IMG/VR virus record: IMGVR_UViG_3300036046_000003
Coordinates: 1 to 64,000 of that record
Strand: one strand, 5' to 3'
Length of the DNA stretch: 64,000 nucleotides
DNA from: a virus
Part shown: positions 1 through 64,000 of the stretch, in pieces
How positions within the stretch are numbered: position 1 is the stretch's first letter
How the letters are laid out: each line of letters begins with the position of its first letter
The notes under the pieces: model-generated
What the model was told of the DNA's origin: nothing
What the model saw: the letters and a program-made list of their open reading frames with translations, nothing else
Databases searched by the model: none
Position numbers and translations under genes: made by a program

Positions 1-530
1 CACAATCCAAATAGTTGAACAGAGAGGATCTTTAGGAGAGAGTTCTCGGAAGAGCGGGAGCTGGAATAGCCTACACAAGCCCGATAGGGCGAGTGGGGAT
101 CTTGTCCTCTTGTTCTTCGGGCTTGTGGCGGGTAAACATAACGTTTTAACGAATTTTTAACCAGACAAAGGAGATCCTTAGAAGAAGTCTCTTTATCTGA
201 TACTCTCTTACCTGGGGGTTGCACCCCCAGACCCCCGCAAGTTTGGTTTACGCCGCTTCACTTCGTTTCGCGGCGAACCAAACTTAATTTTAGAACAGAG
301 TTCCAACTGCCTACAACGCCCACTTCTAAGAGACCCACTACTGTATAGACCCTATACTATTGGCCCTAGATTTTGAAACGGAACGACCGCGTTTTCCCGC
401 GTATTAAAGCCGTATACCCTCATCTAAGGCTAGCCTAAAAACGGTGAACAGTCGTAAACGGCGCGGGAAAACCGCGCTGGGAAGGGAAACGATAAACAGA
501 AAATTGGTCAAAACTCTAATCTTTTTCTTC
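1..530 (+). repeat. Dispersed structured non-coding element, copy D (5' end cut off by the window; diverged after ~nt 126)
   Basis: nt 1-126 match 31830-31955. The rest keeps, in order, the GGGG-hairpin-CCCC..ACCCC motif, a second hairpin, CCTACAAC..CCCAC and CAAAACT(C/G)TAATC found in the other copies. Confidence 0.8.
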
Positions 531-615
531 GCGTTTGCGGCGTATTCGTAGACAGAGGGGCGGTCTTAAGGTAAGGTGGCCGCCTGTGGGGTTCTTTTAA
601 CGAGGGAGGCGGGCA

Positions 616-1098
616 GTGGTAGGGCAGGAACCGAGTAGAGGTTTTGTGGCGACGGCACCGAGCGGGGGGGACTTATTCGTATGGGACTTGGAGAAGTTTG
701 CATTGTTGGCGGAGTTAACGCGGGCGCAGATTTACAACGTTTTGCACGGGCGACAGAAAACGGCGCGGGGTTGGCTTTTGCGAGAGGCGACAACCGAGGA
801 GTATTTGGAGCACTCTTGCCGGTGGCTGGAAGCAAAGTGGGCGTTGGAAGAGGCGGAAGGTTTTGTGGAGCCGACACCAGAGCCGGATTATTGGTATGTG
901 TGTATCTCCCCGGCGGATAAAGAGTATCTGGTACGCGACCTGGGCGACTTTTGCGAGGAGCACGGATTGTCTGAGAGGTCGCTTCGCAAAGTAATGTACG
1001 GGTCGCGGCAGCAGGTACGAGGTTGGCGAGTGGGGCGGTTCAACGCAAACGAGGTTTCTTGCGGGGGTGTATTGCAGGGGCGTGCTGTATTGGTCTAG
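616..1098 (+). CDS. Putative DNA-binding protein with two NUMOD/HTH-like modules and no visible nuclease domain
   Basis: Two internal repeats of the form L..F.....L....(I/L)..V..G......GW, typical of homing-endonuclease DNA-binding modules; GGGAGG RBS upstream. Confidence 0.5.
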   Translation: MVGQEPSRGFVATAPSGGDLFVWDLEKFALLAELTRAQIYNVLHGRQKTARGWLLREATTEEYLEHSCRWLEAKWALEEAEGFVEPTPEPDYWYVCISPADKEYLVRDLGDFCEEHGLSERSLRKVMYGSRQQVRGWRVGRFNANEVSCGGVLQGRAVLV

Positions 1099-1263
1099 AA
1101 AGCGCTTTGCGCGGGGCTATTCCAAAGCGTTCCGCCTGGGCAAGCGCTGTTGTTAGAATAATTTGGAATAGCGGAGTATTGCCGCTTGCGCCGCGTCTCT
1201 TCGGAGGCGGGGCGCTTTCTCTTGTATGCCGCGTCAGGGGCGTGGTTCCCAAAGGAGGGCTTT

Positions 1264-1503
1264 GTGATCGTCCGAACTCTTACGTTCCCCAACGACCGGG
1301 CTGTGCTTGCTGAGATTGCCGACTACTCCGTAGACACGCTGTTGGTGGCGGGTGTTTCTTTTACCGAGCTGGTGGCTGACCCGGCCCTGGGTTACGAGCT
1401 AGTGAAGAAGCTGACGTTGCGGGGGGGTCAAATTGGTATCGGCCCCGACTTTGCGACCGCTTTACTGACGCTGACCCCGCAGAAAGAACCTGCAAGTGAA
1501 TAA
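1264..1503 (+). CDS. Hypothetical protein (start moved to the GTG after AAGGAGG)
   Basis: RBS upstream; overlaps the start of the next gene. Confidence 0.5.
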   Translation: MIVRTLTFPNDRAVLAEIADYSVDTLLVAGVSFTELVADPALGYELVKKLTLRGGQIGIGPDFATALLTLTPQKEPASE

Positions 1504-1981
1504 TTTTCGGCGCGATTATCAATTTGGCGCAATTTATGAACAGGTAGTGGCCGAGGTCGTTTGTGAGGCGCTTTGGCCGGGGGCAACGTTGGCGCAGGCC
1601 CCCACCTACGGCGATTTGGATTGGGTAGCCATTCAGCCGTCCCCGCTGGGTGAAGGAGTTGCGAAGCTGCTAGGGGCTTTGGAAGTGAAGGCGCGTCGTA
1701 TTTCGGGGTCTCGCTTTCCGTCCACTATCGTGGCGAGCCGCAAATCGGACGCCGCCAAAGCGTTTCGCGCTTTTTTTAAATGCCCCTCCTGGGCGGCTAT
1801 TCAGTTTACCGACAATCTAGCGCTGCTGAACCTCTTACTGCCGCCAGACAGCGAAGAGCTTATTAGTCGAAACGACCGGGACAAAGCGGTGCCCCATAGT
1901 ATTTACAGCCACGAGCGGCTAGATTGGCGGCCTGACCTATTTTTGGAGGTTCAGCGCCGCGTAGCGGTCTTAAACGACTAA
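1496..1981 (+). CDS. PD-(D/E)XK family nuclease
   Basis: E...GDLDW...LEVKAR motif spacing. Confidence 0.6.
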   Translation: MNNFRRDYQFGAIYEQVVAEVVCEALWPGATLAQAPTYGDLDWVAIQPSPLGEGVAKLLGALEVKARRISGSRFPSTIVASRKSDAAKAFRAFFKCPSWAAIQFTDNLALLNLLLPPDSEELISRNDRDKAVPHSIYSHERLDWRPDLFLEVQRRVAVLND

Positions 1982-2343
1982 AATTGAACGGCTGAACGTA
2001 GTCGCATACCGCAGTGCTCGCACCCTCCAAGAAAATAGTCTCCCTGGCGGGTTAGCCTTACGGTAAAGACCGGAAAAGGGTCTTCTTCTGCTTCTAGCGC
2101 GGGGCAGTGGTGTTCAATGGCGCGTATATTCGGAGGAAGGTCGATAACGGCGGTCAATAGGTCGTTGACTTCGCTTTCGTTTAGGGGTTCGCGCAAGCCG
2201 CAACAGTCGGGACAAAGTAAGACGTTTGCTCCGCCGATAAGAACGAAGCGCAGCGCCTCGTCCGGGGGTACGTTATCTTCGTTGACTATTTCTGCGGCAC
2301 TGCGTTCGCAGTACGCGCAGCAGGGCAGTTGACGGAAGCGCAT
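1978..2343 (-). CDS. Cys-rich, probably Zn-binding, hypothetical protein
   Basis: CAYC, CPDC, HC and CEHC motifs; AAGGAG upstream of the ATG at 2343. Confidence 0.55.
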   Translation of the reverse strand: MRFRQLPCCAYCERSAAEIVNEDNVPPDEALRFVLIGGANVLLCPDCCGLREPLNESEVNDLLTAVIDLPPNIRAIEHHCPALEAEEDPFPVFTVRLTRQGDYFLGGCEHCGMRLRSAVQF

Positions 2344-2544
2344 AAAACTCCTTTTGCAACGACAGTCGGGGTACGCCGCGTCTCTAGTATACGGGATACA
2401 GGTACTAGGGTGGGACGGTACAAAAGTCAGGTGGCTTAATGACAGCATCTTAACCGATTAGCCCTACGAACAAAGGTACACTCTCTTGTGCCGTCGCACA
2501 GGCAGGGTTGGCTTTGTACTCGTATCTAGTCCAGGAGATTTACT

Positions 2545-2772
2545 GTGGCGACACAGCAAGAGCACTGCTGTCCGTTTGGGCGGCTACATTCGCTGATAGA
2601 ACCCGTACAGATTGGTTCTTTCACTGTACTTACTTTTTGCGCGGCGCTTCGCGAAGCCGAGGGCGTTGACGCGGAAACATTTGAGCGTATTGCGGGCCGC
2701 ATACGCAGTGTAAACGAGCTAGAGGCAGCGATAGCGGCGTATTTAATCGGGACAACGCTAGAAGGAGGTTAG
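2545..2772 (+). CDS. Hypothetical protein
   Basis: AGGAG RBS; packed against the next ORF. Confidence 0.55.
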   Translation: MATQQEHCCPFGRLHSLIEPVQIGSFTVLTFCAALREAEGVDAETFERIAGRIRSVNELEAAIAAYLIGTTLEGG

Positions 2773-2775
2773 GTA

Positions 2776-3048
2776 ATGGGGGTACTGGAAGTTCGATTTG
2801 TTGCCGCCTTTAACGAGGCGGGTATCGCCACCCCGACTGAGCTGGAAGTATTAGTTGACGGACAGGCACTTGAAAACGCCGCGCTGGCAATTGTTATGGC
2901 TGGGAGCGTCGTCGGTGTCATTACCGCCGGGGACAAGTCCCCGGATACGTCGCTTGCTCTGGCGCGTCAGGCGGCGGGATTTGCTGCGGATACGCACACC
3001 GCTTGCTTGTCGGCGCTGCTTAGGGCGGCCTCGGCTCCGCAAGCGTAG
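2776..3048 (+). CDS. Hypothetical protein
   Basis: AGGAGG RBS. Confidence 0.55.
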   Translation: MGVLEVRFVAAFNEAGIATPTELEVLVDGQALENAALAIVMAGSVVGVITAGDKSPDTSLALARQAAGFAADTHTACLSALLRAASAPQA

Positions 3049-3102
3049 ACAGCGCAACGCGGTCGCGTATACTTGTGTCAATAGGGCGTTTTAGCCAAGT
3101 TC

Positions 3103-3115
3103 TGCATTAACTGCA
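3103..3115. promoter_or_regulatory. TGCA-N5-TGCA operator-like box upstream of polA (one of at least 14 copies; see findings)
   Basis: GTTCTGCATTAACTGCACAAGG, identical to 31795-31816. Confidence 0.7.
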
Positions 3116-3208
3116 CAAGGCCAACCCCTTCGGATAACCCCTCGTTACCGACGCCTTCACCGGCTTTCGGCTTCGAGGGGTCTTTTTTTATTTGAGGAGA
3201 CCACGAGT

Positions 3209-6103
3209 ATGCCCGTCACAAGCTACTATAACGAAACAGAGAGCGCTAAAGCAGCGGTTTCGGAGATAGTGCAGCTGTTGGCATCGGGACAGGTGGAGCT
3301 TTCTGTAGGTTTTGACCTCGAAACCAGCCCAATTGCGGGTTTGACGGACTACCCCTCCAACCGTTTTGACGAGGCGGGCGAGCGGGTTACACCAAACAAG
3401 CGAGATTACCTTGGGTACACGCAGGCCCTTTGGCGTTCCGCCTTTAACGGGGAGGCACTGGCTCGGATAGGGCTGTTTGTGCCGCGCAAGTTGACAAGCG
3501 GGAACGAAACAAAGGGCGTTCCGGTGCGGCTGGCCTGGGAATTGTTTCTTTCGAGACTAAACGAACTGGAAGCGACCGGAAACCTGATTAACCTTCTGGA
3601 TAGTTGTCGTTGGACGGAGGCGGAGCTTTTGCGCCAAACGCGGGTCTGTGCGGGCCAGTTGAAAGCGGCACAGGCGCAAATAGCGCAGACGGAAGCGGCG
3701 ATTGCGGCGCGCCCGTTGAAGGGGTTGCGCAAGCTAGAGCGCGCGCTGAAAGCGGATCAAGCGGAACTGGCGGAGCACAAGCAACAGCTATCTTGGCTGG
3801 CGCAAGCGGCAGTGGCTCCGCAGGTAGACACTCGTTTACTGGTTCACATCGCCCGTTGTGGTGCTGAGCCAAAGCGAATTAAGATAGACCCGATAAAACC
3901 AGGACTTGACCCGTATACCGCTGATATTTTCCTTCTTCAAATGACGCTGGTGCGAAAAGGCGCGTACACCGGCTGTACCAACCCCACCGAGTACGGCAAT
4001 CGACTTCGTCAATTGCTGGCGGAGGATAGCGACACGATCCAGACGTGGCTATTTAACGTACAGAAGATAGATAAAGAGGCACTTCGCCCGCTTCTACGTC
4101 TGCCGGGGGCGCGTTATTTGGGGGCAAACATTAAGTTTGACCTGAAACATACGCTTCATTATTGGAGTGAGGCTCCAAAGAACGTATTTTGTACGAGGGT
4201 CGCCAATCGAATGCTGTTCCTGGGCTTGCGGAACGTTTCACACTCACTGGCCGCCACAACCGAGCGCCACCTGGGGTTAAAACTTTCTAAGGAGGAGCGG
4301 AACCTATTCGTTGGTCGGCGCTATGAGGAGCCTACAGAGGATATGCTTCGTTACGCGGCACGCGACACTGAGGTTCTGTTGGCGCTGGCGGGGGCGCAGG
4401 AAGCGATTGCCGCCACCCGAGGTCAGGTTGACCTGCTGGATACGTTCAGTCGGTTGTCGTACCCGACCGCGATTAGCGAGCTGGTGGGTTTTCGGCTGGA
4501 TACTGCCAAATGGCTTTCCAATACGGCGTTTGCCGTACAAGAGCGCGATCAAGCCGCTGCACAGCTAGAGCAGATGCTACTTCCTGTGGGCTATGCGGAT
4601 TTATTGGGCGGGACAGCGGTTAACCAACCAACGGAAGACGGCGAAGAAGACGAGGGAGACCCGCGCCCAAGCGCACTCATTCGGATCAGCCAGGGCGCGT
4701 TGGTGTTGGAACGTCTGGTAGACGTTTTGGGGAGGCCCGTATTTCAACAAACGTTTGAAGCTAACCGCGAAAAGCCGTCCCTGGATAAAGACGCCCGTGA
4801 GCTGCTAGAGACAAACTATATCAAGCTCTACGGAAAGTCTCACCCATTTTTTAGCCTTTACACGCGCTGGGTAAAAATGGCGAAGGCCGTAAGTACCTAC
4901 GGCGTATCATTCCTGCACAACGTACACCCTTTAACGGGGCGTATTCACGCGAGCCTGCACATAGCGGGAACCGACACGGGACGTTTTTCATCGACTGAGC
5001 CGAACGCGCTAAACATTCCACGCGGCGAAGACGGAATTGACTTTCGTGGCGCTTTTTTGGCTCCCGAAGGCTATTTGTTTGGCGGCGCTGATTACGCCTC
5101 TATGGAACAACGCATTGCGGCAGCCCTTACCGGCGACCCGGTGTTGACGGCTCTTTTTGAGGCGAACGGCGACAGTCATAGCGTTTCCGCTGCGATGATG
5201 TATCACGTTCGACGGGGCGCGGTGTCAGCCCCCGTAGGGTCGGTCGAAGACTGGCGGGAAGGCTCGCTTACCGATAGTATTCCGAAGGTGCTTCTACCCG
5301 CGAGCTGGACGCCGCTGCAAGTGGTGGAGTGGCTAGTAAAAGAACGCTGTTTTGAGATTATTGGAAAGGACGGGCAAGTAAAGGCGGTCTCTCTAATGGA
5401 ATTGATTGAGGCCAAACACAAGAAAACTACCCGGCAAAGTGCGAAAACCGTAGGGCTGGGGAAGCAGTTCGGTATGTCGAAGTTTGGCATTGCCCGTAAA
5501 AAGAATATCCCGTTGGCGCAGGCTGAGGAAATAGAAAACCTGTACGACGGAACCTACGCGGTAATGAAGGCAGGTCAGGACGCGGCGGCCAGGAAACCGT
5601 TTGAGAACTACACCGAAACGGAAGACGGTGAGCGTTTCGGGTACGGCGAGGCGTATAACAATCTACGCCGTTGGTTTCTTTTGCCGCACAATCCTAGCCG
5701 CAGGGAGTATCAGCCGGGTTCGGCGGGCGATACTCAGTTTCAGGCGGCGCAGCGGGAATATAAAAAGCGTTGCGGGGCTATTGAGCGGGAAGCTAAGAAC
5801 GTAGGTACGCAGGGCGGAAACGCGGTGATTACGGCAGAGGCTACTTTGCTACTCCTGCAAATGGGAGGCGCACATAGGCCCGCGTACCGAGAGGATACCC
5901 CCGAGGGTCGCCTTCGCCTGGGTATTTTTCCGTTCCTTTCGATCTATGACGAATTGTTGTGTTTGGTGCCGACCGGGGTAAGCGAAAAAGACGCGAACGC
6001 GGTAATTACCGGAGCGATGCTAGAGCCGTCTGAAAAGTATATCGTTGGGGTTCCGAGCAAGGCGGAAGGCAACCCACTTGACCCTTGCTGGGTGAAACAC
6101 TAA
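3209..6103 (+). CDS. polA: Family A DNA polymerase with 3'-5' exonuclease domain
   Basis: ExoI FDLETS, ExoII NIKFD, ExoIII YAARD, TGRFSS..PN.LNIP, motif A DYASMEQR, motif B RQSAKTVGLG..FG, motif C YDEL. Confidence 0.93.
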   Translation: MPVTSYYNETESAKAAVSEIVQLLASGQVELSVGFDLETSPIAGLTDYPSNRFDEAGERVTPNKRDYLGYTQALWRSAFNGEALARIGLFVPRKLTSGNETKGVPVRLAWELFLSRLNELEATGNLINLLDSCRWTEAELLRQTRVCAGQLKAAQAQIAQTEAAIAARPLKGLRKLERALKADQAELAEHKQQLSWLAQAAVAPQVDTRLLVHIARCGAEPKRIKIDPIKPGLDPYTADIFLLQMTLVRKGAYTGCTNPTEYGNRLRQLLAEDSDTIQTWLFNVQKIDKEALRPLLRLPGARYLGANIKFDLKHTLHYWSEAPKNVFCTRVANRMLFLGLRNVSHSLAATTERHLGLKLSKEERNLFVGRRYEEPTEDMLRYAARDTEVLLALAGAQEAIAATRGQVDLLDTFSRLSYPTAISELVGFRLDTAKWLSNTAFAVQERDQAAAQLEQMLLPVGYADLLGGTAVNQPTEDGEEDEGDPRPSALIRISQGALVLERLVDVLGRPVFQQTFEANREKPSLDKDARELLETNYIKLYGKSHPFFSLYTRWVKMAKAVSTYGVSFLHNVHPLTGRIHASLHIAGTDTGRFSSTEPNALNIPRGEDGIDFRGAFLAPEGYLFGGADYASMEQRIAAALTGDPVLTALFEANGDSHSVSAAMMYHVRRGAVSAPVGSVEDWREGSLTDSIPKVLLPASWTPLQVVEWLVKERCFEIIGKDGQVKAVSLMELIEAKHKKTTRQSAKTVGLGKQFGMSKFGIARKKNIPLAQAEEIENLYDGTYAVMKAGQDAAARKPFENYTETEDGERFGYGEAYNNLRRWFLLPHNPSRREYQPGSAGDTQFQAAQREYKKRCGAIEREAKNVGTQGGNAVITAEATLLLLQMGGAHRPAYREDTPEGRLRLGIFPFLSIYDELLCLVPTGVSEKDANAVITGAMLEPSEKYIVGVPSKAEGNPLDPCWVKH

Positions 6104-6154
6104 TAGAAAGCGGGCGCTTCGCAAAAAAAAGCGCCCGCTATAACGGAGATTGTT

Positions 6155-7150
6155 GTGCCAATTACGTCTCTTACCTATACGCCCCCTGTAACGAGCACCG
6201 CCGCATTGGCGGTCAACCTGGGCGTCTCCGAGCAAATTACCCGCTACGCCCTGGACGTTCTTGGCGTGACCCTGCTGGAAGCGGCTGACGCCGCCGTAAG
6301 GGCATTGCTGCGGGGGTGGTTGCCCGAGGGAGAGCGCGAGACCGTACAGATAGTGGTGGTCTCACGGGCGCTTTTCGACCGAGCCGTTGTGCCGAGCGGC
6401 GACTTGCTGGTGTGTCGGGACAGTGGGCGCTTGCGCGACCTGGGAGATAGGCCATTGGCTGTGCGCCTGTACGAGGTGGCGCGCTCTTTGCGGGGCAACC
6501 GAGAGCAGACGCGCATTTACGCAAGCGGCGTTACCGAGTGCCGCCGCAAGAATGCGTACAGTCTTATGGGTACGCTAAAAGCCCCCGTAGGGGCTAATAA
6601 TCCCGAGTGGGCGGTAGTGGCGGAGTTTGGAACCGCTCTTCACGCACTATTTGAGGGTTGGTTGGTGGCGATTGGACTTTCGGAGAAGGCGGAGTTTCGG
6701 CTAGGAAACGAGTACTGGTCAGGCCGAGCAGACCACCGAGTCGCCGTAGACGGCGTTTCGTATATCCTCGATTTGAAGACGGTTAGTCGTCGGGACTTTG
6801 CAAAAGGGCCTACAAGCGAGAAGTTTGCAAAATACCGGGCACAAATGGCGCTGTACTGCGCCGAGGAGGGACTAGAAACGGCGCTCGTGTTGTTGTACTG
6901 CCGAGATAGCGGAAGGTTGGCTGAATACACTATCTCGGTGGGCGACGGCGGGGAGGCGCGTCGTTGGAGCGCTCGCGCCGCTGAGATTGTATTGGCGGTA
7001 CGCCGAGGGGAGTTGCCGGTTGCGGACGACTTTCGCAACGGCGAACCTACGTTTGGTTGTCGTAACTTTTGCCCGTTTCTAGCTGACTGTACCGCCGTGG
7101 AGCTTTCCCGACAGGCGGCGAGACACAACGCAGAGGTAGACAGTCACTAA
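6155..7150 (+). CDS. Cas4-like / RecB-family exonuclease with Fe-S cysteines
   Basis: C..., GTALH, GRAD, DLKT, QMALY and terminal C..FCPF...C. Confidence 0.8.
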   Translation: MPITSLTYTPPVTSTAALAVNLGVSEQITRYALDVLGVTLLEAADAAVRALLRGWLPEGERETVQIVVVSRALFDRAVVPSGDLLVCRDSGRLRDLGDRPLAVRLYEVARSLRGNREQTRIYASGVTECRRKNAYSLMGTLKAPVGANNPEWAVVAEFGTALHALFEGWLVAIGLSEKAEFRLGNEYWSGRADHRVAVDGVSYILDLKTVSRRDFAKGPTSEKFAKYRAQMALYCAEEGLETALVLLYCRDSGRLAEYTISVGDGGEARRWSARAAEIVLAVRRGELPVADDFRNGEPTFGCRNFCPFLADCTAVELSRQAARHNAEVDSH

Positions 7151-7203
7151 ACGGGTGCGTATACTCATCAGGGCCGACACCCCCGAACAAAAGGAAGGTT
7201 CTC

Positions 7204-7791
7204 TTGTTTGACCTACTGCCAAATGACCTGTTTTTGACGGGATACATTGCGTCCGGTAAGGACTTTGTAGCAAACCAACTGGTTGCGCAAGCGGGTTACA
7301 CGCGCCTTAGCTTTGCCGACGCGCTCAAACAGGAAGTCGCCTCGTTTGCGGGCATTACAGTAGGCGAGCTGAACCAACGCAAGGCCGACTTTCGAGCGGT
7401 ACTGCAAACGGTGGGTGTTTCCCGCCGTAAAGCTGACGAAAACTACTGGATTGGGCGTTGGGAGGCCGCCCGAGCCTTTATTTCGGGGCCGGTGGTCTGC
7501 GCCGACGTTCGTTTTCCTAACGAGGCGCAGTTTGCCCGCCTAACGCGAGGGCTGTTGCTGCGCGTGTCAGTACCGGAGGAGGAGCGCAGACGGCGGGTAA
7601 TCGCCCGCGACGGGGTTTACAACCCCGATTGGGCGCAGCACGAGAGCGAACGCTACGTAAGTACGCTTCCGGTCGATGGTGAGCTTTCGGGACTGCTGGC
7701 CCCGGCTGAAATTGTTCCGGCGATACGTATGCAGTTCGCCACAAAGTTGCGATCAAACGCGGTACACGAGTATTTGACGTGGAGAACGTAA
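7204..7791 (+). CDS. Deoxynucleoside monophosphate kinase
   Basis: TG..ASGKD, SFADALK, DVRFPNE and HESE motifs of phage dNMP kinases. Confidence 0.85.
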   Translation: MFDLLPNDLFLTGYIASGKDFVANQLVAQAGYTRLSFADALKQEVASFAGITVGELNQRKADFRAVLQTVGVSRRKADENYWIGRWEAARAFISGPVVCADVRFPNEAQFARLTRGLLLRVSVPEEERRRRVIARDGVYNPDWAQHESERYVSTLPVDGELSGLLAPAEIVPAIRMQFATKLRSNAVHEYLTWRT

Positions 7792-7991
7792 GATTGTCTA
7801 AGTGGAAGCCATACACCGGGCCGCGCAAAGAACTGCTGCCCACTGACCTTGATTACAGCAACCCGGAAATACGCGCCTGTTTACGCCGCCTGTATGATTA
7901 TCTGCTGGCCGAAGCGCGAACAGAGGAACCAACAGACGCGCCGCTACTTGCCGTAAATCCACACGAGGCCACAACACCACGCGCCGCTTAG
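7779..7991 (+). CDS. Small hypothetical protein just upstream of the serine recombinase (possible directionality factor)
   Basis: Overlaps the kinase stop; position only. Confidence 0.35.
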   Translation: MENVRLSKWKPYTGPRKELLPTDLDYSNPEIRACLRRLYDYLLAEARTEEPTDAPLLAVNPHEATTPRAA

Positions 7992-8043
7992 TTTATCCGC
8001 CTTGCCTACCTGGGCGAGGCGGATTTTCTTGTTTGGAGCTTGT

Positions 8044-9675
8044 ATGTATTTAGGAACAGCCGGACAGGCGGTAGTAGCGGCTACGTACAGCCGTGTTTCG
8101 ACAAACAAACAACTGGACGGGATTTCGCTTGCAGACCAAGAGATTACGATCCTGGCTTACGCGGAACGGAACGAAATCACCGTTCCCGAGGGATACCGTT
8201 TCCGCGAGGCAGTTAGTGGTTTGAAGGACGAGCGCGAAGAGTACGAAAAAATTCGACAGCTTATTCGACAACGCAAGATAAACGCGCTGTTGGTATACGC
8301 TTCCGACCGACACACCCGCGACCCTATTCACGGAAAGATTTTTCGGGCGGAACTGCGCAATTCCCGCTGTACGCTGCACATCGTTAGTGAGGGCGGCGAG
8401 GTAGACATATACACTGCGCAGGGCGAACTAATGGCGACGATTAAAGACGCCTTTAATCGTTACTGGCTAGATAAGATCCTAGAGACAACGTATCATAAAA
8501 AGCAGGCGTACTTGCGCCAAGGCGTTCCGTTCTTGCAGGGCGTTCCGCGTTACGGGTATGTGCGCCAGGGGAAGCGGGGCGCGGCGATTGCGGCGATAGA
8601 CGAGGAAGTACGGCCTGTTATACAGCGCATTTACGATCTAGCAGACGCAGGATTTAGTGGGCACGCCATAGCAAGGCAATTGAGTGACGCGCCAACCCCA
8701 CAGCAGCGCCGGTCGAAAACGTCCCGCAAAGGCAAATGGGGACTTACCGCCGTAATGAGTATTCTACGGGACGAGATTTATGCGGGAGTATTTTACGGAA
8801 ACCGCACAAGTACCGTTACCGTTGACGGTAAGCGTATCCGTAGTTGGAGACCCAAAGAGGAGTGGATACGGGTAGAAGTACCCGCAATTATTTCAAGGGA
8901 ACAGTGGGAGCGCGTCCAACAAAAACTAGACGCGGCTAATTCGGACAAGCCAAAATGGCACGCGAAGCACGAGTATCTGCTGGGTCGGCGCGTTCGCTGT
9001 GGGCGATGCGGGCGGCGAATGACTTCCTATCCAGGTAGACACGACGGAAAAGGACGGCTGTACTACCGCTGCGTCAACGCGGCCAACCCACGGGTCGCCG
9101 TAACCGCTTGTGACCTTACCACGGTCTTTCGTGCTGATCTCGTAGACGCGGCGGTTTGGGAGCGTCTATGCGGCTTTGTACGCCAACCGGAGGCGTTTCT
9201 TATCCGGTTGGAGGACGCACAAGAGGGCCGCCGCGAGAGTACGGAGCGGGCGCAAGCTCAGCTAGACGAAACGGCGGCCCTCCTGGCCGAAAACGAGACA
9301 CAGGTTGCCACTCTCGTACGTGAACTCGCTAAGTATGCGGGTAGGTTGCCGGTGGTGGCCGCCGCTATCGAACAACAACTAGAGCAGCTAGGAGCTACCG
9401 AAGCCGCCTTAGCAGATCGTAAACGCCAGCTAGAGGCTCGCCTCAAACAGAAAGCGGCAGCCGAAATTGAACTAACGTCACTGGCGGACGTAGCGGCGCG
9501 CATTGCACCCCTGCTAGACCGCGCTGACTTTCAAACAAAACGAACCGCTGTAGAGCTTTTACAGTGGCAATTTGAACTGGACGTGGTGGAAGGGCGGCGC
9601 TCTGTCGCGGTGCTCTGGTTCGACGTTCGTAGCGAGTTTTTTGTGGAGCACGCAAAAAAGCCAAAACAGCCGTAG
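8044..9675 (+). CDS. Large serine recombinase (integrase)
   Basis: YSRVST..Q catalytic motif, DRHTR, recombinase domain (YGY, PAIIS.E.WE.VQ), Zn ribbon CGRCG...YYRC, coiled coil. Confidence 0.93.
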   Translation: MYLGTAGQAVVAATYSRVSTNKQLDGISLADQEITILAYAERNEITVPEGYRFREAVSGLKDEREEYEKIRQLIRQRKINALLVYASDRHTRDPIHGKIFRAELRNSRCTLHIVSEGGEVDIYTAQGELMATIKDAFNRYWLDKILETTYHKKQAYLRQGVPFLQGVPRYGYVRQGKRGAAIAAIDEEVRPVIQRIYDLADAGFSGHAIARQLSDAPTPQQRRSKTSRKGKWGLTAVMSILRDEIYAGVFYGNRTSTVTVDGKRIRSWRPKEEWIRVEVPAIISREQWERVQQKLDAANSDKPKWHAKHEYLLGRRVRCGRCGRRMTSYPGRHDGKGRLYYRCVNAANPRVAVTACDLTTVFRADLVDAAVWERLCGFVRQPEAFLIRLEDAQEGRRESTERAQAQLDETAALLAENETQVATLVRELAKYAGRLPVVAAAIEQQLEQLGATEAALADRKRQLEARLKQKAAAEIELTSLADVAARIAPLLDRADFQTKRTAVELLQWQFELDVVEGRRSVAVLWFDVRSEFFVEHAKKPKQP

Positions 9676-9769
9676 GTGAGGACTTTGGTGCTTGGTGAAG
9701 TAACAAAGCGCCCACCTACGCTGTCTTAGCTTTTCTTTGTTTGGGGCTATCCGAGGCTGAACCCGGTGA

Positions 9770-9794
9770 CGCCGCCCGCAAGGGTGGTTTTTTT
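9770..9794 (+). terminator. Rho-independent terminator after the recombinase
   Basis: GCCGCCC-GCAA-GGGTGGT followed by a T run. Confidence 0.6.
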
Positions 9795-9815
9795 GTTGTG
9801 TACCAGGAGGGTGCC

Positions 9816-10061
9816 TTGCTGACCGAACACGACAACGCCTGTGCCGTTTGTGGTCGCCCGGTTCGCCTGCGTCTCGGAGGGATACCAACGTACTACTGCA
9901 CGCCCTGCTTTAACCAGCACGAGCGGGAAATTATGGCGGGAGCGCCCTGGTGTAGGTATGTAATGAACGCAGAGCGCCAGCGACGTAAACGACGCAATAG
10001 GCTCATCAAAGCGGGAGTTTCGTTTTATTCGGTCAGTTTAGATAGGCGTCCGCCGCAGTAA
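9816..10061 (+). CDS. Small Zn-finger protein
   Basis: CAVC...CTPC, basic C-terminus, AGGAGG RBS. Confidence 0.55.
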   Translation: MLTEHDNACAVCGRPVRLRLGGIPTYYCTPCFNQHEREIMAGAPWCRYVMNAERQRRKRRNRLIKAGVSFYSVSLDRRPPQ

Positions 10062-10069
10062 AGGTTGTT

Positions 10070-10702
10070 ATGGCAAAACGCCGCATTGTAGGCTCTCCGC
10101 GCTTTGTGCCGGACGGGGGTTGTCGTATTTGCAAGGCACCCCTCGAAATTAAAACAGCGGTGGAAGATCGCATACGCACTACTCCGTACCGTCTGATTAT
10201 AGAAGAGTACAACAATCACTCCGCCTTTGAAGGCAAGCTTACAAAGGTAATGATCTCTCGGCATAAAATCTATTGTCTTCGAGGGTCGCAAAAGATACAC
10301 GTACCAGAAGTGCGTGTATTAGATCCGGTCAATAAAGCGGCGCTTACAAAGAGTGTGACCGCAATTGCAGGTTCCGCTATTCCAATTCCAGACGCCTTAA
10401 TGGCGATGATCTCTGTAGGGTTGCACAACCTTAAAGAGAACCCGCAACTAATGACCCCCTCCGTTACGCTACAGGCGATTGATATTCTACGTAAACTAGG
10501 TCTTGCGTCGGGAGCAAAAGACGCATTCGCGGACGCCTGGGGCGCGTTAGCAGAGGCACAGGCGGGTAAAACAAAGCGTAAGCGCCGAATAACCGTCGAA
10601 GAGGAAGTAACTTCGGAAGCGGACGCAATTGTAATTAACCCGGTTCCTGACGAATGGGACGCGGACGAACTGGCCGGTATTGACAGCGAAGAAGAGGAAT
10701 AA
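10070..10702 (+). CDS. Putative terminase small subunit
   Basis: CRIC...H...C N-terminal domain, acidic tail, position upstream of terL. Confidence 0.5.
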   Translation: MAKRRIVGSPRFVPDGGCRICKAPLEIKTAVEDRIRTTPYRLIIEEYNNHSAFEGKLTKVMISRHKIYCLRGSQKIHVPEVRVLDPVNKAALTKSVTAIAGSAIPIPDALMAMISVGLHNLKENPQLMTPSVTLQAIDILRKLGLASGAKDAFADAWGALAEAQAGKTKRKRRITVEEEVTSEADAIVINPVPDEWDADELAGIDSEEEE

Positions 10703-10705
10703 ATT

Positions 10706-11392
10706 TTGGCAGTGGTAAACCTCCCCCCCGGCGGCGAGATTTATGACGGTGCGGATTATTGGGTGCGGCCTGGGCGCGACGGTGCGCTGTACGTTGTGTA
10801 CTGCGGCGTTCGCCCGAAGACGTTTTCAAACCCTGAGTTTGGCCCGCAGGCGTATCGCCTGCTGCCTGACGGGCGGGTAGAGTGGATTAACTTTGCAAAG
10901 CCGCCCCGTGAGGGCATTCGTCCTTCGGTTATCGAGTACCCCGACCGTGCCGAAGTTACGTGGCCGCTCAAAGGCGGAAGAGCCTTTGACCGCGTTCCTT
11001 TGCCGGGGTACGTTCCCGCTACGTTTGGGGGCACAGTAGTCGCTCCGGTTCCGGTACAGCCACTCCCGCAGCCTACACCAGGCGGCCCCGCAGTGGACGA
11101 GGAAGCCCGCCAGTACACCACGGCGGTCAAAAAGGAATTGAAGGCCGACGTAGCCGCCCTGGATAAGCGCCTGGGCGCGCTAGAGGCTCGCCCAACGACT
11201 TCTGTGGCTGGGATTAGCCGAGACGAGAGCTGGCAGTTGGCCCGCGATAGTGTGTACTTCGACGTACAGCGGCCAGATAGCGGCATTCGTGCGGAGATTG
11301 CGAAGCTTATTGACGCTCGCCCAGCGCCGACCGACCGAAACGGTTTGAAGGCCCTCGTGCGCGAGGTGTTGCTAGAACTGCTGGCCGATTAA
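10706..11392 (+). CDS. Hypothetical protein (Pro-rich linker, coiled coil)
   Basis: Contiguous with the preceding gene. Confidence 0.6.
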   Translation: MAVVNLPPGGEIYDGADYWVRPGRDGALYVVYCGVRPKTFSNPEFGPQAYRLLPDGRVEWINFAKPPREGIRPSVIEYPDRAEVTWPLKGGRAFDRVPLPGYVPATFGGTVVAPVPVQPLPQPTPGGPAVDEEARQYTTAVKKELKADVAALDKRLGALEARPTTSVAGISRDESWQLARDSVYFDVQRPDSGIRAEIAKLIDARPAPTDRNGLKALVREVLLELLAD

Positions 11393-11591
11393 GGCGGCAT
11401 TTCAGACAAGTTCCCCTCGTTAGGGGACTTTGGTTCGGCGGCCACTAATGCCGCCGCCTGCGCAGCGACACGCGCTAGAGTGTCGCAAGACCGCCCCGCG
11501 CTCGCCGATATTGTGGACGTGATCACCCCTTATCGGCGGAGCTTCGCGGGGCGGTCTTTGCATTAAATGCAGAGGCTAGAGGAGGCTTCGC

Positions 11592-13172
11592 GTGGCCCGC
11601 AACAATACACGGGCGCGTAAAGAGGGGGCCGGACGGGTCGCCGCCTCTGGCGACGCGCAGGCTCCTAGCGCAATTATTAAAAAGACCTTGGCGGAAGCGC
11701 TGGTAGCGGGCTACGAAAATCCGGCACAGTTTTGCAGGGACTTTCTCGATTTTAGTCCCTACCCCGAGCAAGAGAAGTTTTTGCTGGCGTCACGCGACTG
11801 CGTGGAAAGCAATCTGGCGGGCGGCAACCGCGTTGGGAAGTCAGCCCTGGCCGGGGCGATTTTGTTGTGGCGGGCGTTCTACCGCTATATCTCTACGGTG
11901 ACGCGCCCCGATTTGGTTAGCCCTCACGTTACCTACAAAGCGGTAGCAACTTCACTAACGGCAGACCAAGCAAAATTGAGTTGGAATTACGCATACACCT
12001 ACGCGAATAACAGCCCCCGGTTTAAGCCCTTTATCGCGGACGTTGTGCATAGTCCGTTCCCGACAATGCGCCTGTCTGTGCCGCAAGTTTCTGGGGGCTA
12101 CGCGACGAGCGAGATTTGGGCACGGTCGCTCGCAAAGAACGGCCTGTATCTTCTCGGTCACTCCCTGAGTTTCGTTCTTATGGACGAATACGCTTTTATT
12201 AAGGGAGCTGACGTAATCGAAGATGAGGTTGTGCGTATGCGGTTGGCCGACCAGGGCGGCAATCTAATGCGGCTGTCGTCGCCCAACGGCAAAAACCACT
12301 TCTACGCCAAGTTTCAGAGCGGCATCGGCAACGCGCACACCTACTCACAGGCAATTCCTACGACGGCTAACCCCTACGTCAGCAAGGCGTATATTGAGGA
12401 GATGAAGCGGCTGATGCTGCCGGAGTATTACCGGCAAAACGTTCTGTGTGAATGGGTTTCGTTAAGCGACTTCTTCAAAACAGAACACATTCAAGCGCTT
12501 TACGCCGAGCAAGAGTACGAACTTCCGATGCCGCCCGTCACAAAAGGCGAATACGTATTAGGGGCCGACCTGGGCGCAATGCGCGACCCTACGGTTGTGT
12601 TTGTGCTTCGAGTAGACGTAACCCCGGCGCAGCTCGTCTACGTAATGACTGTTAAGAACGGCTCCTGGGCATCAAGTCGTGAAGCGGTACGCGCCGCGTA
12701 CCAACGCTACGGGCCGGTCTCCTCGGTAATCGACGCTACGGGTGTTGGTGCCCCGGTAGCGCAACAGCTTATTGAAGAGGACGGCTTTCAAAACACAGAG
12801 GCGTTTGTATTTAGTTCTGCATCAAAGCCCGAGGTATTGACGGCGTTGCAGGACGCAGTGCAGCGCCGGTCGCTCGTTTTTCCCTTCACCACCGATACCC
12901 GAGAACTTGTCAACCAAATGGGCTTCTACCGACTGGACGACAAGAGAATTGCGCAGGACTTTGTAATAGCACTCGCGCTGGTAAATCGCGCCCGAGAGCG
13001 TGCTAAAAAACAGAATGCTATGGAGACGATGATCCCCGACGATTTGCAGATTGTACCTGTTTGGGGAACAAACAAAGTGCCCCTCGATTTGCTGTTGCCG
13101 GAGGACGAAGCGTTTAGTGGTGGTATTCGTTTTCGTCACGAAGCAGACGGCACATTTACCCTGGCAGAGTAG
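11592..13172 (+). CDS. terL: Terminase large subunit
   Basis: Walker A GNRVGKS, Walker B VLMDE, SSPNG coupling motif, RNase H-like GADLG...D, IDATGVG. Confidence 0.92.
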   Translation: MARNNTRARKEGAGRVAASGDAQAPSAIIKKTLAEALVAGYENPAQFCRDFLDFSPYPEQEKFLLASRDCVESNLAGGNRVGKSALAGAILLWRAFYRYISTVTRPDLVSPHVTYKAVATSLTADQAKLSWNYAYTYANNSPRFKPFIADVVHSPFPTMRLSVPQVSGGYATSEIWARSLAKNGLYLLGHSLSFVLMDEYAFIKGADVIEDEVVRMRLADQGGNLMRLSSPNGKNHFYAKFQSGIGNAHTYSQAIPTTANPYVSKAYIEEMKRLMLPEYYRQNVLCEWVSLSDFFKTEHIQALYAEQEYELPMPPVTKGEYVLGADLGAMRDPTVVFVLRVDVTPAQLVYVMTVKNGSWASSREAVRAAYQRYGPVSSVIDATGVGAPVAQQLIEEDGFQNTEAFVFSSASKPEVLTALQDAVQRRSLVFPFTTDTRELVNQMGFYRLDDKRIAQDFVIALALVNRARERAKKQNAMETMIPDDLQIVPVWGTNKVPLDLLLPEDEAFSGGIRFRHEADGTFTLAE

Positions 13173-13180
13173 GAGCTACA

Positions 13181-14821
13181 ATGGGTTTTTTGGACGGGCT
13201 TTTTGGAAGAACGATGACGGAGGCCAACAGCCCAAAACCCGAGCTGCCCGAAACGAAAACAGACGCGACCGGCTACGGGAACCAAATTGACCCGCTTAGT
13301 CAAAGCGACCGTAAAGACGTAGCGGCGGTAGTACAGGCAGCGCAGCAAACCTTGCAAGCGCGGGGGCGAGCGGCCAGGTATACGGTCTTCGATGAAATGG
13401 ACGTTGAAGACGTAGCGGCTATGCTGGACGCCGTGGTAGACGCCGCCGTTACGTTTGAAGACGTTTCGACCGGGCGCGGCTTTAAGGTAGAGGCTGACGA
13501 CGCGACAATTCAAACGCTGCTGGACGAGGCCGTCAAGCGAGCCAGATTAAAGCCGCTGGTAGACGAGATTGCAAGAGACGTACTGAAATATGGGGACGCT
13601 TTTGTAGAGCCGGTGTTTGACCGGGGACTGCTGGTGTGGGCACAAACATACCGCCCCTCCGAGATTTTTGTGACCCGCGACGACAAAGGCCGCCTTACTG
13701 TCGGGAAAGACGCGGACGGCTTTTTTGCAGCGTATCAGCAGAAGCGCCAAGGGTCTGTTGTCGCCGGTTGGCAGCCTTGGGAAATGGTTCACTTCAAACT
13801 AGTACCGTCTCGTAAGTTGATCTACAGCGCTAAGAGCTTGCTTGACCCCGTAGTACCCGCGTGGCGCAAGCTACAGCTCGTAGAACAGGGTATGGTGGTG
13901 GCGCGTGTAACGCGAGCCTACCCGAGAAAAACGCACTACGTTGATATGACCGGCAAAGACAGGAACGAGCAGGAAACTACGCTTCGGGCCTATATCAATC
14001 GGCTTACCAACCGGGTTATGGGCCGCCGCCCCACCGACACAAATACAAACCTGCCCACGGTAGACGTTTCGGAGGACTTGTACGTTGCGACCGGCTACAC
14101 GACTGGCCCGGACGGAAAGCCGTACCCGAAGCTGAACAAAGTCGAAGTAGACGATCCCGCGATTGCCGGTTTGGCTGAGTTGGGCGACGTACACTACCTT
14201 CGGGCGAAAGTGTTTTCCACCGTTCCTTCGGATACGGTGGGGATTAAGCGAAATACCACCGCCGATGCAGACAGTCAGGATCTTGCGTATACGCGAATGC
14301 TGCGGCGGCTGCAAATTCAGCTCGAAGAAGGGCTTCGCGGTATTCTGGATCAAGTTCTTTTGTCCGCCGGAAAACTACCTTCAAAGACACCGTATCGAAT
14401 TGTGCTACCGGCAGTAGATATTAAAGCAAGCTGGCGGTTCGCAGACGCTCGCTTTCGCGCCTCCCTTACGCTGCGCAACTACCTGGAAACCGGGGCTATT
14501 TCTCGGCGCTGGGCGGTAAAGCAGGCATTTAACATCAGCGACCGCGAAGTAGACGCTATTTGGGATCAGGTAGCCGAAGAGGCAGCCAATCCTATTTTCC
14601 AGGTTGTGTTGGCCCCCGCAAGAAACGGCCAAGGGTCAGTAATGCCTACAACAGACGACCCTGACGGGGACGGGGAGACAGATACCGTACCTAGTGCGGC
14701 TGCGGTTATTCCGGCCACCGGGGCCGACCCGACAAAGCCGGGGACTACGAAAAACGGTATAAGTCGCGGTACTGACCTGGGTAAGACACTCAGAGGCAGT
14801 AACAGCGGCGGAGCGGGCTAA
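13181..14821 (+). CDS. Portal protein, T4 gp20-like
   Basis: KYGDAF, MVHF, WRKLQLVE..MVVARVTRA..R...YVD, L.ELGDV.Y; follows terL. Confidence 0.85.
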   Translation: MGFLDGLFGRTMTEANSPKPELPETKTDATGYGNQIDPLSQSDRKDVAAVVQAAQQTLQARGRAARYTVFDEMDVEDVAAMLDAVVDAAVTFEDVSTGRGFKVEADDATIQTLLDEAVKRARLKPLVDEIARDVLKYGDAFVEPVFDRGLLVWAQTYRPSEIFVTRDDKGRLTVGKDADGFFAAYQQKRQGSVVAGWQPWEMVHFKLVPSRKLIYSAKSLLDPVVPAWRKLQLVEQGMVVARVTRAYPRKTHYVDMTGKDRNEQETTLRAYINRLTNRVMGRRPTDTNTNLPTVDVSEDLYVATGYTTGPDGKPYPKLNKVEVDDPAIAGLAELGDVHYLRAKVFSTVPSDTVGIKRNTTADADSQDLAYTRMLRRLQIQLEEGLRGILDQVLLSAGKLPSKTPYRIVLPAVDIKASWRFADARFRASLTLRNYLETGAISRRWAVKQAFNISDREVDAIWDQVAEEAANPIFQVVLAPARNGQGSVMPTTDDPDGDGETDTVPSAAAVIPATGADPTKPGTTKNGISRGTDLGKTLRGSNSGGAG

Positions 14822-14931
14822 AAAGTCTCACACAAACCAACGCAAGGGCTATTCCTGCGTATACGGCCCGCGTCCCTGAGTTCTGCATTAAACGCAGTTC
14901 TCAAACGCGGGCCTTTCTATTGGAGCTGACT

Positions 14932-15990
14932 ATGACGAAGCTACGGGCAGGCCGGTCTGATTTGCCTGCCCCTTTTATTGAGCAGCGCGTTAGCCTTGCC
15001 AAAGTAGTTGAACAGCAAGACGACGGTACTCTTGTCTTTGAAGCCGTTGTATCCGAGACGGATTACGTCAACGAAAACAGGCGGATATACCCGTTGGAAG
15101 TTCTTTGGCCCGCCTTTGAACGGCTGAAACTGCGGCTGGAAAACCACCCCGGCGCGGTAGACCACCCGGATTATGTTGCCCCGGTAAGTGTGGACGACCT
15201 GGGTATTTTCTGGCTGGACTTCTGGCGCGAGGGTAACTTGATTGTCGGTCGGGGGCGCATTATCCCAACGGTGAAGGGAAACAACCTTCGAGCCGTTATC
15301 GAGGCGGGCGTCTCAGTGGGCTTTTCAACCCGTGGCTACGGCGAAGCCGAGGAAGAAACCCGAAACGGGCGCACCGTTTCGGTTATGCGCAAGTTTGATT
15401 TTGAGCCGGACGGGTCGATTGACGCGGTTGTGCGCCCCTCAGTGCGCCACGCGAGAACCCGTACCTACCGTAAGGAGAGCGAAGACTTGGACATTGAGAC
15501 GCTGACCGCTGAGCGCGACGAACTGCGTCAGAAGCTCGAAGCTGCCGAGGCCGCCGCACAGGCCGCCCACGAGAAGGCAACCGCAGCGGAGGGCCGCGCA
15601 GCCCAGGCAGAAAGCAAGCTGACGGAAGCCGACGAGCGCCTGACCGCCCTAGAGAATGAGGCTTTGACGCTTCGACTGGAGGCGGCAAAGGTTGCCCTGG
15701 AAAACAAGATTACTGGCCTGATTGGCGAGCACCGCTTTGCGGCCACTATTCGCGGTGAGCTTGCGGAGCTGCGCACTGCCGGGGTGGTAGTTACTGCGGA
15801 GAACGCCGAGGCAATTGTGGGTCGCCTGAAAAATCTGGTGGAAAGTTCGGCTACAGCGTCCGCCGAGGGCGCGCCGCGTGGCGTGTTGGCAAACGACGAG
15901 GACAGCCCCGCCGAAACCCCCAACTCGCAGCCGGGTAGCGGCTTTTTGACGGAAGAGCAGCAGGCCGACCTGCGGGCAATGGGTCTGTAA
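14932..15990 (+). CDS. Prohead protease (T4 gp21-like) fused to a coiled-coil scaffold
   Basis: NENRRIYP, G..DHP, GFSTRGYG, D.V..PS; Ala/Glu-rich coiled-coil C-terminal half. Confidence 0.85.
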   Translation: MTKLRAGRSDLPAPFIEQRVSLAKVVEQQDDGTLVFEAVVSETDYVNENRRIYPLEVLWPAFERLKLRLENHPGAVDHPDYVAPVSVDDLGIFWLDFWREGNLIVGRGRIIPTVKGNNLRAVIEAGVSVGFSTRGYGEAEEETRNGRTVSVMRKFDFEPDGSIDAVVRPSVRHARTRTYRKESEDLDIETLTAERDELRQKLEAAEAAAQAAHEKATAAEGRAAQAESKLTEADERLTALENEALTLRLEAAKVALENKITGLIGEHRFAATIRGELAELRTAGVVVTAENAEAIVGRLKNLVESSATASAEGAPRGVLANDEDSPAETPNSQPGSGFLTEEQQADLRAMGL

Positions 15991-16042
15991 TTTTTGAAAC
16001 AGTTCGGGCCGAGCGCGGCCCTTTAAGGAGTGTTGGTTACTA

Positions 16043-17218
16043 ATGGAAGAGCAGTTTCGGCCCGCCGCTGTAGAAGCATTTGAGCGTTCGCTGGTTGAAC
16101 AGAACGCACCCCTCATTGAGAGCTGGAAGCACGTACTCGATAGCGACAAAGCACCTGTTGTTAAGGGCGCGTATAGTCGATACGCCCTGGCGCGTCTGCT
16201 GGAAAGCACAAACAGGGTACTGGCCCGCGAGGCGACGCAGACGACAACCGTTTTTGGTACGAACTACCAGAAGACGATGCTGGGTATGACCCGCCAGATT
16301 TGGCCCCGTATGTTTGGTCAGCAGCTTGTGTCGGTTCAGCCGATGGATCGTCCCACCGGCCAGATTTTCCACCTGGCACTGACCCGCGATGACGGTTCGA
16401 CCGAGGGAGTGCGGCCCACGGACGACGCTTCTACGTGGAACGCCAGCCGATACGGCGTTTCACGCACCTACAGCGACCACACGACCGGCGAGGGGGGCGA
16501 AATTCAGAAGGGTATGGCCCTTTCGATCACTAGCTCCTCGGTTGAGGTTACGAAGGTTAAGAAGCTAAAGGTGGCGGCCAGCTGGGAGCTTGAAACCGAC
16601 CTGGCGGCCTACCACAACCTGAACGCACTGGATCTGTTGCAGGGCGCGGCTACTGACCAGATCGCCTACGAGATTGACGCGGATATTGTGCGCGCCGTTC
16701 GCAACGCGGCCATTGCGCACCGGACGGTTACGTTCGGCCCCGCGCCTTCCGGCTATCCGGTTGAGAAGTGGCCCACCCGTTTGCAGCGGGCCATTCTTAT
16801 GGCTGACCGCGCCGTTAACAAGGCCAGCCTGCGTCAGCCGAACGTTATGGTGGTCGGCTACGACGCAATGACCGAGCTAATGGATTTAAACACCTTTATC
16901 TTCGCACCTGCCCCGGGTTGGGATCAGGGTAGCTACGGCCTTGTGCCGGTGGGTTCGTTTAACGGCGTTTACAACGTCTTCCTGAGCCGGACGATCCCCG
17001 ACAACGAGATTTTGCTGGGCCGGAAGGGTAGCGGCTTTTTGGACGCGGGTATTGTCTACGCGCCGTATGTGGCGCTGTTCATTACAGACCGCTTCTTTGA
17101 CGTAGAGACGCAGAAGACGACGCAGAGCTTCGCCAGTCGTTATGACCTGTTTACTATGAGCAACACGAGCTACGCTCGCGTGGTACTTGACCCGAATGCC
17201 CCTGCTGGAATTGCCTAA
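16043..17218 (+). CDS. Major capsid protein, T4 gp23-like
   Basis: VSVQPMDRPTGQIF, KLK...S.EL..DL.AYH.L.A, EID.DI, DAGIVYAPYV, SRY. Confidence 0.92.
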   Translation: MEEQFRPAAVEAFERSLVEQNAPLIESWKHVLDSDKAPVVKGAYSRYALARLLESTNRVLAREATQTTTVFGTNYQKTMLGMTRQIWPRMFGQQLVSVQPMDRPTGQIFHLALTRDDGSTEGVRPTDDASTWNASRYGVSRTYSDHTTGEGGEIQKGMALSITSSSVEVTKVKKLKVAASWELETDLAAYHNLNALDLLQGAATDQIAYEIDADIVRAVRNAAIAHRTVTFGPAPSGYPVEKWPTRLQRAILMADRAVNKASLRQPNVMVVGYDAMTELMDLNTFIFAPAPGWDQGSYGLVPVGSFNGVYNVFLSRTIPDNEILLGRKGSGFLDAGIVYAPYVALFITDRFFDVETQKTTQSFASRYDLFTMSNTSYARVVLDPNAPAGIA

Positions 17219-17266
17219 ATCATAGGCGTTCCGCTCCCGAGAGACCCTTTGCTAGAATACAAACAG

Positions 17267-17308
17267 AAGGAGCCGATACCTACCTGGGTGTCGGCTCCTT
17301 TTGTTTTT
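17267..17308 (+). terminator. Terminator after the capsid gene
   Basis: AAGGAGCCGATACC...GGTGTCGGCTCCTT followed by a T-rich tail. Confidence 0.75.
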
Positions 17309-17328
17309 CTCGTGTAAAGGAGCCAGCT

Positions 17329-17664
17329 ATGCGCGGTGTGTATCAAATCACAGTCAAACGACCGGACAAAGAAGAATTAGTGTACGTAGGCCAAGCAAAG
17401 AACGTCCGTTCGCGATTTAACGCCCACCGGCGCGGCCTTGTGGCGGGCAGGCACGCGAACAAACACCTTCAAAACGCCTACGACAAATACGGGGCGCGTG
17501 CCTTTTCTTTCACTTTGCTGGAGCTACTGGACGCCGTAGAAGATATGACGCTGTACGAGGCGGAATGGTTCGATACGTTAGTGACGCGCTATGGACGACA
17601 AAACGTAGCCAATCACTACCGACCGGGCGCGCTGCCTGTCGGCAAAGTAAAAGAGGCCGCCTAA
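17329..17664 (+). CDS. GIY-YIG endonuclease (catalytic domain only)
   Basis: GVYQI...YVGQA....R...H...L...H.N..LQ.AY.KYG...F.F..LE. Confidence 0.88.
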   Translation: MRGVYQITVKRPDKEELVYVGQAKNVRSRFNAHRRGLVAGRHANKHLQNAYDKYGARAFSFTLLELLDAVEDMTLYEAEWFDTLVTRYGRQNVANHYRPGALPVGKVKEAA

Positions 17665-18455
17665 TGGCTAGCATTCCTTTTGGGCCGGTGACGACCCGCG
17701 TACCTTCTGTTGATTGGCTATTGGAGTACAATCGCGCAGGTCGCTTTTCCGCCGCGCTGGTACGTACCGCCCACGGAGTTGACGGCGGGTGGAACGAGAA
17801 AAACCGGCGCGCCCTTTTGCGCGGCGTTGAAACCGTAGTAGTCGGCTCCACCAACGGCGACCCCTCGTATGGTGGTATCGCTAAAAAGTTCTGGTATCCC
17901 GAACCTGCTGCAACCCTGGCAGAGCTTCGCCCGTGGCTGCGTTTGCGGCCTACGCTTACCGTGAAAATTGGTAACGAGCCGGACGTAATTTGGGAGCAAT
18001 TGGGCCAGGACGAAAAACATTGTTGGGTTTATCACTACTTTCTTGATCAAACGATTACTGATATTCGCGCTGAGTTCCCGCAAGCTAAAATCATCGCCCC
18101 CGGCCCCCGCATCGGTACGCCGAACTGGCATCGCTGGCTCGAAATTAGGGCCGACGTTTACCGGCGATGCGACTTTGTAGGTCTACACGTATACGGGTGG
18201 TGGCAGATTGTAGGCGACGGAAAGCGCGAGCTAGAGACGGCGCTGCCGGTATACAATCGTTTGTTCCCCGACAAGCCTATCTGGATTACGGAGCTAGGCA
18301 TTAACGCGGGCGCGCTGTCGGCTCGTGAAAAGCTGGCACGCTATCGAGCTACCTTACCTTTGCTGCCGTCCCGCGTAGCGGGGGTGGCTTTCTATAATGT
18401 ACATACGCCTGCGGAGTTTCACACGGAATACGCCATTCCGCGAGAGGCATTGTAA
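17664..18455 (+). CDS. Clan GH-A glycoside hydrolase
   Basis: GNEPD acid/base, GLHVY and WITELG nucleophile motifs. Confidence 0.8.
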   Translation: MASIPFGPVTTRVPSVDWLLEYNRAGRFSAALVRTAHGVDGGWNEKNRRALLRGVETVVVGSTNGDPSYGGIAKKFWYPEPAATLAELRPWLRLRPTLTVKIGNEPDVIWEQLGQDEKHCWVYHYFLDQTITDIRAEFPQAKIIAPGPRIGTPNWHRWLEIRADVYRRCDFVGLHVYGWWQIVGDGKRELETALPVYNRLFPDKPIWITELGINAGALSAREKLARYRATLPLLPSRVAGVAFYNVHTPAEFHTEYAIPREAL

Positions 18456-18470
18456 AAGAAAGGAAACCTA

Positions 18471-18575
18471 ATGGACGGCTGGCTACTCGTGGTCACATTG
18501 GTGTACGTGGGTATTTTGGTGGTCGGTATTTTCGCATTGGCCGACACCAAAGACGTAGATACGCGAGACGAGTAA
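18471..18575 (+). CDS. 34-aa single-pass membrane peptide (not in the ORF track)
   Basis: AAGGA RBS; translation MDGWLLVVTLVYVGILVVGIFALADTKDVDTRDE. Confidence 0.55.
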   Translation: MDGWLLVVTLVYVGILVVGIFALADTKDVDTRDE

Positions 18576-18650
18576 TACCCGGGGCGGTGTAATTCGCAGA
18601 AAAGCAGCCCTTCGCGGGGCTGCTTTTTCGTGCGCAATAAAGGAGGGCGC

Positions 18651-19877
18651 TTGTTTACAGTAACCTACACCGGGCCGGGGGTTTACGGTATTCCTGGGAT
18701 TGGAGAAGTGCTTCCAGGTCAGCAGTTTGCGGCTGCCCCAAATTTGCTACCTTGGCTAACCTCGAAACCCGATATTTTCTCTGTGGAAACCGACACCTAC
18801 GCCACGTTAGCTGAAAAGCGCCTGGGCTACTTTGGCCCGGTTTCGGCGGCCTTTGGGTACGGTGGGGCGGGTATTACGATTTTGCGGGCACTTTCGTTGC
18901 TGGACTACGAAGCCCGCGTAGCGCCGCACTACGCCGATAGCGCGCAATGGGGGGTTGTCAATACAACCGATCTACCTGCGGACGCGGCTATACAAATCGC
19001 ACACCGGGATTGGCTGCCTGAACTTGATATAGTTCATTGTTTGCCGGACGATCTGCCCCGCGCTAAGGCAAAGCGCCGCGTTATGTGGACGATGTTTGAA
19101 AGCGACCGCGTACCTGACGGCACTATTTCCGGCTTTGGCAACTGGCCGGAGCTTATTAACCGGGGTGCGGAGCGGCTAATCGTCCCCTGTCGGCACAACG
19201 CAGAGGCTTTTGCAAACGGCGGGGTCGAAGTCCCAATTACAGTAGTTCCTTACGGACTTGATACGGACGTATGGCCGTATATGGAGCGCCCCGAACGCGA
19301 TACGTTTACGGTGGTGCTATTCGGAGACCTGACCAATCGAAAAGGGCCGTTTGAGGCAGTAGAAGCGTTTCAATTGGCCTTTCCGAACGAGCGTAACGTC
19401 CGGCTTGTCTTGAAAACGCAGCACGGCGTACTTGGAAACCGTATGCGCGTAATCCCCACTTTCGCCGACACCCGCATTTCTGTGGTGTCTGAGACCTGGA
19501 CGCGGGCACAGTTAAAAGCTTGGCTGTACGACGCGGACTGCTTTATCTGGCCGAGCCGGGGGGAGGGTTGGGGGCTTTGCCCGCTCCAAGCAGCGCTTAC
19601 CGGGCTTCCCCTAGTAACAACTACGCATACGGGTATGGCCGAGTGGTACAACCCCCTTTACTTCTACGGGATTAAGGACTCCGGCACAAGCGAAAGTCCA
19701 CTCGGCGGTCTTTGGTTTGAGCCGGACGTAGAAGACGCAGCCTTTCAGTTGCGGTCGGTTTATGAAAATCGCAAGAAAGCGCTATCCAAAGCAAAACGCG
19801 GAGCCGCTTACGTCAGGAAAAACTTTAGCCTGGAAGCGTTCGCGAGGCGTTTAGGTTCGCTCCTCACAGAACTTTAA
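18651..19877 (+). CDS. Glycosyltransferase, GT4 (GT-B fold)
   Basis: GYG, TMFE, RKG, PSRGEGWGL.PLQA..TGLP.VTT. Confidence 0.88.
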   Translation: MFTVTYTGPGVYGIPGIGEVLPGQQFAAAPNLLPWLTSKPDIFSVETDTYATLAEKRLGYFGPVSAAFGYGGAGITILRALSLLDYEARVAPHYADSAQWGVVNTTDLPADAAIQIAHRDWLPELDIVHCLPDDLPRAKAKRRVMWTMFESDRVPDGTISGFGNWPELINRGAERLIVPCRHNAEAFANGGVEVPITVVPYGLDTDVWPYMERPERDTFTVVLFGDLTNRKGPFEAVEAFQLAFPNERNVRLVLKTQHGVLGNRMRVIPTFADTRISVVSETWTRAQLKAWLYDADCFIWPSRGEGWGLCPLQAALTGLPLVTTTHTGMAEWYNPLYFYGIKDSGTSESPLGGLWFEPDVEDAAFQLRSVYENRKKALSKAKRGAAYVRKNFSLEAFARRLGSLLTEL

Positions 19878-19902
19878 AAGACGCTCTTTTGCTGGGGAAC
19901 GT

Positions 19903-20511
19903 ATGAACGACCGGCTATCACTTCTTATTGTCGCCCACAACGAAGAGGCGCTTCTAGCCGAAGCTATTCTGGCAGGGCGCGTGTACGCAAATGAAGTTGT
20001 AGTAGTAGTGCAACAGTCCAATGACCTTACCCTCAAAATCGCCTGCGAGCTGGCCGACACCGTGCTGGAACAGCCGAAAATGGGGGGCTGCGAGTTTAGC
20101 CGCAAAGCCGGAATTGAAGCCTGCCAGGGGGCCTGGGTATTGCAGCTAGACGCAGACGAGCGGCTAACCGACTACGGTCAGTCGCAGTTGCGAACCCTCC
20201 TGCGCGCCCCCAACACCGCTTATGCCCTGCGCCGCGTAACGACCGTAGACGGCCAGCTTATCGAGGACGCCTACCATCTGCGGCTACTTCGACCCGACCA
20301 ATGGGACGGGGACTACTTGACGGTACATCGCGCTCTTGGGGTAAACCACACCATTGAGGTAGGCACGGTGGGCGCTTTGCCAGTGATTGACCACCACAAA
20401 AGCGGCACGCGCCAGGCCGAGGCCGACGAACGTTACCGCCGCTACGGCTATACACGAAGCGAGGCTCGCCCCGAGTGGGCAAATATCGCCTGGACGGTGC
20501 GGCATAAATAA
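19903..20511 (+). CDS. Glycosyltransferase, GT2 (GT-A fold)
   Basis: LSLLIVAHNEE, S.D.T, WVLQLDADE. Confidence 0.85.
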   Translation: MNDRLSLLIVAHNEEALLAEAILAGRVYANEVVVVVQQSNDLTLKIACELADTVLEQPKMGGCEFSRKAGIEACQGAWVLQLDADERLTDYGQSQLRTLLRAPNTAYALRRVTTVDGQLIEDAYHLRLLRPDQWDGDYLTVHRALGVNHTIEVGTVGALPVIDHHKSGTRQAEADERYRRYGYTRSEARPEWANIAWTVRHK

Positions 20512-20521
20512 GGAGGCTACT

Positions 20522-20770
20522 ATGGAGTTTGAAGGCATTACGGAGTATACCTACACCGAAGCAGACGTTCGCCGTCTGGACGCGACCTTTACCTATCACG
20601 AACCAAAGGGAGACCAGGCCCGCCGTTACGCCTTACTTCGGGCCAGCGCTCGCGCCTTTGCAGAAGCGATGCTGACGTATTGTCCGCCCTCTAGGGAGCG
20701 TTCCCTTGCGCTTACCGAGTTGGAGATTGCGCTGATGCAGGCAAACGCCGCCATTGCCCGAAACGAGTAA
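20522..20770 (+). CDS. Acb2/Tad1-like helical-hairpin protein (putative nucleotide-signal sponge)
   Basis: FTYH.P...Q..RY..LR.....A......CP.SRERSLALT.LE.A.M.ANAAIAR pattern; AGGAGG RBS. Confidence 0.65.
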   Translation: MEFEGITEYTYTEADVRRLDATFTYHEPKGDQARRYALLRASARAFAEAMLTYCPPSRERSLALTELEIALMQANAAIARNE

Positions 20771-20773
20771 TGT

Positions 20774-21151
20774 ATGGCCGAGGTGAACCTTACAATTCAA
20801 ACAAACGCAACGTTTGACCGGCTCTTCGTATGGACGAATACGGACGGGTCACGACGTTCGTTGGCGGGCTACAAAGCGCAAATGCAAGTGCGCAAAGCGC
20901 CCGGAAAAGCGCTGCTGCTTAACCTTACTAGCGCAGGGGGCGCAATTAGGCTAGAGCAGGACGACCACCAAAATAGCGTGGTGGGTGTGTTTCGCGTCGT
21001 AATACCCGCTGCGCTGACTGCAAATATACTTTCCACCGGGCCTTTTCCGTACGACCTGCGTATATGGGCTGACAATTCGCTACAAGAGCCTGCGTACCGT
21101 TTGCTGGAAGGGCTAGTCACCTTCGACGTAGGAGTGTCGATCAATGAGTGA
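20774..21151 (+). CDS. Putative virion adaptor (beta-sandwich) protein
   Basis: NLTI..NATF...F.W, L.GY.A.MQVR, YDL, LLEG; a common phage structural pattern that precedes fibre genes. Confidence 0.6.
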
Positions 21152-22037
21152 CCCGGTTATTGTAGTGGCCCCCCCGGCAACCGTTTTAGCTGTGTCCGGG
21201 CCAACAGGAGCACAAGGCCCTGCGGGGCCTGCTGGGGCCGTAGGGCCTGCCGGGGCTGTAGGGCCTGCTGGTGCCGTAGGGCCAACAGGAGCACAAGGCC
21301 CACAGGGAGAACCCGGCCCTGCGGGGCCTGCTGGGGCCGTAGGGCCAACAGGAGCACAAGGCCCACAGGGAGAACCCGGCCCTGCGGGGCCTGCTGGGGC
21401 TGTGGGGCCACAGGGAGAACCCGGCCCTGCGGGGCCTGCTGGGGCTGTGGGGCCACAGGGAGAACCCGGCCCTGCGGGGCCTGCCGGTCAAACAGTAGCT
21501 GCGGGTCGGGCGCGGGTGTCAGGAGAAAACGCGCACTTAGGTTTGCCCGGTATTTTGTTTACTGGCGTAGGGACGGTCACGCTGGCCGCCAACCGGCTTT
21601 TGTACGCCCCGCTTGTGTTGCAGCATTCGCTGACCATAGACCTGCTTAGCGTAGAGGTTACTACAGCCGGGGCTGCGGGGGCGCTCATTCGTCTAGGTTT
21701 GTACCAGGCGGATATAGACAACCAACCAACAGACCTTGTGCTGGACGCGGGGGAAGTGGACGGCGCAAGTGTCGGCGTAAAGACGATCAGCGTAAACATC
21801 TCTCTTTCTGTGGGGCGCTATTTATTGGTGCTTAACACCAACGCAACCCCTACGTTGCGCACTTTTCGTTCTGGTTCGCCCTTTGTGAATAGCGTGCTTG
21901 GCGCGACCCCGTTTTTCTCGGCGCTACGTAGGTCGGGCACCACCTACGCGGTTTTTCCAGCTACCGGGGTCGGCTGGAACAACACGAGCGCGAGTAGCGT
22001 AGGTTTTGAACACTATATTCTTTTGCGGAGCCAATAA
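21144..22037 (+). CDS. Collagen-like fibre protein
   Basis: About 30 Gly-X-Y triplets (21198-21488) followed by a globular domain. Confidence 0.85.
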
Positions 22038-22573
22038 TGTATACCTGGGAACAGTACAAACGCGCCGCGCTCGAATACGCCAAATTGCGCCCGCTGCTCG
22101 TTCCAACAACGTTCAGCCCCGCGCCAAACGTCGTTTCGCCGCATTCATACCCGGCGGGAGTAATTGGGGTCGAATACCTTGATTATGGCTCCGAGTTTAC
22201 GCTAATTGAGCTAATGGGCGCGCCGAGCGGCGAACAGGGCTGGGCGCGTCTTTCGGCGGGGCTGTACTTGACCCCGGCCCCAAGTACAACTACTCCAATT
22301 CGCGTAGTCTGGCAAAAGGCTCACGAGGCCGACGAGGTTCAAGAAACTTTTCCAACAATCCCTGACGTAGACCGCCCGTTGGTAGCCGACCTGGCGACAG
22401 CGCTGCAACTAGACGCCGAGGCAGACGAGATCGCCACAGGCCCGTTAACCTACAGCTTTGGGCAATCGGAAGTAGACCGCTCTAAGGCGCTGGCCGACCT
22501 ACGAAGCCGAGCGGCGGCGTTGCGAGAGCGCGTACATCAAAAGCTTGGCGGCCCACTTGCTGTTTGGAGCTGA
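22037..22573 (+). CDS. Putative head-tail adaptor
   Basis: Gene order and size. Confidence 0.5.
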   Translation: MYTWEQYKRAALEYAKLRPLLVPTTFSPAPNVVSPHSYPAGVIGVEYLDYGSEFTLIELMGAPSGEQGWARLSAGLYLTPAPSTTTPIRVVWQKAHEADEVQETFPTIPDVDRPLVADLATALQLDAEADEIATGPLTYSFGQSEVDRSKALADLRSRAAALRERVHQKLGGPLAVWS

Positions 22574-22575
22574 GA

Positions 22576-22980
22576 ATGCCCCCGTATCAAAATCAAGCAC
22601 AATCAAGGCGCGCTTCGGATATGCGCCGTATTGTGGCCGACAATCCCGCGACGCTTACGCGCTACCGCAAGCACAGCCCCGACCAGTTTCGAGACGCAAT
22701 TACGCTGGTGTACGGCCCGCTGACAGTAGCACTAGCCCCTTTTCGTGCCACTCGTATTCCGGGTGCGTTTGACGAAAAAGGCACGGGGGCCACCTCCGCC
22801 TTTGTGCTAGGCGGCGTAGATATTCCGCGTATCGTTAGAGACCCACAACTTAACGTAGACGTACCTACGTTGCAACTAGCAGACAGACTAACTGACGCGG
22901 ACGGAAATACGTTTGAAGTTACATCGCCGCCTTTTTGGAGCGGCGGAGTGGTAGAGGCCAACCTAGAGCTTCGAGGCTGA
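22576..22980 (+). CDS. Putative head-closure protein
   Basis: Gene order; D...D..G..F.V beta pattern. Confidence 0.45.
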   Translation: MPPYQNQAQSRRASDMRRIVADNPATLTRYRKHSPDQFRDAITLVYGPLTVALAPFRATRIPGAFDEKGTGATSAFVLGGVDIPRIVRDPQLNVDVPTLQLADRLTDADGNTFEVTSPPFWSGGVVEANLELRG

Positions 22981-22982
22981 TT

Positions 22983-23534
22983 ATGAAGTTTGCGGTCAGT
23001 TCGCGCTTTCAACAGCGTATCGCCGCCGCGAAGCTTGCTGTAGAAGCCGCCGCCGAAAAGGGAATGCAGACCGTGATTGAGCTGGCCGAGGAAGACGCAC
23101 AAGCCCTAGCCGGTTGGAACGCGGCAGGGCCAGCTAGCGGCACCTATGGGGACGTTCAGTGGGAATGGGAAGTAACCGATACGGCGAGACGCAGTATTAG
23201 TGGCTATGTTGTGCCTAGACGGCGCTTAAACAGTATTTCGTCCAAAATAACGTATTCTACGCGCACCAATGTAAAAACGGGCTACAGCCGCCGCTTAGAA
23301 CACCGTCACGAACTTGATACAGGGCTTGCAAAACCGCACAGTCAGGTACCTGGAAAGGTTATTGGCGTCCTAACGATGCCCGTCGCGTATGGCCCACACC
23401 TACAGAAGTGGGAGCGACAAGGGGGCGGTACCCCGGTGACGCTTGCCGTCTTTCGCGCTAATTGGGCCGCGCTGTACTTTCGCCTAATTGCGCTAGAGCT
23501 AGAACGCGCCTGCAAGCGCGCCTTGTCCTCATAG
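22983..23534 (+). CDS. Putative neck / tail-completion protein (HK97 gp10-like position)
   Basis: TD.ARRSI and YG..L motifs; gene order. Confidence 0.45.
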   Translation: MKFAVSSRFQQRIAAAKLAVEAAAEKGMQTVIELAEEDAQALAGWNAAGPASGTYGDVQWEWEVTDTARRSISGYVVPRRRLNSISSKITYSTRTNVKTGYSRRLEHRHELDTGLAKPHSQVPGKVIGVLTMPVAYGPHLQKWERQGGGTPVTLAVFRANWAALYFRLIALELERACKRALSS

Positions 23535-23571
23535 CGCGCAAAAAGGGCAATTCGGATACTAGGAGGGACGA

Positions 23572-24045
23572 ATGTATACCCCACAGCCCGGAGACGAGGG
23601 GCTGGGATTATTGTTAGTGGCGCTCCGCGACTACCTGGCCGCCGACGAGGCCATTCTTGAACTGTTGCCCGCACGCGAAAAGGGTATCGTAGCGGAGGGC
23701 TTTCTGACCAACGATACGCCCACGCCCTTTATTATGCCCACGGTTATTGGGGACGGTGAAAGCGCGTGGGGCGTAGACGCGCAATTGGTGCGTCTGCTCA
23801 TTTACGCGGGCGACCGGGGGCGTGGCTACAGTCGAATTGAGCGGCTGCTAAACCGAATACGGCGGCGTATCAATAACTCCCCCGCTGCGCAGGTCTTTTT
23901 TACGTTCCCTTCAACAGAGCCAATGCATCTGCTTTCAATTGAAGTCAGCGGCTCTTCGGCCAGCGCCACACTGCCCGCGTGGCGCGCCGAGCTGCGTGGC
24001 CTCTTTGTATTTGCTCATCTGGCCGGTATGCGTCATTCAGATTAA
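23572..24045 (+). CDS. Putative tail terminator
   Basis: Lies just before the tail-tube gene; L.DYL.AD..I..L...P.PFI pattern. Confidence 0.55.
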   Translation: MYTPQPGDEGLGLLLVALRDYLAADEAILELLPAREKGIVAEGFLTNDTPTPFIMPTVIGDGESAWGVDAQLVRLLIYAGDRGRGYSRIERLLNRIRRRINNSPAAQVFFTFPSTEPMHLLSIEVSGSSASATLPAWRAELRGLFVFAHLAGMRHSD

Positions 24046-24089
24046 GCGGCGTAAACGTCGCTACTTAGTGTACAGAGGAGTTAGCTTCA

Positions 24090-24644
24090 ATGCCTTCGAC
24101 CCGACAGCCGTATACTGGCTTTGGCATCCGCCGCGTAGAAATTGCGCTTGCGCCCACCGCGCCCAACACAACCCCGGATTGGGTTCACGTACCTTCCGTG
24201 GAAAGCGCCGCGTTTAAAATGGACGTGGAAAAGGTCGATCAGTACGGCGACGATAAGCGCCAGGGGTCTTTCAATCACTCGCCCAAGGGTATGATCAATA
24301 TCAAGGGCAATAAGCAGAGTATGCGCGTCTTCGAGCTGGTGAGCGGTAACGCCGTATCCAGCAGCGCAGGTAAAGAGATTATCGAGATTGGCACCGACGA
24401 TGAGCTGATCCCGCCCCGGCTGATCGCCCGCACCTATACCCCTATCCGTAATGACGACGGAACGTCGGGTATGCAGATCGCGTATTTCTATAGCTGTGAC
24501 GCAAAGACCACTTGGGACGGCGTTCCCGGCTCGGAGCGGGCAAAGCTGGCCGAGGTCTCTATTCAGCTTGATTGCTATCAGTCGGAAAAGGACGAGCGCG
24601 GGAACGCGCTCACAAGGCCCGCCTTTGGCCGCCTTGAAGTCTAG
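24090..24644 (+). CDS. Major tail tube protein
   Basis: FGI...I, YGDD; 184 aa; upstream of the chaperone and tape-measure genes; no sheath gene present. Confidence 0.7.
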   Translation: MPSTRQPYTGFGIRRVEIALAPTAPNTTPDWVHVPSVESAAFKMDVEKVDQYGDDKRQGSFNHSPKGMINIKGNKQSMRVFELVSGNAVSSSAGKEIIEIGTDDELIPPRLIARTYTPIRNDDGTSGMQIAYFYSCDAKTTWDGVPGSERAKLAEVSIQLDCYQSEKDERGNALTRPAFGRLEV

Positions 24645-25319
24645 TTCTGCACTAATTGCAGAACCTCACTGCGCGACACGCCCCTTCGCAAGTGCGAAGT
24701 AGAAGTACCCTACTCAGGTATACCCTTCTGGTTCTATCGCCGCTCCTGGGGCTTCCCAGGCCCCTTGTGGGGTCGCCTCGCCGGAACCCTTTACTTCCCG
24801 AAGTGGGCGTTGGAGGGAAAGAAGGTTCGGAATAAAGGGAACTGTACTAGCCTACACAACCCGAAGGGTCAGAGCGTGTCTTTGTGTTCTTCGGGCTTGT
24901 GTTGGGTAAACGAGGAGGGTTGTGAAAAGTATCACAACCCTATATATTTTCCGAGTTTCCCGCTTTGGGCCGCACAGGCCGACACTAGGCAGGGTAGGGG
25001 CAACACGTACAACTACGCGGGGCGCTAGCCGCGCCCCTGCACCCCCAGGCCCGTCTCGCTCCGCTCGACGGAAACGCTAACGCGTTTTCTAGAGGAGACA
25101 TACTCCTACAACCCCACCTCCCTAAAGGCCCTCTTAGTATACCAGTTAAAAACAAGTTAGTGGGACAAAAAGAGGGGTGAAAGAGGGCAGTTTGGGGTAC
25201 TTGTTTCGGTTTTGCCGCGTTCCAAAGCCAAACACACATTACAAAACTGTAATCGATTTTCTCATAAATCTCTTGACAAGGTTTTGGCGGAACGGGGCAA
25301 CGTTCTGCATTTACTGCAC
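24645..25319 (+). repeat. Dispersed structured non-coding element, copy A
   Basis: 24885-25281 matches 31940-32336 with one substitution seen; TGCA-N5-TGCA boxes at both ends. Confidence 0.95.
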
Positions 25320-25337
25320 ATCTCTTGAAAGGAGACA

Positions 25338-25811
25338 GTGATGAGCGACGCTACGCCAGGTCAGTCGGCTACGTTGGTGCCTTTGTTTGACCGAGTAACG
25401 ATTGGCGATGAGACGTATACAATCGGAACGTTCAGTCTGGCTCGTACCATTCGAGCCTTCGCGCTTTTGACGCAGCTGGCCGAAATTGCCGGACTAGGCA
25501 AAGAGCGGGACGAGCAGCAGCCGTCGTCCGTTTTCGGGGGAATTATTTCCGCGCTACCGACGCTGGTAAAGACGGGCACACCGGCCCTGTACAGTCTCCT
25601 GGGTCTGATTATCACACCAAACGTGCGCCTCCGAAAAATGGAGGAGGACGGGGAGGACGTAGACGAGTATTTGCTGCGCCAGGGGCGACGGCTTTCTCAC
25701 GAGGCCAACACGCAGCAGTTCGTTCAGCTCTTGACGGCTGCGGTGAAGGCGATTGGCGTTGACACCGTTTTGGGGGAAGTAAGCGGCCTCCTAGCCGCCG
25801 TGAAGAGCTAG
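25338..25811 (+). CDS. Tail assembly chaperone (gpG-like)
   Basis: Between the tube and tape-measure genes; slippery site near the 3' end. Confidence 0.75.
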   Translation: MMSDATPGQSATLVPLFDRVTIGDETYTIGTFSLARTIRAFALLTQLAEIAGLGKERDEQQPSSVFGGIISALPTLVKTGTPALYSLLGLIITPNVRLRKMEEDGEDVDEYLLRQGRRLSHEANTQQFVQLLTAAVKAIGVDTVLGEVSGLLAAVKS

Positions 25812-26101
25812 GAAGCGGCGGCCCGCTCGTGTGGTATCGCCTGATAGAGGTTTTAGCCGACGCATATGGGTGGACGTTTGATTATTGTCTCCACCGTTTG
25901 TCGTTTGCACAGGCAATTACCATACTGGACGCTCGCCACGAGCGGTTACGGCGCGCAAATGAGGCCGCCGAGCAAAGACAGCGCGAAAGCCAGCTAGACG
26001 GCTGGGAAGACCCGGCGAAGTACGCGGTTGACGAAGACGACGTGGAGAGCCTACCAACGCGGGACGATATACGCGCTACGTTGGCCGGACTGTTTGGCTA
26101 G
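25772..26101 (+). CDS. Tail assembly chaperone extension (gpGT-like) made by a -1 frameshift
   Basis: GGGGGAA at 25772-25778; the -1 frame is open from there into ORF 25829-26101 (YGWT.DY....LS..Q). Confidence 0.75.
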   Translation, partial: GGSKRPPSRREELGSGGPLVWYRLIEVLADAYGWTFDYCLHRLSFAQAITILDARHERLRRANEAAEQRQRESQLDGWEDPAKYAVDEDDVESLPTRDDIRATLAGLFG

Positions 26102-26104
26102 AAC

Positions 26105-26146
26105 AAAAAAAGCCCCTGCCCTGAAAAGGGGCGGGGGCTTCTTTTT
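26105..26146. terminator. Terminator-like hairpin before the tape-measure gene
   Basis: A run, GCCCCTGCCC...GGGCGGGGGC, T run. Confidence 0.6.
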
Positions 26147-26163
26147 ATTTTCGGGAGGCGCAG

Positions 26164-29100
26164 GTGGCGGAAGAGCTTTTTGAGGGCCGGGCGGAAGTTA
26201 ATATTGCCCCGTTTGTGGCAAACCTTGAACAAATGGAGCGTCGGGCGCAGGCCGCAGCCGCCGCGATTAAGGCGCAGTTTGACGGGCTTGCGGCGGATAT
26301 AAGGAAGTCATTTCAGTCCGTCGCCGCTGGCGGCGTTCCTATTCAGCTGACAACGAACCAGGTGGCCGCGCAGGTACGAACGGTGCGTCAGGGAGTGCAG
26401 GATCAGGTAAAAGCACTCCAACAGTTGTCCGCCATTGAAAAGGCAACTCGACAGAAAGCCGCGCAGGACGCGCTTACTATTGAGCGGGGCCGTTCCCGCG
26501 ACCTGCTGGCCCAACTGCGCTACGCTCAGGGAGAAGAAGTTAAGGTAGTGCAGGCCGCCGCCGCTGCCCGAGCAAACGCACTGCGGGCCGCAGTTGCCGA
26601 GCAGCGGCGCGTAGAAGCGGAGGCCCGCACACAGGCAGCCGCGCAGCTTCGGGCCGCCTCCGGTTTTGAAGGGGCGGGGGAGGGGGCGAATGCTGCCGGG
26701 GCAAGGGCACAGGCGCTTGCGTCTATCCAGGTCGCCGAAGAAAGTGTGCAGAAGCGTTCGTCGCTAGAACGCGAGCTAACGGAGGTAGCCCGTGCTGAGA
26801 ATGCGGCGAGAACAAAGCTTGCGGAAGACGGCGCTCGGCGTATGGCGGAGGCCCAGCAAGGCGCTATCCGCAGTTTTAATTTGTCCGGGCGGGCGGGGCT
26901 GGATCAGTTTGCAACTGCTTTCGAGGAGACCATTCGACAAGTAGAAGATCGTTGGAACAGCGTCTTTCGAGCGGGTACGCAAATTCAGTCGGTCGGTCAG
27001 GGATTTGTGCAGTTTGCGAGCAACGTAAAAAACGCGGGAATGGCGTTGACCGACAACGCGGGTGACTTTGACTTCTGGATTGCCCGTACAAAAGCGGCGA
27101 TGCAATCCGCAGGCAGTAACGAGGCCGTTACGCAAATTGAAGAATTGCAAAGCCGAACGCTAGACCTGGGTCGGGAACTAGGCTCCCTTGATCCAGAAGA
27201 ACTAGCTACGGGTTGGTTTACGTACCAGGCGGCGCTTGGCGAAACGATCAACACTACGGAGGACTTGGAAGAAACGCAAAACGCGCTCCGTGTAATGCTA
27301 CAGGCCGGAATTATTTCCGACAGTACCCCGGAGACCGTTATGCGCGGCGTCGCGGGTGTGTTGGCGTCGTACCGGCTCGAAACGGAGGACAGCGCGTATG
27401 CGACCTCCGTACTGATGAACGTTACGCAGCGGACGCAAGCTGAGTTTATCGACTTGTTGGAAGCGTATAAAATGATCGGCTCGCAGGGGCCGGTTATGAA
27501 CGGGTCTATTGCTGAAACGTCTGCATTGTTGGCAGCAATGGCAACGCAGAACATTAAGGGGTCGCAGGCTGGACGGTCGCTAAATATGGTGTATTCCCGC
27601 CTCAATGATATGACGCGGGAAGGTGCCGAAGTTCTAGACGAAATTCTTGTTTCTTCGCAGGGGCTTCAAGGCTCCTGGGAAGACATTGCGTTTGCGGGCG
27701 GGCCGTTTATTGGACTTTTGGGTGAAATTGACGAACAGGGAAACGTCGTCAAAGAAGGGTTCATCGAAAAATTCGTAGAACCCTTTATGCAGCTTCCCAA
27801 AGAGATCCGAGACGTAGAGCTTGCGCAGGCAATTGGTAAAATTTTCCCCGAGAACGCGGCACGCGGTTTTATTCCGCTGGTTCAATCCTACGCGGACGGG
27901 CTGGACGCGGTACGATCCGGCGCTGACGGGGCGCAAAACGAACTGCTCACACTGTACGCGGAGTTTCAGGACGGCAACGAACAAGCCCGTTTGTTTGACG
28001 CGCAGTGGAAAACAATCTTTGAAAGCCTGCGCCAACAGATAGACCGGGCGACGTATGGGTTTCGACAGGGCTTTACGCGCATCGGTGTGCTGACTGCCGA
28101 AGTTTTTATCCCGGTAATCGGCTGGGTAGGCGGTTTGGTAGAGCGGCTGGCCCTGTTTGCGGAGAACAACCCAACCGTCGCAAAGTCGGTGTTGGCCGTT
28201 GTCGGTACTTTGGCGGCGCTTGCGGCGGTGATTGGGCCGCTGCTTATCGCCGTAGGCTTGATGCTTACGGGTATTTCGGGTTTCTCAGTTGCCGCTGCTT
28301 CGCTGGCCGGGTTAAAAGGGGCATTTGTAGGACTGCTCACTACGCTGGGCGTTACGGCACCGCCGCTGGGGATTTTGCTGGGGTTGCTCGCCGCAGTCGC
28401 GTTGGGCGCGTATCTCCTCACGAACAACGTGAGTGGTCTGCGCGACGCGCTGGGCGGCTTGGGCGGGTCGCTGGGTACGCTGCTGGGCGGCCTGGGCGAG
28501 TTTGGTATCGGTCTGGTGGAGGCGCTGGAAGGCGCGTTAACCGGGTCTGAGGAGAAGTTCCAAGAGGGTATGCGCCGCGCAGCAGAAGGCGGTATTGCTG
28601 TTCTTGTGCTTTTCCCCCAGCGCGTAGGGGAGGTATTTGCACAGTTTCAGCAGGACTTCTACGTTTGGGGATTTAACTTAATGATCAGCCTGCGGGACGG
28701 CATTTACGCCGCCGGGGAATATTTGTTGCAGGCGGCGTCCGATATTGCCGCCGGTATTGCGCAGTATTTCGAGAGTTTTTCACCCCCGAAAGTTGGCCCC
28801 CTGCGCGGGATCTATGTTTGGGGGCGCAATCTTATTCGTACCTTTATCGAGGGTATGAGCGCCGCTGATATTACGGCAGTGTCGGATATTGCGGGTCGTA
28901 TCGGGGACGCGCTTCAACTGACCAAAGATTTTGGCGGCGGCGAAGAAGGATTGGACGTACTAGGCCTTTCCAACGAAGCCAATGAACTGGCGGCGCAAAT
29001 GGTAGGTATCCTACAGCGTGGCGGGCGCGTAAGCGATACGTTCTTTGAAGGACTTCGCAGCGGCCTAGGCGCGTGGTACGAGGATATACAGAATATCCTG

Positions 29101-31641
29101 TTTGCGTACCAAGATATGTACCTGGCGGAGCGGGCGCTTACCGCCGAGCAGAAGAAGCTTGACCTGCTAAAGAAGCAGAGGGAGGAGCTTGAAAAGCAAT
29201 ACGGGCTGCGAGAAGCCGCCTTTAGCGCCGAGCTGGGTAATTCTAACGACTTTAGCCTAGAAGCTAATCGTGACGCAATGGTAGACCCCACCACCGAAGC
29301 GGGGAAAGCCAAAATCGCGCAAATGCGTGCGTCATTGTCTACGGAAGACTTTCAGGCGTGGATTGCGTTTCAACAGCAACTTTGGAACGCGCAGAAGGAA
29401 GCAGACGACCGCAGTTTGGCCGTTCAGGAAGAAGCGGCAGACGCAGCGGTTGCGGCGCTACAGCAGCAACTCGACTTGGTGAGGGCACAGTACGAGTATT
29501 ACGTCAAGATTTACGAGTACGCAAAGGGGCTGCTGTCGGCCAACAAAGAGGAAGAAAAAGCCGGGGGCGGCGGCGGAGGTGGCGGAGCAAAGAAAGACGT
29601 ACTTGGCGACCCTGCCGCGCTAGAGGAAGCTCGCAGGCGGGTTAGAGAAATTGTCGGCGCTGACGGCGCTATCTATGACGAAGCGCAACTAGCTGACAAC
29701 CTGGGGGGCGACCTTCCCGCGCTGGGTGGAGCCGACCGTCAGGAAGAGACAGAACAGGACAGAATTGACCGACTTGACGCGGAGAACCGTCGCCGCCGCG
29801 CCAAGTACGAAACAGACCTCATTAACGCCACGTCGGAAGAGGAGCGCGACGCGCTAAAGAAGCAACAGGACGCCTGGGACGCTGCCTACAAAGAGGAGAA
29901 GGCGCGATTGCAAGAGCGCCTTGGGCTAACCTCGGATATTACGGAAGCGGCTGACCAACAGGCTGAGCTATCCAGTAGCGAACGTATTCAGGCGGCCCGT
30001 GCCGAAGCGGAGAAGGTAATCCGCGAAGAAATGGGAGGCCAGCTCGAAACGGCGGGCGACCTAAAGAGCGAGGAGCGCGAGCTTCAAGACCTTCGCAATA
30101 TCGGCGACCGGAAGCGGTTAGAGTTTGAGAAGCGCCTGCGCGAGGCAAAGGGCGACGAAGAAGCTACGCGACGTATTAAGGAGGAGCAGCAAGCCTGGGA
30201 AGAGGCGTATAAAGCGGCGCTACAACTGCAAGAGGAGCGCGTAGAAGCCCTGCGCCGAGTAGAGCAGGAGAAGAAAGAGGCGGCAGCAGAAGCGGCAAAA
30301 GCTTCCAAGGGCGGCGGCTACGGTATCCCCGACCGCGACGACTTCCCCGGATATGTGCCTCCAACGCAGCGCGATCCAGATACAGACGATACAGACGGTC
30401 TGTATGGCCCGCCCACAGCCGAACAAGCGGGGTATCGTCCGCCAAACGAAGCCACTAAACTACTGGACGACTTTAACCGCGCACTTGACTTCTTAGGAAG
30501 CACAAGCGTAACCAGCAAAGAGAAAGTAGAAGAATTAGATCGGGCGGTAGCTGAGTTCTTTGGCTGGGCGGATACGAAGGGCGATTTTGATTGGAAAAAG
30601 GTACTTGGGCTTATTGAACTAGAAAACGCAGCAATCGGGCTAGGCGGCAAACTACGCGGGCTGTGGCAATCTATTTCAGAAGGTATTGGGGGCGCGCTAC
30701 TTGCGCTCGACAACTTCAATGTTGAGACCTGGGCAATGGCGCGAACCTGGGCGCAGGGCGTGTGGGAGAGGCTACAGTCCGGCTGGACGGAGTTTGTTAA
30801 CAACCCCGCTCCGACGCTATGGGCGGCTTTCTGGACGGCGCTTGGGCTTGGCTGGGTCGCCAGTGTGGTCGGCCCCGCGCCCGAACTGTGGGGAACCTTC
30901 TGGACGGCGGTACAGGAGGGCTGGACGCGGCTGGTAGCAACCCCCGCCCCCGAACTATGGGCAACGTTCTGGACGGCGCTTGGCCTCGGCTGGGTCGCCA
31001 ATGTGGTTACGCCGACACCCGACCTTTGGACGACCTTCTGGACGGCGCTTGGGCTTGGCTGGGTAACAAACGTCATTACACCGACACCCGAACTTTGGTC
31101 GAACTTTTGGCCCAACCTGAAAAAAGGATGGGACGAATTCGTAGCCAAACCAGGCGAGACGCTAGCAAAAGCGTTTGCCCCGCTAGTATCCGCGTTTGAC
31201 GGGCTGCGCACTAAAATCGACGGCTTTGTCGGCTGGCTCAAAAGCCTCAGCTTTGGCGGCAATAAAAAGGAGGACGGCGGTCGCGTCGGTGGCTCCTACA
31301 AAACGGGGCTTGCGTCCGTCCCCTACGACGGCTTCATCGCAGAACTGCATCAAGCGGAGCGCGTCCTAACCGCCGAGGAGGCGGTTAGGTATAACCAACT
31401 CGAAAGCGCCGGACTACTCGGCGCGCTCCCTCAGATCGGGGCTGCCGTATCTGCCGCCGTACAGGGTGCCCAATCCCTAATGGGAGAAGTCCTAGCGCGG
31501 GCCGCCAACGCGGGTTCCTCTATGTACTCCAACACTACCAATAGTTCCCGCGTAACCAACCTGTCTATCGCCAGAGTAGACGCGAACGATCCTACCGCCG
31601 GGCGCGCCTTGCTGGAAAAGCTGGCGTTCCACGGGCAATAG
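26164..31641 (+). CDS. Tape measure protein
   Basis: 1825 aa, helical; TP901-type core (IKGSQAGRSL), central hydrophobic segments, 22-aa Trp-periodic repeats, C-terminal GL..VPYDGF.AELH..ERVLTA. Confidence 0.92.
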   Translation: MAEELFEGRAEVNIAPFVANLEQMERRAQAAAAAIKAQFDGLAADIRKSFQSVAAGGVPIQLTTNQVAAQVRTVRQGVQDQVKALQQLSAIEKATRQKAAQDALTIERGRSRDLLAQLRYAQGEEVKVVQAAAAARANALRAAVAEQRRVEAEARTQAAAQLRAASGFEGAGEGANAAGARAQALASIQVAEESVQKRSSLERELTEVARAENAARTKLAEDGARRMAEAQQGAIRSFNLSGRAGLDQFATAFEETIRQVEDRWNSVFRAGTQIQSVGQGFVQFASNVKNAGMALTDNAGDFDFWIARTKAAMQSAGSNEAVTQIEELQSRTLDLGRELGSLDPEELATGWFTYQAALGETINTTEDLEETQNALRVMLQAGIISDSTPETVMRGVAGVLASYRLETEDSAYATSVLMNVTQRTQAEFIDLLEAYKMIGSQGPVMNGSIAETSALLAAMATQNIKGSQAGRSLNMVYSRLNDMTREGAEVLDEILVSSQGLQGSWEDIAFAGGPFIGLLGEIDEQGNVVKEGFIEKFVEPFMQLPKEIRDVELAQAIGKIFPENAARGFIPLVQSYADGLDAVRSGADGAQNELLTLYAEFQDGNEQARLFDAQWKTIFESLRQQIDRATYGFRQGFTRIGVLTAEVFIPVIGWVGGLVERLALFAENNPTVAKSVLAVVGTLAALAAVIGPLLIAVGLMLTGISGFSVAAASLAGLKGAFVGLLTTLGVTAPPLGILLGLLAAVALGAYLLTNNVSGLRDALGGLGGSLGTLLGGLGEFGIGLVEALEGALTGSEEKFQEGMRRAAEGGIAVLVLFPQRVGEVFAQFQQDFYVWGFNLMISLRDGIYAAGEYLLQAASDIAAGIAQYFESFSPPKVGPLRGIYVWGRNLIRTFIEGMSAADITAVSDIAGRIGDALQLTKDFGGGEEGLDVLGLSNEANELAAQMVGILQRGGRVSDTFFEGLRSGLGAWYEDIQNILFAYQDMYLAERALTAEQKKLDLLKKQREELEKQYGLREAAFSAELGNSNDFSLEANRDAMVDPTTEAGKAKIAQMRASLSTEDFQAWIAFQQQLWNAQKEADDRSLAVQEEAADAAVAALQQQLDLVRAQYEYYVKIYEYAKGLLSANKEEEKAGGGGGGGGAKKDVLGDPAALEEARRRVREIVGADGAIYDEAQLADNLGGDLPALGGADRQEETEQDRIDRLDAENRRRRAKYETDLINATSEEERDALKKQQDAWDAAYKEEKARLQERLGLTSDITEAADQQAELSSSERIQAARAEAEKVIREEMGGQLETAGDLKSEERELQDLRNIGDRKRLEFEKRLREAKGDEEATRRIKEEQQAWEEAYKAALQLQEERVEALRRVEQEKKEAAAEAAKASKGGGYGIPDRDDFPGYVPPTQRDPDTDDTDGLYGPPTAEQAGYRPPNEATKLLDDFNRALDFLGSTSVTSKEKVEELDRAVAEFFGWADTKGDFDWKKVLGLIELENAAIGLGGKLRGLWQSISEGIGGALLALDNFNVETWAMARTWAQGVWERLQSGWTEFVNNPAPTLWAAFWTALGLGWVASVVGPAPELWGTFWTAVQEGWTRLVATPAPELWATFWTALGLGWVANVVTPTPDLWTTFWTALGLGWVTNVITPTPELWSNFWPNLKKGWDEFVAKPGETLAKAFAPLVSAFDGLRTKIDGFVGWLKSLSFGGNKKEDGGRVGGSYKTGLASVPYDGFIAELHQAERVLTAEEAVRYNQLESAGLLGALPQIGAAVSAAVQGAQSLMGEVLARAANAGSSMYSNTTNSSRVTNLSIARVDANDPTAGRALLEKLAFHGQ

Positions 31642-31673
31642 AAACAGGGCCGTTTTCTTTTGAGAACGGCCCT

Positions 31674-32336
31674 TCTCCTAGAATGACCTACAAGGGGGCT
31701 GGGAAGCTCCAGGAGCGACGATAGAACCAAAAGGGTACTCTGAGTAGGGTACGTCTACTTCGCAACTGCGGAAAGACGCGCCGCTTCTTCCAGAGTTCTG
31801 CATTAACTGCACAAGGCTGTGAAAAGTTTCACAATCCAAATAGTTGAACAGAGAGGATCTTTAGGAGAGAGTTCTCGGAAGAGCGGGAGCTGGAATAGCC
31901 TACACAAGCCCGATAGGGCGAGTGGGGATCTTGTCCTCTTGTTCTTCGGGCTTGTGTTGGGTAAACGAGGAGGGTTGTGAAAAGTATCACAACCCTATAT
32001 ATTTTCCGAGTTTCCCGCTTTGGGCCGCACAGGCCGACACTAGGCAGGGTAGGGGCAACACGTACAACTACGCGGGGCGCTAGCCGCGCCCCTGCACCCC
32101 CAGGCCCGTCTCGCTCCGCTCGACGGAAACGCTAACGCGTTTTCTAGAGGAGACATACTCCTACAACCCCACCTCCCTAAAGGCCCTCTTAGTATACCAG
32201 TTAAAAACAAGTTAGTGGGACAAAAAGAGGGGTGAAAGAGGGCAGTTTGGGGTACTTGTTTCGGTTTTACCGCGTTCCAAAGCCAAACACACATTACAAA
32301 ACTGTAATCGATTTTCTCATAAATCTCTTGACAAGG
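31674..32336 (+). repeat. Dispersed structured non-coding element, copy B
   Basis: Direct repeat of the copy A core and of nt 1-126; reverse complement of 53047-53707. Confidence 0.95.
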
Positions 32337-32346
32337 CGAGGAGCCA

Positions 32347-34359
32347 ATGGCATTTTTAACGAGTTTTCGCTTTAAGGGGGTGGAGTTCAACGACGGAACT
32401 AACTTCCTTTTAGATACTCGCGGGTCGAACTTTGACGATCAGAACCCGGTGGAGGCGACGTATGCGCCACGCAAAGGGAATACCCCACAAGTAGTGGGGG
32501 CGACGCAGCGGGAAACCACCGTACAGCTAAGTATCAATTTGGTGGCGCGAACCGCAGCCGATCTGGACGCGAGAATTGCGACGCTTCGGCGCGTCTTTGA
32601 CCCAACCGACACACGCGAGTTTCTGTTAGAGCGGAAGCGCCCTACTGAGGCCGCTTATCGGACGCTGCGCGTAGCGGTACGCGGGCTGAACATTGACCGT
32701 ACCGGGCGGAAGGCTACAGCGACGCTACAGACGGCGGATATGCGCTGGGAAGAGCCGACAACCGCCAGCGCGTTGCGTACCGCGTTCAGTTCCGGCTTCG
32801 TTGAAGAGTGGTTCCTTACGTATAACGGCAATCAGCCGGTAGAGCCGGTGCTTGAAGTCACGCCGCTTACGGTGGGTAGTGACGGGCCGTTACCTCTGTA
32901 CTATCGGGAAATAAATGTGTGGGCCTGGGAACCGGCGCGGGTGCTCGGCTATCCTATACGGCTTGCAACCGATTGGGACGTAAACGCAGAAATTGCCGCC
33001 GGAAAAATACGAACTGATTTAGCTGATATGTCGATTACGGTGGGTGGTCAGCCGCAGCCGCATCGGATTAGTCGGCGGGGAACTACTAGCCGTATCGATA
33101 TTTGGATACGTCCGGTCAATTGGCCGGATTATGGCAAACCAATGGTGGGGCGGCGCGTAGACGGAGCGCCCATTTCTACAATAGGCGCAGGCGACCCTAC
33201 CCCGTTTACGTTATTGGTGCGTCTGAACCAGGGTAATTATTTCCCGCTACCTTCGACTAGTACAATTAAAATTGGGGACGAGTTCTTTGTTTACGACAGT
33301 CCAGTGCGTATTGATGAGTTTTATTATAGCGTGCGCATTACACAGCGCGGCGTCTATGGCTCGCCGGTACAAACTCACGATTTTGGCGCGCCTGTTCTAT
33401 TGCCGACTGTTGTGCGGGTCAACTACGGCTACGCACCCGGATTTGCGCGCACCTTCCCGTGGTTAATGGGTGACAACTGGCCGGATATTAATTACGAAAC
33501 CTCGTCTAACGCGGAATGGCACTTTGACCGGGGCACTACCCGGCAGCAGCTTAACGCCTGGGGTGAAGTTCGCAACGGACTGAATTGGCGAATTGAACGC
33601 ACACCCGGAACGCCCACTACACGATTACGGGCGCAGGCAATTTCTACGGCTGACCCGCTCCACGGAATTAGAGCGGGCTTTGAGACGTGGTATCCCTCCG
33701 CTGCGGGTAGCGATACGTTGCGCCGCCTCGTGCTCGACCACGCAGGTGGAAACTCCCTGCGCGTAATTAACCAGATACGGCTTTGGTATCAAGCCCCGGC
33801 GGGCACCACTACGCAGTTGCGCCGGATTAGAAGTGGCTATGGAACCGCGTTTGAGACCGGCAATCAGCTTTGGAGCGGTTTTTCTATTAACGGCAACTCA
33901 ACTCTAGACACGGGCTGGGTGGTTACTGACGCTTGGGGCACCGTCCCAACGCACTTCGTTTTTGAGAACCTGGCCCCTGTTACCGGACAGGCGGTTAGGG
34001 CACTGCTTGTGACGAGCTTTTCCCTGCGATGGGACGCGGGATTTGCGCCGACACCCAGCGGGATTGGCGGCGAGCAGGGAATAGGCACCGGGGAGTTTCC
34101 TGTTTCCTTTTCCCTCGAAAACGTAGCGGACGGCCTACGCAGCGGCCCGTTTCACATTACCGCTCGAATGAGCGTCAATCAGACGGGGCGCATTGATTGC
34201 GCCACGCGAGCCGTTACCGGGGATCTCCAGACGAAAGAAGTGTCGTATCAACTGTCCTCCTGGCTGCGGCTTGTTCCGGGCGAGAATAGAATTGTGTGTC
34301 GCACAAGCGCGGGTAGCGGGCAGGTGAGGCTGCTGCTTACCTGGCAGGCACGCCACTAG
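32347..34359 (+). CDS. Distal tail (Dit-like) protein with large insertions
   Basis: Follows the tape-measure gene; YNGN.PVEP and terminal WL.LVPGEN.I motifs. Confidence 0.7.
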   Translation: MAFLTSFRFKGVEFNDGTNFLLDTRGSNFDDQNPVEATYAPRKGNTPQVVGATQRETTVQLSINLVARTAADLDARIATLRRVFDPTDTREFLLERKRPTEAAYRTLRVAVRGLNIDRTGRKATATLQTADMRWEEPTTASALRTAFSSGFVEEWFLTYNGNQPVEPVLEVTPLTVGSDGPLPLYYREINVWAWEPARVLGYPIRLATDWDVNAEIAAGKIRTDLADMSITVGGQPQPHRISRRGTTSRIDIWIRPVNWPDYGKPMVGRRVDGAPISTIGAGDPTPFTLLVRLNQGNYFPLPSTSTIKIGDEFFVYDSPVRIDEFYYSVRITQRGVYGSPVQTHDFGAPVLLPTVVRVNYGYAPGFARTFPWLMGDNWPDINYETSSNAEWHFDRGTTRQQLNAWGEVRNGLNWRIERTPGTPTTRLRAQAISTADPLHGIRAGFETWYPSAAGSDTLRRLVLDHAGGNSLRVINQIRLWYQAPAGTTTQLRRIRSGYGTAFETGNQLWSGFSINGNSTLDTGWVVTDAWGTVPTHFVFENLAPVTGQAVRALLVTSFSLRWDAGFAPTPSGIGGEQGIGTGEFPVSFSLENVADGLRSGPFHITARMSVNQTGRIDCATRAVTGDLQTKEVSYQLSSWLRLVPGENRIVCRTSAGSGQVRLLLTWQARH

Positions 34360-34367
34360 GAGGTCGA

Positions 34368-35399
34368 ATGCCACAAACGGTGCTTGCGTACACGCTCCCT
34401 GACGGCAGCGACCTTCGCGTTAGCCCTTTTGCCACGAACGTCAGCCGCGCCTGGGTTCTTAATGACGTAGGAACCGCAACCTTCGACCTTCCCGCAGAAA
34501 CGCCTGATTTAGCCCGCGTCTGTCAGTTCGGCGCACTACACTGGCTCTACGAAGACGGTGTTCCTCCGTTTGTTGGCGAAGTAGAACAGGTTTCCTTTAG
34601 CGATACCGGAACCGTGAGCGTCGGCCTCCGTAGCGCCGAATACCTCTTGCGCGGCCAGATTACGCGACAGTCCGTTCTGTTCGGGGAAAGTAGCCCGGTC
34701 TCTGCGGGGGCCGTAGCTGCGGGGGTCTTTGAGAGCGCGGTTACGCGCAACGGGCGCTCCCCGTTGCGCCCTGGTGTATTTGACGCAGAAAACGCTACGT
34801 TTCTCAAAGCGACGTATGCGGATTGCTTCGACGTTTTCTCCAAACTGACGGAGGATCACAAAGCCGCTTTTTGGGTAGACGACCATCTGCGCGTCCACTT
34901 TCGGGGGCGGCGCGGGTCAGATAAGCGGGACAGCGTATTGCTCTTCCAGGGGCGCAATCTGCTGTCGGCGACTGTTACCGGGTCGGTAGCCGACACGATC
35001 AACGCGGCGGTGGTGGTGGCTGACAGCAACAATCCGGCTGACGGACGCACAGCCGCCCTGCGCTACGATACAACAGGTCAATTTAGAGCGGCGGTACTGA
35101 CCCTAAGCGGTGCAAAAGACCAGGCACAAGCACGACAGTTTGGTGTTGATACCCTGCGGGAACGTCGTTGGCCGACAATGACCCTGGAAGGCTACGTTCC
35201 CCGAACGGCGGCTGAGTGGGGTAGTTTCTTTCTCGGAGATATTGTGCGCGTAGTGACGCCGCTTGTGCCCTGGAAAAACGAGCACATCTGCCGCGTTATC
35301 GCAGCTGAGCTAGGCCCGCAAGAGGATCAAATGCGGTTTGTCTTTTCGATTATTAATGAGACAGCCGCAGAGACCCCAGCAACCTGGGTGCTTACGTAA
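34368..35399 (+). CDS. Minor tail / baseplate hub (Tal-like) protein
   Basis: LNDVGTATF, RGSD, F.LGDIV.V; gene order. Confidence 0.7.
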   Translation: MPQTVLAYTLPDGSDLRVSPFATNVSRAWVLNDVGTATFDLPAETPDLARVCQFGALHWLYEDGVPPFVGEVEQVSFSDTGTVSVGLRSAEYLLRGQITRQSVLFGESSPVSAGAVAAGVFESAVTRNGRSPLRPGVFDAENATFLKATYADCFDVFSKLTEDHKAAFWVDDHLRVHFRGRRGSDKRDSVLLFQGRNLLSATVTGSVADTINAAVVVADSNNPADGRTAALRYDTTGQFRAAVLTLSGAKDQAQARQFGVDTLRERRWPTMTLEGYVPRTAAEWGSFFLGDIVRVVTPLVPWKNEHICRVIAAELGPQEDQMRFVFSIINETAAETPATWVLT

Positions 35400-35462
35400 T
35401 AGCAGTGCGTTTAGTGCAGAAGGCCCACTCCGTTCGGGGTGGGCTTTTTCTTTGGAATACTT

Positions 35463-38072
35463 ATGAGTTCTATTTCGCAGCTAGACCTTGTACTTTTAGG
35501 CCGACGAGGACTAACGGCTCGCCTGGGTGGGGTTGAACGCGCCATTCGTGACCTTTCGTTGGGCGTCGCACAAGAGGCAGTAGGCGCGGTTACGGGGGTG
35601 CGCCCTAATCTCCTTTCAAACGGCTCCTTCGAGTTCTACAATCGAGGCGAAACGAAACCAAACGAGTGGGCCGCGAGTGGTACGGTGTCTGTAGCGTCGG
35701 GGACGCTGGGCGCTGACGGTAGCGTGGTAGTGTTGCTTTCAGCGGGGGCCTCTATTAGTCAGTCTGTAGACGGGGGTCAACCGCAGAACGTTGGCGCGGG
35801 TACGCTGTCCCTGGCGGTTCGGGCCACCGCACCTGCGACAATTACGTTGGCGGTTAACCACAGCGCCGCCACAAGCGGGCCAATCATTCGGTTGGGGCTT
35901 GACGGGGTAGAGGTCGAAACAAACGAACATCCGGGCGACGGTACTTGGTATCGTTTCTTTCGGCAGTATCTCTTAACCGCCGCTGGTGCGGCTTCTGTGT
36001 CGGTGGGCTGCTCTGCCGGTTCTGTTGAAGCTGATGCCGTTAAATATGAGCGAGAAGACGGTACGGGTACGTTTATCGAACCCACGGCGTTTGTGGGAGG
36101 CGATTGGGGGGCTGCCGTCCAGCTACGCACCCTCAAAGCTGAGAATATTATTTCAGGCCAACTCACGGTTGGCGGGGCGGACAGTAACAACCCACGAATT
36201 AGCGTCCTTAACGGGGACAACGCCGAGATTGTGACGATAGGAGACCCTGCAAGTGGGTTTCTTGGTATTGAGGTTAAGGACGCGGGGGGTATGCGGGTGA
36301 GTGGCAGCGGAGACGTGGCCGTTGTCGGCGGGGGGCGTATTTACGCGGGTATGCCCGCCGGGGGGCGGACTGAGCTGGCCGCCGCCGGGTTGGCGGGCTA
36401 CAACGCGGCGAACGAGAAACAGGCGGAGCTGCAAAGCGCTACTGGTAAACTGCGCATTCTTGGGGTCGGCGGTCTGTCGGTAGAGAATGGGGCGTCCGTC
36501 GAAATTAAAGGCGGCGGCCATTTGCTTGTGGGTACGCCCGACGCGCAGCGTACCGAGGTTCGTAATTACGGGGTTGTTGGATACAACAACGACAACGAAG
36601 TTATTTTTGCGCTGAATGAGGCCGGTGTCGTCAATGGGGTCAACGTAGACGACGGCGATGTATTGATCGGCAACGCAGGCAACAATTACGCGCTTTGGGA
36701 TAATTCTGCGGGCGAGCTTACTATTGTCGGAACAGTAATCGCGGGCGAAGGTAACGTCGAAATAGGTACGGCGGGTGTTACCTTGCTGAGTAGCGGCGTT
36801 AACTACAACGCACGAAACGCCGTGACCTGGGTAACTGACCTTTCCGAACCAAATACGGACTTTCCCGTAGCTGTGGTTTTTGGTGGAAGGCAAGAGGTTA
36901 GCCAGACAAATCCACGGGTACGCAAAATTCTTGACCTGTACAGCGGGTCAATAAACGACGTGTTCTTCTCCCGCCCCGCCGGTAGCCCACAGGAAGACGG
37001 AAAGCTTACCTGTATCGCCATTGGCACAAAAGACGGCGGACAAGCCAGTGCGTTTTACGGCGCGTTTGCTGGTACTGCCGCAGAAATGATATTCCATTCA
37101 GTTGCGCGGCGTATTGAAATTGGCGGATCGGGCCTTTGTCGGAAAAACTCGACAAACACAAACCCGGCTTTTTTGCAGTGGGAAGCCGGGTTCGTAGAGT
37201 TGGGCGGAGAGGGCCATTCGGCGGGGGTGCGTACCCGTGGAACCCTCGACGTAAGAAAGCTGAACGCTGCGGGTGGTAGTAACGTTCAACTCGAAGGGCG
37301 CACCGCTCTCACCGACATAAACGACGGCTTTTTGCGGGTCAATCACGGCGAGCAGTACAGTGAAGGTGTTGCGGTGTCGGGCCGCTTACGCGCATTCGGC
37401 TGGCTCAGTGTCGGCAATGACGCGCTCAACTTCACACCCACCGGGTCTACCTGGGCTACAGGTGGGGCTACCTTACTCCTGAACGGCCTGGATACTACCT
37501 CGATTGTTTTCCACGACGCCAATAACCGCGTAGACGCGATTGTGGCGGGCGGGGGACTTCTGCGTATTGGGCCGGACATTGGCTTTGGCCCTGCGAATGT
37601 GGAGTTCTCAGGAACTACGGCATTCGGACGCGCCCCTGTTTCAAACGTCCGGGCGGTTATGTTTGCGACAACGAATGACAGTAACGGACATAGCCTGTTT
37701 TGCGCGAACAACGGCTGGACGCAAAACCACTTGTATATTCGCGGAGACGGCTTGCCCTGGGTCAATCAAGCCTGGGTTGTCGGTTCCGACGAACGCCTGA
37801 AAGAAGACATAGCCGACGTACCAAACGCCCTAGACCGTCTTCAAGGCGTTCGGCCCCGCTCCTACTACCTTCGAGCCGACGAGGCCCGTCAACGAAGGCG
37901 TCATTACGGCGTAGTCGCTCAGGAGTTGGTAGAGGTACTACCTGAACTGGTGTCAGAAGGGCAGGACGGCACACTGGCGGTGGCGTATGAAGAGCTGATC
38001 CCCCTGCTTGTGGGGGCCGTAAAAGAGTTGTCAGCGCGGGTTACAGCCCTTGAAGCGCGCCTGCGCTCGTAA
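35463..38072 (+). CDS. Tail fibre/spike with C-terminal intramolecular chaperone (peptidase S74)
   Basis: NLL.NGSFE carbohydrate-binding-like start; SDERLKEDI, YGVVAQE, PELV, V.YE.LIP.LV.A.KEL. Confidence 0.88.
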   Translation: MSSISQLDLVLLGRRGLTARLGGVERAIRDLSLGVAQEAVGAVTGVRPNLLSNGSFEFYNRGETKPNEWAASGTVSVASGTLGADGSVVVLLSAGASISQSVDGGQPQNVGAGTLSLAVRATAPATITLAVNHSAATSGPIIRLGLDGVEVETNEHPGDGTWYRFFRQYLLTAAGAASVSVGCSAGSVEADAVKYEREDGTGTFIEPTAFVGGDWGAAVQLRTLKAENIISGQLTVGGADSNNPRISVLNGDNAEIVTIGDPASGFLGIEVKDAGGMRVSGSGDVAVVGGGRIYAGMPAGGRTELAAAGLAGYNAANEKQAELQSATGKLRILGVGGLSVENGASVEIKGGGHLLVGTPDAQRTEVRNYGVVGYNNDNEVIFALNEAGVVNGVNVDDGDVLIGNAGNNYALWDNSAGELTIVGTVIAGEGNVEIGTAGVTLLSSGVNYNARNAVTWVTDLSEPNTDFPVAVVFGGRQEVSQTNPRVRKILDLYSGSINDVFFSRPAGSPQEDGKLTCIAIGTKDGGQASAFYGAFAGTAAEMIFHSVARRIEIGGSGLCRKNSTNTNPAFLQWEAGFVELGGEGHSAGVRTRGTLDVRKLNAAGGSNVQLEGRTALTDINDGFLRVNHGEQYSEGVAVSGRLRAFGWLSVGNDALNFTPTGSTWATGGATLLLNGLDTTSIVFHDANNRVDAIVAGGGLLRIGPDIGFGPANVEFSGTTAFGRAPVSNVRAVMFATTNDSNGHSLFCANNGWTQNHLYIRGDGLPWVNQAWVVGSDERLKEDIADVPNALDRLQGVRPRSYYLRADEARQRRRHYGVVAQELVEVLPELVSEGQDGTLAVAYEELIPLLVGAVKELSARVTALEARLRS

Positions 38073-38082
38073 GGAAAACCAA

Positions 38083-38883
38083 ATGAAGGATACTCTTCCC
38101 GAAGCGGGAGCAATTGATATTCGCTCCCGGCTTTCTGTGCGCCCACGCGAGGCGGGTACGCCCTACAGTCGGGTACGTCGGCGGGGCAGCCCACTTGGAG
38201 GCGCGCTGCACTATAACGGCCCTAAGCTGCTTGTGTATGGCAACCCGGAAAAAGAACTGCGGTTTGTCGAAACGGTAGTTTTACGGGAACACCAGAACCG
38301 GCTTGGAGCCGACAGTGTGCAGTATCACTACGTAGTGCTTTCTAACGGACAGCGCTATCAGACGCGGGGTCTAACCCTAACCGCGTGGCACTGCGGTAAC
38401 GGCTATGGTAATGACCGCCACCTGGCCGTACACTTGACGCTGGGTAAGGGCCAAACACCCACGGCGGAACAGTGGGCCTCCACTGTCGAACTGTTTGATA
38501 TTCTCGGCGCGGCTTTCGGCTGGGGGCGGCGCTCGGTGTTCGGCCACAATGAGTATCCACGTTCGTCGGGGTTTCCGCGAGCGCAGGAACGCTACGCGCT
38601 TTTGCCGAAGCAATCCGAATGCCCCGGCCCTATTCTGCATCAGTTGCTTGTGGAGTGCCGTACCGCTGAAACGCAACTACAGCGCGTGCGCGTAACCGCC
38701 GCAGCGGGACTGACCATTCGGCAAGGGCCAGGACGCGAATACCCCCGTGTGGCCGCACTTCCGGCGGGAACGATTGTGGAGACGCGGCGGCAGCCAAAGA
38801 CGGAAAATGACGGCCCCTGGCTGTGGTTGACGGACGGGCGTGGTTTTATCGCACGCTGGTTTACCGAGCCAGTGGCAGAATAG
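38083..38883 (+). CDS. Endolysin: amidase_2 domain plus SH3b
   Basis: LHY, YHYVV, AWHCG, GH.E, CPG; C-terminal L.IR.GPG..Y. Confidence 0.88.
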   Translation: MKDTLPEAGAIDIRSRLSVRPREAGTPYSRVRRRGSPLGGALHYNGPKLLVYGNPEKELRFVETVVLREHQNRLGADSVQYHYVVLSNGQRYQTRGLTLTAWHCGNGYGNDRHLAVHLTLGKGQTPTAEQWASTVELFDILGAAFGWGRRSVFGHNEYPRSSGFPRAQERYALLPKQSECPGPILHQLLVECRTAETQLQRVRVTAAAGLTIRQGPGREYPRVAALPAGTIVETRRQPKTENDGPWLWLTDGRGFIARWFTEPVAE

Positions 38884-38892
38884 AGGGCCATT

Positions 38893-39300
38893 ATGCGGCG
38901 AGCGCTAATGCTTACCGACTTTCGAGCGTTTGAACTATTTACCGTTTGCCTCGAAATTGGCTGGGGTTTGCTTTTGCTCAACCCCTGGGTAGGAATTTTT
39001 AGTACCAGCCCCTCTTTCGCCGGTATGCGGCAGCTCGTGCCGTATGAGTGGGCCTGGGGGTTGTTCTTCCTCTTGTTTGGCCTTTTCCACGGGGCTTTAT
39101 TTTTATCTGCTAGCGGGAGGTTTGCGCTGCTACCCGTTTTTCTGTGGGTATTTATCGTAATCCTTCTGCTGGAAGCCAATCCCTTTACGACGGGCGCGGT
39201 AGTGTACAGCCTGGTGGCGGTTTTTAATTGCTGTGCGTTTCTGCGCTCGTATCTCTGGCGGCGGCAAACAGCCCGCATTAAAGGAGACCTGCGCGAATGA
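38893..39300 (+). CDS. Multi-pass membrane protein (lysis cassette)
   Basis: About four hydrophobic segments; paralogue of the next gene. Confidence 0.7.
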   Translation: MRRALMLTDFRAFELFTVCLEIGWGLLLLNPWVGIFSTSPSFAGMRQLVPYEWAWGLFFLLFGLFHGALFLSASGRFALLPVFLWVFIVILLLEANPFTTGAVVYSLVAVFNCCAFLRSYLWRRQTARIKGDLRE

Positions 39301-39701
39301 GAAACGCAGCGATACGCTTTCTTGCCGGTAACTCCTTTTGGGTCTTCGAGCTTTTTACCTCGCTGCTTGCCCTCGGCTGGGGTTTTGTGTTTGCCTTTAT
39401 TGACCGCGTTTCGTACACCTCCGCCTTTCGCGTTCTCGACCAGGCCGTTGCGGGTAAAGAGTTCGTATGGGGTATGTTCTTTTTGGCCCTTGGGAGCTGC
39501 CAACTCGCCAGCGTCCTTAGCAACAATCACCACTGGCGCGAAACCGTTTCTTTCTTTGCCGGGGTAGCCTGGACGTTTGTAGCCCTCGCGTTGTTTGGTG
39601 CGACGGGGTTTTCCACTGGCGTCTACTGTTACGGGTTAGTAGCACTCTTTAACGGCCTCGCCTCGTTACGGCAGCGCCTTGCACAGAAAGCGGGGCTGTA
39701 A
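39297..39701 (+). CDS. Multi-pass membrane protein (lysis cassette)
   Basis: Shares FELFT....GWG, E..WG.FFL and TG...Y.LVA.FN with the preceding gene. Confidence 0.7.
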   Translation: MRNAAIRFLAGNSFWVFELFTSLLALGWGFVFAFIDRVSYTSAFRVLDQAVAGKEFVWGMFFLALGSCQLASVLSNNHHWRETVSFFAGVAWTFVALALFGATGFSTGVYCYGLVALFNGLASLRQRLAQKAGL

Positions 39702-40081
39702 TGAATGATGTGCTGTGGGCCGCAATCGGGGCGGGTCTTGCAGCGCTGCTCACCCGGTTGGCGGGCAAATTCATTGACCGCGACAGCGACGTTATTTCTC
39801 AGGGTAAGTCGCTTAGGGACGAGTTACGCGAAGACATTGATCGCCAGGAACTACGCCTAAAAGAACTAGGCGACCGCGTAGTTCGCCTGGAAGAAGAAGT
39901 AGAAACCTGGAAAGCTCGCGTGGACGATTGGCGTACAAAGTATTATGTACTCTACGAGGAAAATCAGTCGTTACGCCTACAGCTAACCGTACATACGCAG
40001 AAGATCCAGCAACTCGAAAGCGAGTTGGCTGTGTTTGAGCGGAAAGTGTTTTTTGTTCCGCCGACCGAGAAGAAGGACTAA
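39701..40081 (+). CDS. Membrane-anchored coiled-coil protein
   Basis: N-terminal TM segment followed by heptad repeats. Confidence 0.7.
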   Translation: MNDVLWAAIGAGLAALLTRLAGKFIDRDSDVISQGKSLRDELREDIDRQELRLKELGDRVVRLEEEVETWKARVDDWRTKYYVLYEENQSLRLQLTVHTQKIQQLESELAVFERKVFFVPPTEKKD

Positions 40082-40084
40082 TCA

Positions 40085-40468
40085 ATGGAGCGGCTTATCC
40101 CGTATGTCCCCTACCTGGCCGGAACCGCCCTGGTGTCGGGGGTGGTGCTTGTTCTCTTGGCAAGTGCCACCGTCCGACGTTTTGCCCACCAGACGGTGGC
40201 AGCTGTGTATCGCGCCGCCCTTGTGACCGCCGCTGAGTACGGCGACGAGGCTCTAGAATGGTTGCGCTCCCCTGCCGGTATTCGCTACAGAAAAGCGCTG
40301 GCAGAACGCGCATATGACGTTTTGCCCGCCACAGTCGGCCCGGTGCCTGTCGGCGTCGTGAAACTTTGGCTGTCGCGGGAACGCTGGTGCGTTCTTGTCG
40401 AAACTGCATTTAATGCAGTTGTCTCTCTGGCCGACGATATTCGAGAACCTTCGACTATCGCCCAATAA
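40085..40468 (+). CDS. Membrane protein, holin-like
   Basis: N-terminal TM; last gene of the lysis cassette. Confidence 0.55.
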   Translation: MERLIPYVPYLAGTALVSGVVLVLLASATVRRFAHQTVAAVYRAALVTAAEYGDEALEWLRSPAGIRYRKALAERAYDVLPATVGPVPVGVVKLWLSRERWCVLVETAFNAVVSLADDIREPSTIAQ

Positions 40469-40518
40469 AAAAAAGACCGCTTTACCAGAAAAACAACTGG
40501 TAAAGCGGTCTTTTTTTT
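40467..40518. terminator. Bidirectional terminator between the convergent arms
   Basis: A run, GACCGCTTTACCAG...CTGGTAAAGCGGTC, T run. Confidence 0.85.
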
Positions 40519-40520
40519 AT

Positions 40521-40727
40521 TTATCGAAACAGGGCGAGTACGACTTGATAGCTGACCATCAATACAGCCGTCGCCCCAAAGAAAAAAGCCTGTTCGTGGC
40601 GATACATAAACTGAAACGTAGCGCTAAGGCTGGCGAGAAACCAAATAAGCCAAACCCACAGCGCGAAAAGTATCACCCCAAACCAGGCGGCCAGCAGTGC
40701 TTCTTTCATTTGCTTTGTCCCTTCCAA
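40521..40727 (-). CDS. Small two-TM membrane protein
   Basis: Hydrophobic sequence. Confidence 0.5.
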   Translation of the reverse strand: MEGTKQMKEALLAAWFGVILFALWVWLIWFLASLSATFQFMYRHEQAFFFGATAVLMVSYQVVLALFR

Positions 40728-40875
40728 TCCAAACGAAGGGATTTGAGTGCCGCCTTTTTATCCAAGATAGGCGGCACTATTGGTTTTCGTTCTCCACACA
40801 CCAAACACGGCGTATCGGCCCATTCATTCTTTCGACGGGCACCGCAGGAGCACAGATACCAATCCAAATAGCGCT

Positions 40876-41400
40876 TCAATGCGACGCCTCCAATACGCGG
40901 ACGATTGCTGCGGCGACCTGTCGGCAGAGCCGAGAACCGTTTGAACCGAACGCGGTTTCAATCTCTTTGGGCCGATACCCTTTGATCAACGCATAGGCTA
41001 CTTGCCGCTCCTGTTCAAGCAGCCTCGGCAGGGCGTTCGATACGTCCACGTACACCAGTTGCTCGTCACTTCCCAACGGCGCGTTCTTAAACGCAAGGTA
41101 ATGAACTTGCAGTACCGCCCGAACGGTCGCCTGGGTATAGCCGTTCTGGTCTATGTGGGCCAGTAGCGTAGCCGGGTCTCTTAAACGGTCGCTCGCGGCG
41201 CGGCTTACGGCGCGTGCAAGCCCTTCCGTACCTTGACCGTTGCGAATAGCGATACCCGCCGACACAAACGGGTCTTGTACGTCGCCACAACCATTAGCCA
41301 GCGCCTCTAGCAGACGCTCGGCTTCTGGCGGTGCGTCTGCGGAGCTGCGCCGATAAAGCCAAAGCACGAGACGGCCTACTTCTGAAATATCCCGACGCAT
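40876..41400 (-). CDS. Hypothetical protein with C-terminal sigma-region-4-like HTH
   Basis: L..L...ERQV......GY...EI pattern; AAGGAG RBS. Confidence 0.5.
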   Translation of the reverse strand: MRRDISEVGRLVLWLYRRSSADAPPEAERLLEALANGCGDVQDPFVSAGIAIRNGQGTEGLARAVSRAASDRLRDPATLLAHIDQNGYTQATVRAVLQVHYLAFKNAPLGSDEQLVYVDVSNALPRLLEQERQVAYALIKGYRPKEIETAFGSNGSRLCRQVAAAIVRVLEASH

Positions 41401-41488
41401 TGGATCTCCTTACATAGATACCCTCCTCTCTACCTTGGTTGCCTGACGGCGATTGTTGCGAAGCTCCCGTAGTATAGAGGACGTTCTA

Positions 41489-42089
41489 TTAGCTGTCTAC
41501 TTCCGCGTTGTATTGCTTCGCAGCTCCCCACCAACGCAGGTGTCGCCCCGCGATCAAGTCAAGCACAAACGGCACTTCCTGCCAGCCGCGCACGCGCCAG
41601 CGGGGGGGCTGTACAGAGCGCGTTATGTGGACGGCTAAAGAGAATGGTTGGCGTATTGTGGGGCGCATCGTCAATGAGCACGTCAAAACGAACAGCGGCC
41701 CATTTCTGCTTTGCCAACACCAGGAACAGTCTGTGTTTTGGAAAGTAACGGTCAAGCCAGCGCTGTTTTGCGGCGGCGTAAGGTTGTGTATCACTTGACA
41801 CGACAACGACCCGGTGGCCCTGCGCCAAAATAGAAGCCACACCTTCCTGTGCGCCTGGAAGCGGTAACACGGCGTCGTAAAGCTGCGGCGTTCTTACGGA
41901 GAAGAAAGCGTCCCGTTCCGCGTCAGGTAAACAACTAAAGTGCCAGTCTGTTACCTGGGCAGGTGTAACCCGCGAGCCGCCCGCTCCGTAATGAGCGCCC
42001 AGCCAGGCGGGGATCAGCGCCGCTAGTACGTCGTCAAAGTCCACACCAATGAGCACTTTTAGCTTCCTTTCAACTAAAAGAGGTAGCAC
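41489..42089 (-). CDS. 5'(3')-deoxyribonucleotidase (NT5C-like HAD); C-terminus apparently in another frame
   Basis: VDFDDVL, P.PGA.E, K..WL...FP, LIDD.PHN; RVRGWQEV lies in the +1 frame past a C7 run. Confidence 0.8.
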
Positions 42090-42126
42090 TCGGCGACCTC
42101 TTTTGAAGTATTTTCGTGGCAGAGAG

Positions 42127-42474
42127 CTACCCCGTGGTGGATTTAATGTCCTTTATCCCCTTTTGGTACGCGGCGTCAATCTGATGCCTTGCGTTAAGGT
42201 ATGCGTCATAGGCCGCTTTTAACTGCAATTCTTTGTGTTGGTACAGCGCGTCGTATTTTTCGTAGTCGGCTTCTGTTGCGTCAAACAGCAATACACTGTC
42301 TTTAGCGACGTAAAGCCCGCCGCGAGCCTTCGTACCGTGAAGAGACCCCCCCCCCGGCGTGCGCCGTCCCGCTGCGTTCCTGACCGGCTCGACGTAGTAA
42401 CGCGCCTCGGTTTCTCGCAGCACGCGAACAAGTGCCCCGGCGCGATAGCTATCCTCTTTGGTGATAATTAGCAT
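42127..42474 (-). CDS. Hypothetical protein
   Basis: Coupled to the upstream gene (TAATG). Confidence 0.6.
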   Translation of the reverse strand: MLIITKEDSYRAGALVRVLRETEARYYVEPVRNAAGRRTPGGGSLHGTKARGGLYVAKDSVLLFDATEADYEKYDALYQHKELQLKAAYDAYLNARHQIDAAYQKGIKDIKSTTG

Positions 42475-43277
42475 TAGTGCTTCTCCGTATTACGAACCTT
42501 ATCCTTGCCGCGCAGTTCCTCAAAGTTCGTCTTCTCCATAACCTGCCCGCGCAAAGCGATTGCTTCCAGCAGCCGTTCACCCGAATAAAACTCTAGCGAA
42601 GATAGCACCACTGTCTCGCCGTCATCCCCAATAACCCACAGTCGAGAAGGTACCGCCTTTTCGACCTTACCGCTCAACTGGTCTACAAGCGCTTTTGTAT
42701 CTTCGACTGCGATACCCCCAGCCGGAAGGCGCGGAGGGCGACCGACAACCGCCACGTACAGTTCCGCCTCGTGGTGAAGGCCACGCGCTAAAAGCAGTTC
42801 CCGCGTTTCCTCCGACCCCAGGCCGGTACGCTGCGTTTCTACTGGCGCGTTCACCAGGGCGGTCACTACCTTAACCACAGCCTCAAACTGTACCGCACCC
42901 AGCTTACCCTCTTTCTCGGGGTCGGCCCGAAGTTCCCCTGTCTTTCGGTCGCGGTCGGCCAGCCGCAAAAGCAACTGCAAGTGCGTAACGGCTGCCAGCG
43001 CCTCTTCGCCTTCCAGTTCTAGTCCGTCCAGGTATACTTCCACAAAGGCCAGGTAGCCGCGAATTGTTCTAGCAGACCCCCAACCGACTGCCTCTGTCAT
43101 TCGCAGCAGCTCTGGAAGAAAAGCATTGAACGAGCCAAAATCCAGCTCTCGATAAAGCTCCTGCTGCTTAATCGCCTGCACAATCCTAGCGGCCCGCAGC
43201 TTCCCGCTTTCGGTATTCTCCAACAGCTCGAAAAGCGCTGCGGTGGCCGTCTTTAGATTAGGATACTTCTCTAGCAC
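42474..43277 (-). CDS. Hypothetical protein
   Basis: Long ORF in a tightly packed operon. Confidence 0.65.
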   Translation of the reverse strand: MLEKYPNLKTATAALFELLENTESGKLRAARIVQAIKQQELYRELDFGSFNAFLPELLRMTEAVGWGSARTIRGYLAFVEVYLDGLELEGEEALAAVTHLQLLLRLADRDRKTGELRADPEKEGKLGAVQFEAVVKVVTALVNAPVETQRTGLGSEETRELLLARGLHHEAELYVAVVGRPPRLPAGGIAVEDTKALVDQLSGKVEKAVPSRLWVIGDDGETVVLSSLEFYSGERLLEAIALRGQVMEKTNFEELRGKDKVRNTEKH

Positions 43278-43798
43278 TCGTCGTCCTCCTCTTCCTCAAC
43301 TGTCTTCCGCTCGGTGTCTACAAAATCCATCAATACGTCCGGGTGGCGCTCCAACAGGTACGCCCGCAATCGAACGTTCTCCCGTTTCGCCTCCAACAAA
43401 GAACAGACATACTCCAACGGAAAGGCTACCCAGGAACGGGGTACGCGACGCTTACCGTCTCGTGTCGGTACCCACTCTGGTGCGTTATCCGCCAGCGCAA
43501 AACAAAAAGCAGGGGCGCGCTTCCATTCGTGACTGATGCGAACCAACTGCAAAAGCGCTTTTAACGCCTCGGCCCCCAGCGTTGTCTTACGTCGTTTACT
43601 CTCCCCCACTAACGCCGTACCCGTTTCCGGGTTGCCGATAAGAAGGTCAAAGCCGAGGGAGGTCAGCTCCCCAACGCGCCCGGTGGAGGTAACGACATTG
43701 CGAAGAACAGGGTCTTCGACCCGTCCGGCGGCGCGTTGAAGGGCTTTTGCGAAGCCCCGTTCAGCGCGAATACCTGCGTCTCTAGCGGCGTTAGGCAT
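43271..43798 (-). CDS. PD-(D/E)XK nuclease, Holliday-junction-resolvase-like
   Basis: G..AER..A, GFDLL, GESKR. Confidence 0.65.
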   Translation of the reverse strand: MPNAARDAGIRAERGFAKALQRAAGRVEDPVLRNVVTSTGRVGELTSLGFDLLIGNPETGTALVGESKRRKTTLGAEALKALLQLVRISHEWKRAPAFCFALADNAPEWVPTRDGKRRVPRSWVAFPLEYVCSLLEAKRENVRLRAYLLERHPDVLMDFVDTERKTVEEEEDDEC

Positions 43799-44111
43799 TA
43801 CTGCCTCCTAGAAGCGGGCGGCGCTGTAGTGCCCGGTGGATAGACGACCTTCCGAGACCGACCAAAGCGGAGAGCTGGCTGATTGTGTAGGGCTGAGCTG
43901 AGGCGAGGTCAGCGGCAGTTAGATTAATGTCGGCCACTTCTTCGCGCCGTACTGGTTCGTCTAGGCCGAAGTCAGCCGCCATTAACAGTAACGCCTCGGC
44001 CAAGAGTGGACTTACCGACCGCTGCTTCTCTGCGTCCCGACAAGCGGCGGGTTGGCGAGCACCGGCGGCAACGACATAATTCAACAGCCGGTCAAGCGGG
44101 CCTGGGTTCAC
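43791..44111 (-). CDS. Small protein with C-terminal HTH
   Basis: TISQLSALVGLGRSSIHRAL. Confidence 0.6.
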   Translation of the reverse strand: MNPGPLDRLLNYVVAAGARQPAACRDAEKQRSVSPLLAEALLLMAADFGLDEPVRREEVADINLTAADLASAQPYTISQLSALVGLGRSSIHRALQRRPLLGGSNA

Positions 44112-45502
44112 TTGCGCCCTCCTTTCTTCGCTGGTTCTTTTTTAGCGGTAGGCAAGTCTAAATAGTCGCTGGTACCTTTCCAGCACTTCACTTTGCCGGT
44201 GGTCTCATACAGTTCGGCGTATACGGTTTGCCGCGCCGCGTTGCGCGCTTTCTTAACGGCCAACCCTACCTCTTTGTGCCCAATCGACGGGTCGAAAAAT
44301 AGTTCGATGCCGATGTGGGCGGCTGCGCCCCAGGCTCCACTTCCTTTAGCGGCCACCTGGCCGGGGGCTGAACCGAACTTAATGGTGTCATTGGCGAGCT
44401 GCGCAATTTCGATAAGACCAACCTCATTGCGGGCCGCGAAGGCGCGAAGTCCGTAAGCGTGGGCTTCGAGCTGCTGTGTATCCCCCGGCCAAGCCGTCAC
44501 ATAGTCAATAATCGTATGGGTCGTTTTATAAAGTGCTCGGTCTAGCTGCATCAACTCTAGGGCGTCTCGGTAGTCAAAGATATTCAGGTCTGCGTTACCG
44601 TCGTAAATTCGCAAACGCCCTTCCAGCCCCCGCCACCAAGCAAGCCCCCGTTCGCACTTCTCTGTGTCGGCTGCCGCTTCCGCGCCGAGAAATACGCAAG
44701 CGCCCGTAGCGAACTGTTCTATCTTCCAAGGCTCTACGTTCTCTTTGATAGCGATCAAGCGGGTGGCAAACGATACGTCGTCATCTTCCAGGGCGACCAT
44801 TGCCACAGAGGCTCCCTGTTCCAACAACTGCACCACCCAATTATTGACGATACGGGTTTTGCCGCCCCCATACTGCGCGGCCAACACCAGAATTTCACCC
44901 TGCGCCAGGAGACCGTCACCGGGCTGGCCGTCCGGGCCTACCCCGCGAAACGCAAAGTCCAGATCGGCGCAGCCGGACTTCCAACGAATGTGTTTACTCG
45001 TCTGCCCTAGTCGGCCAGCAATGCCGGTAGCCGTGTGGTCGCGCCCAATTCGCGCCCTGGTGTAGGCGTCAATCTCCTGGCGCAGCTTAGCTACCGCCAG
45101 CTCGTCATTGCTCCCCAGCAGGTCTACTGCCGCCGAAGCCCGCCCTTTGAAGCTACGTCCCGCAGCCGCCCGCTCTACCTGCGCCTTTAGCTCGTGTACT
45201 TCCGCAATACGCACCTCGTCAGGGTGAGGTGCGTTCATAATGATCTCTTCAACGCCCTCCAAACTGGCAGTATCCCCGCGCAAGTCTCTTAGAGCGGCTA
45301 TCAAGGGGCCGGGACGCGCTATTGCTGGCCCCTCGGCGGCGAGCACGCGCATAACGGCCCTGGCCGTTTCGTCCTCGATAGCACCAGCCGAGGGGCCGAG
45401 CGTAGATACAAGTTCGGGCTTTGCGTAAAGCAAAGAGACAAGCAAGCGTTCCCTGCGGTGTAGATCGTGCATAGACGGCTCCAAATAAAAAAAAGTGGGC
45501 AA
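44108..45502 (-). CDS. DnaB-like replicative helicase
   Basis: Walker A AAQYGGGKT, ALED, IIDY, AQL, KGSG, KAR arginine finger. Confidence 0.85.
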   Translation of the reverse strand: MPTFFYLEPSMHDLHRRERLLVSLLYAKPELVSTLGPSAGAIEDETARAVMRVLAAEGPAIARPGPLIAALRDLRGDTASLEGVEEIIMNAPHPDEVRIAEVHELKAQVERAAAGRSFKGRASAAVDLLGSNDELAVAKLRQEIDAYTRARIGRDHTATGIAGRLGQTSKHIRWKSGCADLDFAFRGVGPDGQPGDGLLAQGEILVLAAQYGGGKTRIVNNWVVQLLEQGASVAMVALEDDDVSFATRLIAIKENVEPWKIEQFATGACVFLGAEAAADTEKCERGLAWWRGLEGRLRIYDGNADLNIFDYRDALELMQLDRALYKTTHTIIDYVTAWPGDTQQLEAHAYGLRAFAARNEVGLIEIAQLANDTIKFGSAPGQVAAKGSGAWGAAAHIGIELFFDPSIGHKEVGLAVKKARNAARQTVYAELYETTGKVKCWKGTSDYLDLPTAKKEPAKKGGRK

Positions 45503-45622
45503 CGGCCCCGCGCAAACTGCGCAAAGCCGTGCCCGTTCCGTATCGTTGGCCGGATAGTGCTTCCTGCAAAGCCACTATACGCACCTGCTAAGCGTACGTC
45601 TACTTGTGCAGTTAATGCACAA

Positions 45623-46480
45623 TCAACGAAAGGCCGGGGAACCCGCCTGCCGCCAACGCGCAAAGTCGCTGGCAATCTGGCGGAGGTCTGCGGTAGCCTG
45701 CTCAGGTGTAGGCGCGCCCGCAGCGACCGTACCTGCGGGCGGTTCTCCGCCATACTCGTGAAGCCACCGTCTCATTCGCAGCTCCCAACTAGCGCGGTCA
45801 GCAAACAAACGCTCGTTTTGTTGCGCGTCTTCGTCCGGGGCGTTTTCGGGGCGATACCCTTTACCCCGACCGATTGCGATAGGCAGCAACTCCGCGAGGG
45901 GGTCGCCCTCGAATTGCGCGTGCGCGTATTCCAACAACAGTAGCGCCGCCGCGTCTGTGCCTAACGCCTGTGCAATCTTGCCGAGAACGCCAAAGAACTG
46001 ACCTGCGTTTCGTCGCGGGTGTCCGGCCCCGTACAAAAGCGCGTAGACCTGGGCCAGCCCCGCTGCCGGTGTTTTTTCTGCCCTCGCCATAGACACCACG
46101 CGCTGGCGCATTGGCTTAAAAACGAGCTTCGGCTCCGGCGGCAGCGTCGGCGCTACAAACGCCTCTTCTTCGCTTTCCACCCGAAGAGCTGACAGCGCCG
46201 GTAGGCTAATCGTATCGCCGTCCAGCGCGAGAAGACCTTTAGTCTGTAGGCTTTGCCTAGCGTAAGGCAGCAGGGACGCCTGACAGCCTTGTGCAGCCGC
46301 CAACCGCTCGGCGGAGGCCAACCCCGCTTCTTTTTCAATAAGGCAGGCAGCAAAAAGCCGCACTTCGGGTGGCGTCAGTCCGTATTCGGCTAAAACACTA
46401 TCGTCTAGCAGTTGAAGAAGGTCGCGGCGCGAGGTAAACAATTCTCGCGCCCGCTCCAACAGATAGGTGTTGTTGCGCAT
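45623..46480 (-). CDS. Hypothetical protein, possibly a replication initiator or loader (wHTH-like N-terminus)
   Basis: Lies between primase and helicase. Confidence 0.45.
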   Translation of the reverse strand: MRNNTYLLERARELFTSRRDLLQLLDDSVLAEYGLTPPEVRLFAACLIEKEAGLASAERLAAAQGCQASLLPYARQSLQTKGLLALDGDTISLPALSALRVESEEEAFVAPTLPPEPKLVFKPMRQRVVSMARAEKTPAAGLAQVYALLYGAGHPRRNAGQFFGVLGKIAQALGTDAAALLLLEYAHAQFEGDPLAELLPIAIGRGKGYRPENAPDEDAQQNERLFADRASWELRMRRWLHEYGGEPPAGTVAAGAPTPEQATADLRQIASDFARWRQAGSPAFR

Positions 46481-46486
46481 AGGCGC

Positions 46487-47008
46487 TTACTCCTCCGCGT
46501 CCTCACTCAGTAAAGCCGCCGTCGTCAACTTCCCGATACGCTCTAACGCCCCGTACAGATAATCCGCATACGCATCGGCTTCGGTTACGCGCCGCTCTAG
46601 CTCGGCTATTGTGCGCGCTTGCTCTCGATTTGCCGACACAAGCGCGGTGTTCCGGCGCAGTACGTCCGCGTCCAGAAGCGTAACCACTGACAGCAGTTCG
46701 CGTGCGCGGGCCGCTCCGATCTCACGCGCAGCTTCAAGGTCACTCCGCATCTGCGCGCCCGCCTGCTCCGCTGCTCGAAGCGCGTCCCTGGCCGCCTGCG
46801 CAGCCGTACCCGCCTCCATACAGAGCCGCTTATGATGCTCGGTCTGGTGGCGGCTCGCCACGAGCGCCTTGCCCAGCGCGTAGACCGCTGCTGAAAGCGC
46901 CTGTTCCAACGAAAGCGCCCCCGCTGCGTACTCTTTCAACGGGCCTTGCAGTTCGCTTACTTCACGGGACAATTCGGCTAATGCCCCTAGCGGAGGAACG
47001 GTCATCAT
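46487..47008 (-). CDS. Coiled-coil protein
   Basis: Ala/Glu/Arg heptads. Confidence 0.55.
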   Translation of the reverse strand: MMTVPPLGALAELSREVSELQGPLKEYAAGALSLEQALSAAVYALGKALVASRHQTEHHKRLCMEAGTAAQAARDALRAAEQAGAQMRSDLEAAREIGAARARELLSVVTLLDADVLRRNTALVSANREQARTIAELERRVTEADAYADYLYGALERIGKLTTAALLSEDAEE

Positions 47009-47265
47009 TCGGCATTCTCCTCGTAAACGAGTAACCATTCGGGAATATCTCGAATAGCTTGACTTAGTACGTCCGTACTCACCGAAGCAGCCTCCTCGTA
47101 AGGAAGCAAGCTCGCGGTTTCAATTACTGTTTGCAGACCCGCCAGAAAACGAACCCGTTCCGTCGCCGTCAGAACGCCCCTGCTTTGCCTCGCCGACAGT
47201 AGCCGGTCGAATTGCGCCACCAAACCAGCGGCCTCTACTCGTAGTCTGCGCTGCGGCCAACGCAT
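47005..47265 (-). CDS. Hypothetical protein
   Basis: Overlap-coupled to the next gene. Confidence 0.45.
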   Translation of the reverse strand: MRWPQRRLRVEAAGLVAQFDRLLSARQSRGVLTATERVRFLAGLQTVIETASLLPYEEAASVSTDVLSQAIRDIPEWLLVYEENAE

Positions 47266-47329
47266 TTACTGCAAATCTTTCTAGTCCGGGCCAGCCGGAC
47301 AGTTAGGCCACTTCACCGGGTCGAACGCT

Positions 47330-48364
47330 CTACGTACCGCCTGCCGCCTTCCAGGCGCTTCTAATATCCGCCCGCTTTAGCAGACGTTCAAACTCAGGTC
47401 TCCGCCAGCCCGCGTTCCACAAGTCCCGAACGTCGCCCTTGCCACCCAACACCAACGGCAGGCTAACCGGACGCGCCCAGGTAAAACGTTCTGTTAGACG
47501 CGCAACCATTCGTTGCCCTGCTTGATCGGCGTCGCCCAAGACGTACAGTTTGCGCGCAGTAGCTACGTAGTCGTCAAACTCGCCGCGCCAGTGACCCGCG
47601 CCGTTGGTGGAAGTTACAGCAACAATACCCGCCTGCCAGAGACAAACCGCGTCGGCCCACCCCTCCGCAATCACTACGGTGTCGGCCCCAACGGCAGTGT
47701 CAGCTCCAAAAAGCCAACTACCCGCGCCGGTCTCCATTTGTATCTTTGGGCCGCGTTGCTCGGGTAAACTGGCGCGATAGAGTATCTGCCGCAGTTGACC
47801 GCCGACAAAGACGGGTATAGCAAAGCGCTCTTGCTGTTCGTAAACGCCGTCTGCTACCTCCACCCCAACCGTAGCCAGCCCTACGCGCCACTGCCGAATA
47901 GCCGCTTTGGTAAGTCCATATGCGAGCAGCCGCGCTAGGGCGTCTGTATTTTCCACGAGCGCGAAGTGGTATTTGACCGCAAGGCCCTGGTCTAGCCGTC
48001 GAACTTCGGCCCGGCGGTGAGGAGTATCCGCGTCGGTCAGTGCATAGTCCCCGGCCAACAGAGCTTCGCAGGCGGCGCGTACCGAGACGTGTTCGTTAAA
48101 AAGCCGATAAACGTCGATTGCGTCTGCTTTGTACCCGCACGCGGTACATACACACCCGTCAGGGTAGACCATCATTGACGGCGCGCTATCCCGGTGGTCA
48201 GGCGCAATACAGCAGGCACGAATGTAGCGGCCAAATTCACGGGTGTTTTCCAGCCTACCTGCCAGCAGTTTTTGTAGGTCTACCTCCTGTTTTGTTCGGG
48301 CGATAAGATCCGACAACGAACTACGCGCCCCCTCGGCGCGGCCTGCGGACAGGGGTAGCAACAT
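47330..48364 (-). CDS. DNA primase (Zn finger plus TOPRIM)
   Basis: C...H.D..PS.....C..CG...DAI, IAEGW.D, GD.D.AG, DV.D. Confidence 0.88.
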   Translation of the reverse strand: MLLPLSAGRAEGARSSLSDLIARTKQEVDLQKLLAGRLENTREFGRYIRACCIAPDHRDSAPSMMVYPDGCVCTACGYKADAIDVYRLFNEHVSVRAACEALLAGDYALTDADTPHRRAEVRRLDQGLAVKYHFALVENTDALARLLAYGLTKAAIRQWRVGLATVGVEVADGVYEQQERFAIPVFVGGQLRQILYRASLPEQRGPKIQMETGAGSWLFGADTAVGADTVVIAEGWADAVCLWQAGIVAVTSTNGAGHWRGEFDDYVATARKLYVLGDADQAGQRMVARLTERFTWARPVSLPLVLGGKGDVRDLWNAGWRRPEFERLLKRADIRSAWKAAGGT

Positions 48365-48448
48365 TATTGCTGTCCCGACAAATAAAAAGAGCGGCGAACA
48401 AGCCCTTCAAACCGGCTTGTTCGCCGTACCCGTTTGTTTACTGGTACT

Positions 48449-48664
48449 CTACCGTTGCGAAGCGTCTTTGTCTACCGAGCCGCCTAGTTCCCGCTCTCGC
48501 GCAGCCTGCTTATCGCCGAGGATCTTCCAAAGCGCCCGCTCGGCCTGTACGCGGTCGGTGGTGTAGGCAATCGGTCGATTGTTAATCAGCAAAACATAGA
48601 TGGTAGGCTCACCGGGGCGGTTCGGCGGCTCGGTAGTAATGTATCCGTACAGCAGTTCCGCCAT
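48449..48664 (-). CDS. Hypothetical protein
   Basis: GGAGG RBS. Confidence 0.5.
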   Translation of the reverse strand: MAELLYGYITTEPPNRPGEPTIYVLLINNRPIAYTTDRVQAERALWKILGDKQAARERELGGSVDKDASQR

Positions 48665-48731
48665 ACAGCCCTCCAAAGAGACGTAAAAGCCGCCCCTCTT
48701 TGGAAGGGGCGGCTTTGAAAAGGCGGTCAGG

Positions 48732-48923
48732 TTATGCGGCTTCGCGGAAATACTCCCCGTTCATCAGCTCGTATACAAGCTCGTCCAGGGCAATCTCCGC
48801 TTCCCGAAACGTGCGCGTAAAGCCGACCAACTCACCGTCCAAGTACATAGCAAAGTCACGGGTCTCAGGATCGTACACAATCGACTTCTCGTACAGAGGC
48901 GTCCAGGTTTTTGTAGGCTCCAA
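48732..48923 (-). CDS. Small acidic protein resembling a conserved Chloroflexales hypothetical protein
   Basis: IVYD.ETRDFAMYLDGELVGF.RT..EAE..LD.LV.EL recalled from memory, not verified. Confidence 0.55.
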   Translation of the reverse strand: MEPTKTWTPLYEKSIVYDPETRDFAMYLDGELVGFTRTFREAEIALDELVYELMNGEYFREAA

Positions 48924-48935
48924 AAAGACCCCCTT

Positions 48936-49130
48936 CTATACTTCCCAACCCCAATTTAGGATACTAGACAACGCCTCTTCTGCAATAATGTCTCGGGCTT
49001 CGTCGTCCAGGTCGTTCCATTCAGCCCAGGACAGCCCTGTATCAAACAGCGTTTCAACCCGGCTACCTGTACGGTTAATAATCACGTAAACCGTAATAAA
49101 CACGGTCTCGTTTTCGTCTGGATCCATCAA
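48936..49130 (-). CDS. Small acidic phage protein
   Basis: GS.VE..F......EW..L pattern. Confidence 0.55.
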   Translation of the reverse strand: MMDPDENETVFITVYVIINRTGSRVETLFDTGLSWAEWNDLDDEARDIIAEEALSSILNWGWEV

Positions 49131-49465
49131 ACCCCCTCCTCGTCTACGCGGCGCAGACTGTCAACGCTCGAAAAGCCGTTAGGGTAGCGGCGGCGCAGCT
49201 TATCAAGGTTGCCTTGCATAACCTCCCCCAACGTTGCACCAAGCGCGGCTGCCGCCAGAGAGCAGTACCACAGAACGTCACCCAACTCTTTATGAAGGGC
49301 CGCTTCGTCAAGCACGTGCCCGTGGAAGCGGCTCTTTTTAAGCGCTTCGATAAATTCTCCGGCCTCACCCGCAAGCCCCATCGCCGCGTTTAACAGTCGC
49401 TCGTCTCGCCCCGAAAGAGTAGCTGCCGTCCGAAGCGCTTGCCGCTGATACTCGTTTGCGTCCAC
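49127..49465 (-). CDS. MazG-like nucleotide pyrophosphohydrolase
   Basis: NEYQ..A.RT, GLAGEAGE, ELGDVLWY, N..KL..RYP.GF. Confidence 0.9.
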   Translation of the reverse strand: MDANEYQRQALRTAATLSGRDERLLNAAMGLAGEAGEFIEALKKSRFHGHVLDEAALHKELGDVLWYCSLAAAALGATLGEVMQGNLDKLRRRYPNGFSSVDSLRRVDEEGV

Positions 49466-49609
49466 TGTAATGTTTCCTTCACTATTGAGGATTGCCCCGC
49501 TACCCCTTCTTCTTAGCCTGCTCCTGTACCCGGCGCGTGGCCTCAGCTGCGCTAATCCCTTCCCGTTTTGCCAGGGCCGCGATCTTAGCGGCCAGTTCTT
49601 TTAGTGCGC

Positions 49610-49822
49610 TCACTTAGGTTCCTTCTCAATTGACTTACGTAAACGGCGAATCTGGCTTTGAAGTTGTTTTTTACAGCCGCCAAAACAGACGTACTCCGCC
49701 GCGCCCACTCGATTACTGACGCTTCGCATAAGGGTTACTTCCCCGGCACGGCTACCGCAGAGGGAGCATTGCTGCTTCCGTTTTTCTACGCTAACGAGGT
49801 CTCGTACTGTTCGTCCTCGCAT
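49610..49822 (-). CDS. Small Zn-finger protein
   Basis: CSLC...CFGGC. Confidence 0.45.
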   Translation of the reverse strand: MRGRTVRDLVSVEKRKQQCSLCGSRAGEVTLMRSVSNRVGAAEYVCFGGCKKQLQSQIRRLRKSIEKEPK

Positions 49823-50454
49823 TGAACCACCTTCTTTCGGCTCGGGCGCGACCAATGAAGCGTCGTAAGTACGGCTGGCCCCGCGTAACCGTTCTCAAAT
49901 ACAAACAAGCCGTAATCGGTACTGTCGGTATTGCCGTTCTCGGTAAAACTAGGCCTCGGCGTAATTACGGCCAGCTCGCGGAGCGGAGCCATACTCCAAA
50001 GACCGCCGTCCGGTTTGTTTCGCTCTTGCGAGGCACGAAAGCCAAGAGGCAGCAGAAAAGCGGCCCGCCCACCGGGGGTCAGTAGACGCAGCGCCAATCG
50101 TACAAAGGCCTCGGCGGAGCTGTAGGGTGGGTTAGCAAGGATAAGTCCGTAGCGCGTTGTAAAGTCGGCGGCAAGTACGTCCTCTGTCCACCAGCCGTCA
50201 TAATGCGTTGGTTTTGGCGAAGGCCGAAGTTCGTACCCGTCTAACCAGGCGCTCCAATAAATTGCCCTCGCCGCCCTTCCCCAAACCCCGTTGCCTGCGC
50301 CCAGGTCAAGTACGTTTCGCGCCCGAAGGCCTGACAGCGGCGCGGCTTCCCCGGTCAGGGTCGCTGCTCTGCCTACACAAGCCAGCGCTAACGCAAACGG
50401 AGTAGGATAGTGGTCACGCTCTTTGCGCGGTTCTTTGTTGGCTGGCTTATTCAT
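49786..50454 (-). CDS. Amino (N6-adenine-type) DNA methyltransferase
   Basis: D.YPTP, LDLGAGNG (SAM binding), NPPY catalytic motif, RPSF. Confidence 0.88.
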   Translation of the reverse strand: MNKPANKEPRKERDHYPTPFALALACVGRAATLTGEAAPLSGLRARNVLDLGAGNGVWGRAARAIYWSAWLDGYELRPSPKPTHYDGWWTEDVLAADFTTRYGLILANPPYSSAEAFVRLALRLLTPGGRAAFLLPLGFRASQERNKPDGGLWSMAPLRELAVITPRPSFTENGNTDSTDYGLFVFENGYAGPAVLTTLHWSRPSRKKVVQCEDEQYETSLA

Positions 50455-50687
50455 TCAGTCTCTTTCCCACTGCCAAAAACAACCCAAAAGAACGCCAGCA
50501 ACGGAAGGGACAGACCCCAGGCGGGGTGTACTACCCCGGCAATCGATAGCGCCGCCACTACTAGCAAAACCGACAAAAGCGTAGGAAAACTAAGAGCGCG
50601 CCACAGCGGCGGTTCCTCGGCGCTGTGTTTTGTTTCTAGCTCTCGATAGCGCTGAAATAGTTCCCGTTCGTGCTCAGTCAGTTTCAT
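50451..50687 (-). CDS. Small membrane protein
   Basis: Two hydrophobic segments. Confidence 0.55.
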   Translation of the reverse strand: MKLTEHERELFQRYRELETKHSAEEPPLWRALSFPTLLSVLLVVAALSIAGVVHPAWGLSLPLLAFFWVVFGSGKETE

Positions 50688-50693
50688 TTACCC

Positions 50694-51188
50694 TCACTTT
50701 CGATTGGCCTTCAATTGAAGTGCTAACGCACCCGCGTACTCGCGCTTAGAATATGCGGGCCGTGTGTAGTCGAAACCGAACAAGCGCCGTACTGCTTCCC
50801 GCTCGTATTGGCGTGCGTCCCGTTCGTCGGGGGCGTTTTCGTAGCCCCAACGCCGCACCGGCCCCCGCTTCTCAGGAACGTACACTGACCCGTTCCAATA
50901 CCAACCCCAGCGCCGATGCGACGCGCAGTACCGATAGTCGAGTACCCCCGTCACTTTTTGCCACAAGTGACGGCACTCGTGAGCAAGTGTCGAAAGTAGT
51001 TCGTCCTCCGAATAAGCGGTCGCCAGCCGGATCGTGTAGTCGCCTCCCCTCCAAGAAAACTCACCGCAACTATTTCTAGACCCGGGAACAGTTCGCCCCG
51101 GATAGAACTCCCAAGAAAGCGAAACCCCGGATAAACCAAGGTCTGCCAATACTTTATTGCGGTTGTCCTCTCCTAAAATGCCGTGCAT
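50694..51188 (-). CDS. Zincin-like metallopeptidase
   Basis: TLAHECRH.WQ and Y...P.E.DAR. Confidence 0.75.
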   Translation of the reverse strand: MHGILGEDNRNKVLADLGLSGVSLSWEFYPGRTVPGSRNSCGEFSWRGGDYTIRLATAYSEDELLSTLAHECRHLWQKVTGVLDYRYCASHRRWGWYWNGSVYVPEKRGPVRRWGYENAPDERDARQYEREAVRRLFGFDYTRPAYSKREYAGALALQLKANRK

Positions 51189-51351
51189 TGCTCGCCTCGC
51201 TAAATAAAATTGCCGCAGAGTTCCGTTTTATACAAACCTGTGCGCCCACGAGCTTGTTACGGTAACGATCCGCTCTCTGCGGGATTTACCGACTGTTCAC
51301 CAGACACGCGCCTCGCGTAAAGCGCTTCCGTGTCGAACGGCTGGCCGGTAG

Positions 51352-51465
51352 TGGTCGGAAGACTAGGATTTGAACCTAGACGACGCTCACCCATATACGC
51401 CCCTGGGCTGTTGGCGTCACCCCTTCCAAGCGTGGGGCGCGGCTGCCAGATTTCGCCACCTTCCG
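51352..51465 (-). tRNA. Atypical tRNA-Pro(TGG)-like gene with encoded CCA
   Basis: Acceptor CGGAAGG/TCTTCCG-A-CCA; T arm CTAGG-TTCAAAT-CCTAG; D arm with GG; 10-nt anticodon loop; ~40-nt variable arm. Confidence 0.7.
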
Positions 51466-51501
51466 TAGCCAGGGGCCGGTCAAAACGGCCCCCGTAGCGC
51501 G

Positions 51502-52053
51502 TTACTGGCCTTGCAGCTCCGCCAAACGGCTCTGCGCTTCGGCCAGCTCCCGTTCTCGGCGCGCCACTACTTGCCGCGCCGCGATTACTTCCCGCGTTTC
51601 ATTACCCATTGCCCGGTCGTAATCCCGCAGCGCCGCTTCAACTTCGCCAGCGGTCAATCCTACCTCGCGACGCACTTCCGAAATTGCGGCTGCGATAGAC
51701 ACAACTTCGTTTCGCAAAAAGGCGCGACAAACCTCCTCTTGCTCCAAAAGCGCCCCAACAAACTCTTGGGCCGCAGCGTAGGAAAGTCCCCGGCAGCGCC
51801 GCGCCGCCGCGATTACCGGACTTTCAGCCGCCGTAACGCCGCTCGTCTTTTGCAACCAGTCGTAGGCCGTTACAATGGCGGCACCCTCCAACACTGAAAG
51901 ATACCTGTCTTCCAGCGCCGTTTGCAATTTTGACCTATCCGCCCCGGACTTCACCGCCAGAAGGTCGGTAAGCTCGCGGACGGCCCCCTCGTCCTCGTAA
52001 CTACTCGTATCGACACCCCCGGCAATCCAACGCCGTACCGCGTCTATACCCAT
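51502..52053 (-). CDS. Hypothetical helical protein
   Basis: ORF with RBS. Confidence 0.6.
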   Translation of the reverse strand: MGIDAVRRWIAGGVDTSSYEDEGAVRELTDLLAVKSGADRSKLQTALEDRYLSVLEGAAIVTAYDWLQKTSGVTAAESPVIAAARRCRGLSYAAAQEFVGALLEQEEVCRAFLRNEVVSIAAAISEVRREVGLTAGEVEAALRDYDRAMGNETREVIAARQVVARRERELAEAQSRLAELQGQ

Positions 52054-52111
52054 TGGAGTTTCCTGTGTCTGAGGGGCCGCTGTTACGCGGCCCCGCTATT
52101 CTTCGTCGGCG

Positions 52112-52948
52112 CTACGCCTTCGGGGCTGCCTCTGCCTGCGCCTTCGCCTGTAGATAGAACTTGCGGCCAAACGGCGGGGCAAAGAACTGGCCGGGGAACT
52201 CGGAGAACACATACACCGCCGCCGTCCCCAGCTTGTCGGCCTGCATAGTCGCCCACTTCTCGTTCGACACCCACTCCTCGTCAGCCTGCCCCCGGTTCCG
52301 CGCCCAACCGTTAATCTGCTCACCAGTTACCGAACACAACACCAGCGGGTTGTCGGTGGCCTCGCGGGGGTCTGCTGCGCGCTCGGCAGGAACCCACTTT
52401 GGAAGCAGTTCGTCCTCGGGAACGCGGCTGATTACCTTATCAAGCCAGTTCTTCGTTCCGTTTCCGTCCAGAAGGGCGTAATACTGCGGCTGGTCTACTT
52501 CAAGCTGATTGACAATATTCACGAGGTCGTTCAGTTGCGCGTCCGTCAGGTCAGCGCCGTCATTCAGCAGCCGACAGAGAAGCAAATAGGCATTAGATAC
52601 CTTCTGACCCTCCTTCGGGCGACCCAGGTACTTTGGTCGGTTCACGTCAATCCAGAAGAAGCGACCGTGACCCTTATCCTCGTTCTTATCGGGCCGCACA
52701 TACGCGAACTTAAACGAAAACTTAGGAACCCACACAACGTCCGGGTCGCTATCGACCAGGGTACGGGTCTCGTAGGACTTTTCCGTCTTCTCCGTCACTG
52801 ACAAAAACTGATAGACCCCCTGCCCCAGACGCAGATAAGGCCGCTGAATACGAGGCCGCGTCTGAGTAGCCTGTGTGTTGATTGCGTCTCCTGCGAGTGC
52901 CATTCGTTCAATCTCCTTTTGTTGGCTTTCTTGCCGCGTCGCCCTCAC
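52112..52948 (-). CDS. Hypothetical protein, possibly ssDNA-binding
   Basis: Aromatic beta-rich N-terminal half; first gene downstream of repeat copy C. Confidence 0.5.
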   Translation of the reverse strand: MRATRQESQQKEIERMALAGDAINTQATQTRPRIQRPYLRLGQGVYQFLSVTEKTEKSYETRTLVDSDPDVVWVPKFSFKFAYVRPDKNEDKGHGRFFWIDVNRPKYLGRPKEGQKVSNAYLLLCRLLNDGADLTDAQLNDLVNIVNQLEVDQPQYYALLDGNGTKNWLDKVISRVPEDELLPKWVPAERAADPREATDNPLVLCSVTGEQINGWARNRGQADEEWVSNEKWATMQADKLGTAAVYVFSEFPGQFFAPPFGRKFYLQAKAQAEAAPKA

Positions 52949-53009
52949 TTGTGGCGACCGCCGCAGTGTAGCGCGCCCCTCCGCAAGCGTCTACTAGTAC
53001 GCCGCACTC

Positions 53010-53707
53010 GTGCAGTAAATGCAGAACTTTTCTCCGTTCCGCCAAAACCTTGTCAAGAGATTTATGAGAAAATAGATTACAGTTTTGTAATGTGTATTTG
53101 GCTTTGGAACGCGGTAAAACCGAAATAGGTACCCCGAACTACCTGCTTCTACCCCTCTTTTTGTCCCATTAACTTGTTTTTAACTGGTATACTAAGAGGG
53201 CCTTTAGGGAGGTGGGGTTGTAGGAGTGCGTCTCCTCTAGAAAACGCGTTAGCGTTTCCGTCGAGCGGAGCGAGACGGGCCTGGGGGTGCAGGGGCGCGG
53301 CTAGCGCCCCGCGTAGTTGTACGTGTTGCCCCTACCCTGCCTAGTGTCGGCCTGTGCGGCCCAAAGCGGGAACTTCGGAAAATATATAGGGTTGTGAAAA
53401 GTATCACAACCCTCCTCGTGTACCCAACACAAGCCCGAAGAACACAAAGACCGCTCTAACCCTACGGGTTGTGTAGGCTATTCCAGTTCCCTCTTCTTCC
53501 TATAGCTCTCTCTCTTAAAGAACCTTCTCTGTTCAAGTATATGGATTGTGAAACTTTTCACAGCCTTGTGCAGTTAATGCAGAACTCGGGAAGAAGCGGC
53601 GCAGTTTTTCGCAGTTGCGAAGTAGAAGTACCCTACTCAGGTATACCCTTCTGGTTCTATCGTCGCACCTGGAGCTTCCCAGGCCCCTTGTAGGTCATTC
53701 TAGGAGA
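53010..53707 (-). repeat. Dispersed structured non-coding element, copy C (inverted)
   Basis: Reverse complement of copy B, with segments that match copy A better. Confidence 0.95.
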
Positions 53708-53744
53708 GAGCGGCGACAGAGAGTAAACGCACGAGGAGGGGCAC

Positions 53745-53786
53745 AAAAAAGAGACCCCCCTGAGAAAGGGGGGGGGTCTCTTTTTT
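53745..53786. terminator. Bidirectional terminator
   Basis: A run, GAGACCCCCC...GGGGGGTCTC, T run. Confidence 0.8.
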
Positions 53787-53794
53787 ATTTGCTT

Positions 53795-54631
53795 TTAGAC
53801 GTTGCGATTGCGGCAGCTCGCGCAACGTAGCTTTCCGTCAGCGCCCGCTTTGCGTGCTTGTTTGATCGCCGCTCCTTTCGCGCCGGGGTTCAACGCGACG
53901 CCACAGTCCGCGCAGACCTCGTTCGGAATTACTTCAACGGGGGCCGGGAAGCTTTCAGCTTCGCGTGGAAGCGTCAACACGGACGGGGGCGCAGCGTCTA
54001 CCGGGCCGAAAGGTACGGCTGGTGCTGGCAACTGTGAAAGAAGTTTCGCCGCGAACGCACGGCGCTGCTCTACCAGGGCTTCCATTTTTCGGTCAAGTTC
54101 CTGCTGAAAGGCCAGTTCCGCCGTAATCGGCGCGAGACGCCGCTCTACAGCGGAAGTGGGAGTTTGTTCTAGCTCTAACTCTCGATGTCGCTTTACCCAG
54201 CCGGACAGACTTAGGTATACCCCAAACGGAGGAAGCGCCGCCCATACACCTACCAACAACGCCGCGCCTGCGGGCACTCCCCACAGAGAAAAATCGCGTA
54301 CCGCTGCCCAGGCCGAAGCTACCTCGGTTGCTCGGTACAGCGCCGACCAGCCCTCCACAAAGTTGGGCAGTACCGCAGCCGTCAACAGGCCGCGAGCCAA
54401 CCAATCTAAGGGCTTATCCCATAGCAGGTAGAACCGCGTAAGGATTTTTGCGCCAAAGGCCATACCCTCGAAGATAAGTACCACGAGTGCTGCGCCGAGG
54501 GCGGAGCTGTGCGTAAGCGCGGCGACGCCGTATGTGGCCGGTACACTGACGGCCAAGCAGATAAGCGCGAAGATAAGCAGGAAACTAGAAAGCGCGTCCA
54601 GCGAACGTTTTTTGTGGGCAGGGGGCTGCAT
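53795..54631 (-). CDS. Four-TM plus coiled-coil membrane protein with C-terminal Zn finger (Spd-like architecture)
   Basis: Four hydrophobic helices, heptads, Pro-rich linker, CADC...CASC. Confidence 0.65.
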   Translation of the reverse strand: MQPPAHKKRSLDALSSFLLIFALICLAVSVPATYGVAALTHSSALGAALVVLIFEGMAFGAKILTRFYLLWDKPLDWLARGLLTAAVLPNFVEGWSALYRATEVASAWAAVRDFSLWGVPAGAALLVGVWAALPPFGVYLSLSGWVKRHRELELEQTPTSAVERRLAPITAELAFQQELDRKMEALVEQRRAFAAKLLSQLPAPAVPFGPVDAAPPSVLTLPREAESFPAPVEVIPNEVCADCGVALNPGAKGAAIKQARKAGADGKLRCASCRNRNV

Positions 54632-54639
54632 TGCTTCTC

Positions 54640-55059
54640 CTAGTGAATAGGGACTAGCGCGGCGGGCTGCGCAGCGAACCACAGCCAAAGTAGCGCCAAC
54701 GCGCAGAGGATTACAAGAAACAGTTTGAACCCTACTTTAAGCCGTCGCAAAAGCTTGCGAAGTCGCCGCTCTAACGGGTGCTGCGCTTGATTGATCGCGT
54801 CGTCCAGGGCGGCTACTGCGAACGCGGGGTCTACATTGAACCATTCTCCAGCAAGCCGCCATTTGGCAAGGCGTCTGTGTGTAGCTGCTTCGATTTCAAA
54901 CGGCTTTGCGACAGGACGCCAGCCGCGTAAGTAGAGCCGCTGGCTATTCCCCGTTTGCAGTTGGCTCCGCCGACCGCCCTTGCTTTCCGGGTGTCGGTTC
55001 GCTTTGCCGACCTTTACCGGGCCGTTATTACCTTCCTGGTAGACGTAAATACCTGCCAT
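54640..55059 (-). CDS. GIY-YIG (T5orf172-like) protein with C-terminal TM anchor
   Basis: IYV....GPVKVG.A....R..QLQTGN, E...H..L...R..GEWF. Confidence 0.75.
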   Translation of the reverse strand: MAGIYVYQEGNNGPVKVGKANRHPESKGGRRSQLQTGNSQRLYLRGWRPVAKPFEIEAATHRRLAKWRLAGEWFNVDPAFAVAALDDAINQAQHPLERRLRKLLRRLKVGFKLFLVILCALALLWLWFAAQPAALVPIH

Positions 55060-55064
55060 TGCCT

Positions 55065-55361
55065 TTACAAACCCCCTATCCAGTCAGAAATACGCCCGTT
55101 GTGGTGTGCGTCCCATAGTGCGTGTACAAAGCGCTCCACTTCGTCCCGCCAAGACCACCACTTGTCTACAATCCTTACCCAACCCTCGGGCAGCTCCGCC
55201 TCGTCGTCGAAAGAACCGTACTCCCCGGTAGCGGGGTTATACCCGGCGGTGTAGCCCCCAGGTTCTCTTCCGGTCAGAAGCTCGTCCAGAGTAAACAACT
55301 CACGAATAACGGGCTTTCCTAGCTCCGCCGCTTGTGCCGCGAACTCCGATTGAAAACTCAT
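55065..55361 (-). CDS. Hypothetical protein
   Basis: ORF packed against the next gene. Confidence 0.55.
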   Translation of the reverse strand: MSFQSEFAAQAAELGKPVIRELFTLDELLTGREPGGYTAGYNPATGEYGSFDDEAELPEGWVRIVDKWWSWRDEVERFVHALWDAHHNGRISDWIGGL

Positions 55362-55444
55362 TGTTTACGCCTTTCTATTGGCTTAGAACCCGCTTATTTG
55401 TTACGCTTGTCGTTCTTCTCAGCGAAATACGCCAACACAACGGC

Positions 55445-55651
55445 CTAGAAGGACGTAGCGACGAAGGTGTACACAAGGTAACAATTCAGGCAGAGCAGCG
55501 CCCATAGAACGGGAACCCAGGCGGGCACCAACGCGGCCAGGACGAACAAGAGCGTGGCGCACAGCCCGAAGGTCGCCACCAGCGCGAAGGGCAGCTCCGC
55601 GTTTGTCAGTTCGTTTAGAACGGTACTCATAAAACGATTAGCCTTCGGCAT
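55445..55651 (-). CDS. Small two-TM membrane protein
   Basis: Hydrophobic sequence; TAATG coupling. Confidence 0.55.
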   Translation of the reverse strand: MPKANRFMSTVLNELTNAELPFALVATFGLCATLLFVLAALVPAWVPVLWALLCLNCYLVYTFVATSF

Positions 55652-55896
55652 TAACTACCCTTCTTATCCAGTGCCGCGTTTTCCGCTTCGATATACCTGA
55701 TATACGCCGTCTCTAGGTCACGCGCCGCCTGCGCTGCTTTTAGCAGAGCCGCCGACAGTTGCTCGGCTTCCTCGAAGGAAAGTCCGCAGTATACGATCTC
55801 GCCAGTTTCAGCCCTTCCCTGTAGGCATACGTCGGTGGGGCCGAGACCCCACTCGCAGGCGACGACAAACACGGGAACTGAGAGTAAGCGCGCCAT
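55651..55896 (-). CDS. Hypothetical protein
   Basis: Coupled ORF. Confidence 0.5.
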   Translation of the reverse strand: MARLLSVPVFVVACEWGLGPTDVCLQGRAETGEIVYCGLSFEEAEQLSAALLKAAQAARDLETAYIRYIEAENAALDKKGS

Positions 55897-55919
55897 TGGA
55901 CAAATCGCTTTCTGTGCTA

Positions 55920-56456
55920 TTAGGGAGTTTCGGAAATCTTTTTAACTAATGTACAGACTTTACGGTAGCGGTCGCCCCCGGTGGCCCCAAACACAAGGCG
56001 TATAGCCTCTGTTTTACTAGCCCCGCGACCTATTAGCGTGCGGACTTCCCTTGCCCCCGCTTCGTCCAAGGGCCGTGACGCCGCCGCTTCACTTACCAGT
56101 TTTCTTTCGCGGTCAACCCGCCCCCTTGCTTTAGCGGTACGAAACGGTGGTTCAGTCGCCGTGCGTGTTCCTAACTCCGCGTCCAGGCGCGCCATTGCGT
56201 TCCCCAAATGAAACAACTGCTCTACGCGGTCTTTAGGCCCGCTAAACCACTCATTGCGAAATCTATAATCCTGCAAAAGTTCGTGAACTTCCCGCTCCAC
56301 TCGGTACGGATTGGGCTGTTCGTAAGTGGCAACGACAGACTGCACGAGCGGGCAACCCGTTTGAAGGGTTTTCGTCCTTTGAAGCGCGTCGCTGTCTGTG
56401 ACCCCAATCTTAAAATAGTCCGTATCGCCCATTTGAATTAAATAAACAAGCCCCAT
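55920..56456 (-). CDS. GIY-YIG (T5orf172-like) protein with C-terminal HTH-like domain
   Basis: VYLI......FKIGVT....R...LQTGCP, E..VH, NEWF. Confidence 0.78.
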   Translation of the reverse strand: MGLVYLIQMGDTDYFKIGVTDSDALQRTKTLQTGCPLVQSVVATYEQPNPYRVEREVHELLQDYRFRNEWFSGPKDRVEQLFHLGNAMARLDAELGTRTATEPPFRTAKARGRVDRERKLVSEAAASRPLDEAGAREVRTLIGRGASKTEAIRLVFGATGGDRYRKVCTLVKKISETP

Positions 56457-56460
56457 TAGC

Positions 56461-58281
56461 TTATTCCTGACTTTTGTGTTGCTGCGCGGTTTCCACAACA
56501 ATTTTTACCGCCTCAAACTCGTATCGAAGCCGCTGGTACGCACGTCCGCCGGTAACGCCTGTAGTCTTTTTTAGCGCCGTTGCTACCTCATTTCCGTTTG
56601 TTTTGTAGACCTGCAAAGTTTTGACTAGTACCTTCCGGTTTTCCGCAGATAGCCTTCGAAACACCAAAAGCGCCTCCTTAAAGCTAGTTGGTACAAACTG
56701 ACCTTCCCCCCTGAAAGGGCCGGAAGGCGCATTGTTACGCCTTGGAAGGTCATCGGAAGAGGAAGGCGACCCAGCTACCGCCAAGTTACCCACAGGTCTA
56801 CCTTCCGCCTTGCCTTCCGTGTTATTTACCGACCCTTCCAACAGTTCCGCCAGAAGGCATAGGCTATCCTCCGAAACCTCCCTGTTTGGCGCTTCGTTCG
56901 CTTGTACCCCCGCGAAGCCTGGATACGCAGGTGCCGCTATACTTTTCCGTGGAAGTCCCTCTACAATTTCGTCAAATCGGTCTTCGTTTGCTTCGGGGTC
57001 GCCGCGAAATATCGGCGTTCGCAGCAGCGTAAACTCCCCGCGAACTTTTGCCACAAAAACCCCCCGCTCCTGTGGCGGCGGTGGAATTTTGCTCGGTCGA
57101 AACGGCAGTGCGGTAGTGTCGCGTACTCCTAATGCTGGGCCGTCCTGAGAGCCGTCCACTAGCGCCCCAGCAAGCACCGTAGAGAGGTTCATTCGCCAAT
57201 CCAGACCCTTTCCTGTTGGCGTTTGCATAGATACCAACACCCGGATACCCAACGACCTCGCTTTGCTGACCAGGGCCGCCAAAAGCGCTTCCACTTCCCC
57301 TGTTATCGCGTCCATTACGTCCGTGACCACCACCACAAGCAGCGGCAGCTCAGCGACCCCGCCTTGCGCCGCCCGTTTGTTGTACTGTTCTCGCGTTCGG
57401 CAGCCCGCCGAAACAAGCAACTCCTGGCGGCGCTCGGCCTCGGCGTCAATGACCTTGCAAGCCATTAGAATAGCTTCGCGGCCCTTTTTACCGTAGCCCC
57501 CCGCAGGCGGAAAGAACATATGAGACAGCCCCGACAGGGCGGGCACTAACCAATCTGATTTACCGTCCAGGAACGCAAACTGTAGCGTTTCCGGCCCGTT
57601 TCGGCTCGCCAAAAGCGCGAACCAACAGCGCAAGAGTGCGTCTTTTCCCGCCCCGCTCGTACCGTAAATACCTATATGAAGCAAATCCAGGGCAAGATCG
57701 CCCCACACCTGCTTTCCGAGATAATCTGTGCCCAACGGCACTGCGGTTGTGCTGGCAGGAAACGGCTGAAACTCACCCAAAAGCACGCGCTTTGGAAGTG
57801 CGTTTAGTGCAGAAGCCATTGACGCCGAGGGGCTTTGCAAGCCAGCAGGACGGCTTGCCGCGCCTTTTAGACCGTCGTCATCTTCCCGGCCACGCCCCTT
57901 CGACCTCTCCGGGGGCACAGCCGAGGTTTGAGCCGTTGCTACGGCTTGCGAAGTCGTAGCGCTGGGCGGCGTTTTTGCCGCTAGTTCTTTTCGAGCGGGG
58001 GCGGACAAGCGCGCCGGTGTAGTCTCTACCAGCCGCACCAATCCCGGCCAGGAACCTTGCGCGTACGTATTCCGGGCCACCTGACGTGGGTCAATGGCTA
58101 AGGCTTTGCAAACGGCGGCGGCGACGGAGGGCGAACGGCGAAGAAAGTATTGACCGAGCGGCAGCAGGAAAAGAGGAGCTGCCCCAGCGGCTCCCCCTGC
58201 CACACCGATAGCCGCAAGCAAAATATCGGTCGCGTCGAATGGAGGTGGGTTTTTTGGCTTGTTCTCTATCGAAGTTTCCAT
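56461..58281 (-). CDS. FtsK/SpoIIIE (TraB-like) DNA translocase
   Basis: N-terminal TM, VPLG, HIGIYGTSGAGK, FLDGK, E.ERR, PLLVVVVTD, KARSLGI.VLVS.Q.P. Confidence 0.85.
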   Translation of the reverse strand: METSIENKPKNPPPFDATDILLAAIGVAGGAAGAAPLFLLPLGQYFLRRSPSVAAAVCKALAIDPRQVARNTYAQGSWPGLVRLVETTPARLSAPARKELAAKTPPSATTSQAVATAQTSAVPPERSKGRGREDDDGLKGAASRPAGLQSPSASMASALNALPKRVLLGEFQPFPASTTAVPLGTDYLGKQVWGDLALDLLHIGIYGTSGAGKDALLRCWFALLASRNGPETLQFAFLDGKSDWLVPALSGLSHMFFPPAGGYGKKGREAILMACKVIDAEAERRQELLVSAGCRTREQYNKRAAQGGVAELPLLVVVVTDVMDAITGEVEALLAALVSKARSLGIRVLVSMQTPTGKGLDWRMNLSTVLAGALVDGSQDGPALGVRDTTALPFRPSKIPPPPQERGVFVAKVRGEFTLLRTPIFRGDPEANEDRFDEIVEGLPRKSIAAPAYPGFAGVQANEAPNREVSEDSLCLLAELLEGSVNNTEGKAEGRPVGNLAVAGSPSSSDDLPRRNNAPSGPFRGEGQFVPTSFKEALLVFRRLSAENRKVLVKTLQVYKTNGNEVATALKKTTGVTGGRAYQRLRYEFEAVKIVVETAQQHKSQE

Positions 58282-58309
58282 TTGCGCGTTTCCTTATGCG
58301 GCTGCTTGC

Positions 58310-58886
58310 AAGTCACTCTAGTGGCTTGCGCGCCTCGTCTTGGTGGGTGCATTGTATCCTTTCGCGCCGCAGCTGTCTACTATATCTCCGCAACCCGTCG
58401 CGTTTTAAGCCACTCTAGTGGCTTGCAAGCCGTTTTACCCCGGTAGTGCGCTCAAATCGGGGTTTAAGCCACTCTAGTGGCTTGCAAGGTCGCTTGCAGC
58501 CGTCGATTTTCACCGCCACCAGGCCCCAAAACGGGCTTTTCGTGCGTTTCCCTGGTGGTAGGCCCACAAAGAACGCCTCTCGGGGGCTGTCCCAAGAGGC
58601 GTTTTAAGCCACTCTAGTGGCTTGCAAGCCGTTTTACCCCGGTAGTGCGCTCAAATCGGGGTTTAAGCCACTCTAGTGGCTTGCAAGGTCGCTTGCAGCC
58701 GTCGATTTTCACCGCCACCAGGCCCCAAAACGGGCTTTTCGTGCGTTTCCCTGGTGGTAGGCCCACAAAGAACGCCTCTCGGGGGCTGTCCCAAGAGGCG
58801 TTTTAAGCCACTCTAGTGGCTTGCAAGCCGTTTTACCCCGGTAGTGCGCTCAAATCGGGGTTTAAGCCACTCTAGTGGCTTGCAAG
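58310..58886. repeat. 199-bp tandem array (~2.4 units) holding six exact and one degenerate copy of a 26-nt palindrome
   Basis: TTTAAGCCACTCTAGTGGCTTGCAAG at 58404, 58463, 58603, 58662, 58802, 58861; variant at 58310. Confidence 0.95.
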
Positions 58887-58891
58887 GACTC

Positions 58892-59587
58892 TTAGGCCCG
58901 CCCGGCGGTGCGTGCGTCGCCTCGCCCGGTTTCTGGCGCGCCTTTCATTGCGTTCAGAATAAGCACAATACCGGCGGCAAGAAACAAAATAAAGGCCATT
59001 TCCATAACCAGGGACGCGATTAACGTCATTACGAGCTTGGCGGCAATACCAAGACCGCCAGCAAACGGCCCCGCCCACAAGAGCGCGCCCCGGTCAATGT
59101 ACGTCTGGACGAAGAGCGCCGAACGCTCTAAGTCGGTGATAAAATCAAACACGATAAAGGCGTACACGAGCCATTCAATAAAGGTAATCCCCGCCCGCGC
59201 CAACCGCGCCCCGAACAATTCCAACAGCGTTGGAAACAACGAAACGAGGGTGCCCACCATAACGGCCCACTGTGGCGAAACCAAACCGTAGCTGCTTTCC
59301 ACCGCCCGGCGGGCTTCGGCCAGCCAATCGTAGGTACTCTCCAAGTCAAAGTAGTAGGCAAGGCCACCACAGATACTAGCGATAGCGAGAAACGCGATAC
59401 CGCTAATCATCGCCGAACGCCCTGTAGTACCGCGTACCGCCTTGAACGCTCGTTCAAGATTTTCGCTCAGGTCAAGCCAGCCGAGAAAGTCCCCGTTTCT
59501 GCCAAAAGCCGCATAGAGCAAACCCGCAATCGCCAAAAAAACAAGCCAATCGAAGGGGCCGTAACCGTTAAAAGGATTGTACAGCAC
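58892..59587 (-). CDS. Multi-pass membrane protein
   Basis: Five to six hydrophobic segments; AGAGGAG RBS. Confidence 0.7.
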   Translation of the reverse strand: MLYNPFNGYGPFDWLVFLAIAGLLYAAFGRNGDFLGWLDLSENLERAFKAVRGTTGRSAMISGIAFLAIASICGGLAYYFDLESTYDWLAEARRAVESSYGLVSPQWAVMVGTLVSLFPTLLELFGARLARAGITFIEWLVYAFIVFDFITDLERSALFVQTYIDRGALLWAGPFAGGLGIAAKLVMTLIASLVMEMAFILFLAAGIVLILNAMKGAPETGRGDARTAGRA

Positions 59588-59672
59588 TGAGTTCTCCTCT
59601 GGTTTTGCGAAGTATTACTCCGCAGGTACGATAAGTAAAGAGCGCCCCTTTCGGAGCGCCGGAAGGTTTAGC

Positions 59673-60188
59673 TTACTTTTGTAGGTCTGCCTTCGCCAAC
59701 TGAACGATAGCGAGCATAAGCGCCACCACCTTGCGGCGCTCGCCAATCGGAATATCGTCCAGTTCTCGGGCTACTGGACTAAAATCCCCGGCGCTAGGTA
59801 GCTTGTAATTGCGTATGTCAACCTCATCAAACCACCCATCAGCTAAGCCAAACTCTAGTGGATTACAGCCAATAACCTCCGCAATCCTGCGGAACGTTTG
59901 CGGTTTTGCTTTAGAGCGGCCACTAAGAATGGCCGACAAAAAGCCCCGCGAAAGCGGTTCCTCCACCACGGTCGCGGCTTCCCCCTCTACCCGGGTATCA
60001 ACAGGCCGCTTTGCCCTGGCGGCCACGTCCGATACGTTCAACCCCAGCGTTCTGTCGGCGTATAAGAGCCAATAGCCCAGGCAGAGGGTTAAGTCCTCTA
60101 GCCGATGTTCGTGAAGGTACGCGAACAGCGCGTCGGTATTGCGCCCATAGGTCGCCTCTGCGGCGCGATATTTACTTTCTACTGCCAC
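59673..60188 (-). CDS. XRE-family HTH regulator (candidate repressor)
   Basis: GL.VSDVA.R[insert]LSRGFLSAILSG...P......IA..IG. Confidence 0.7.
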   Translation of the reverse strand: MAVESKYRAAEATYGRNTDALFAYLHEHRLEDLTLCLGYWLLYADRTLGLNVSDVAARAKRPVDTRVEGEAATVVEEPLSRGFLSAILSGRSKAKPQTFRRIAEVIGCNPLEFGLADGWFDEVDIRNYKLPSAGDFSPVARELDDIPIGERRKVVALMLAIVQLAKADLQK

Positions 60189-60201
60189 CTCCTCCTACTT
60201 T

Positions 60202-61086
60202 CTACACCGGAACAGAAACCGCAGCGGGTCGCGTCGCCGGTTTCTCGCCGCGCCGCCGCAAATACAAACCCTCTAACCGCGCCGTTGCCTGCGCCGTATA
60301 GCGCTGCGTCGTCTCACAACGCTTATGCCCTGCTATACGCCGTACCGCGTCAATATCCCCCCCGTTGGGGTCGTCCAGCAACTCGGTAAGCAGTTGGTGG
60401 CGGAACAAATGAGGGTGAACGTCCGGGCGACCTACAACCGCGCCCAGCTCTGTAACAAGCTGCCGTACCCGTTGGTCGCTCAACTCAAACAAGCGCCCCG
60501 TTTTCGGAAAGCCGCGCAGCGCAAGATAATGCCGAAGCGCCCCGGCTGTCTGGTGATCGAAATAGACTAGTCGCTCGTCTCCGCCTTTCCCCATTACCGT
60601 CGCCTTGCCCGCTTCGTCCGCGTGGCGGGGAAACTGCACGTTTTCGATACACAAACCCACGACTTCGCTTACGCGCCCGCCTGTGGCCCGCAACACCAGC
60701 AAAAGTGCCAGGTTACGCGCCCCCGCTACCGTAGTGGTGTCGCAAGCACAGCACATTCCCTCAAACTCTTCCGGCGAAAGCAACTGCGGAAGTACCAGCG
60801 GTACTTTAACCCCGCGAACGGCAAGCGCCGCCAATACGTCGCCGCTTAGTAGCTCCTCCGCCACCGCCCAGGTCAAAAACGCACGTGCTGCCGACAGTCG
60901 CCGGTTCACCGTCGCCGGTGCGTAACCCTGCTGTAGTGCTTGCCGGTACGCGGCTAGTTGCTTTGGTCGCAACTCCTCTACGCTGTATCCGTTATCGGAT
61001 AACCACTGAGAGAAGGCGCGGAGGTCAGCGGCGTAGGCGCGGCGGGTCTGCGGGGACTGTAGGGTATCGAGAAACCGGGGGAGCAT
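60202..61086 (-). CDS. Tyrosine recombinase, XerC/D-like
   Basis: S..T.RAY..DL, TGGRVSE, GKG, HPHLFRH, GH....T.RY. Confidence 0.92.
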   Translation of the reverse strand: MLPRFLDTLQSPQTRRAYAADLRAFSQWLSDNGYSVEELRPKQLAAYRQALQQGYAPATVNRRLSAARAFLTWAVAEELLSGDVLAALAVRGVKVPLVLPQLLSPEEFEGMCCACDTTTVAGARNLALLLVLRATGGRVSEVVGLCIENVQFPRHADEAGKATVMGKGGDERLVYFDHQTAGALRHYLALRGFPKTGRLFELSDQRVRQLVTELGAVVGRPDVHPHLFRHQLLTELLDDPNGGDIDAVRRIAGHKRCETTQRYTAQATARLEGLYLRRRGEKPATRPAAVSVPV

Positions 61087-61486
61087 AAAAGGAGCCTTTG
61101 CACTAACTGCACAAGTAGTATACGCGGTCTGTCAACTCTGCGCAACTGCGGCGTACTTTAGTCGGCGGGCGGCGGCGCGATCCCGTTCCTGGGCGCGGCG
61201 TTCTTTTGAGCGGGACGCCTCTACCGGCGGGTCTTCGTCCACGTACTCTTCTGCGGGGTTGTTTCGTTCACGCAGGCGGGGTTGCCGTTCTTTGCGAAGC
61301 ACCAGTGTCTCCTTTCCTACCGCCGCGTACGGGGCGGCTAGCTCGAAAAGTATACAGTTGCTTCGCAGCGGCGTCTATCGAACGGGTCGGAATTGAACCT
61401 ATTGCTAGTCGTTATCTCCGTAGACCGCCGAGGGGCTATTCCCTCTTGTGGGCAACCTAATGCGGGTTGCGTATACGGAGGGACGA

Positions 61487-63022
61487 ATGCCAGACGAGAC
61501 AGTCAACGGGAACCTTACGGTGACGGGGACGGTGTACGCCGATAACTTTAGAACAGCGGCGTCTGGTTTGCTTTCTATCGAAAAAGATAACGCTAAACTA
61601 AACCTGTCACGCAGCTCTAATGTTACAACGGCAAGCCTTAGTGTGGCTACTTCGGGCAGTATCGCGCTTGTCGCGGATAATGGAGAGACTATTGCTTCGT
61701 ATCGTGCTTTGGCACACCGCTTCTATTTGGGCGGCTCTGCGCAACCCTTTTTCATCGCGGATAACAACCGACTAGAGTATGTCACCTCCTATTACGACAA
61801 GTATAGCGTTACCGGCGATAATGAAGCCGGTCAGATTGAAGTAAACGCCGTAACAAGCGGAGGGGCAGAGGCGGTACTCCAATCATACGCTGCGCGCCAC
61901 GATTTTTTTGTTTTAGGCAACCACCGGGCTGCCTTTACCTCCGGATTAGAGCTTTATGGCGGGCAGGGAGCGGCCAGTGTCTCGGCGCGTAGTAATTCGG
62001 GTGGGGCCGCAATCCCGCTGGTGCTAAACGGCAGTGACGTTGCTGTTACTGCCCCTTTTAGTGCCCCGTCCGTGTTGGTTTTCGGCCAGGTCAGCGCTGG
62101 TAATCTAAGTACGGTTGGTTCGATTGCTGCGCCGGGTGTGCTTATCCAGAACCAAAATATCCAGGCAAACGGTTGGCTGGCCTCTCAGTCTTTGTCGGCA
62201 GACCAGCGGATTGAACTGCGATCTATTGACGGCGGTGGCGTTCGCGTTCGCGCCAGTAACTTTGCAAACAACGCGCTCCGTCCGCTAGACCTGGAAGCTA
62301 GTGTAGTGAGAACGCCAGGGTGGGTCTCTGTCGGAAGTGGCACACAGAACTATACGCCAACTGGCTCCACCTGGGCTACCGGCGGCGCTACCTTGCTGCT
62401 GAATGGCCTGGATACGACTTCGATTGCTTTTCACGACGCCAATAACCGCGTGGACGCAATTGTAGCGGGCGGCGGTCTGATGCGCGTTGGGCCGGATACC
62501 GGCTTTGGCCCTGCGAACGTTCAAACCTACGGCTTTACCGGCGCGGGCGGCGTTCCTCTTGCGAACCAGCGTATGCGCGTCTATTCTAGCGGCGATAACA
62601 GCGGTCACTTCCCTCTCGCCGTTGTGAATAGCGCAGGCAGCGCGGCGCTGATGTACGTTCGCGGCGATGGTTACGCCTGGACGAGCCAGCCGTGGGCTGT
62701 TGGCTCCGACGAACGCCTGAAAGACAAGGTTGAGCCGCTTGACGCTACCGCGCTAGAGAAGTTGGCCCAGGTTACGTTCCACCGCTACCAGCTTCGCGCA
62801 AACGGCCTCCCGCAAGTCGGGGTCATAGCGCAGGAGCTACAGCAGGTGTTCCCTGAACTGGTGAGCGAACACCACGACCCGGCCAACCCGAACGAGGCAC
62901 CGCTGCTGGCGGTCAACTATCAGGGTCTCGCGGTCTACCAGGGAGCCGCAATCCAGCAACTCGCCGCAAAGGTTGCGGGCTTGGAAGAGCGTCTGGCCGC
63001 ACTCGAAAAGCGCTTTGCCTAG
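61487..63022 (+). CDS. Second, isolated tail fibre/spike with S74 chaperone
   Basis: SDERLK, G.IAQE.Q.VFPELV, VNY.GL; 56-aa block shared with 35463-38072. Confidence 0.85.
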   Translation: MPDETVNGNLTVTGTVYADNFRTAASGLLSIEKDNAKLNLSRSSNVTTASLSVATSGSIALVADNGETIASYRALAHRFYLGGSAQPFFIADNNRLEYVTSYYDKYSVTGDNEAGQIEVNAVTSGGAEAVLQSYAARHDFFVLGNHRAAFTSGLELYGGQGAASVSARSNSGGAAIPLVLNGSDVAVTAPFSAPSVLVFGQVSAGNLSTVGSIAAPGVLIQNQNIQANGWLASQSLSADQRIELRSIDGGGVRVRASNFANNALRPLDLEASVVRTPGWVSVGSGTQNYTPTGSTWATGGATLLLNGLDTTSIAFHDANNRVDAIVAGGGLMRVGPDTGFGPANVQTYGFTGAGGVPLANQRMRVYSSGDNSGHFPLAVVNSAGSAALMYVRGDGYAWTSQPWAVGSDERLKDKVEPLDATALEKLAQVTFHRYQLRANGLPQVGVIAQELQQVFPELVSEHHDPANPNEAPLLAVNYQGLAVYQGAAIQQLAAKVAGLEERLAALEKRFA

Positions 63023-63027
63023 ACCGT

Positions 63028-63087
63028 AAAAAAGAAGCCCCCTTTACAGAGAACGAAACGTTCTGTAAAGGGGGCTTCTTTTTTTTT
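63028..63087. terminator. Bidirectional terminator
   Basis: A run, GAAGCCCCTTTACAGA...TCTGTAAAGGGGGCTTC, T run. Confidence 0.85.
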
Positions 63088-63135
63088 GTTAGCGGCTCCC
63101 CGCTACAAAGGCTACCGGCGGTTAGGCCGCTCTTT

Positions 63136-63405
63136 CTAAAGGGTCACTCCTATGGCCTGACACAACGATCCCGCCGTCCGCCTAAGAGCTTTTAGGCTTT
63201 CGCCGTTACAGGGGCGCACTTCCGCCGAGTAGAAGTTGACAAGATAACCCGCCATTAGAAATAGCGTTCGACTGTCGTCCGTCTCGATACGCACGCCGTC
63301 AGCGCCGGGGTGGCTCGAATAGCAGCCCCCAAAGCCCAGGGAAAGTATCGCGTTGACCGTGTGTACGTCAAATCCAGGGTAATACCGAACGAAGAAGCTG
63401 TACAT
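63136..63405 (-). CDS. Hypothetical protein
   Basis: TAATG coupling with AAGGAG RBS. Confidence 0.55.
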   Translation of the reverse strand: MYSFFVRYYPGFDVHTVNAILSLGFGGCYSSHPGADGVRIETDDSRTLFLMAGYLVNFYSAEVRPCNGESLKALRRTAGSLCQAIGVTL

Positions 63406-63773
63406 TAATAGGTCTCCTTAACTTCTACAAAATTCACACCCTCACTGTAGTAGCCGTTACTTTCGCCATACCAACGAAGCGTAACGTACCCCTTAATAGT
63501 GGCGAACTTATAGAACGTCCAAGTATAGCTACCCCAGTCATTTGTTCCGCCCTCGGAGACTTCCTCCGCCTGCAAAATCGGAGCGTCGGTAAGATCGTCC
63601 AAATTACCGATAACGTCCTCTAGGGTAACACTTTCGCAGCAGTCCTGGTCGTGAAACATTTTCCAGCGGCGTCCGTCCTTGCAGATAAACACCAACTCGT
63701 CGCCGTCCGTACTGCGGTGAATGGCCTCTAGCGTTACGCCCACCAATACACTAACGTCCTGATACTGCTGCAC
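63405..63773 (-). CDS. Conserved phage hypothetical protein
   Basis: H.QDCCE.V..EDV.G.L.DL, S.TWTFYK.AT.KGYVT.RW.GESNGYYSE.V pattern. Confidence 0.75.
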   Translation of the reverse strand: MQQYQDVSVLVGVTLEAIHRSTDGDELVFICKDGRRWKMFHDQDCCESVTLEDVIGNLDDLTDAPILQAEEVSEGGTNDWGSYTWTFYKFATIKGYVTLRWYGESNGYYSEGVNFVEVKETY

Positions 63774-64000
63774 TACCCGACCTCCCCTTGGTAAGTAAAT
63801 TCGGCTGCGTCGAAGTCATTTTTCAGCTCGTCCAACGGGCGACGGTAAGGCGGTTCGTCTCCCGAATACGAATAGTCTAGCTCGCTCGGCTCAGTCCTAC
63901 GGCGGCCACTGACAGGGAACTCACAAAAGGTAGTCGCGGGTTGACCTTCCATAGCGCCTCCAAGTCCGAAACTTTTTCGCTGCGGCCAATACCCGATAGA

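Follow-up and report, generated by a model that had tools for sequence, protein, structure and literature searches.

What are the four related non-coding, hairpin-rich stretches, of 0.7–1 kb each, that are found in this 72-kb phage genome? The window, that is the whole 64,000-nt stretch of DNA analysed here, comprises bases 1–64000 of a 72,427-bp record, the ends of which overlap by 127 nt (terminal overlap). A repeat search and alignment bore out the four copies, A to D, at the positions given by the initial annotation. They are most likely copied control regions that have been kept alike by recombination, and we tentatively read them as duplicated terminator/operator/promoter/leader cassettes resembling oversized PeSLs (promoter-early stem-loops) of T4.

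Location and composition of the elements

The elements fill the entire intergenic gap at operon boundaries and are co-oriented with the flanking genes in all four cases. Their recurrent parts are an L module of ~100 nt, a long hairpin (H1), the palindromes pal1 and pal2, and P, a near-palindrome of the form TTcTGCA-N5-TGCACAA. The features are:

Record 71840–72300, outside the window: left part of D
1–615, plus strand: right part of D; 1–127 equals B 31830–31956, with H1 at ~70–132, and 128–615 is a diverged paralogue of the core
616–1098: first rightward gene after D, NUMOD-like HTH protein
24645–25337, plus strand: copy A, the whole gap between gene 24090–24644 and the putative tail chaperone gene 25338–25811
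24645–24665, plus strand: P-like palindrome marking the left edge of A, immediately behind the stop codon of the preceding gene
24681–24771, minus strand: L module of A, inverted relative to the A core
24851–24906, plus strand: H1 of A, with the A/C-type interior
24916–24941, plus strand: pal2 of A, a 10-bp hairpin holding TGTGA-N6-TCACA
25303–25323, plus strand: gene-proximal P palindrome of A; 14 nt separate its end from the chaperone GTG start at 25338
31642–32346, plus strand: copy B, the whole gap from the tape-measure stop at 31641 to the start of the Dit-like gene at 32347, with a GC-rich hairpin at its opening and a ribosome-binding site at its end
31678–31775, plus strand: L module of B
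31796–31816, plus strand: P palindrome of B, matching the consensus without a mismatch
31818–31833, plus strand: pal1 of B, TGTGA-N6-TCACA
31899–31961, plus strand: H1 of B, with the B/D-type interior
31971–31996, plus strand: pal2 hairpin of B, at which a promoter-like and a terminator-like site overlap
52949–53794, minus strand: copy C, between the minus-strand ORFan genes 53795–54688 and 52112–52948
53745–53786, no strand assigned: strong hairpin at the upstream edge of C, terminator-like in both directions
53608–53703, minus strand: L module of C
53564–53584, minus strand: internal P palindrome of C, 0 mismatches
53388–53413, minus strand: pal2 of C, its 6-nt loop being the reverse complement of the A/B loop (loop flip)
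53006–53026, minus strand: gene-proximal P palindrome of C

As had been annotated, A and B repeat each other in direct orientation on either side of the putative chaperone and tape-measure genes, and B and C form an inverted pair with 20.7 kb between them. The description of the surroundings of A and B as a normally gap-free tail operon was overstated, since the sole syntenic relative also has non-coding gaps there. This relative is a prophage in a Chloroflexia MAG, collinear in gene order around A and B, with a 75-nt gap at the position of A and a 392-nt non-coding TMP-Dit gap which holds a co-oriented terminator-like hairpin. The A and B junctions are thus natural unit boundaries in this phage group. 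The elements and P are both absent from the prophage, so that the arrangement is not required by the group. Only C is flanked by ORFans; A and B lie within the conserved tail module.

Copy D had been taken to start at position 1, to match B and then to diverge. The match and the divergence stand, but D extends to the left across the record junction, where within record positions 71851–72300 it matches B over 279 nt at 98.2% (~290 nt in total). A further repeat, an iteron-like array of a 199-nt unit (2.5–3 copies) with 7 palindromes, is located at 58400–58996.

Mosaic relationships among the copies

The common core of A, B and C measures ~400–460 nt. Over 370 aligned core columns A and B show a single difference (267/267 and 102/103 identical), and the repeat search paired A 24872–25171 with B 31927–32226 (300 nt, 98%, spacing 7055). 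Part of this near-perfect identity could result from repeat collapse in short-read assembly. The C core is 89–97% identical to A and B: A 24878–25319 and C 53010–53451 form inverted arms of 442 nt that are 95% complementary; B 31674–32336 and C 53707–53048 are 91% identical over 668 nt; and the inverted B/C core arms have 20,711 nt between them. Bases 1–127 of D are 100% identical to B 31830–31956, divergence starting at base 128. Bases 140–615 align to the C core with a semi-global z of 3.9, a score reached by 0/300 shuffles; D beyond its B-identical part is a diverged paralogue of the core.

The partners of highest identity change along the elements. In the H1 interior the values are 88% for A/C, 100% for B/D and 45% for A/B, and the 3' tail is 82% identical in A and C and missing from B. 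Over the most conserved ~270 core columns A equals B at 267/267 and C agrees with both at 258/267; a reading of the alignment places the 9 columns at which C differs at four spots: the loops of pal2 and of a GGAGA/CTCC hairpin, and two short stretches that are unpaired or at an edge. The copy boundaries are not alike from copy to copy. L modules add to the pattern: that of A is a direct match to C 53608–53694 though the A and C cores are inverted, and it belongs to a ~130-nt L-plus-palindrome block, the whole of which is inverted relative to the A core. The other four L copies share the orientation of their cores. A second, solo copy of the module is found in the left part of D (record 71851–71951). 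Segment-by-segment identities thus agree with the mosaic pattern first annotated and, because the partners switch sharply, with a paralogous non-coding family among whose members exchange or gene conversion occurs.

Palindromic motifs and a promoter-like site

Ten instances of the P core, TGCA-N-T-N-A-N-TGCA, were counted in the window, compared with 0.05 expected, and 0/100 shuffles reach 10. The whole record contains 12 sites, 11 of them outside long ORFs and one (40405) within. Six are located outside the elements (3103, 11559, 40405, 45607, 61099 and record 72115), and these include:

3100–3120, plus strand: P palindrome, 88 nt ahead of the gene for the family-A DNA polymerase (3209)
11559–11571, plus strand: P core, 20 nt ahead of the gene for the terminase large subunit (11592)
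45602–45622, minus strand: P palindrome, ~100 nt ahead of the gene for the DnaB-like helicase (start 45502)
61096–61116, plus strand: P palindrome, in the gap from which the minus-strand tyrosine recombinase gene (start 61086) and the rightward tail-fibre block diverge

Degenerate copies are present upstream of further genes at 14881 and 68552. Where P has asymmetric flanks, its orientation follows local transcription. The gene-proximal P is present in A and C and absent in B. No recognisable -35/-10 arrangement is seen in P, and a domain search of the phage found neither sigma-factor nor ParB domains. The second palindrome, the CRP-like TGTGA-N6-TCACA, occurs 5 times in the window (0.02 expected) and 6 times in the whole record, every time within an element.

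In A, B and C pal2 was called both terminator-like, with a 10-bp stem and a T-rich tail, and sigma-70-like. The promoter-like sequence TTGTGA-17-TATATT occupies the same place in all three, with 9/12 matches, a weak call (shuffle mean 0.3 per region), and for the Chloroflexota, the likely host group, no promoter consensus is known; the same scan found none in D. The pal2 hairpin overlaps the -35 box and the spacer of this site.

Proposed control regions at operon boundaries

Co-orientation with the flanking genes and the recurrence of P upstream of other genes point to control regions at operon boundaries. A composite region of this kind would head four transcription units: the putative chaperone/tape-measure unit (A), Dit/baseplate (B), a minus-strand early unit (C) and the early unit that runs rightward from the main divergent non-coding region (D). 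Hairpins at the upstream edge of the element may stop or damp transcription of the upstream unit; in the sequence a strong terminator-like hairpin precedes C, and B has a GC-rich hairpin behind the tape-measure stop. One or more dimeric DNA-binding proteins would occupy the P and TGTGA-N6-TCACA palindromes, and transcription would start, or restart, inside the element, the best candidate being the promoter-like site that overlaps pal2. The transcript would then run through a structured leader, including H1, into the downstream gene. The copies may have arisen by duplication of intergenic DNA, with homologous exchange or gene conversion keeping them alike and so producing the mosaic pattern. 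As by-products, recombination between A and B might excise the 7-kb segment with the chaperone and tape-measure genes as a loop, and that between B and C might invert ~21 kb. Several observations speak against this reading: the conserved core of ~450 nt far exceeds the needs of a promoter, operator and terminator; the promoter call is weak, P is without a -35/-10 arrangement and B without a gene-proximal P; the related prophage does without elements and P alike; and the better fold of H1 on the sense strand hints that part of the function lies at the RNA level.

The PeSL of T4-type phages is described (PMC2839356) as a promoter plus a stem-loop, which may overlap the -35/-10 boxes; the cassette begins at the stop codon of the gene before it and reaches as far as the Shine-Dalgarno sequence of the next. 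As portrayed by Arbiol et al. 2010 (PMC2839356) and Comeau et al. 2014 (PMC4122927), PeSLs resemble our elements in being repeated intergenic cassettes that run from stop codon to ribosome-binding site, in combining a sigma-70-like promoter with a stem-loop able to overlap the promoter boxes (predicted here), and in that recombination between two copies deletes, swaps or circularises the genes between them, which we infer for the elements. Copy C adjoins ORFans, as do most PeSLs in those accounts. The overlapping stem-loop is seen in our elements, and A and B span the distance from stop codon to Shine-Dalgarno sequence or start; many copies in hyperplastic regions beside ORFans are not seen. 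By the same accounts PeSLs number ~50 per genome, compared with four copies here, have a single promoter-plus-hairpin motif in place of a conserved part of ~0.5–0.7 kb with several palindromes, and lie in hyperplastic regions, whereas A and B are in a conserved tail module. Sequence similarity between the two was neither expected nor found, and promoter and terminator activity of the elements is a prediction.

A stoperator is an asymmetric site to which a phage repressor binds as a monomer, blocking elongation. Like stoperators, the P sites are many, dispersed, mostly intergenic and oriented with transcription; P differs in being a near-palindrome (7-5-7) and a candidate binding site. Stoperators of Cluster A mycobacteriophages, as described in PMC9283540, are also short repeated motifs of a protein-binding type spread across the genome. 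The comparison covers the P motif and not the whole 0.5-kb element.

RNA structure

That the core is instead a multicopy structured leader or non-coding RNA seems to us unlikely. Such an RNA could possibly serve as a cis-acting antitermination signal of the processive kind, like HK022 put or lambda nut; as a site at H1 for RNase III-type processing or for stabilisation; or as a small RNA of ~170–190 nt that begins in the P/pal1 region and stops at the pal2 terminator. In its favour, the predicted sense-strand fold of the 514-nt A core is much more stable than those of shuffled controls (-188.7 kcal/mol, z -4.45; antisense -179.4, z -3.67), and H1 forms one continuous hairpin on the sense strand only, with sense and antisense energies of -28.6 and -20.3 kcal/mol in A, -40.5 and -26.3 in B, and -22.3 and -15.3 in C. 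Both types of H1 interior extend the helix though they have so little sequence in common in A and B, the differences of C in the most conserved columns avoid paired positions other than at edges, and every copy is co-oriented with transcription. On the other side, the H1 z-scores of the two strands are close (-4.86/-3.66, -6.79/-6.11 and -2.00/-2.02 for sense/antisense), and the pal2 loop flip preserves a DNA palindrome equally as well as an RNA stem. The suggestion of a conserved structured RNA in the initial annotation gained nothing from Rfam 15, which gave 0 matches at the gathering score in the 64-kb window (group I/II introns, ribozymes and large phage RNAs included). Scans of A, B and both halves of D at relaxed E-values returned weak microRNA-type hairpins and one sRNA (RsaE), all at E of at least 0.089 and with scores well short of the gathering level, and neither tRNA nor tmRNA was found. 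RNAalifold on the copies, which are too few as independent sequences for usable covariation, gave covariation terms of 0.2 and -0.19 kcal/mol with many broken pairs in D.

HK022 put and lambda nut are paralogous cis elements downstream of promoters that head more than one operon and act as RNA hairpins. Our elements are likewise paralogous, situated at operon heads and co-oriented with transcription. They are also far longer, at ~450 nt, than put and nut, which measure tens of nt and up to ~70 nt, and have no sequence or Rfam match to them.

Coding capacity and mobility

The elements contain no credible ORF, as annotated: the ORFs of A are truncated or missing in C, and none of the frames stays open through every L copy. 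Nor was a transposase found in the record, where Y1_Tnp, TnpB and rve domains gave no match. RVT_1 also had no match in the record, and a retron or group II-type element was rejected on that ground.

MITEs and IS200/IS605-type PATEs are non-coding, hairpin-rich and multicopy, as are our elements, and it might be proposed that these, or the L module and the P-bounded parts within them, are non-autonomous mobile DNA (MITE- or PATE-like, or moved by one of two phage recombinases) inserted at intergenic junctions. We judge this improbable. The best case for it is A. Terminal inverted repeats had been reported as lacking, which holds for B and C but not for A, bounded as it is by inverted copies of P (15/17; 0/500 shuffles as good). 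CTTGAA(G/A) is found just outside both ends of A, at 24633 and 25324 (5 and 0 nt away), a possible short flanking duplication; by rough estimate a 6-nt flank match arises by chance in such windows with a probability of ~0.15. Excision of the segment between these flanks would, as the sequence reads, create a TGATG stop/start overlap with the chaperone gene. The small gap of the relative at the position of A, the solo and inverted L modules, and two recombinases of the phage (a large serine recombinase, 8002–9675, and an Xer-like tyrosine recombinase, 60202–61086) fit the same proposal. Against it, the terminal inverted repeat scores of B and C were 4 (shuffle mean 5.8) and 5 (6.1), leaving one positive among the three complete copies; no comparable flanking direct repeats occur at B or C; boundaries vary among copies; and the domains named above are missing from the record. 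A dozen recombinase sites of type P in both orientations would, moreover, be expected to scramble the genome.

The search for copies outside this phage gave a further point against mobility: the proposal in the initial annotation to look for the element in related phages led to none in any other sequence searched. There were none in INPHARED phage records, in IMG/VR (3 patterns), in GTDB genome contigs (1 pattern) or in the Chloroflexia MAG holding the syntenic prophage; metagenome contigs (1 pattern) gave a chance match only. In 401 genomes sampled from the class of this MAG only 4 matches of ~35 nt were obtained (E ~5e-4 per genome). As MITEs the elements fit poorly, with terminal inverted repeats in A only and no transposase or outside copies found.

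Replication, recombination and assembly

We give little credence to the elements as replication origins (e.g. promoter-primed, R-loop-type) or dedicated recombination hubs, both suggested initially. T4 oriF and oriG are promoter-primed, R-loop-type origins, and repeats of ~400–660 nt, the length found here, are good substrates for homologous recombination. The phage encodes its own polymerase, helicase and primase. D is situated at the minimum of the cumulative GC skew, whose curve climbs until ~40 kb and declines from there, and inside the largest non-coding region (~1.5 kb, from the last long minus-strand ORF, ending at 71406, to 616). The skew tracks gene orientation, so by itself it does not place an origin. 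No iterons were seen in the core and the array at 58400–58996 is the better iteron-like candidate; co-orientation with transcription and a place directly before start codons are not expected of origins; and the related prophage does without the elements. The tests run lent no support to either role, and the context favours control regions at operon boundaries.

An artefact, in which A/B collapse inflates the identity or the continuity of D or the circle is mis-joined through the shared repeat, is scarcely credible: the terminal overlap is 100% identical to B 31830–31956 and its length of 127 is a common largest k-mer of short-read assemblers, and both record ends stop exactly at the edge of the 158-nt exact stretch shared by D and B, but the A/B gene order is collinear with the related prophage, the alternative join would yield two circles of ~32 and 40 kb with the tape-measure gene parted from the Dit gene, and each copy has unique flanks and copy-specific variants.

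Genome and relatives

The two ends of the 72,427-bp record share an overlap of 127 nt, so that the circular unit measures 72,300 bp. It encodes a family-A DNA polymerase, a large serine recombinase, T4-like terminase, portal and Gp23-type capsid proteins, a 1,825-aa tape-measure protein and a Dit-like protein, as well as DnaB-like, primase-like and FtsK-like proteins and an Xer-like tyrosine recombinase. Genes are directed rightward from ~0.6 to 40.9 kb, and mostly leftward thereafter.

The capsid protein is at best 29% identical to those of cultured phages, which are remote relatives only, while 46 homologues in the protein collection show 45-78% identity. One relative (capsid identity 67%) is a syntenic prophage in an 11.26-Mb MAG, ‘uncultured Chloroflexia bacterium’, and is collinear with the phage from terminase to baseplate and across the replication genes. 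Since this relative resides in a Chloroflexia MAG, the host is likely a member of the Chloroflexota. The cyanobacterial host signature HIP1 (GCGATCGC) was uninformative, with no sites against 1.8 expected. A capsid profile revealed no further prophage among 401 genomes sampled from the phylum, the Dit alignment had no match in IMG/VR, and single-protein scans with the capsid protein and the gene upstream of copy A yielded no close relatives. Two of the capsid homologues were followed to their contigs: the prophage of the MAG and an IMG/VR fragment of 18 kb, which does not include the tail region.

A family of four non-coding elements

The initial annotation described four dispersed, related non-coding elements with a mosaic structure. 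Pairwise matches and a four-way alignment establish that the family is real:

Copies of the repeat element
A, 24645-25337, upstream of the tape-measure gene
B, 31642-32346, between the tape-measure and Dit genes
C, 52949-53794, inverted
D, across the end-to-start junction of the record, from record 71840 to window 615

A and B match over 300 nt in register (98%) at a spacing of 7,055 nt. The A/C and B/C cores form inverted repeats of 442 nt (95%) and 404 nt (94%), respectively, and the whole match of B to C extends to 668 nt (91%). Within D, record 72149-72427 is 98.2% identical to B 31678-31956. The remainder to the right (140-615) has diverged but is paralogous to the core. It had a semi-global score of 140, whereas 300 dinucleotide shuffles gave 99.8 +/- 10.3 (maximum 139.5) and the reverse-complement control gave 92; alignments read by eye contain five short islands in conserved order. 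The genes of tailed phages are tightly packed; here, the four copies together account for 3,320 nt, or 4.6% of the genome, and two of them bracket the tape-measure gene. No credible ORF is present, as the initial annotation had stated, the ORFs of A not being kept in C and no frame being open across all copies of the L module.

Each element is assembled from the following parts.

Anatomy of an element, read in the direction of the flanking genes
1, upstream hairpin: in C a strong two-way terminator-like site, in B a GC-rich hairpin immediately following the tape-measure stop codon
2, L, a non-coding module of ~100 nt: five copies in the record, one solo in D and one inverted in A
3, P, a near-palindrome: TT(C/G)TGCA-N5-TGCACAA(GG)
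4, pal1: a TGTGA-N6-TCACA palindrome
5, H1, a hairpin of 55-65 nt: outer stem conserved, interior of A/C type or B/D type
6, pal2: a second TGTGA-N6-TCACA palindrome, with a 10-bp hairpin and a T-rich tail
7, further hairpins: ~350 nt
8, another P immediately ahead of the downstream start codon: A and C only

In A, B and C our scan calls pal2 both terminator-like and sigma-70-like. The 6-nt pal2 loop of C (53388-53413) is the exact reverse complement of that in A (24916-24941) and B (31971-31996), while the stems are unchanged. The difference amounts to a small inversion mediated by the hairpin, and flips of this kind are known from other genomes.

The mosaic pattern holds up as well, in that the partners in identity switch sharply from segment to segment of the alignment.

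Identity between copies by segment
L to pal1: B/D 95%, B/C 93%
H1 interior: B/D 100%, A/C 88%, A/B 45%
Core: A/B 369 of 370 columns (one difference); A/C and B/C 97%, then 89-90%
3' tail: A/C 82%; absent from B

Such a mosaic is what repeated exchange among the copies would be expected to produce.

Both ends of the record coincide exactly with the edge of a 158-nt stretch which is identical in D and B. The 127-nt ‘direct terminal repeat’ by which the record is marked as circular (window 1-127, record 72301-72427) falls within this stretch and is an exact copy of B 31830-31956, the first divergence of D from B being at base 128. The continuity of D and the circular closure consequently rest on a repeat. 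The identity of A to B could likewise be inflated by collapse of repeats in short-read assembly. Collinearity with the relative, together with copy-specific variants, argues that the overall arrangement of the copies is probably correct.

Genomic context and the P palindrome

All four elements occupy an entire intergenic gap and lie in the same direction as the neighbouring genes. At the same two tail junctions the related prophage has non-coding gaps of 75 and 392 nt, the latter with a co-oriented terminator-like hairpin; this prophage lacks both a dispersed repeat family and the P motif, and a homologue of the element was not detectable in it. On this comparison the tail junctions are old unit boundaries, but the elements are specific to the phage's own lineage. 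The first gene after D (616-1098) lies beside the largest non-coding region. Its 160-aa product has an I-HmuI NUMOD-like HTH domain and partly matches an HNH-endonuclease PHROG, and may be either a regulator that binds DNA or the remnant of a homing endonuclease.

The TGTGA-N6-TCACA palindrome is confined to the elements, which hold all six of its occurrences in the record (five in the window, against 0.02 expected). P has a wider distribution: its core occurs 10 times in the window, where 0.05 would be expected, and 12 times in the whole record.

P sites across the genome, mostly intergenic and just upstream of genes
Window 3100, 11559, 14881, 35421, 40405, 45622 and 61096
Record 68552 and 72115

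Outside the elements P precedes the polymerase, terminase and helicase genes by a short distance and also occupies the divergent gap adjoining the tyrosine recombinase gene; degenerate versions precede the gene at 14920 and the leftward gene at about record 68510, and the site at 40405 is inside an ORF. This distribution upstream of genes indicates that P is probably a genome-wide signal tied to gene starts, and the large elements are the places where it comes together with much extra sequence. In character it resembles an operator, or a signal associated with promoters, used throughout the phage. The sites themselves, read by eye, have no consistent -10/-35 arrangement and no T-run, and sigma-70 promoters and terminators were rejected as explanations. 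A search of the phage proteins for a ParB or sigma-factor domain which might read P found none.

Homology searches

The element was sought in related phages, as the initial annotation had proposed, and no homologue was present in any sequence searched. There were no matches to Rfam families or tRNAs, none by blastn against phage records, none for two exact element patterns in IMG/VR and none for one L pattern in GTDB genome contigs. The best hit in the Chloroflexia MAG had E = 1, and an nhmmer profile of the four copies returned nothing with E below 3.8 from the 101-kb prophage stretch and three other loci. Several matches were taken as chance: nine single matches of the 18-nt P pattern in IMG/VR, at loci lacking DNA similarity to the genome (in three, the sole protein likeness is a ~27%-identical capsid protein); one of the L pattern to an otherwise dissimilar metagenome contig; and ~35-nt GC-rich matches (E ~5e-4 per genome) in four of 401 genomes sampled from the class of the MAG. 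Covariation analysis was run on the copies, which are too few and too alike. The idea that B is the ancestral copy was dropped, its whole-gap similarity to the relative having a z of 0.17; the idea had only a 34-nt local match beside the Dit ribosome-binding site in its favour, with a score of 25 where shuffles averaged 19.5 and reached 26.

Function of the elements

We tentatively favour the view that the elements are duplicated control-region cassettes. They resemble the promoter-early stem-loops (PeSLs) of T4-type phages in layout, which runs from stop codon to Shine-Dalgarno sequence and includes a promoter (in the elements a candidate one) with an overlapping stem-loop, and in the recombination that such repeats invite (PMC2839356, PMC4122927). 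Compared with PeSLs they are about ten times as large and less numerous, and part of the family lies within the conserved tail module. The cassette interpretation is weakest in that it assigns no role to most of the ~450-nt core.

A function at the RNA level is somewhat unlikely; it is retained because of the pairing of H1, whose predicted G-U pairs form on the sense strand only, so that in all three copies folded the sense strand is favoured by 7-14 kcal/mol. Against this, the H1 z-scores are alike on the sense and antisense strands. That the elements are mobile modules is distinctly unlikely, and is kept in consideration because A, alone among the copies, looks like an insertion, having inverted copies of P at its ends and a repeated CTTGAA in its flanks, and because L occurs solo in D and inverted in A. 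No transposase accompanies the elements, in agreement with the initial annotation, a search of the record for transposase and reverse transcriptase domains having found none. It is quite improbable that the ~0.5-kb core represents a new class of cis-acting structured RNA/DNA module, copied to operon heads, with its P edges serving as joints for insertion, inversion and exchange. If so, the phage would possess a cassette system for control regions instead of genes, the inverted L-P block of A would exemplify cassette inversion at P joints, and through the A/B and B/C copies the tape-measure or baseplate segments could be excised or inverted in a programmed way. Roles as origins or recombination hubs are very improbable, as nothing specific supports them and the palindromes arrayed elsewhere, at 58.3-58.9 kb, have a more iteron-like appearance.

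The elements are real, of unusual scale and without homologues in the sequences searched, and the evidence points to regulation rather than a new mechanism. A limited literature search produced no account of large homogenised non-coding repeats flanking a tape-measure gene, and no description of the regulatory signals of Chloroflexota phages. If the elements are control cassettes, one phage genome can duplicate entire regulatory regions and keep the copies homogeneous, and PeSL-driven shuffling would extend to a larger scale, here in a group of phages whose hosts are probably Chloroflexota. The P palindrome offers a concrete, testable way into the control of transcription in these phages. Given the repeats, one would also expect genome isomers and sub-genomic circles, which would be detectable in long reads.

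Other repeats and recombinases

A non-coding region of ~600 nt (58282-58996) lies directly upstream of the FtsK-like gene, which starts at 58281. It contains a 199-nt unit repeated 2.5-3 times, the first two copies being 100% identical, and seven copies of the perfect palindrome AAGCCACTAGAGTGGCTT, and may represent an array of iterons, partition sites or operators. The serine recombinase (8002-9675) and the Xer-like tyrosine recombinase (60202-61086), alongside the FtsK-like protein (56461-58281), raise the possibility of a plasmid-like or dimer-resolving lifestyle.

Window 37398-37804 and 62318-62724 have stretches of 203 nt (80%) and 73 nt (74-77%) in common at equal spacing. The former is in an 877-aa tail gene (35439-38072) and the latter in a 524-aa tail-fibre gene (61448-63022) with a Peptidase_S74 chaperone domain; the shared stretches suggest that a fibre module has been duplicated or exchanged. 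Collagen-like GGX-type nucleotide repeats with periods of 18, 45 and 63 nt are present at 21180-21517, within the ORF at 21144-22037. Near the C-terminal end of the tape-measure gene there are ~4 repeats of 69 nt, or 23 residues (30773-31110), and that of the related prophage has a comparable repeat. Lastly, two pentapeptide-repeat proteins with mutually similar repeat DNA are encoded outside the window (record 64101-64628 and 66003-66884), and the related prophage possesses a pentapeptide-repeat stretch too.

Follow-up and report, generated by a model that had tools for sequence, protein, structure and literature searches.

A pair of adjacent genes, encoding a multi-pass membrane protein and a membrane-anchored ATPase with the fold of FtsK, appears from comparison of related loci to be the conserved functional unit within a larger gene block of a tailed phage. 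The two proteins have the look of a DNA pump, and we tentatively read them as a translocase at the membrane or septum that may move the dsDNA of the element itself. The window that we analyzed (the whole stretch of DNA, 64,000 nucleotides) comes from a complete 72-kb genome (72,427 bp) with a 127-bp terminal repeat, which may be an assembly overlap.

The initial annotation had described a run of co-oriented genes at positions 53795 to 61086, and our ORF list placed all of them there on the minus strand. The block begins with a 294-aa Xer-like tyrosine recombinase (60202 to 61086) that matched Pfam Phage_integrase (6.5e-20), SAM_1, and the PHROG 1 integrase family and scored 155 bits against the NCBIfam XerC model (cutoff, 335). 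The earlier recombinase call was upheld, but the accompanying "XRE regulator," a 171-aa protein (59673 to 60188) with a weak helix-turn-helix match (HTH_3, E = 0.0013), is a lead because its 19.1 bits fall under the cutoff of 23. A terminator-like hairpin (59641 to 59660, minus strand) separates this gene from that of the 231-aa membrane partner (58892 to 59587), which is followed by the gene for the 606-aa ATPase (56461 to 58281; FtsK_SpoIIIE, 1.8e-9, 37.8 bits; cutoff, 24). Downstream lie a 193-aa T5orf172/MUG113 protein (55920 to 56501; MUG113, 1.2e-15), an 81-aa ORF with a weak PHROG 2870 match (55651 to 55896), a 68-aa ORF with two hydrophobic segments (55445 to 55651), a 98-aa ORF without a family match in Pfam or PHROGs (55065 to 55361), and a 139-aa T5orf172/MUG113 protein with a hydrophobic segment at its C terminus (54640 to 55059). 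We take T5orf172/MUG113 to belong to the GIY-YIG clan in Pfam. The last gene encodes a 297-aa membrane protein (53795 to 54688) with hydrophobic segments at residues 28 to 84 and 134 to 161 and two Cys pairs near the C terminus; it had no family match in Pfam, PHROGs, or NCBIfam. A strong hairpin with T runs on either strand closes the block (53745 to 53786), and an Rfam Thr_leader match to this hairpin fell under the gathering score. In agreement with the earlier statement that no relaxase or T4SS gene was visible, none of the ten block proteins matched such a family in Pfam, PHROGs, NCBIfam, or PADLOC. The subset of the genome's ORFs that we scanned gave no match to ParA/ParB or other plasmid maintenance genes.

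The block is tied into a system of sequence boxes that belongs to the phage itself. An exact TGCA box, TGCACTAACTGCAC, lies at 61099 to 61112 with the recombinase start 13 nt downstream, and a box with one mismatch (57798 to 57811, minus strand) spans ATPase codons 157 to 161, just ahead of the motor core, and is identical to an intergenic box at 35405. There were 19 box matches in the window where 0.2 was expected, and 12 TGCA-N5-TGCA boxes, including the one at 61099, are scattered over the genome. Both boxes noted originally are real, and they support the view that the block belongs to the phage regulon. We also searched for att-like direct repeats flanking the block, which would have marked it as an independent inserted element, and found none. 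Rather than being an insert bounded by att sites, the block runs from one of the phage's own dispersed TGCA boxes to a terminator.

Pfam, hydropathy, and Foldseek agreed that the ATPase is a membrane-anchored motor of the FtsK fold, as first proposed. Its single hydrophobic segment, the N-terminal anchor (residues 19 to 43), is followed by a low-confidence linker (~76 to 143), the motor (~150 to 450), and a C-terminal domain (534 to 605), with an AlphaFold pLDDT of >90 at roughly residues 150 to 450 and 530 to 606. The top Foldseek matches were to the dsDNA-bound FtsK motor (6t8o and 6t8b; E ~2e-15; TM score by target, 0.58 to 0.59; root mean square deviation, ~3 Å over ~313 columns), followed by EccC/EssC and the conjugation coupling protein TcpA. 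A profile search of the PDB gave EccC (4nh0) at 3e-24 compared with FtsK (2ius) at 2.6e-12. Judged by profile, the EccC/EssC protein secretion ATPases are matches no worse than FtsK, and by fold they come close to it, and so the substrate could be a protein. The C-terminal domain is modeled as four helices without a wing, and sequence searches recognized no DNA-binding family in it.

The unusual Walker motifs remarked on in the initial annotation, GAGKD (Walker A) and VVVTD (Walker B), are as it gave them. Walker A G-K-D was present in 120 of the 120 family members examined; the Walker B Asp position held T in 104 and S in 16, and the position after it was D in every one. Neither the canonical Walker A Ser/Thr nor the canonical Walker B Asp is present in the family. 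This pattern is most readily seen as a swap of metal ligands without decay, and as for the concern that the ATPase might be inactive, residue conservation across the 120 members suggests that it is functional. In a tree, the family formed a clade without a name, separate from phage FtsK-like proteins, from EccC-like domains, and from pIJ101 Tra.

The membrane partner, defined by hydropathy, synteny, and alignment, has 5 to 6 hydrophobic segments, and residues D39, N43, D81, E123, D148, D152, and N212 are invariant in its family, which comprises 74 database clusters, none with a Pfam domain. Its gene lies immediately ahead of the ATPase gene in two Oscillochloris metagenome-assembled genome (MAG) contigs and in 17 of the 18 viral loci, the remaining viral locus lacking upstream sequence. 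The two genes abut or overlap in 19 other two-gene loci: by longest-ORF calling, which missed the ATPase ORF in locus L023, they overlap by 4 nt in 7 loci and by 70 to 119 nt in 10 and stand 4 nt apart in 1. Two Gemmatales MAG contigs had the ATPase with no detectable partner. The dedicated membrane partner proposed originally is present, but the idea that the whole block forms a module fared less well, since the recombinase, helix-turn-helix, T5orf172, small transmembrane, and 297-aa genes were beside the pair in none of the relatives fetched. Those genes are neighbors within a box-to-terminator unit and at most putative partners.

Only in the present phage are the paired genes separated, by a 610-bp noncoding interval (58282 to 58891) that holds a perfect tandem repeat (58400 to 58887; 199 bp × 2.5, 100% identity). 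The array contains six exact copies of an 18-bp inverted repeat, AAGCCACTCTAGTGGCTT, with 8-nt arms and a 2-nt spacer. A seventh, degenerate copy (58310 to 58334) sits between a promoter-like site and the ATPase start; this site (58351 to 58379, minus strand; TAGACA-17-TACAAT, 10/12) is a sigma-70-like match to consensus only. The repeat core had no further occurrence in the genome, and 5 of the 10 matches to AAGCC-N8-GGCTT outside the array fell within 3.2 kb (54739 to 57947) just downstream of it. A repeat locus thus does adjoin the ATPase gene, but its earlier inclusion in the module was not sustained: the array was absent from the equivalent position in all 19 other pair loci, and no other IMG/VR contig carries the motif. 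Among the loci compared, the array appears special to this phage, and most simply it would be an operator or a loading region placed between the members of the pair.

The pair is carried mostly by tailed phages that have terminase and portal genes and lie outside Actinomycetota. In relatives, the pair is flanked on one side by genes for a primase-helicase, PolA, and a Cas4-like nuclease and on the other by a PAPS reductase-like gene, the terminase, and the portal. Identity between phages was 53 to 58% in the motor core and 33 to 36% in PolA. In the Oscillochloris contig L026, the pair lies ~2 kb from a tyrosine integrase and adjoins an MmeI-like enzyme and a primase-like protein, and a scan of 10 ORFs there matched no virion family. 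The synteny check proposed in the initial annotation extends the pair to related phages and an Oscillochloris MAG, with distant ATPase relatives on Herpetosiphon plasmids.

These nearest named relatives are Haur_5007 (pHAU01) and Haur_5297 (pHAU02) of Herpetosiphon aurantiacus. The ATPase family profile matched them over nearly its whole length (136 and 109 bits, respectively), and they group with the family in a single clade (support, 100/99) at 29% identity to the phage ATPase. They share the N-terminal anchor and have SGKD at Walker A, but their Walker B motif is S-E. A multi-transmembrane gene precedes each, overlapping or abutting, and its product has no detectable homology to the phage partner. 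They are annotated merely as "cell division FtsK/SpoIIIE," and their neighboring genes gave no functional clue. From the Oscillochloris MAG and the Herpetosiphon relatives, and from Atlas leads that score <0.9, the host may belong to Chloroflexota, but only 1 of 401 sampled Chloroflexota genomes had a member of the ATPase family at an E value of ≤1e-50.

The ATPase resembles cellular FtsK/SpoIIIE in its PF01580 membership, in its top fold match, and in its order of anchor, long low-confidence linker, motor, and small C-terminal domain. It differs in having one hydrophobic segment rather than several, GKD plus [T/S]D in place of GK[S/T] plus DE, a C-terminal domain not recognizable as a gamma winged helix, and an upstream membrane-partner gene, and it scored 24.5 bits against the NCBIfam FtsK model (cutoff, 1566). 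Phage-encoded FtsK-like ATPases are also found in PHROGs 1358 and 3551 (Bacillus Herelleviridae, Mycobacterium Omegavirus, and others). FtsK/SpoIIIE-like proteins of cultured phages (172 records) were 23 to 32% identical over the motor, none reached 80% query coverage, and they formed a separate clade.

If the pair works as FtsK and SpoIIIE do, a ring of motor subunits would assemble at the cytoplasmic membrane, the partner would supply or gate a passage through that membrane, and selection of the DNA would fall to the C-terminal domain. The phage would probably benefit because its genomes, whether replicating or lysogenic, could be cleared, kept, or distributed across septa within a filamentous host. 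The initial annotation had instead envisaged a TraB/clt/Spd-like machine that pumps phage dsDNA into neighboring filament cells without virions, with the array as clt. As in the Streptomyces TraB systems (Tra/TraA; pSVH1, pIJ101, pWTY27, and AICEs) portrayed in PMC4447253 and PMC3583192, a lone FtsK-like motor that associates with the membrane is encoded on a mobile element with membrane protein genes adjacent to it, a repeat locus lies beside or within its gene, and relaxase and T4SS genes are lacking. The latter source describes clt loci as diverse sets of repeats, direct and/or inverted, that in some cases extend into tra; the array here likewise adjoins the ATPase gene, and degenerate copies lie inside that gene. 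The integrase-near MAG contig with no virion match among the scanned ORFs and the distant relatives on plasmids of a filamentous bacterium also fit, and Thoma et al. (2015; PMC4447253) raise the idea that actinophage SpdB2 homologs might help phage DNA to spread. However, the ATPase failed every test of TraB membership that we ran: it scored 15 bits against the NCBIfam TraB model (cutoff, 800), its family profile did not find pIJ101 Tra, which falls elsewhere in the tree, and hhalign gave 30% probability over 80 columns. The claim of Spd-like membrane proteins likewise gained no support, as the partner had no similarity to pIJ101 SpdB. Unlike clt, the array consists of operator-type inverted repeats with 8-nt arms beside a promoter-like site and is not kept in relatives, and unlike TraB systems, the family has swapped ATP-site residues and is carried mainly by tailed phages outside Actinomycetota, whose terminase and portal already offer an exit route. 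We therefore regard such transfer as unlikely; the observations of the initial annotation were confirmed, and its interpretation is partly supported.

A pump for foreign or host DNA, for instance one that blocks or expels superinfecting genomes or moves host DNA, has a similarly low probability. The nearest phage families (PHROGs 1358 and 3551) are classed as moron/host takeover, an MmeI-like restriction enzyme adjoins the pair in L026, T5orf172 proteins adjoin it in the present phage, and the ATPase components of mad8 and SspH were weakly matched in PADLOC, but these matches reached 32.9 and 24.7 bits and covered the motor region only (residues ~173 to 357). The pair also lies inside the replication module in relatives, and its motor is the best-conserved protein across very divergent phages, which would be unusual for an accessory exclusion gene. 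Rather improbable is export of a phage protein by the ATPase, as a one-domain relative of T7SS EccC/EssC, together with its partner. EccC was the top PDB profile match, EccC/EssC was a close second by fold, and EssC was the best NCBIfam match, at 38 bits, but against a cutoff of 778. Several EccC/EssC domains have noncanonical ATP sites. Set against this reading are a single ATPase domain instead of three in tandem, the separate position of the family in the tree, DNA-bound FtsK as the top fold match, and the lack of a WXG100-like gene match in the block in Pfam and NCBIfam. We give slightly less credence again to a genome-entry helper, made early, that would draw the remainder of an infecting genome across the membrane once its first segment is inside. 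In T5 and phi29, entry occurs in two steps and depends on early phage proteins, and the anchor, the DNA motor fold, and the position of the pair among early and replication genes in relatives would suit such a role, but the integrase-bearing contig L026, with its lack of virion matches among scanned ORFs, and the plasmid-borne distant relatives argue against it.

Translocation of the element's own DNA thus remains our tentative preference. If Streptomyces pZL12 is a plasmid-phage, it would be a precedent for a virion-forming element that also conjugates; unlike the present phage, it belongs to the actinomycetes. PMC8597652 already reports a viral OTU associated with Chloroflexus that has both an integrase and an FtsK/SpoIIIE gene.

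The minus-strand block at window 53795-61086 contains a two-gene membrane-motor module that is real, conserved and undescribed. It consists of a 606-aa FtsK-fold ATPase (56461-58281) and a 231-aa multi-pass membrane partner (58892-59587), together referred to as the pair. The initial annotation had read the block as a possible TraB/clt/Spd-like machine for direct cell-to-cell transfer of phage DNA. Of that interpretation, a conserved membrane-motor module survives, but the module falls outside TraB/Spd and includes only a small part of the block.

All of the ORFs originally listed for the block are present, on the minus strand. Pfam and PHROGs identify the 294-aa protein as a tyrosine recombinase of Xer-like build; as an XerC or XerD equivalog it was rejected, scoring 155 bits against a cut-off of 335 for XerC and 150 against 330 for XerD. 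A large serine recombinase (window 8002-9675; PHROG 95, 8e-67) is encoded in the same genome as this Xer-like enzyme. The protein taken to be an XRE regulator does give some HTH_3 signal, but a sub-threshold one (19.1 bits against a cut-off of 23), and both proteins named GIY-YIG match T5orf172/MUG113. Hydrophobic segments are spread across the block: five or six in the partner, a single one in the ATPase (residues 19-43), two in a 68-aa ORF, one at the C-terminus of the 139-aa T5orf172 protein and several in the 297-aa protein. Atlas look-ups stayed at lead or chance level, reaching 0.87 at best for the partner and 0.80 for the 297-aa protein.

We searched the databases with the ATPase and found 164 relatives. 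The best 120 of these 164 are 44 to 59% identical to it in the motor core, and all are unnamed or "hypothetical." P0002 to P0007 and P0013 are 45 to 51% identical over the full length; together with P0009, P0011 and P0012 they make up the closest relatives, on contigs of up to 69.8 kb, and the gene contexts compared here come from other relatives. A scan of IMG/VR with the single protein found no relative, and an alignment-based scan was needed, which returned 18 IMG/VR contigs, 4 contigs of two metagenome-assembled genomes (MAGs) and 8 metagenome loci. The metagenome loci were mostly short, and long contigs of the closest relatives were not recovered among them. When the relatives were searched with all ORFs of the source phage for common genes, the ATPase was found in 18 of 18 viral relatives and the partner in 17, the 18th having no upstream DNA. 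The only other genes in common were PolA and three more from the replication region. None of the relative loci fetched had the recombinase, the HTH protein, the T5orf172 proteins, the 297-aa protein or the small ORFs.

The partner ORF runs directly into the ATPase ORF in all 19 loci that have both genes. By longest-ORF calling, the two overlap by 4 nt in seven loci and by 70 to 119 nt in ten, and are separated by 4 nt in one; at the L023 junction the ATPase ORF was not called. Only in the source phage, as against the 19 other loci, is the pair split by a repeat array. In the viral relatives, a primase-helicase, PolA and a Cas4-like nuclease lie on the upstream side of the pair, and a PAPS-reductase-like gene, terminase and portal on the downstream side. 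The motor core is 53 to 58% identical between phages whose PolA proteins are 33 to 36% identical. At least 74 database clusters belong to the partner family, and no Pfam domain is recognized in any of them. Polar residues D39, N43, D81, E123, D148, D152 and N212 are invariant in the family and lie within or close to its hydrophobic segments. Prediction of a complex between the ATPase and the partner gave no verdict, with a score of 0.00 where the mark is 0.32, which is evidence neither for nor against one.

The ATPase matches Pfam PF01580 (FtsK_SpoIIIE) over residues 179 to 336 with 37.8 bits, above the gathering cut-off of 24. Its structure model is confident for the motor and the C-terminal domain, with pLDDT above 90 in the motor core, and Foldseek recovered the FtsK motor fold (6t8o, 6t8b and 2ius; E about 1e-15, TM by target 0.57 to 0.60). 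Double-stranded DNA (dsDNA)-bound FtsK motors ranked first, followed by EccC/EssC and then the conjugation coupling protein TcpA, while in the profile search EccC outscored FtsK. None of the curated models accepted the protein (EssC TIGR03928, 38 bits against 778; FtsK, 24.5 against 1566; TraB, 15 against 800). Membership in the T7SS EccC/EssC group was rejected, as the protein has one domain instead of three in tandem and fell short of TIGR03924 (35.6 bits against 509) as it did of TIGR03928. PADLOC gave weak matches only, limited to the motor region. The C-terminal domain is modeled with confidence as a strand-free four-helix unit; the last 87 residues of the protein matched no Pfam family, and no PDB sequence matched them with an E value under 0.35.

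The initial annotation had called the Walker motifs slightly unusual, and this departure proved to be the rule throughout the clade. Walker A reads G-K-D in 120 of 120 members. In Walker B, the position at which FtsK has D is occupied by T in 104 and S in 16, and D stands in all 120 where FtsK has E. The family therefore matches neither canonical Walker A, GK[S/T], nor the canonical Walker B pattern of four hydrophobic residues followed by D-E. This conservation suggests a working site in which two metal ligands are exchanged and the catalytic carboxylate is kept. Searches of full-text literature turned up nothing on the ATPase clade, the partner or the GKD swap; supplements might list such genes.

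With the ATPase family profile, the highest scores among the named proteins compared were those of two FtsK-like plasmid proteins of Herpetosiphon aurantiacus (136 and 109 bits), followed by an EccC-like protein (91), Bacillus phage Mater (63), a Streptomyces EccC (54), a Ralstonia phage (45) and mycobacteriophage Pound (33). In a 24-row tree, the ATPase family and the Herpetosiphon proteins formed one clade (100/99), apart from all other rows. The tree held a single Tra protein, that of pIJ101, which grouped weakly (85/85) and on a long branch with the Bacillus, Ralstonia and Mycobacterium phage proteins, away from the ATPase family.

Membership in TraB was not borne out: the ATPase scored 15 bits against the cut-off of 800 for NF041214, a model so narrow that even pIJ101 Tra reaches only 10 bits. 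The ATPase family profile did not find pIJ101 Tra at E <= 10, and hhalign of the two gave 30% probability over 80 columns. The proposed Spd partners fared no better, BLASTP of the 231-aa and 297-aa proteins giving E values of 0.99 and 1.2 in a comparison confined to the SpdB of pIJ101. TraB and Spd proteins are described as forming a DNA translocation complex (Thoma et al. 2015, PMC4447253). The C-terminal winged helix of TraB reads short direct repeats (clt). The phage ATPase is modeled with four helices at its C terminus, which has no family match, and the repeats beside its gene are inverted and lineage specific. The repeats of clt loci are described as diverse in arrangement, direct, inverted or both, and as extending into tra in some cases (PMC3583192), and SpdA2 of pIJ101 is described as binding a palindrome within its own gene, with an effect on stability and not on transfer (PMC4170104).

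In the source phage, 610 noncoding bases separate the partner gene from the ATPase gene. They hold a tandem repeat of a 199-bp unit, present 2.5 times with 100% identity, that bears six exact copies of AAGCCACTCTAGTGGCTT, an inverted repeat with 8-nt arms and a 2-nt spacer; one more copy, at 58310, is degenerate. The repeat core did not occur again in the rest of the genome, an array at the same position was absent from all 19 other loci, and the 18-bp motif matched no other IMG/VR contig. To judge from these comparisons, the array is lineage specific. The relaxed pattern AAGCC-N8-GGCTT with one mismatch allowed had 19 matches against 4 expected; 10 were outside the array, and 5 of those 10 fell between 54739 and 57947, including three in the 5' part of the ATPase gene. 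The array sites would suit a predicted operator, because of their form and the neighboring promoter-like match. Alternatively, the array could be a loading site for the motor.

We looked at the limits of the block for signs that it is an independent insert. GC content is even across the window, the tRNA search of the window found none, and no convincing att-like direct repeat brackets 53795-61086. Rfam over 50000-64000 gave only sub-threshold matches, on hairpins. The genome has 12 copies of a TGCA-N5-TGCA box, and the end of one is 13 nt short of the recombinase start codon, on its upstream side. A search of the window that tolerated one mismatch gave 19 hits, where 0.2 would be expected. Boxes lie at window positions 3103, 11559, 24648, 25306, 31799, 35405, 40405, 45607, 53011, 53569 and 61099 and at genome positions 72115 and 72270. 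Where checked, they are intergenic and a short distance upstream of a start codon, except for 40405, which is within listed ORFs. The form is often GTGCAnTwAnTGCAC, and for most copies the first start codon of a gene group follows a few tens of bases later. A longer element of about 45 bp is common to three of them, at 31799, 53581 (minus strand) and 72270. The box is probably a phage operator or promoter signal.

A strong hairpin with T runs on both strands closes the block, and the next unit leftward has its own copy of the longer box-bearing element. Since the block is limited by the phage's own box and terminator, with neither an att-like repeat nor a tRNA, we conclude that it was not independently inserted, so that the att-flanked insert by which the initial annotation would have been refuted was not observed; an AICE-like insert was rejected on the even GC content, the start at a phage-wide box and the position of the pair within the relatives' replication module. 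The block may not be one operon: going by consensus matches, a terminator-like hairpin stands 3' of the HTH gene, and the region's best sigma-70-like match falls in the gap from the array to the ATPase gene.

Dispersed motifs also occur inside the ATPase ORFs. In 17 of the 18 viral relatives (L005 to L022), the lineage's dispersed 10-mer (GTCACAACAC and its complement) is found three to seven times within the ATPase ORF, as inverted pairs that always lie on both sides of the conserved core and are translated within linkers as VTTP/VVT. The ORF makes up 10% of the DNA and holds 74 of the 208 copies. The 18th viral locus has a different motif at the corresponding places. At the matching place just ahead of the core, the source phage carries a TGCA box of its own kind (57798-57811, codons 157 to 161), one of the 19 hits that tolerate a mismatch and identical to the intergenic copy at 35405; it has none after the core. 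These internal motifs might mark starts that yield an anchorless motor, might allow the core to be exchanged as a cassette, or might be recognized by the motor.

The pair also occurs beyond the viral contigs. On L026, a contig from an Oscillochloris MAG, a tyrosine integrase lies about 2 kb from the pair, preceded by an ORF with a full-length PHROG match (415 bits) and matches to release-factor RF-1-domain PHROGs. Directly downstream of the pair is an MmeI-like type IIL restriction-modification enzyme (8826-11654; PDB 5hr4, 7e-45), and a primase-like protein is also found on that side. None of the 10 ORFs scanned on this contig matched a virion family, and its far end had only one marginal tblastn match to the phage (21% over 42 residues, E 0.001). 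On two Gemmatales MAG contigs the ATPase adjoins PolA and the partner was not detectable.

The nearest named relatives of the ATPase are Haur_5007 and Haur_5297, encoded on both plasmids of H. aurantiacus and 29% identical to it. They have the same N-terminal anchor as the phage ATPase, with SGKD in Walker A and S-E in Walker B, and just upstream of each lies a multi-TM gene that overlaps or abuts it. No homology of these upstream membrane proteins to the phage partner was detected, hhalign with the partner profile included, and the genes neighboring the FtsK-like genes gave no functional clue. A family member at E <= 1e-50 was present in only 1 of 401 sampled Chloroflexota genomes. On pHAU01 (L003), five intergenic copies of a 12-mer of the AAAGCGACAATA family (11011-11165) form an iteron-like array about 1.8 kb downstream of the FtsK-like gene. 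A Chloroflexus-associated viral OTU has been reported with an integrase and an FtsK/SpoIIIE gene, the latter not analyzed in that study (PMC8597652).

We tentatively favor a role for the pair as a pump, placed at the membrane or septum, for DNA of the element itself. Direct passage between cells without virions, the role first proposed, seems unlikely, and what likelihood remains is divided among exclusion or takeover, protein export and genome entry. A mimic of FtsK-XerCD-dif dimer resolution was considered and rejected as the main reading, because the recombinase is not co-conserved, with none like it beside the pair in the fetched relatives, and because the repeat spacer, at 2 nt, is unlike the core site of a tyrosine recombinase. 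The integrase near the pair on L026 is unrelated to the phage's recombinase. A broader and doubtful proposal sees in the pair a portable system by which dsDNA passes without virions in filamentous Chloroflexota, a nonactinomycete counterpart of TraB/Spd with a separate origin in the FtsK superfamily. Such a system would be common to tailed phages, integrated elements and, distantly, plasmids; the elements would spread or be inherited along the filament through septa, and the lineage-specific boxes flanking the motor core within the ORF would serve as recognition or exchange sites.

FtsK/SpoIIIE-like genes have been annotated in phages for years, to our knowledge with no tested role. This ATPase clade offers handles in its fixed membrane partner and in an invariant swap at the P-loop site, where the two metal-binding residues can be mutated back; the source phage alone adds a third, a defined array of 18-bp sites beside the ATPase gene. 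A role of the pair in moving or partitioning element DNA across septa would change how infection and lysogeny in multicellular filaments are viewed, and would take one-protein dsDNA translocation past the actinomycetes. Even as an exclusion device or a protein exporter, the pair would be an undescribed two-component membrane machine.

The source genome is that of a tailed phage. Its record is 72,427 bp long and is rated complete in IMG/VR; the ends share a 127-bp repeat, possibly an assembly overlap. PHROGs identify a terminase large subunit, portal, head protease, major head protein and tail fibre, along with a family-A DNA polymerase and a DnaB-like helicase, and there is a primase-like protein too. 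A glycosyltransferase-like gene sits amid the head genes (window 18630-19877; PHROG 2170, 5.6e-38). Away from the main tail genes at 26 to 38 kb, and divergent from the block, a gene at window 61448-63022 encodes a tail-fibre-like protein whose C-terminal part is a Peptidase_S74 chaperone domain (1e-13). Past the window end, two pentapeptide-repeat proteins (Pfam PF00805, 7.7e-25 and 3.1e-48) are encoded among small minus-strand ORFs at genome 64101-64628 and 66003-66884 (L002 4101-4628 and 6003-6884).

Follow-up and report, generated by a model that had tools for sequence, protein, structure and literature searches.

A tandem array of palindromic sites before the gene for an FtsK-like ATPase in an uncultured tailed phage as a possible operator and terminator cassette

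In this study, we found a perfect tandem array of palindromic repeats between a membrane-protein gene and an FtsK-like gene. The window, which is the whole stretch of DNA analyzed, covers 64,000 nucleotides of a 72,427-bp genome record. The source is an uncultured tailed phage, and the array is a non-coding cassette before the gene of an FtsK-like DNA pump, which it would most likely control by offering protein docking sites and transcription stops. Our preferred but tentative explanation is an operator-type cluster for a dimeric DNA-binding protein, combined with terminators, which would uncouple and control the FtsK-like gene. The features of the locus are collected in Table 1.

FtsK/SpoIIIE-like genes are widespread in phages, and a 2012 phage paper stated explicitly that their role is unknown (PMC3335513). 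In a 2021 virome paper (PMC8597652), a putative Chloroflexus phage carries the gene, which is listed there as accessory only. The present locus gives a handle on this role. An intergenic tandem repeat with palindromes is by itself no surprise; the value of the locus is that a defined motif is restricted to the translocase gene and the DNA before it, and that an otherwise invariant membrane-protein/FtsK pair is split by a cassette. If the sites bind a repressor, the gene would be shown to need silencing of the kil-kor type. Should the translocase bind them, an FtsK-like protein of a phage would for the first time have a recognition sequence assigned to it.

Table 1. Features at and around the palindromic array (positions in the window)
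Feature	Positions	Strand	Remark
Site 1, degenerate copy AAGCTATTCTAATGGCTTGCAAG	57454..57476	-	3 mismatches; FtsK-like codons 269-276 (EAILMACK)
Site 2, degenerate copy TTGCAAGCC-N8-GGCTTGC	57835..57858	+	linker-coding part of FtsK-like gene
Site 3, degenerate copy TTTGAGCCGTTGCTACGGCTTGCGAAG	57927..57953	+	linker-coding part of FtsK-like gene
FtsK/SpoIIIE-like ATPase gene, 606 aa	56461..58281	-	PF01580 E 1.8e-9; PHROG 1358
Site 4, degenerate inverted copy CTTGCAAGTCACTCTAGTGGCTTGC	58304..58332	-	between promoter-like -10 and ribosome-binding site of FtsK-like gene
Sigma-70-like promoter match TAGACA-17-TACAAT, 10/12	58351..58379	-	consensus match only; in unique DNA flanked by site 4 and P1a
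Tandem array, 199-bp unit x 2.45	58400..58887	none	identical copies
26-nt palindromic repeat P1a (TTTAAGCCACTCTAGTGGCTTGCAAG)	58404..58429	+
26-nt repeat P2a	58463..58488	+
CCACCAGG...CCTGGTGG hairpin of long spacer	58516..58558	none	second copy 58715-58757
Terminator-like hairpin copy 1 (AACGCCTCT/AGAGGCGTT)	58572..58603	both	13-bp stem
26-nt repeat P1b	58603..58628	+
26-nt repeat P2b	58662..58687	+
Terminator-like hairpin copy 2	58771..58802	both	identical to copy 1
26-nt repeat P1c	58802..58827	+
26-nt repeat P2c	58861..58886	+	ends 5 nt short of stop codon of membrane-protein gene
Polytopic membrane-protein gene, 231 aa	58892..59587	-	no family
Weak XRE-like HTH protein gene, 171 aa	59673..60188	-	HTH_3 E 0.0013, 19.1 vs 23-bit Pfam cut-off
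XerC/XerD-like tyrosine recombinase gene, 294 aa	60202..61086	-

Tandem Repeats Finder reported the array with a period of 199, 2.5 copies, 100% matches, 0% indels and a score of 976, and a search for repeat families recovered the 199-nt unit too, its two full copies being 100% identical. The perfect 26-mer occurs six times and consists of an 18-bp palindrome with two 8-bp arms plus a polar tail. Its start-to-start distances alternate between 59 and 140 nt, leaving spacers of 33 and 114 nt, and the unit thus adds up as 26 + 33 + 26 + 114 = 199. There are only these two kinds of spacers, each identical within every unit. A preliminary description of this DNA had given the same repeat, spacers and period, had placed two further hairpins in the long spacer (CCACCAGG/CCTGGTGG and AACGCCTCT/AGAGGCGTT), and had considered the array unlikely to be coding. 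All of this was borne out: both hairpins are present, no reading frame runs through the array, and the longest ORFs inside it are 50–53 aa with no Pfam match. The start that it gave for the array, 58310, does carry a repeat-like copy, but this copy is degenerate, inverted relative to the six and outside the array.

The identity of the copies could mean a neutral recent duplication or an assembly that miscounted the copies. The genome record carries a 127-bp direct repeat at its ends, which is taken to be an assembly overlap, so the copy number of 2.45 is uncertain and could be wrong if the longest k-mer of the assembler was 127, as the 199-bp unit is longer. It is improbable, in our opinion, that an intergenic stretch was simply duplicated in tandem as a neutral and very recent event, with a copy number possibly distorted by assembly and with only the ancestral unit, or none, being functional. 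The 100% identity over 488 bp, the absence of the array from relatives and a period above the terminal overlap, with which short-read assemblers would count copies unreliably, all agree with such an origin. However, more than one real unit must exist, because a loop in the assembly graph requires it, and the 26-mer is perfectly doubled inside each unit although the flanks of its copies differ. Four diverged copies of the motif also lie outside the array, so that it must have existed before the duplication and been retained since.

With these four, which the preliminary description missed, the locus holds ten sites: six perfect ones in the array, one before the start codon of the FtsK-like gene and three in the 5' part of that gene. 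The copy at 58310 (site 4) reads AAGTCACTCTAGTGGCTT, with one mismatch in the 18-mer, and its GCAAG tail is on the opposite side, which makes it an inverted copy with respect to the six. In terms of the tail (TTT...GCAAG), seven sites point one way and two the other, and site 2 has no tail. The shared core of the ten sites is AAGCC-N8-GGCTTGC. AAGCC-N8-GGCTT occurs seven times in the 72,427-bp genome, all inside 57839–58881, against 0.09 expected from mononucleotide shuffles, and allowing the 18-mer up to three mismatches yields 15 strand matches in the window, where 100 shuffles averaged 0.02. A chance origin of the site cluster is excluded.

Across the ten sites, the GC tail is constant and so are the outer pentamers, while the inner 8 bp are changed in three of the four degenerate sites. 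A dimer that reads two half-sites would be expected to leave such a pattern. At sites 1 and 3, the palindrome is kept through changes on both arms; at site 3, it is the inner arm bases that are altered on both sides. Such changes fit a hairpin or cruciform equally well as a dimer. The wobble pairs at sites 1 and 4 favor opposite strands, which points to DNA symmetry rather than to one RNA strand. In the protein encoded at site 1, residue 275 is Cys where eight of the ten closest homologues have Ile. As this substitution creates GGCTTGCAAG, it may hint at selection on the DNA motif. A transposon or MITE was also considered, as site 4 and P2c give 23-nt inverted ends (21/23), and was rejected since the flanks carry no target duplication and the motif is found nowhere else.

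The membrane-protein and FtsK-like genes are 610 bp apart in this phage. In all 17 related loci in which both ORFs are intact, the FtsK frame opens before the stop of the membrane gene, so that the pair abuts or overlaps and no spacer is left, and none has an array at the junction. By this comparison, the 610-bp spacer is an insertion specific to this lineage. The arrangement of the pair is well kept, 18 of 19 related loci having a membrane-protein homologue directly 5' of the FtsK-like gene. The FtsK-type gene named in the preliminary description was confirmed by its Pfam and PHROG matches, and the array does lie before it, but the description overlooked that the array is inserted between two genes of a normally fused operon. 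No remnant of the relatives' FtsK N terminus was found in the 610-bp spacer, and the FtsK-like protein here lacks the N-terminal motif LxxLKxAxLAP of its closest homologues.

According to the operator explanation, this spacer would be a regulatory cassette put between two genes that otherwise form one operon, and a dimeric phage protein that binds DNA in a sequence-specific manner would dock at the ten sites. The first candidate binder is the neighboring weak XRE-like protein, and the second is the C-terminal helical domain of the FtsK-like protein. The two strong terminator-like hairpins would halt transcripts coming from the membrane-protein gene, and sites and terminators together would leave the FtsK-like gene with its own, tightly repressible promoter. 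The perfect 199-bp duplication may be a recent amplification that multiplied operators and terminators, presumably by unequal recombination between the 90-bp P1-33-P2 blocks. Nothing explains a need for six perfect operators.

An HTH gene lies just upstream of the gene pair both here, where the match is weak, and in one related locus (L268, counted among the 17; HTH_26, E 4.5e-8). Weak HTH_18 matches under the cut-off were seen in 11 of the 15 IMG/VR loci examined. The XRE-like match itself is under the Pfam threshold, and the protein has no homologue in the related loci. A terminator-like hairpin (59641–59660) follows its gene.

The control logic would be the same as that of the kil-kor system around the toxic traB gene of Streptomyces plasmids. 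Unregulated traB is toxic and is held by a repressor, as stated in an excerpt of PMC4447253, and tight control of an ATPase that is harmful when unregulated would be the first likeness to the present locus. The second is the position of repressor sites (the traR/korA operators there, predicted here) before the gene of an FtsK-like membrane-bound translocase. On the other hand, the present locus belongs to a tailed phage, its candidate repressor is weakly XRE-like whereas that of the plasmids is of the GntR type, and its sites have been multiplied, terminators included, as part of a perfect 199-bp tandem array.

Regarding transcription, TAGACA-17-TACAAT was the only strong promoter-like match; it follows the sigma-70 consensus, which may not be the type used by the host. 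In the promoter scan, two promoter-like sites were found in 1.9 kb versus 0.7 +/- 0.7 in shuffles. A transcript of the FtsK-like gene starting from this match would have site 4 at about +12 to +40 and the center of P1a about 72 nt upstream of its start. The hairpin at 58572–58603 reaches −24.4 kcal/mol on the minus strand, where it is followed by UUCUUUGU (z −3.8; 0/200 shuffles as stable), and −23.6 kcal/mol on the plus strand, followed by UUUUAA. The promoter is a consensus match only, and the terminator scan, by its own rules, did not flag the hairpin.

The same hairpins bring up small structured RNAs of about 90–100 nt per unit, ending at the terminator-like hairpin. These could be made from the plus strand (CCACCAGG hairpin, terminator and UUUU) or from the minus strand (33-nt spacer, palindrome hairpin and terminator). 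Whichever strand is taken, the 199-nt unit is more stable when folded than its shuffles are (z −3.7 and −3.9; 0/200 shuffles equal), the terminator-like hairpin is predicted to work on either strand, and the pairing at sites 1 and 3 is kept through changes in both arms. Even so, we consider such RNAs quite improbable. A consensus scan found no promoter match of at least 9/12 inside the unit, and no Rfam family was matched. The CCACCAGG/CCTGGTGG hairpin (z −0.94) and the 33-nt spacer hairpin (z about −0.9) are no more stable than shuffled sequence, and the wobble pairs at sites 1 and 4 favor opposite strands.

The preliminary description had proposed a clt- or parS-like loading site for the translocase. 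The clustering at the FtsK-like gene and the conserved, confidently predicted C-terminal domain of its product agree with this proposal, while the form of the sites, the absence of a clear winged-helix match for that domain and the lack of the array in all 17 related loci do not. The FtsK-like protein consists of N-terminal helices, a disordered linker, the ATPase core and a C-terminal four-helix domain. Its last 82 residues (525–606) show conservation in the 11 closest proteins (predicted fold with pLDDT 89). A clt- or centromere-like loading or recognition locus, to which the membrane-anchored ATPase would bind through this helical domain, ranks second to the operator cluster; we regard it as possible though unlikely. 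Such a locus could serve to pump or hold phage DNA for segregation, for resolution coupled to XerC/D, or for cell-to-cell transfer in a filamentous host. In the whole 72.4 kb, sites are found only on or beside the translocase gene, where all ten lie, nearly all carry the polar tail, and the gene of a XerC/XerD-like recombinase is 1.3 kb from the array. Cys275, through which GGCTTGCAAG arises at site 1, would fit a recognition motif as well. However, neither FtsK-gamma nor any winged helix came up as a clear match for the C-terminal domain (Foldseek best E 0.78); its best structural comparison reached Z 5.9 (VIA), with HTH domains near Z 4. The 17 loci with no array at the junction also indicate that the family needs none there.

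The clt loci of Streptomyces are direct 8-bp repeats recognized by the C terminus of TraB, according to an excerpt of PMC4447253. Both systems share clustered short repeated motifs at the translocase gene and a translocase with a separate C-terminal domain, and recognition by that domain would speak for a loading locus. The sites here, in contrast, are an 18-bp palindrome with a tail rather than direct repeats, the locus is in a phage, no spd-like genes were recognized, and the C-terminal domain has no clear winged-helix match.

Partition sites offer another comparison. The sopC site of the F plasmid is a tandem array in which each unit has an inverted repeat, and the parC repeats of R1 double as the operator of their operon. 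The arrangement of tandem units with inverted repeats beside an NTPase gene is found here too, in the form of six palindromes in the 199-bp tandem array, and the sopC precedent fits a loading locus. Nevertheless, the unit here is far longer (199 bp) and contains terminator-like hairpins, the adjacent NTPase is FtsK-like, and the Pfam and PHROGs scans, among the ORFs covered, showed no ParA, ParM or TubZ NTPase and no ParB, ParR or SopB-like gene. A more specific possibility, which we hold to be very doubtful, is a TraB-like phage pump for double-stranded DNA, built from the membrane protein together with the FtsK-like ATPase, that would move or hold phage genomes across the septa of a filamentous, Chloroflexota-like host, with the array as its recognition locus in cis. 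If true, it would mean conjugation-like cell-to-cell spread of the phage or septal segregation, possibly coupled to the XerC/D-like recombinase. Comparison of the FtsK-like protein with PADLOC gave generic ATPase-core matches only (mad8, SspH), and that with NCBIfam gave T7SS EssC/EccC matches only, far under the cut-offs.

Phage origins are often non-coding and rich in direct or inverted repeats, as in the lambda ori, the P4 ori/crr and the lactococcal phage ori. The array resembles the P4 crr and lambda-type iteron origins in that long non-coding direct repeats contain short protein-binding repeats. In related phages, moreover, the block that contains the membrane/FtsK pair also includes DNA polymerase A and a Cas4-like exonuclease. 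Nevertheless, an iteron-type replication origin or an auxiliary replication region in cis appears very improbable. The primase, helicase and polymerase genes are at least 10 kb away (replication genes at 44–48 kb and 3–6 kb), and no adjacent initiator gene was recognized, although many neighboring ORFs have no family. There is no AT-rich unwinding stretch (GC 0.56), the sign of the GC skew is constant over 56–60 kb, and the array is absent from relatives. A pac site was also considered and is unlikely, since the large terminase gene is at 11592–13172.

Two further proposals of the preliminary description, a CRISPR-repeat mimic and a tandem antitoxin-like RNA, could not be upheld. The repeat is indeed 26 nt long and palindromic, starts with GTTT and ends with GCAAG, but the two constant "spacers" lie within one repeated unit, and a decoy or mini-array of this kind, or a ToxI-like RNA array, is hardly conceivable. 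Rfam gave no CRISPR-DR, ToxI or other match at E ≤1 and none at the gathering score window-wide. The exact 20-nt core had no match in 185,579 species genomes, and the exact 18-mer was found in no IMG/VR locus; the repeat was compared with CRISPR repeats through these searches. Scans with the looser pattern AAGCCACTNNAGTGGCTT returned at least 119 stretches in the metagenome scan and at least 121 in the genome scan. Among the matches listed, the best had four mismatches to the 26-mer and none was a CRISPR array, so these single loci were dismissed as chance hits. Two other loci (L217 and L210) have several copies each, but their repeats are unrelated. The only cas-like gene among the ORFs scanned encodes the Cas4-like PD-(D/E)XK exonuclease (6155–7150), 52 kb from the array. 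Known ToxI arrays have a repeat length of about 36 nt. Here the unit is 199 nt, and the downstream gene encodes an ATPase and not a ToxN-like nuclease.

In the literature, word searches, which are no proof of absence, found no paper on such an array beside a phage FtsK-like gene. No close relative was matched by blastn/megablast among 50,697 phage records, and the FtsK-like protein alone as a query found no relative in IMG/VR. Plasmids contained no match to the 601-bp region, and in the Oscillochloris MAG, which carries the nearest genomic homologues, no hit was better than E 0.23. The closest homologues of the FtsK-like protein, at 43–49% identity, come from Logan assemblies (P0002–P0012) and from a 69.8-kb JGI contig (P0013). 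The homologue family is rare, as one of 401 sampled genomes of the phylum of the Oscillochloris MAG has it, namely that MAG itself. For the membrane protein, the protein atlas returned unnamed viral and Chloroflexota clusters only, with scores of 0.84–0.85 that serve as leads only.

The array upstream of the FtsK-like gene is genuine: a repeat cassette that does not code for protein and is specific to this lineage. Tandem Repeats Finder located it at 58400-58887 as 2.5 copies of a 199-nt period that match at 100% without indels, and a second repeat search agreed on this stretch. Each unit holds the 26-mer TTTAAGCCACTCTAGTGGCTTGCAAG twice around a constant 33-nt spacer, followed by a constant 114-nt spacer, and the array contains six perfect 26-mers. 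The period and spacers are those of the preliminary description, and the two further hairpins that it placed in the long spacer are present in the 114 nt. Across the window, the 18-mer with up to 3 mismatches gave 15 strand matches where chance predicts 0.02. The ORFs fitting inside the array reach only 50-53 aa and have no Pfam match, and stops abound in all three minus-strand frames of the region, which agreed with the earlier view that it is unlikely to be coding. The perfect identity of the units implies recent amplification or ongoing homogenisation, and the copy count in the assembly may be miscounted.

Genome-wide, there are seven copies of the core AAGCC-N8-GGCTT, always within 57839-58881, against 0.09 expected. 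When degenerate copies were included, ten sites with a common AAGCC-N8-GGCTTGC were recognized, six in the array and four outside; the array copies listed at first were real, but that listing was incomplete. Conservation across the sites covers the outer pentamers and the GC tail, while the inner 8 bp deviate in three of the four degenerate ones. In sites 1 and 3 the inner bases are altered on both arms, so that the palindrome survives. Since the looser core AGCC-N8-GGCT has only three matches elsewhere in 72 kb, chance is an unlikely explanation for the two extra core matches that lie less than 1 kb from the array. Sites 2 and 3 underlie a disordered, variable linker of the FtsK-like protein (pLDDT <50 at residues 89-151). 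Site 1 reads EAILMACK in the protein, with Ile at the position of Cys275 in 8 of the 10 closest homologues; the change at Cys275 creates GGCTTGCAAG, a weak hint that the DNA motif may be selected inside the coding sequence. The four diverged copies argue for an old motif that has been kept; a neutral duplication or an assembly effect is improbable as the source of the array.

Features of the phage genome and of the degenerate palindromic sites
Feature	Position	Strand	Remark
Family-A DNA polymerase	3209-6103	+
Large serine recombinase	8002-9675	+
Large terminase	11592-13172	+
Major head protein	16043-17218	+
Portal, protease genes		+	plus-strand block
Tape-measure protein (1825 aa); tail fibres		+	plus-strand block
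Cas4-like exonuclease		+	plus-strand block
DnaB-like helicase	44108-45502	-
Primase	47330-48364	-
Methyltransferase and MazG-like gene		-	minus-strand block
FtsK/SpoIIIE-like ATPase	56461-58281	-	606 aa
Site 1	57454-57476	-	3 mismatches; over codons 269-276 of FtsK-like gene
Site 2	57835-57858		same linker-coding part as site 3
Site 3, TTTGAGCCGTTGCTACGGCTTGCGAAG	57927-57953		linker-coding part of FtsK-like gene
Site 4	58304-58332		inverted relative to the six array copies
Polytopic membrane protein	58892-59587	-	231 aa, without family
Weak XRE-like protein	59673-60188	-	HTH_3 E 0.0013, below Pfam cut-off
XerC/XerD-like tyrosine recombinase	60202-61086	-

Along the transcribed minus strand, the first repeat begins 5 nt past the membrane-protein stop codon. 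A palindrome, the 33-nt spacer, a palindrome, a 13-bp hairpin and a CCACCAGG hairpin then follow twice. The 13-bp hairpin has -24.4 kcal/mol (z -3.8) on the minus strand, followed by UUCUUUGU, and -23.6 kcal/mol on the plus strand, followed by UUUUAA; the CCACCAGG hairpin did not exceed shuffles in stability. A unique 120-bp stretch follows the last palindrome pair and carries a promoter-like match, then site 4, next a ribosome-binding site and finally the ATG at 58281. This match, TAGACA-17-TACAAT (58379-58351, consensus 10/12), is the sole strong one. By position on the inferred transcript, site 4 spans about +12 to +40, and the closest palindrome of the array has its centre ~72 nt upstream of the start.

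Palindromes of this kind, 18 bp long and conserved in their outer half-sites, are usually targets of dimeric HTH- or RHH-type proteins. We tentatively favour the reading that the array is a protein-site array with terminators, inserted as a control cassette for the FtsK-like gene. Site 4 lies at a position from which a bound repressor would shut off the promoter-like element. The other sites flank it at distances of up to 600 bp on the upstream and 830 bp on the downstream side, like auxiliary operators, and the two 13-bp hairpins would insulate the FtsK-like gene from the upstream operon. We infer protein binding, the identity of the binder, and the use of the promoter and terminators. The cassette falls within the broad class of palindromic arrays of protein sites, such as operators, centromeres and iterons, but its setting is unusual. 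In PMC4447253 the traB translocase is under kil-kor control and toxic when unregulated, the same logic as proposed here.

A loading or recognition site for the translocase, which had also been considered, appears doubtful. The confinement of the palindromic sites to the FtsK-like gene region and the conserved C-terminal domain of the protein (pLDDT 89) are in line with it, whereas the motif is palindromic and clt loci are direct 8-bp repeats, according to the same paper. Moreover, this domain has no clear winged-helix match, and the relatives have no arrays at this junction. Repressor sites and, second to them, a translocase recognition locus are the two main candidates for the mechanism. Small RNAs made from the 199-nt unit would fit its unusual structure on both strands, but we consider them very unlikely, as the unit has no promoter match inside it, no Rfam family and no homologues. 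A replication origin is also very improbable, since no initiator gene, AT-rich stretch or skew change was found. The proposals of a CRISPR-repeat mimic and of a tandem antitoxin-like (ToxI-like) RNA were rejected: the spacers are constant, Rfam gave no match, cas and toxN genes are lacking among the ORFs scanned, and no exact match to the 20-nt core exists in 185,579 species genomes. Word searches of the literature returned no account of a repeat array next to a phage FtsK-like gene. PMC3335513 gives the role of such genes as unknown, and PMC8597652 reports, from hot-spring viromes, a putative Chloroflexus phage that carries both an integrase gene and one for FtsK/SpoIIIE.

The FtsK-like protein had 164 unnamed metagenomic homologues at E <=0.001; isolate collections held remote relatives only (Herpetosiphon plasmids, 29%, and Bacillus phages, 24-30% identity over the ATPase core). 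For comparison, 17 IMG/VR loci and two loci of one uncultured Oscillochloris MAG were fetched with the homologue alignments. Of these 19, 18 carry a membrane-protein homologue (30-36% identity, E 1e-18 to 1e-24) immediately upstream of the FtsK-like gene; only L021, which has no upstream DNA, is an exception. The FtsK frame opens ahead of the membrane-protein stop in all 17 loci with both ORFs found, six of them with a 4-nt overlap; L023 was left out of this count because no intact membrane ORF was identified there. The repeat search, run on 12 of the 17 IMG/VR loci, showed no repeat family of note upstream of the FtsK gene in any of the 12. Since the paired genes of the relatives abut or overlap, the 610-bp spacer of the window is an insertion specific to its lineage, which splits a conserved gene pair. 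In line with such an insertion, the window's FtsK-like protein lacks the LxxLKxAxLAP motif found at the N terminus of most closest homologues, and no remnant of it is left in the spacer.

The genes of the membrane protein and of the FtsK-like ATPase make up a pair that is conserved and translationally coupled, both in phages and in an integrated Oscillochloris MAG element (L009-L025, L267, L268); Pfam, PHROG and NCBIfam gave no name for the membrane partner. In L268 the pair lies inside the integrated element, in the order host genes, integrase, iteron region, 134-aa ORF, Cro/C1-type HTH (E 4.5e-8), membrane protein, FtsK-like, HicB-like and MmeI-type. This iteron region (L268:4237-4463), upstream of the HTH/membrane/FtsK operon, combines 7.5 copies of a 10-bp unit (AGTGTTATTC) with 2.8 copies of a 23-bp unit holding TTGACA. 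In L025, the pair comes after DNA polymerase A and a PD-(D/E)XK nuclease.

A ~55-bp element was observed in all 17 distant IMG/VR relatives (L009-L025), with 4-21 copies per locus (e.g., L009:5841-5895, 5955-6010 and 6837-6890; L020:5742-5960). It consists of TGTCACAACAC, a TATA(A/G)-containing AT-rich core and GTTGTGAC, and has no similarity to the window's palindrome. Most loci have two to five copies between +215 and +462 of the predicted FtsK-like ORF; 14 of 17 have one near +1175 to +1292; all three in L009 share one reading frame, and further copies lie just upstream of gene starts. Possible identities are a phage-specific promoter and a small mobile element of palindromic form. A loose core-pattern scan also returned L217, an unrelated MAG contig with a 145-nt tandem unit (1985-2509) holding AAGCCACTCAAGTGGCTT beside a tRNA-3'-end-like stretch, TTCGAGTCCCGCACG; it was rejected as a relative of the array, being a chance core match.

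The source record of 72,427 bp (IMG/VR virus), of which the window covers bases 1-64000, has 127 bp repeated at its two ends and is that of a tailed phage. Its minus-strand genes run from ~64 kb down to 41 kb, and around the array they come in the order XerC/XerD-like, XRE-like, membrane protein, array, FtsK-like and two T5orf172/GIY-YIG-like genes; neither a tRNA gene nor an Rfam family at gathering score was found within the window. The phage has two site-specific recombinases, a large serine and a XerC/XerD-like tyrosine enzyme, and the gene of the latter shares its block with the FtsK-like gene, which echoes the chromosomal FtsK-XerCD pairing. The two T5orf172/MUG113 genes (55920-56501 and 54640-55059), directly downstream of the FtsK-like gene, have a counterpart in none of the related loci, and one of the two matches PDC-S57, a PADLOC candidate. 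A second tail-fibre gene (61448-63022, +), whose product has a Peptidase_S74 chaperone domain, stands alone inside the minus-strand early block and matches the same tail-fibre PHROG families as that at 35439-38072. Beyond the window, the early region encodes two pentapeptide-repeat proteins (genome 64101-64628 and 66003-66884; L266:602-1129 and 2504-3385 in our extract of the same genome). In an intergenic gap at 53745-53786, a perfect 16-bp inverted repeat (AAAAAAGAGACCCCCC/GGGGGGTCTCTTTTTT, loop 10 nt) is likely a bidirectional terminator.
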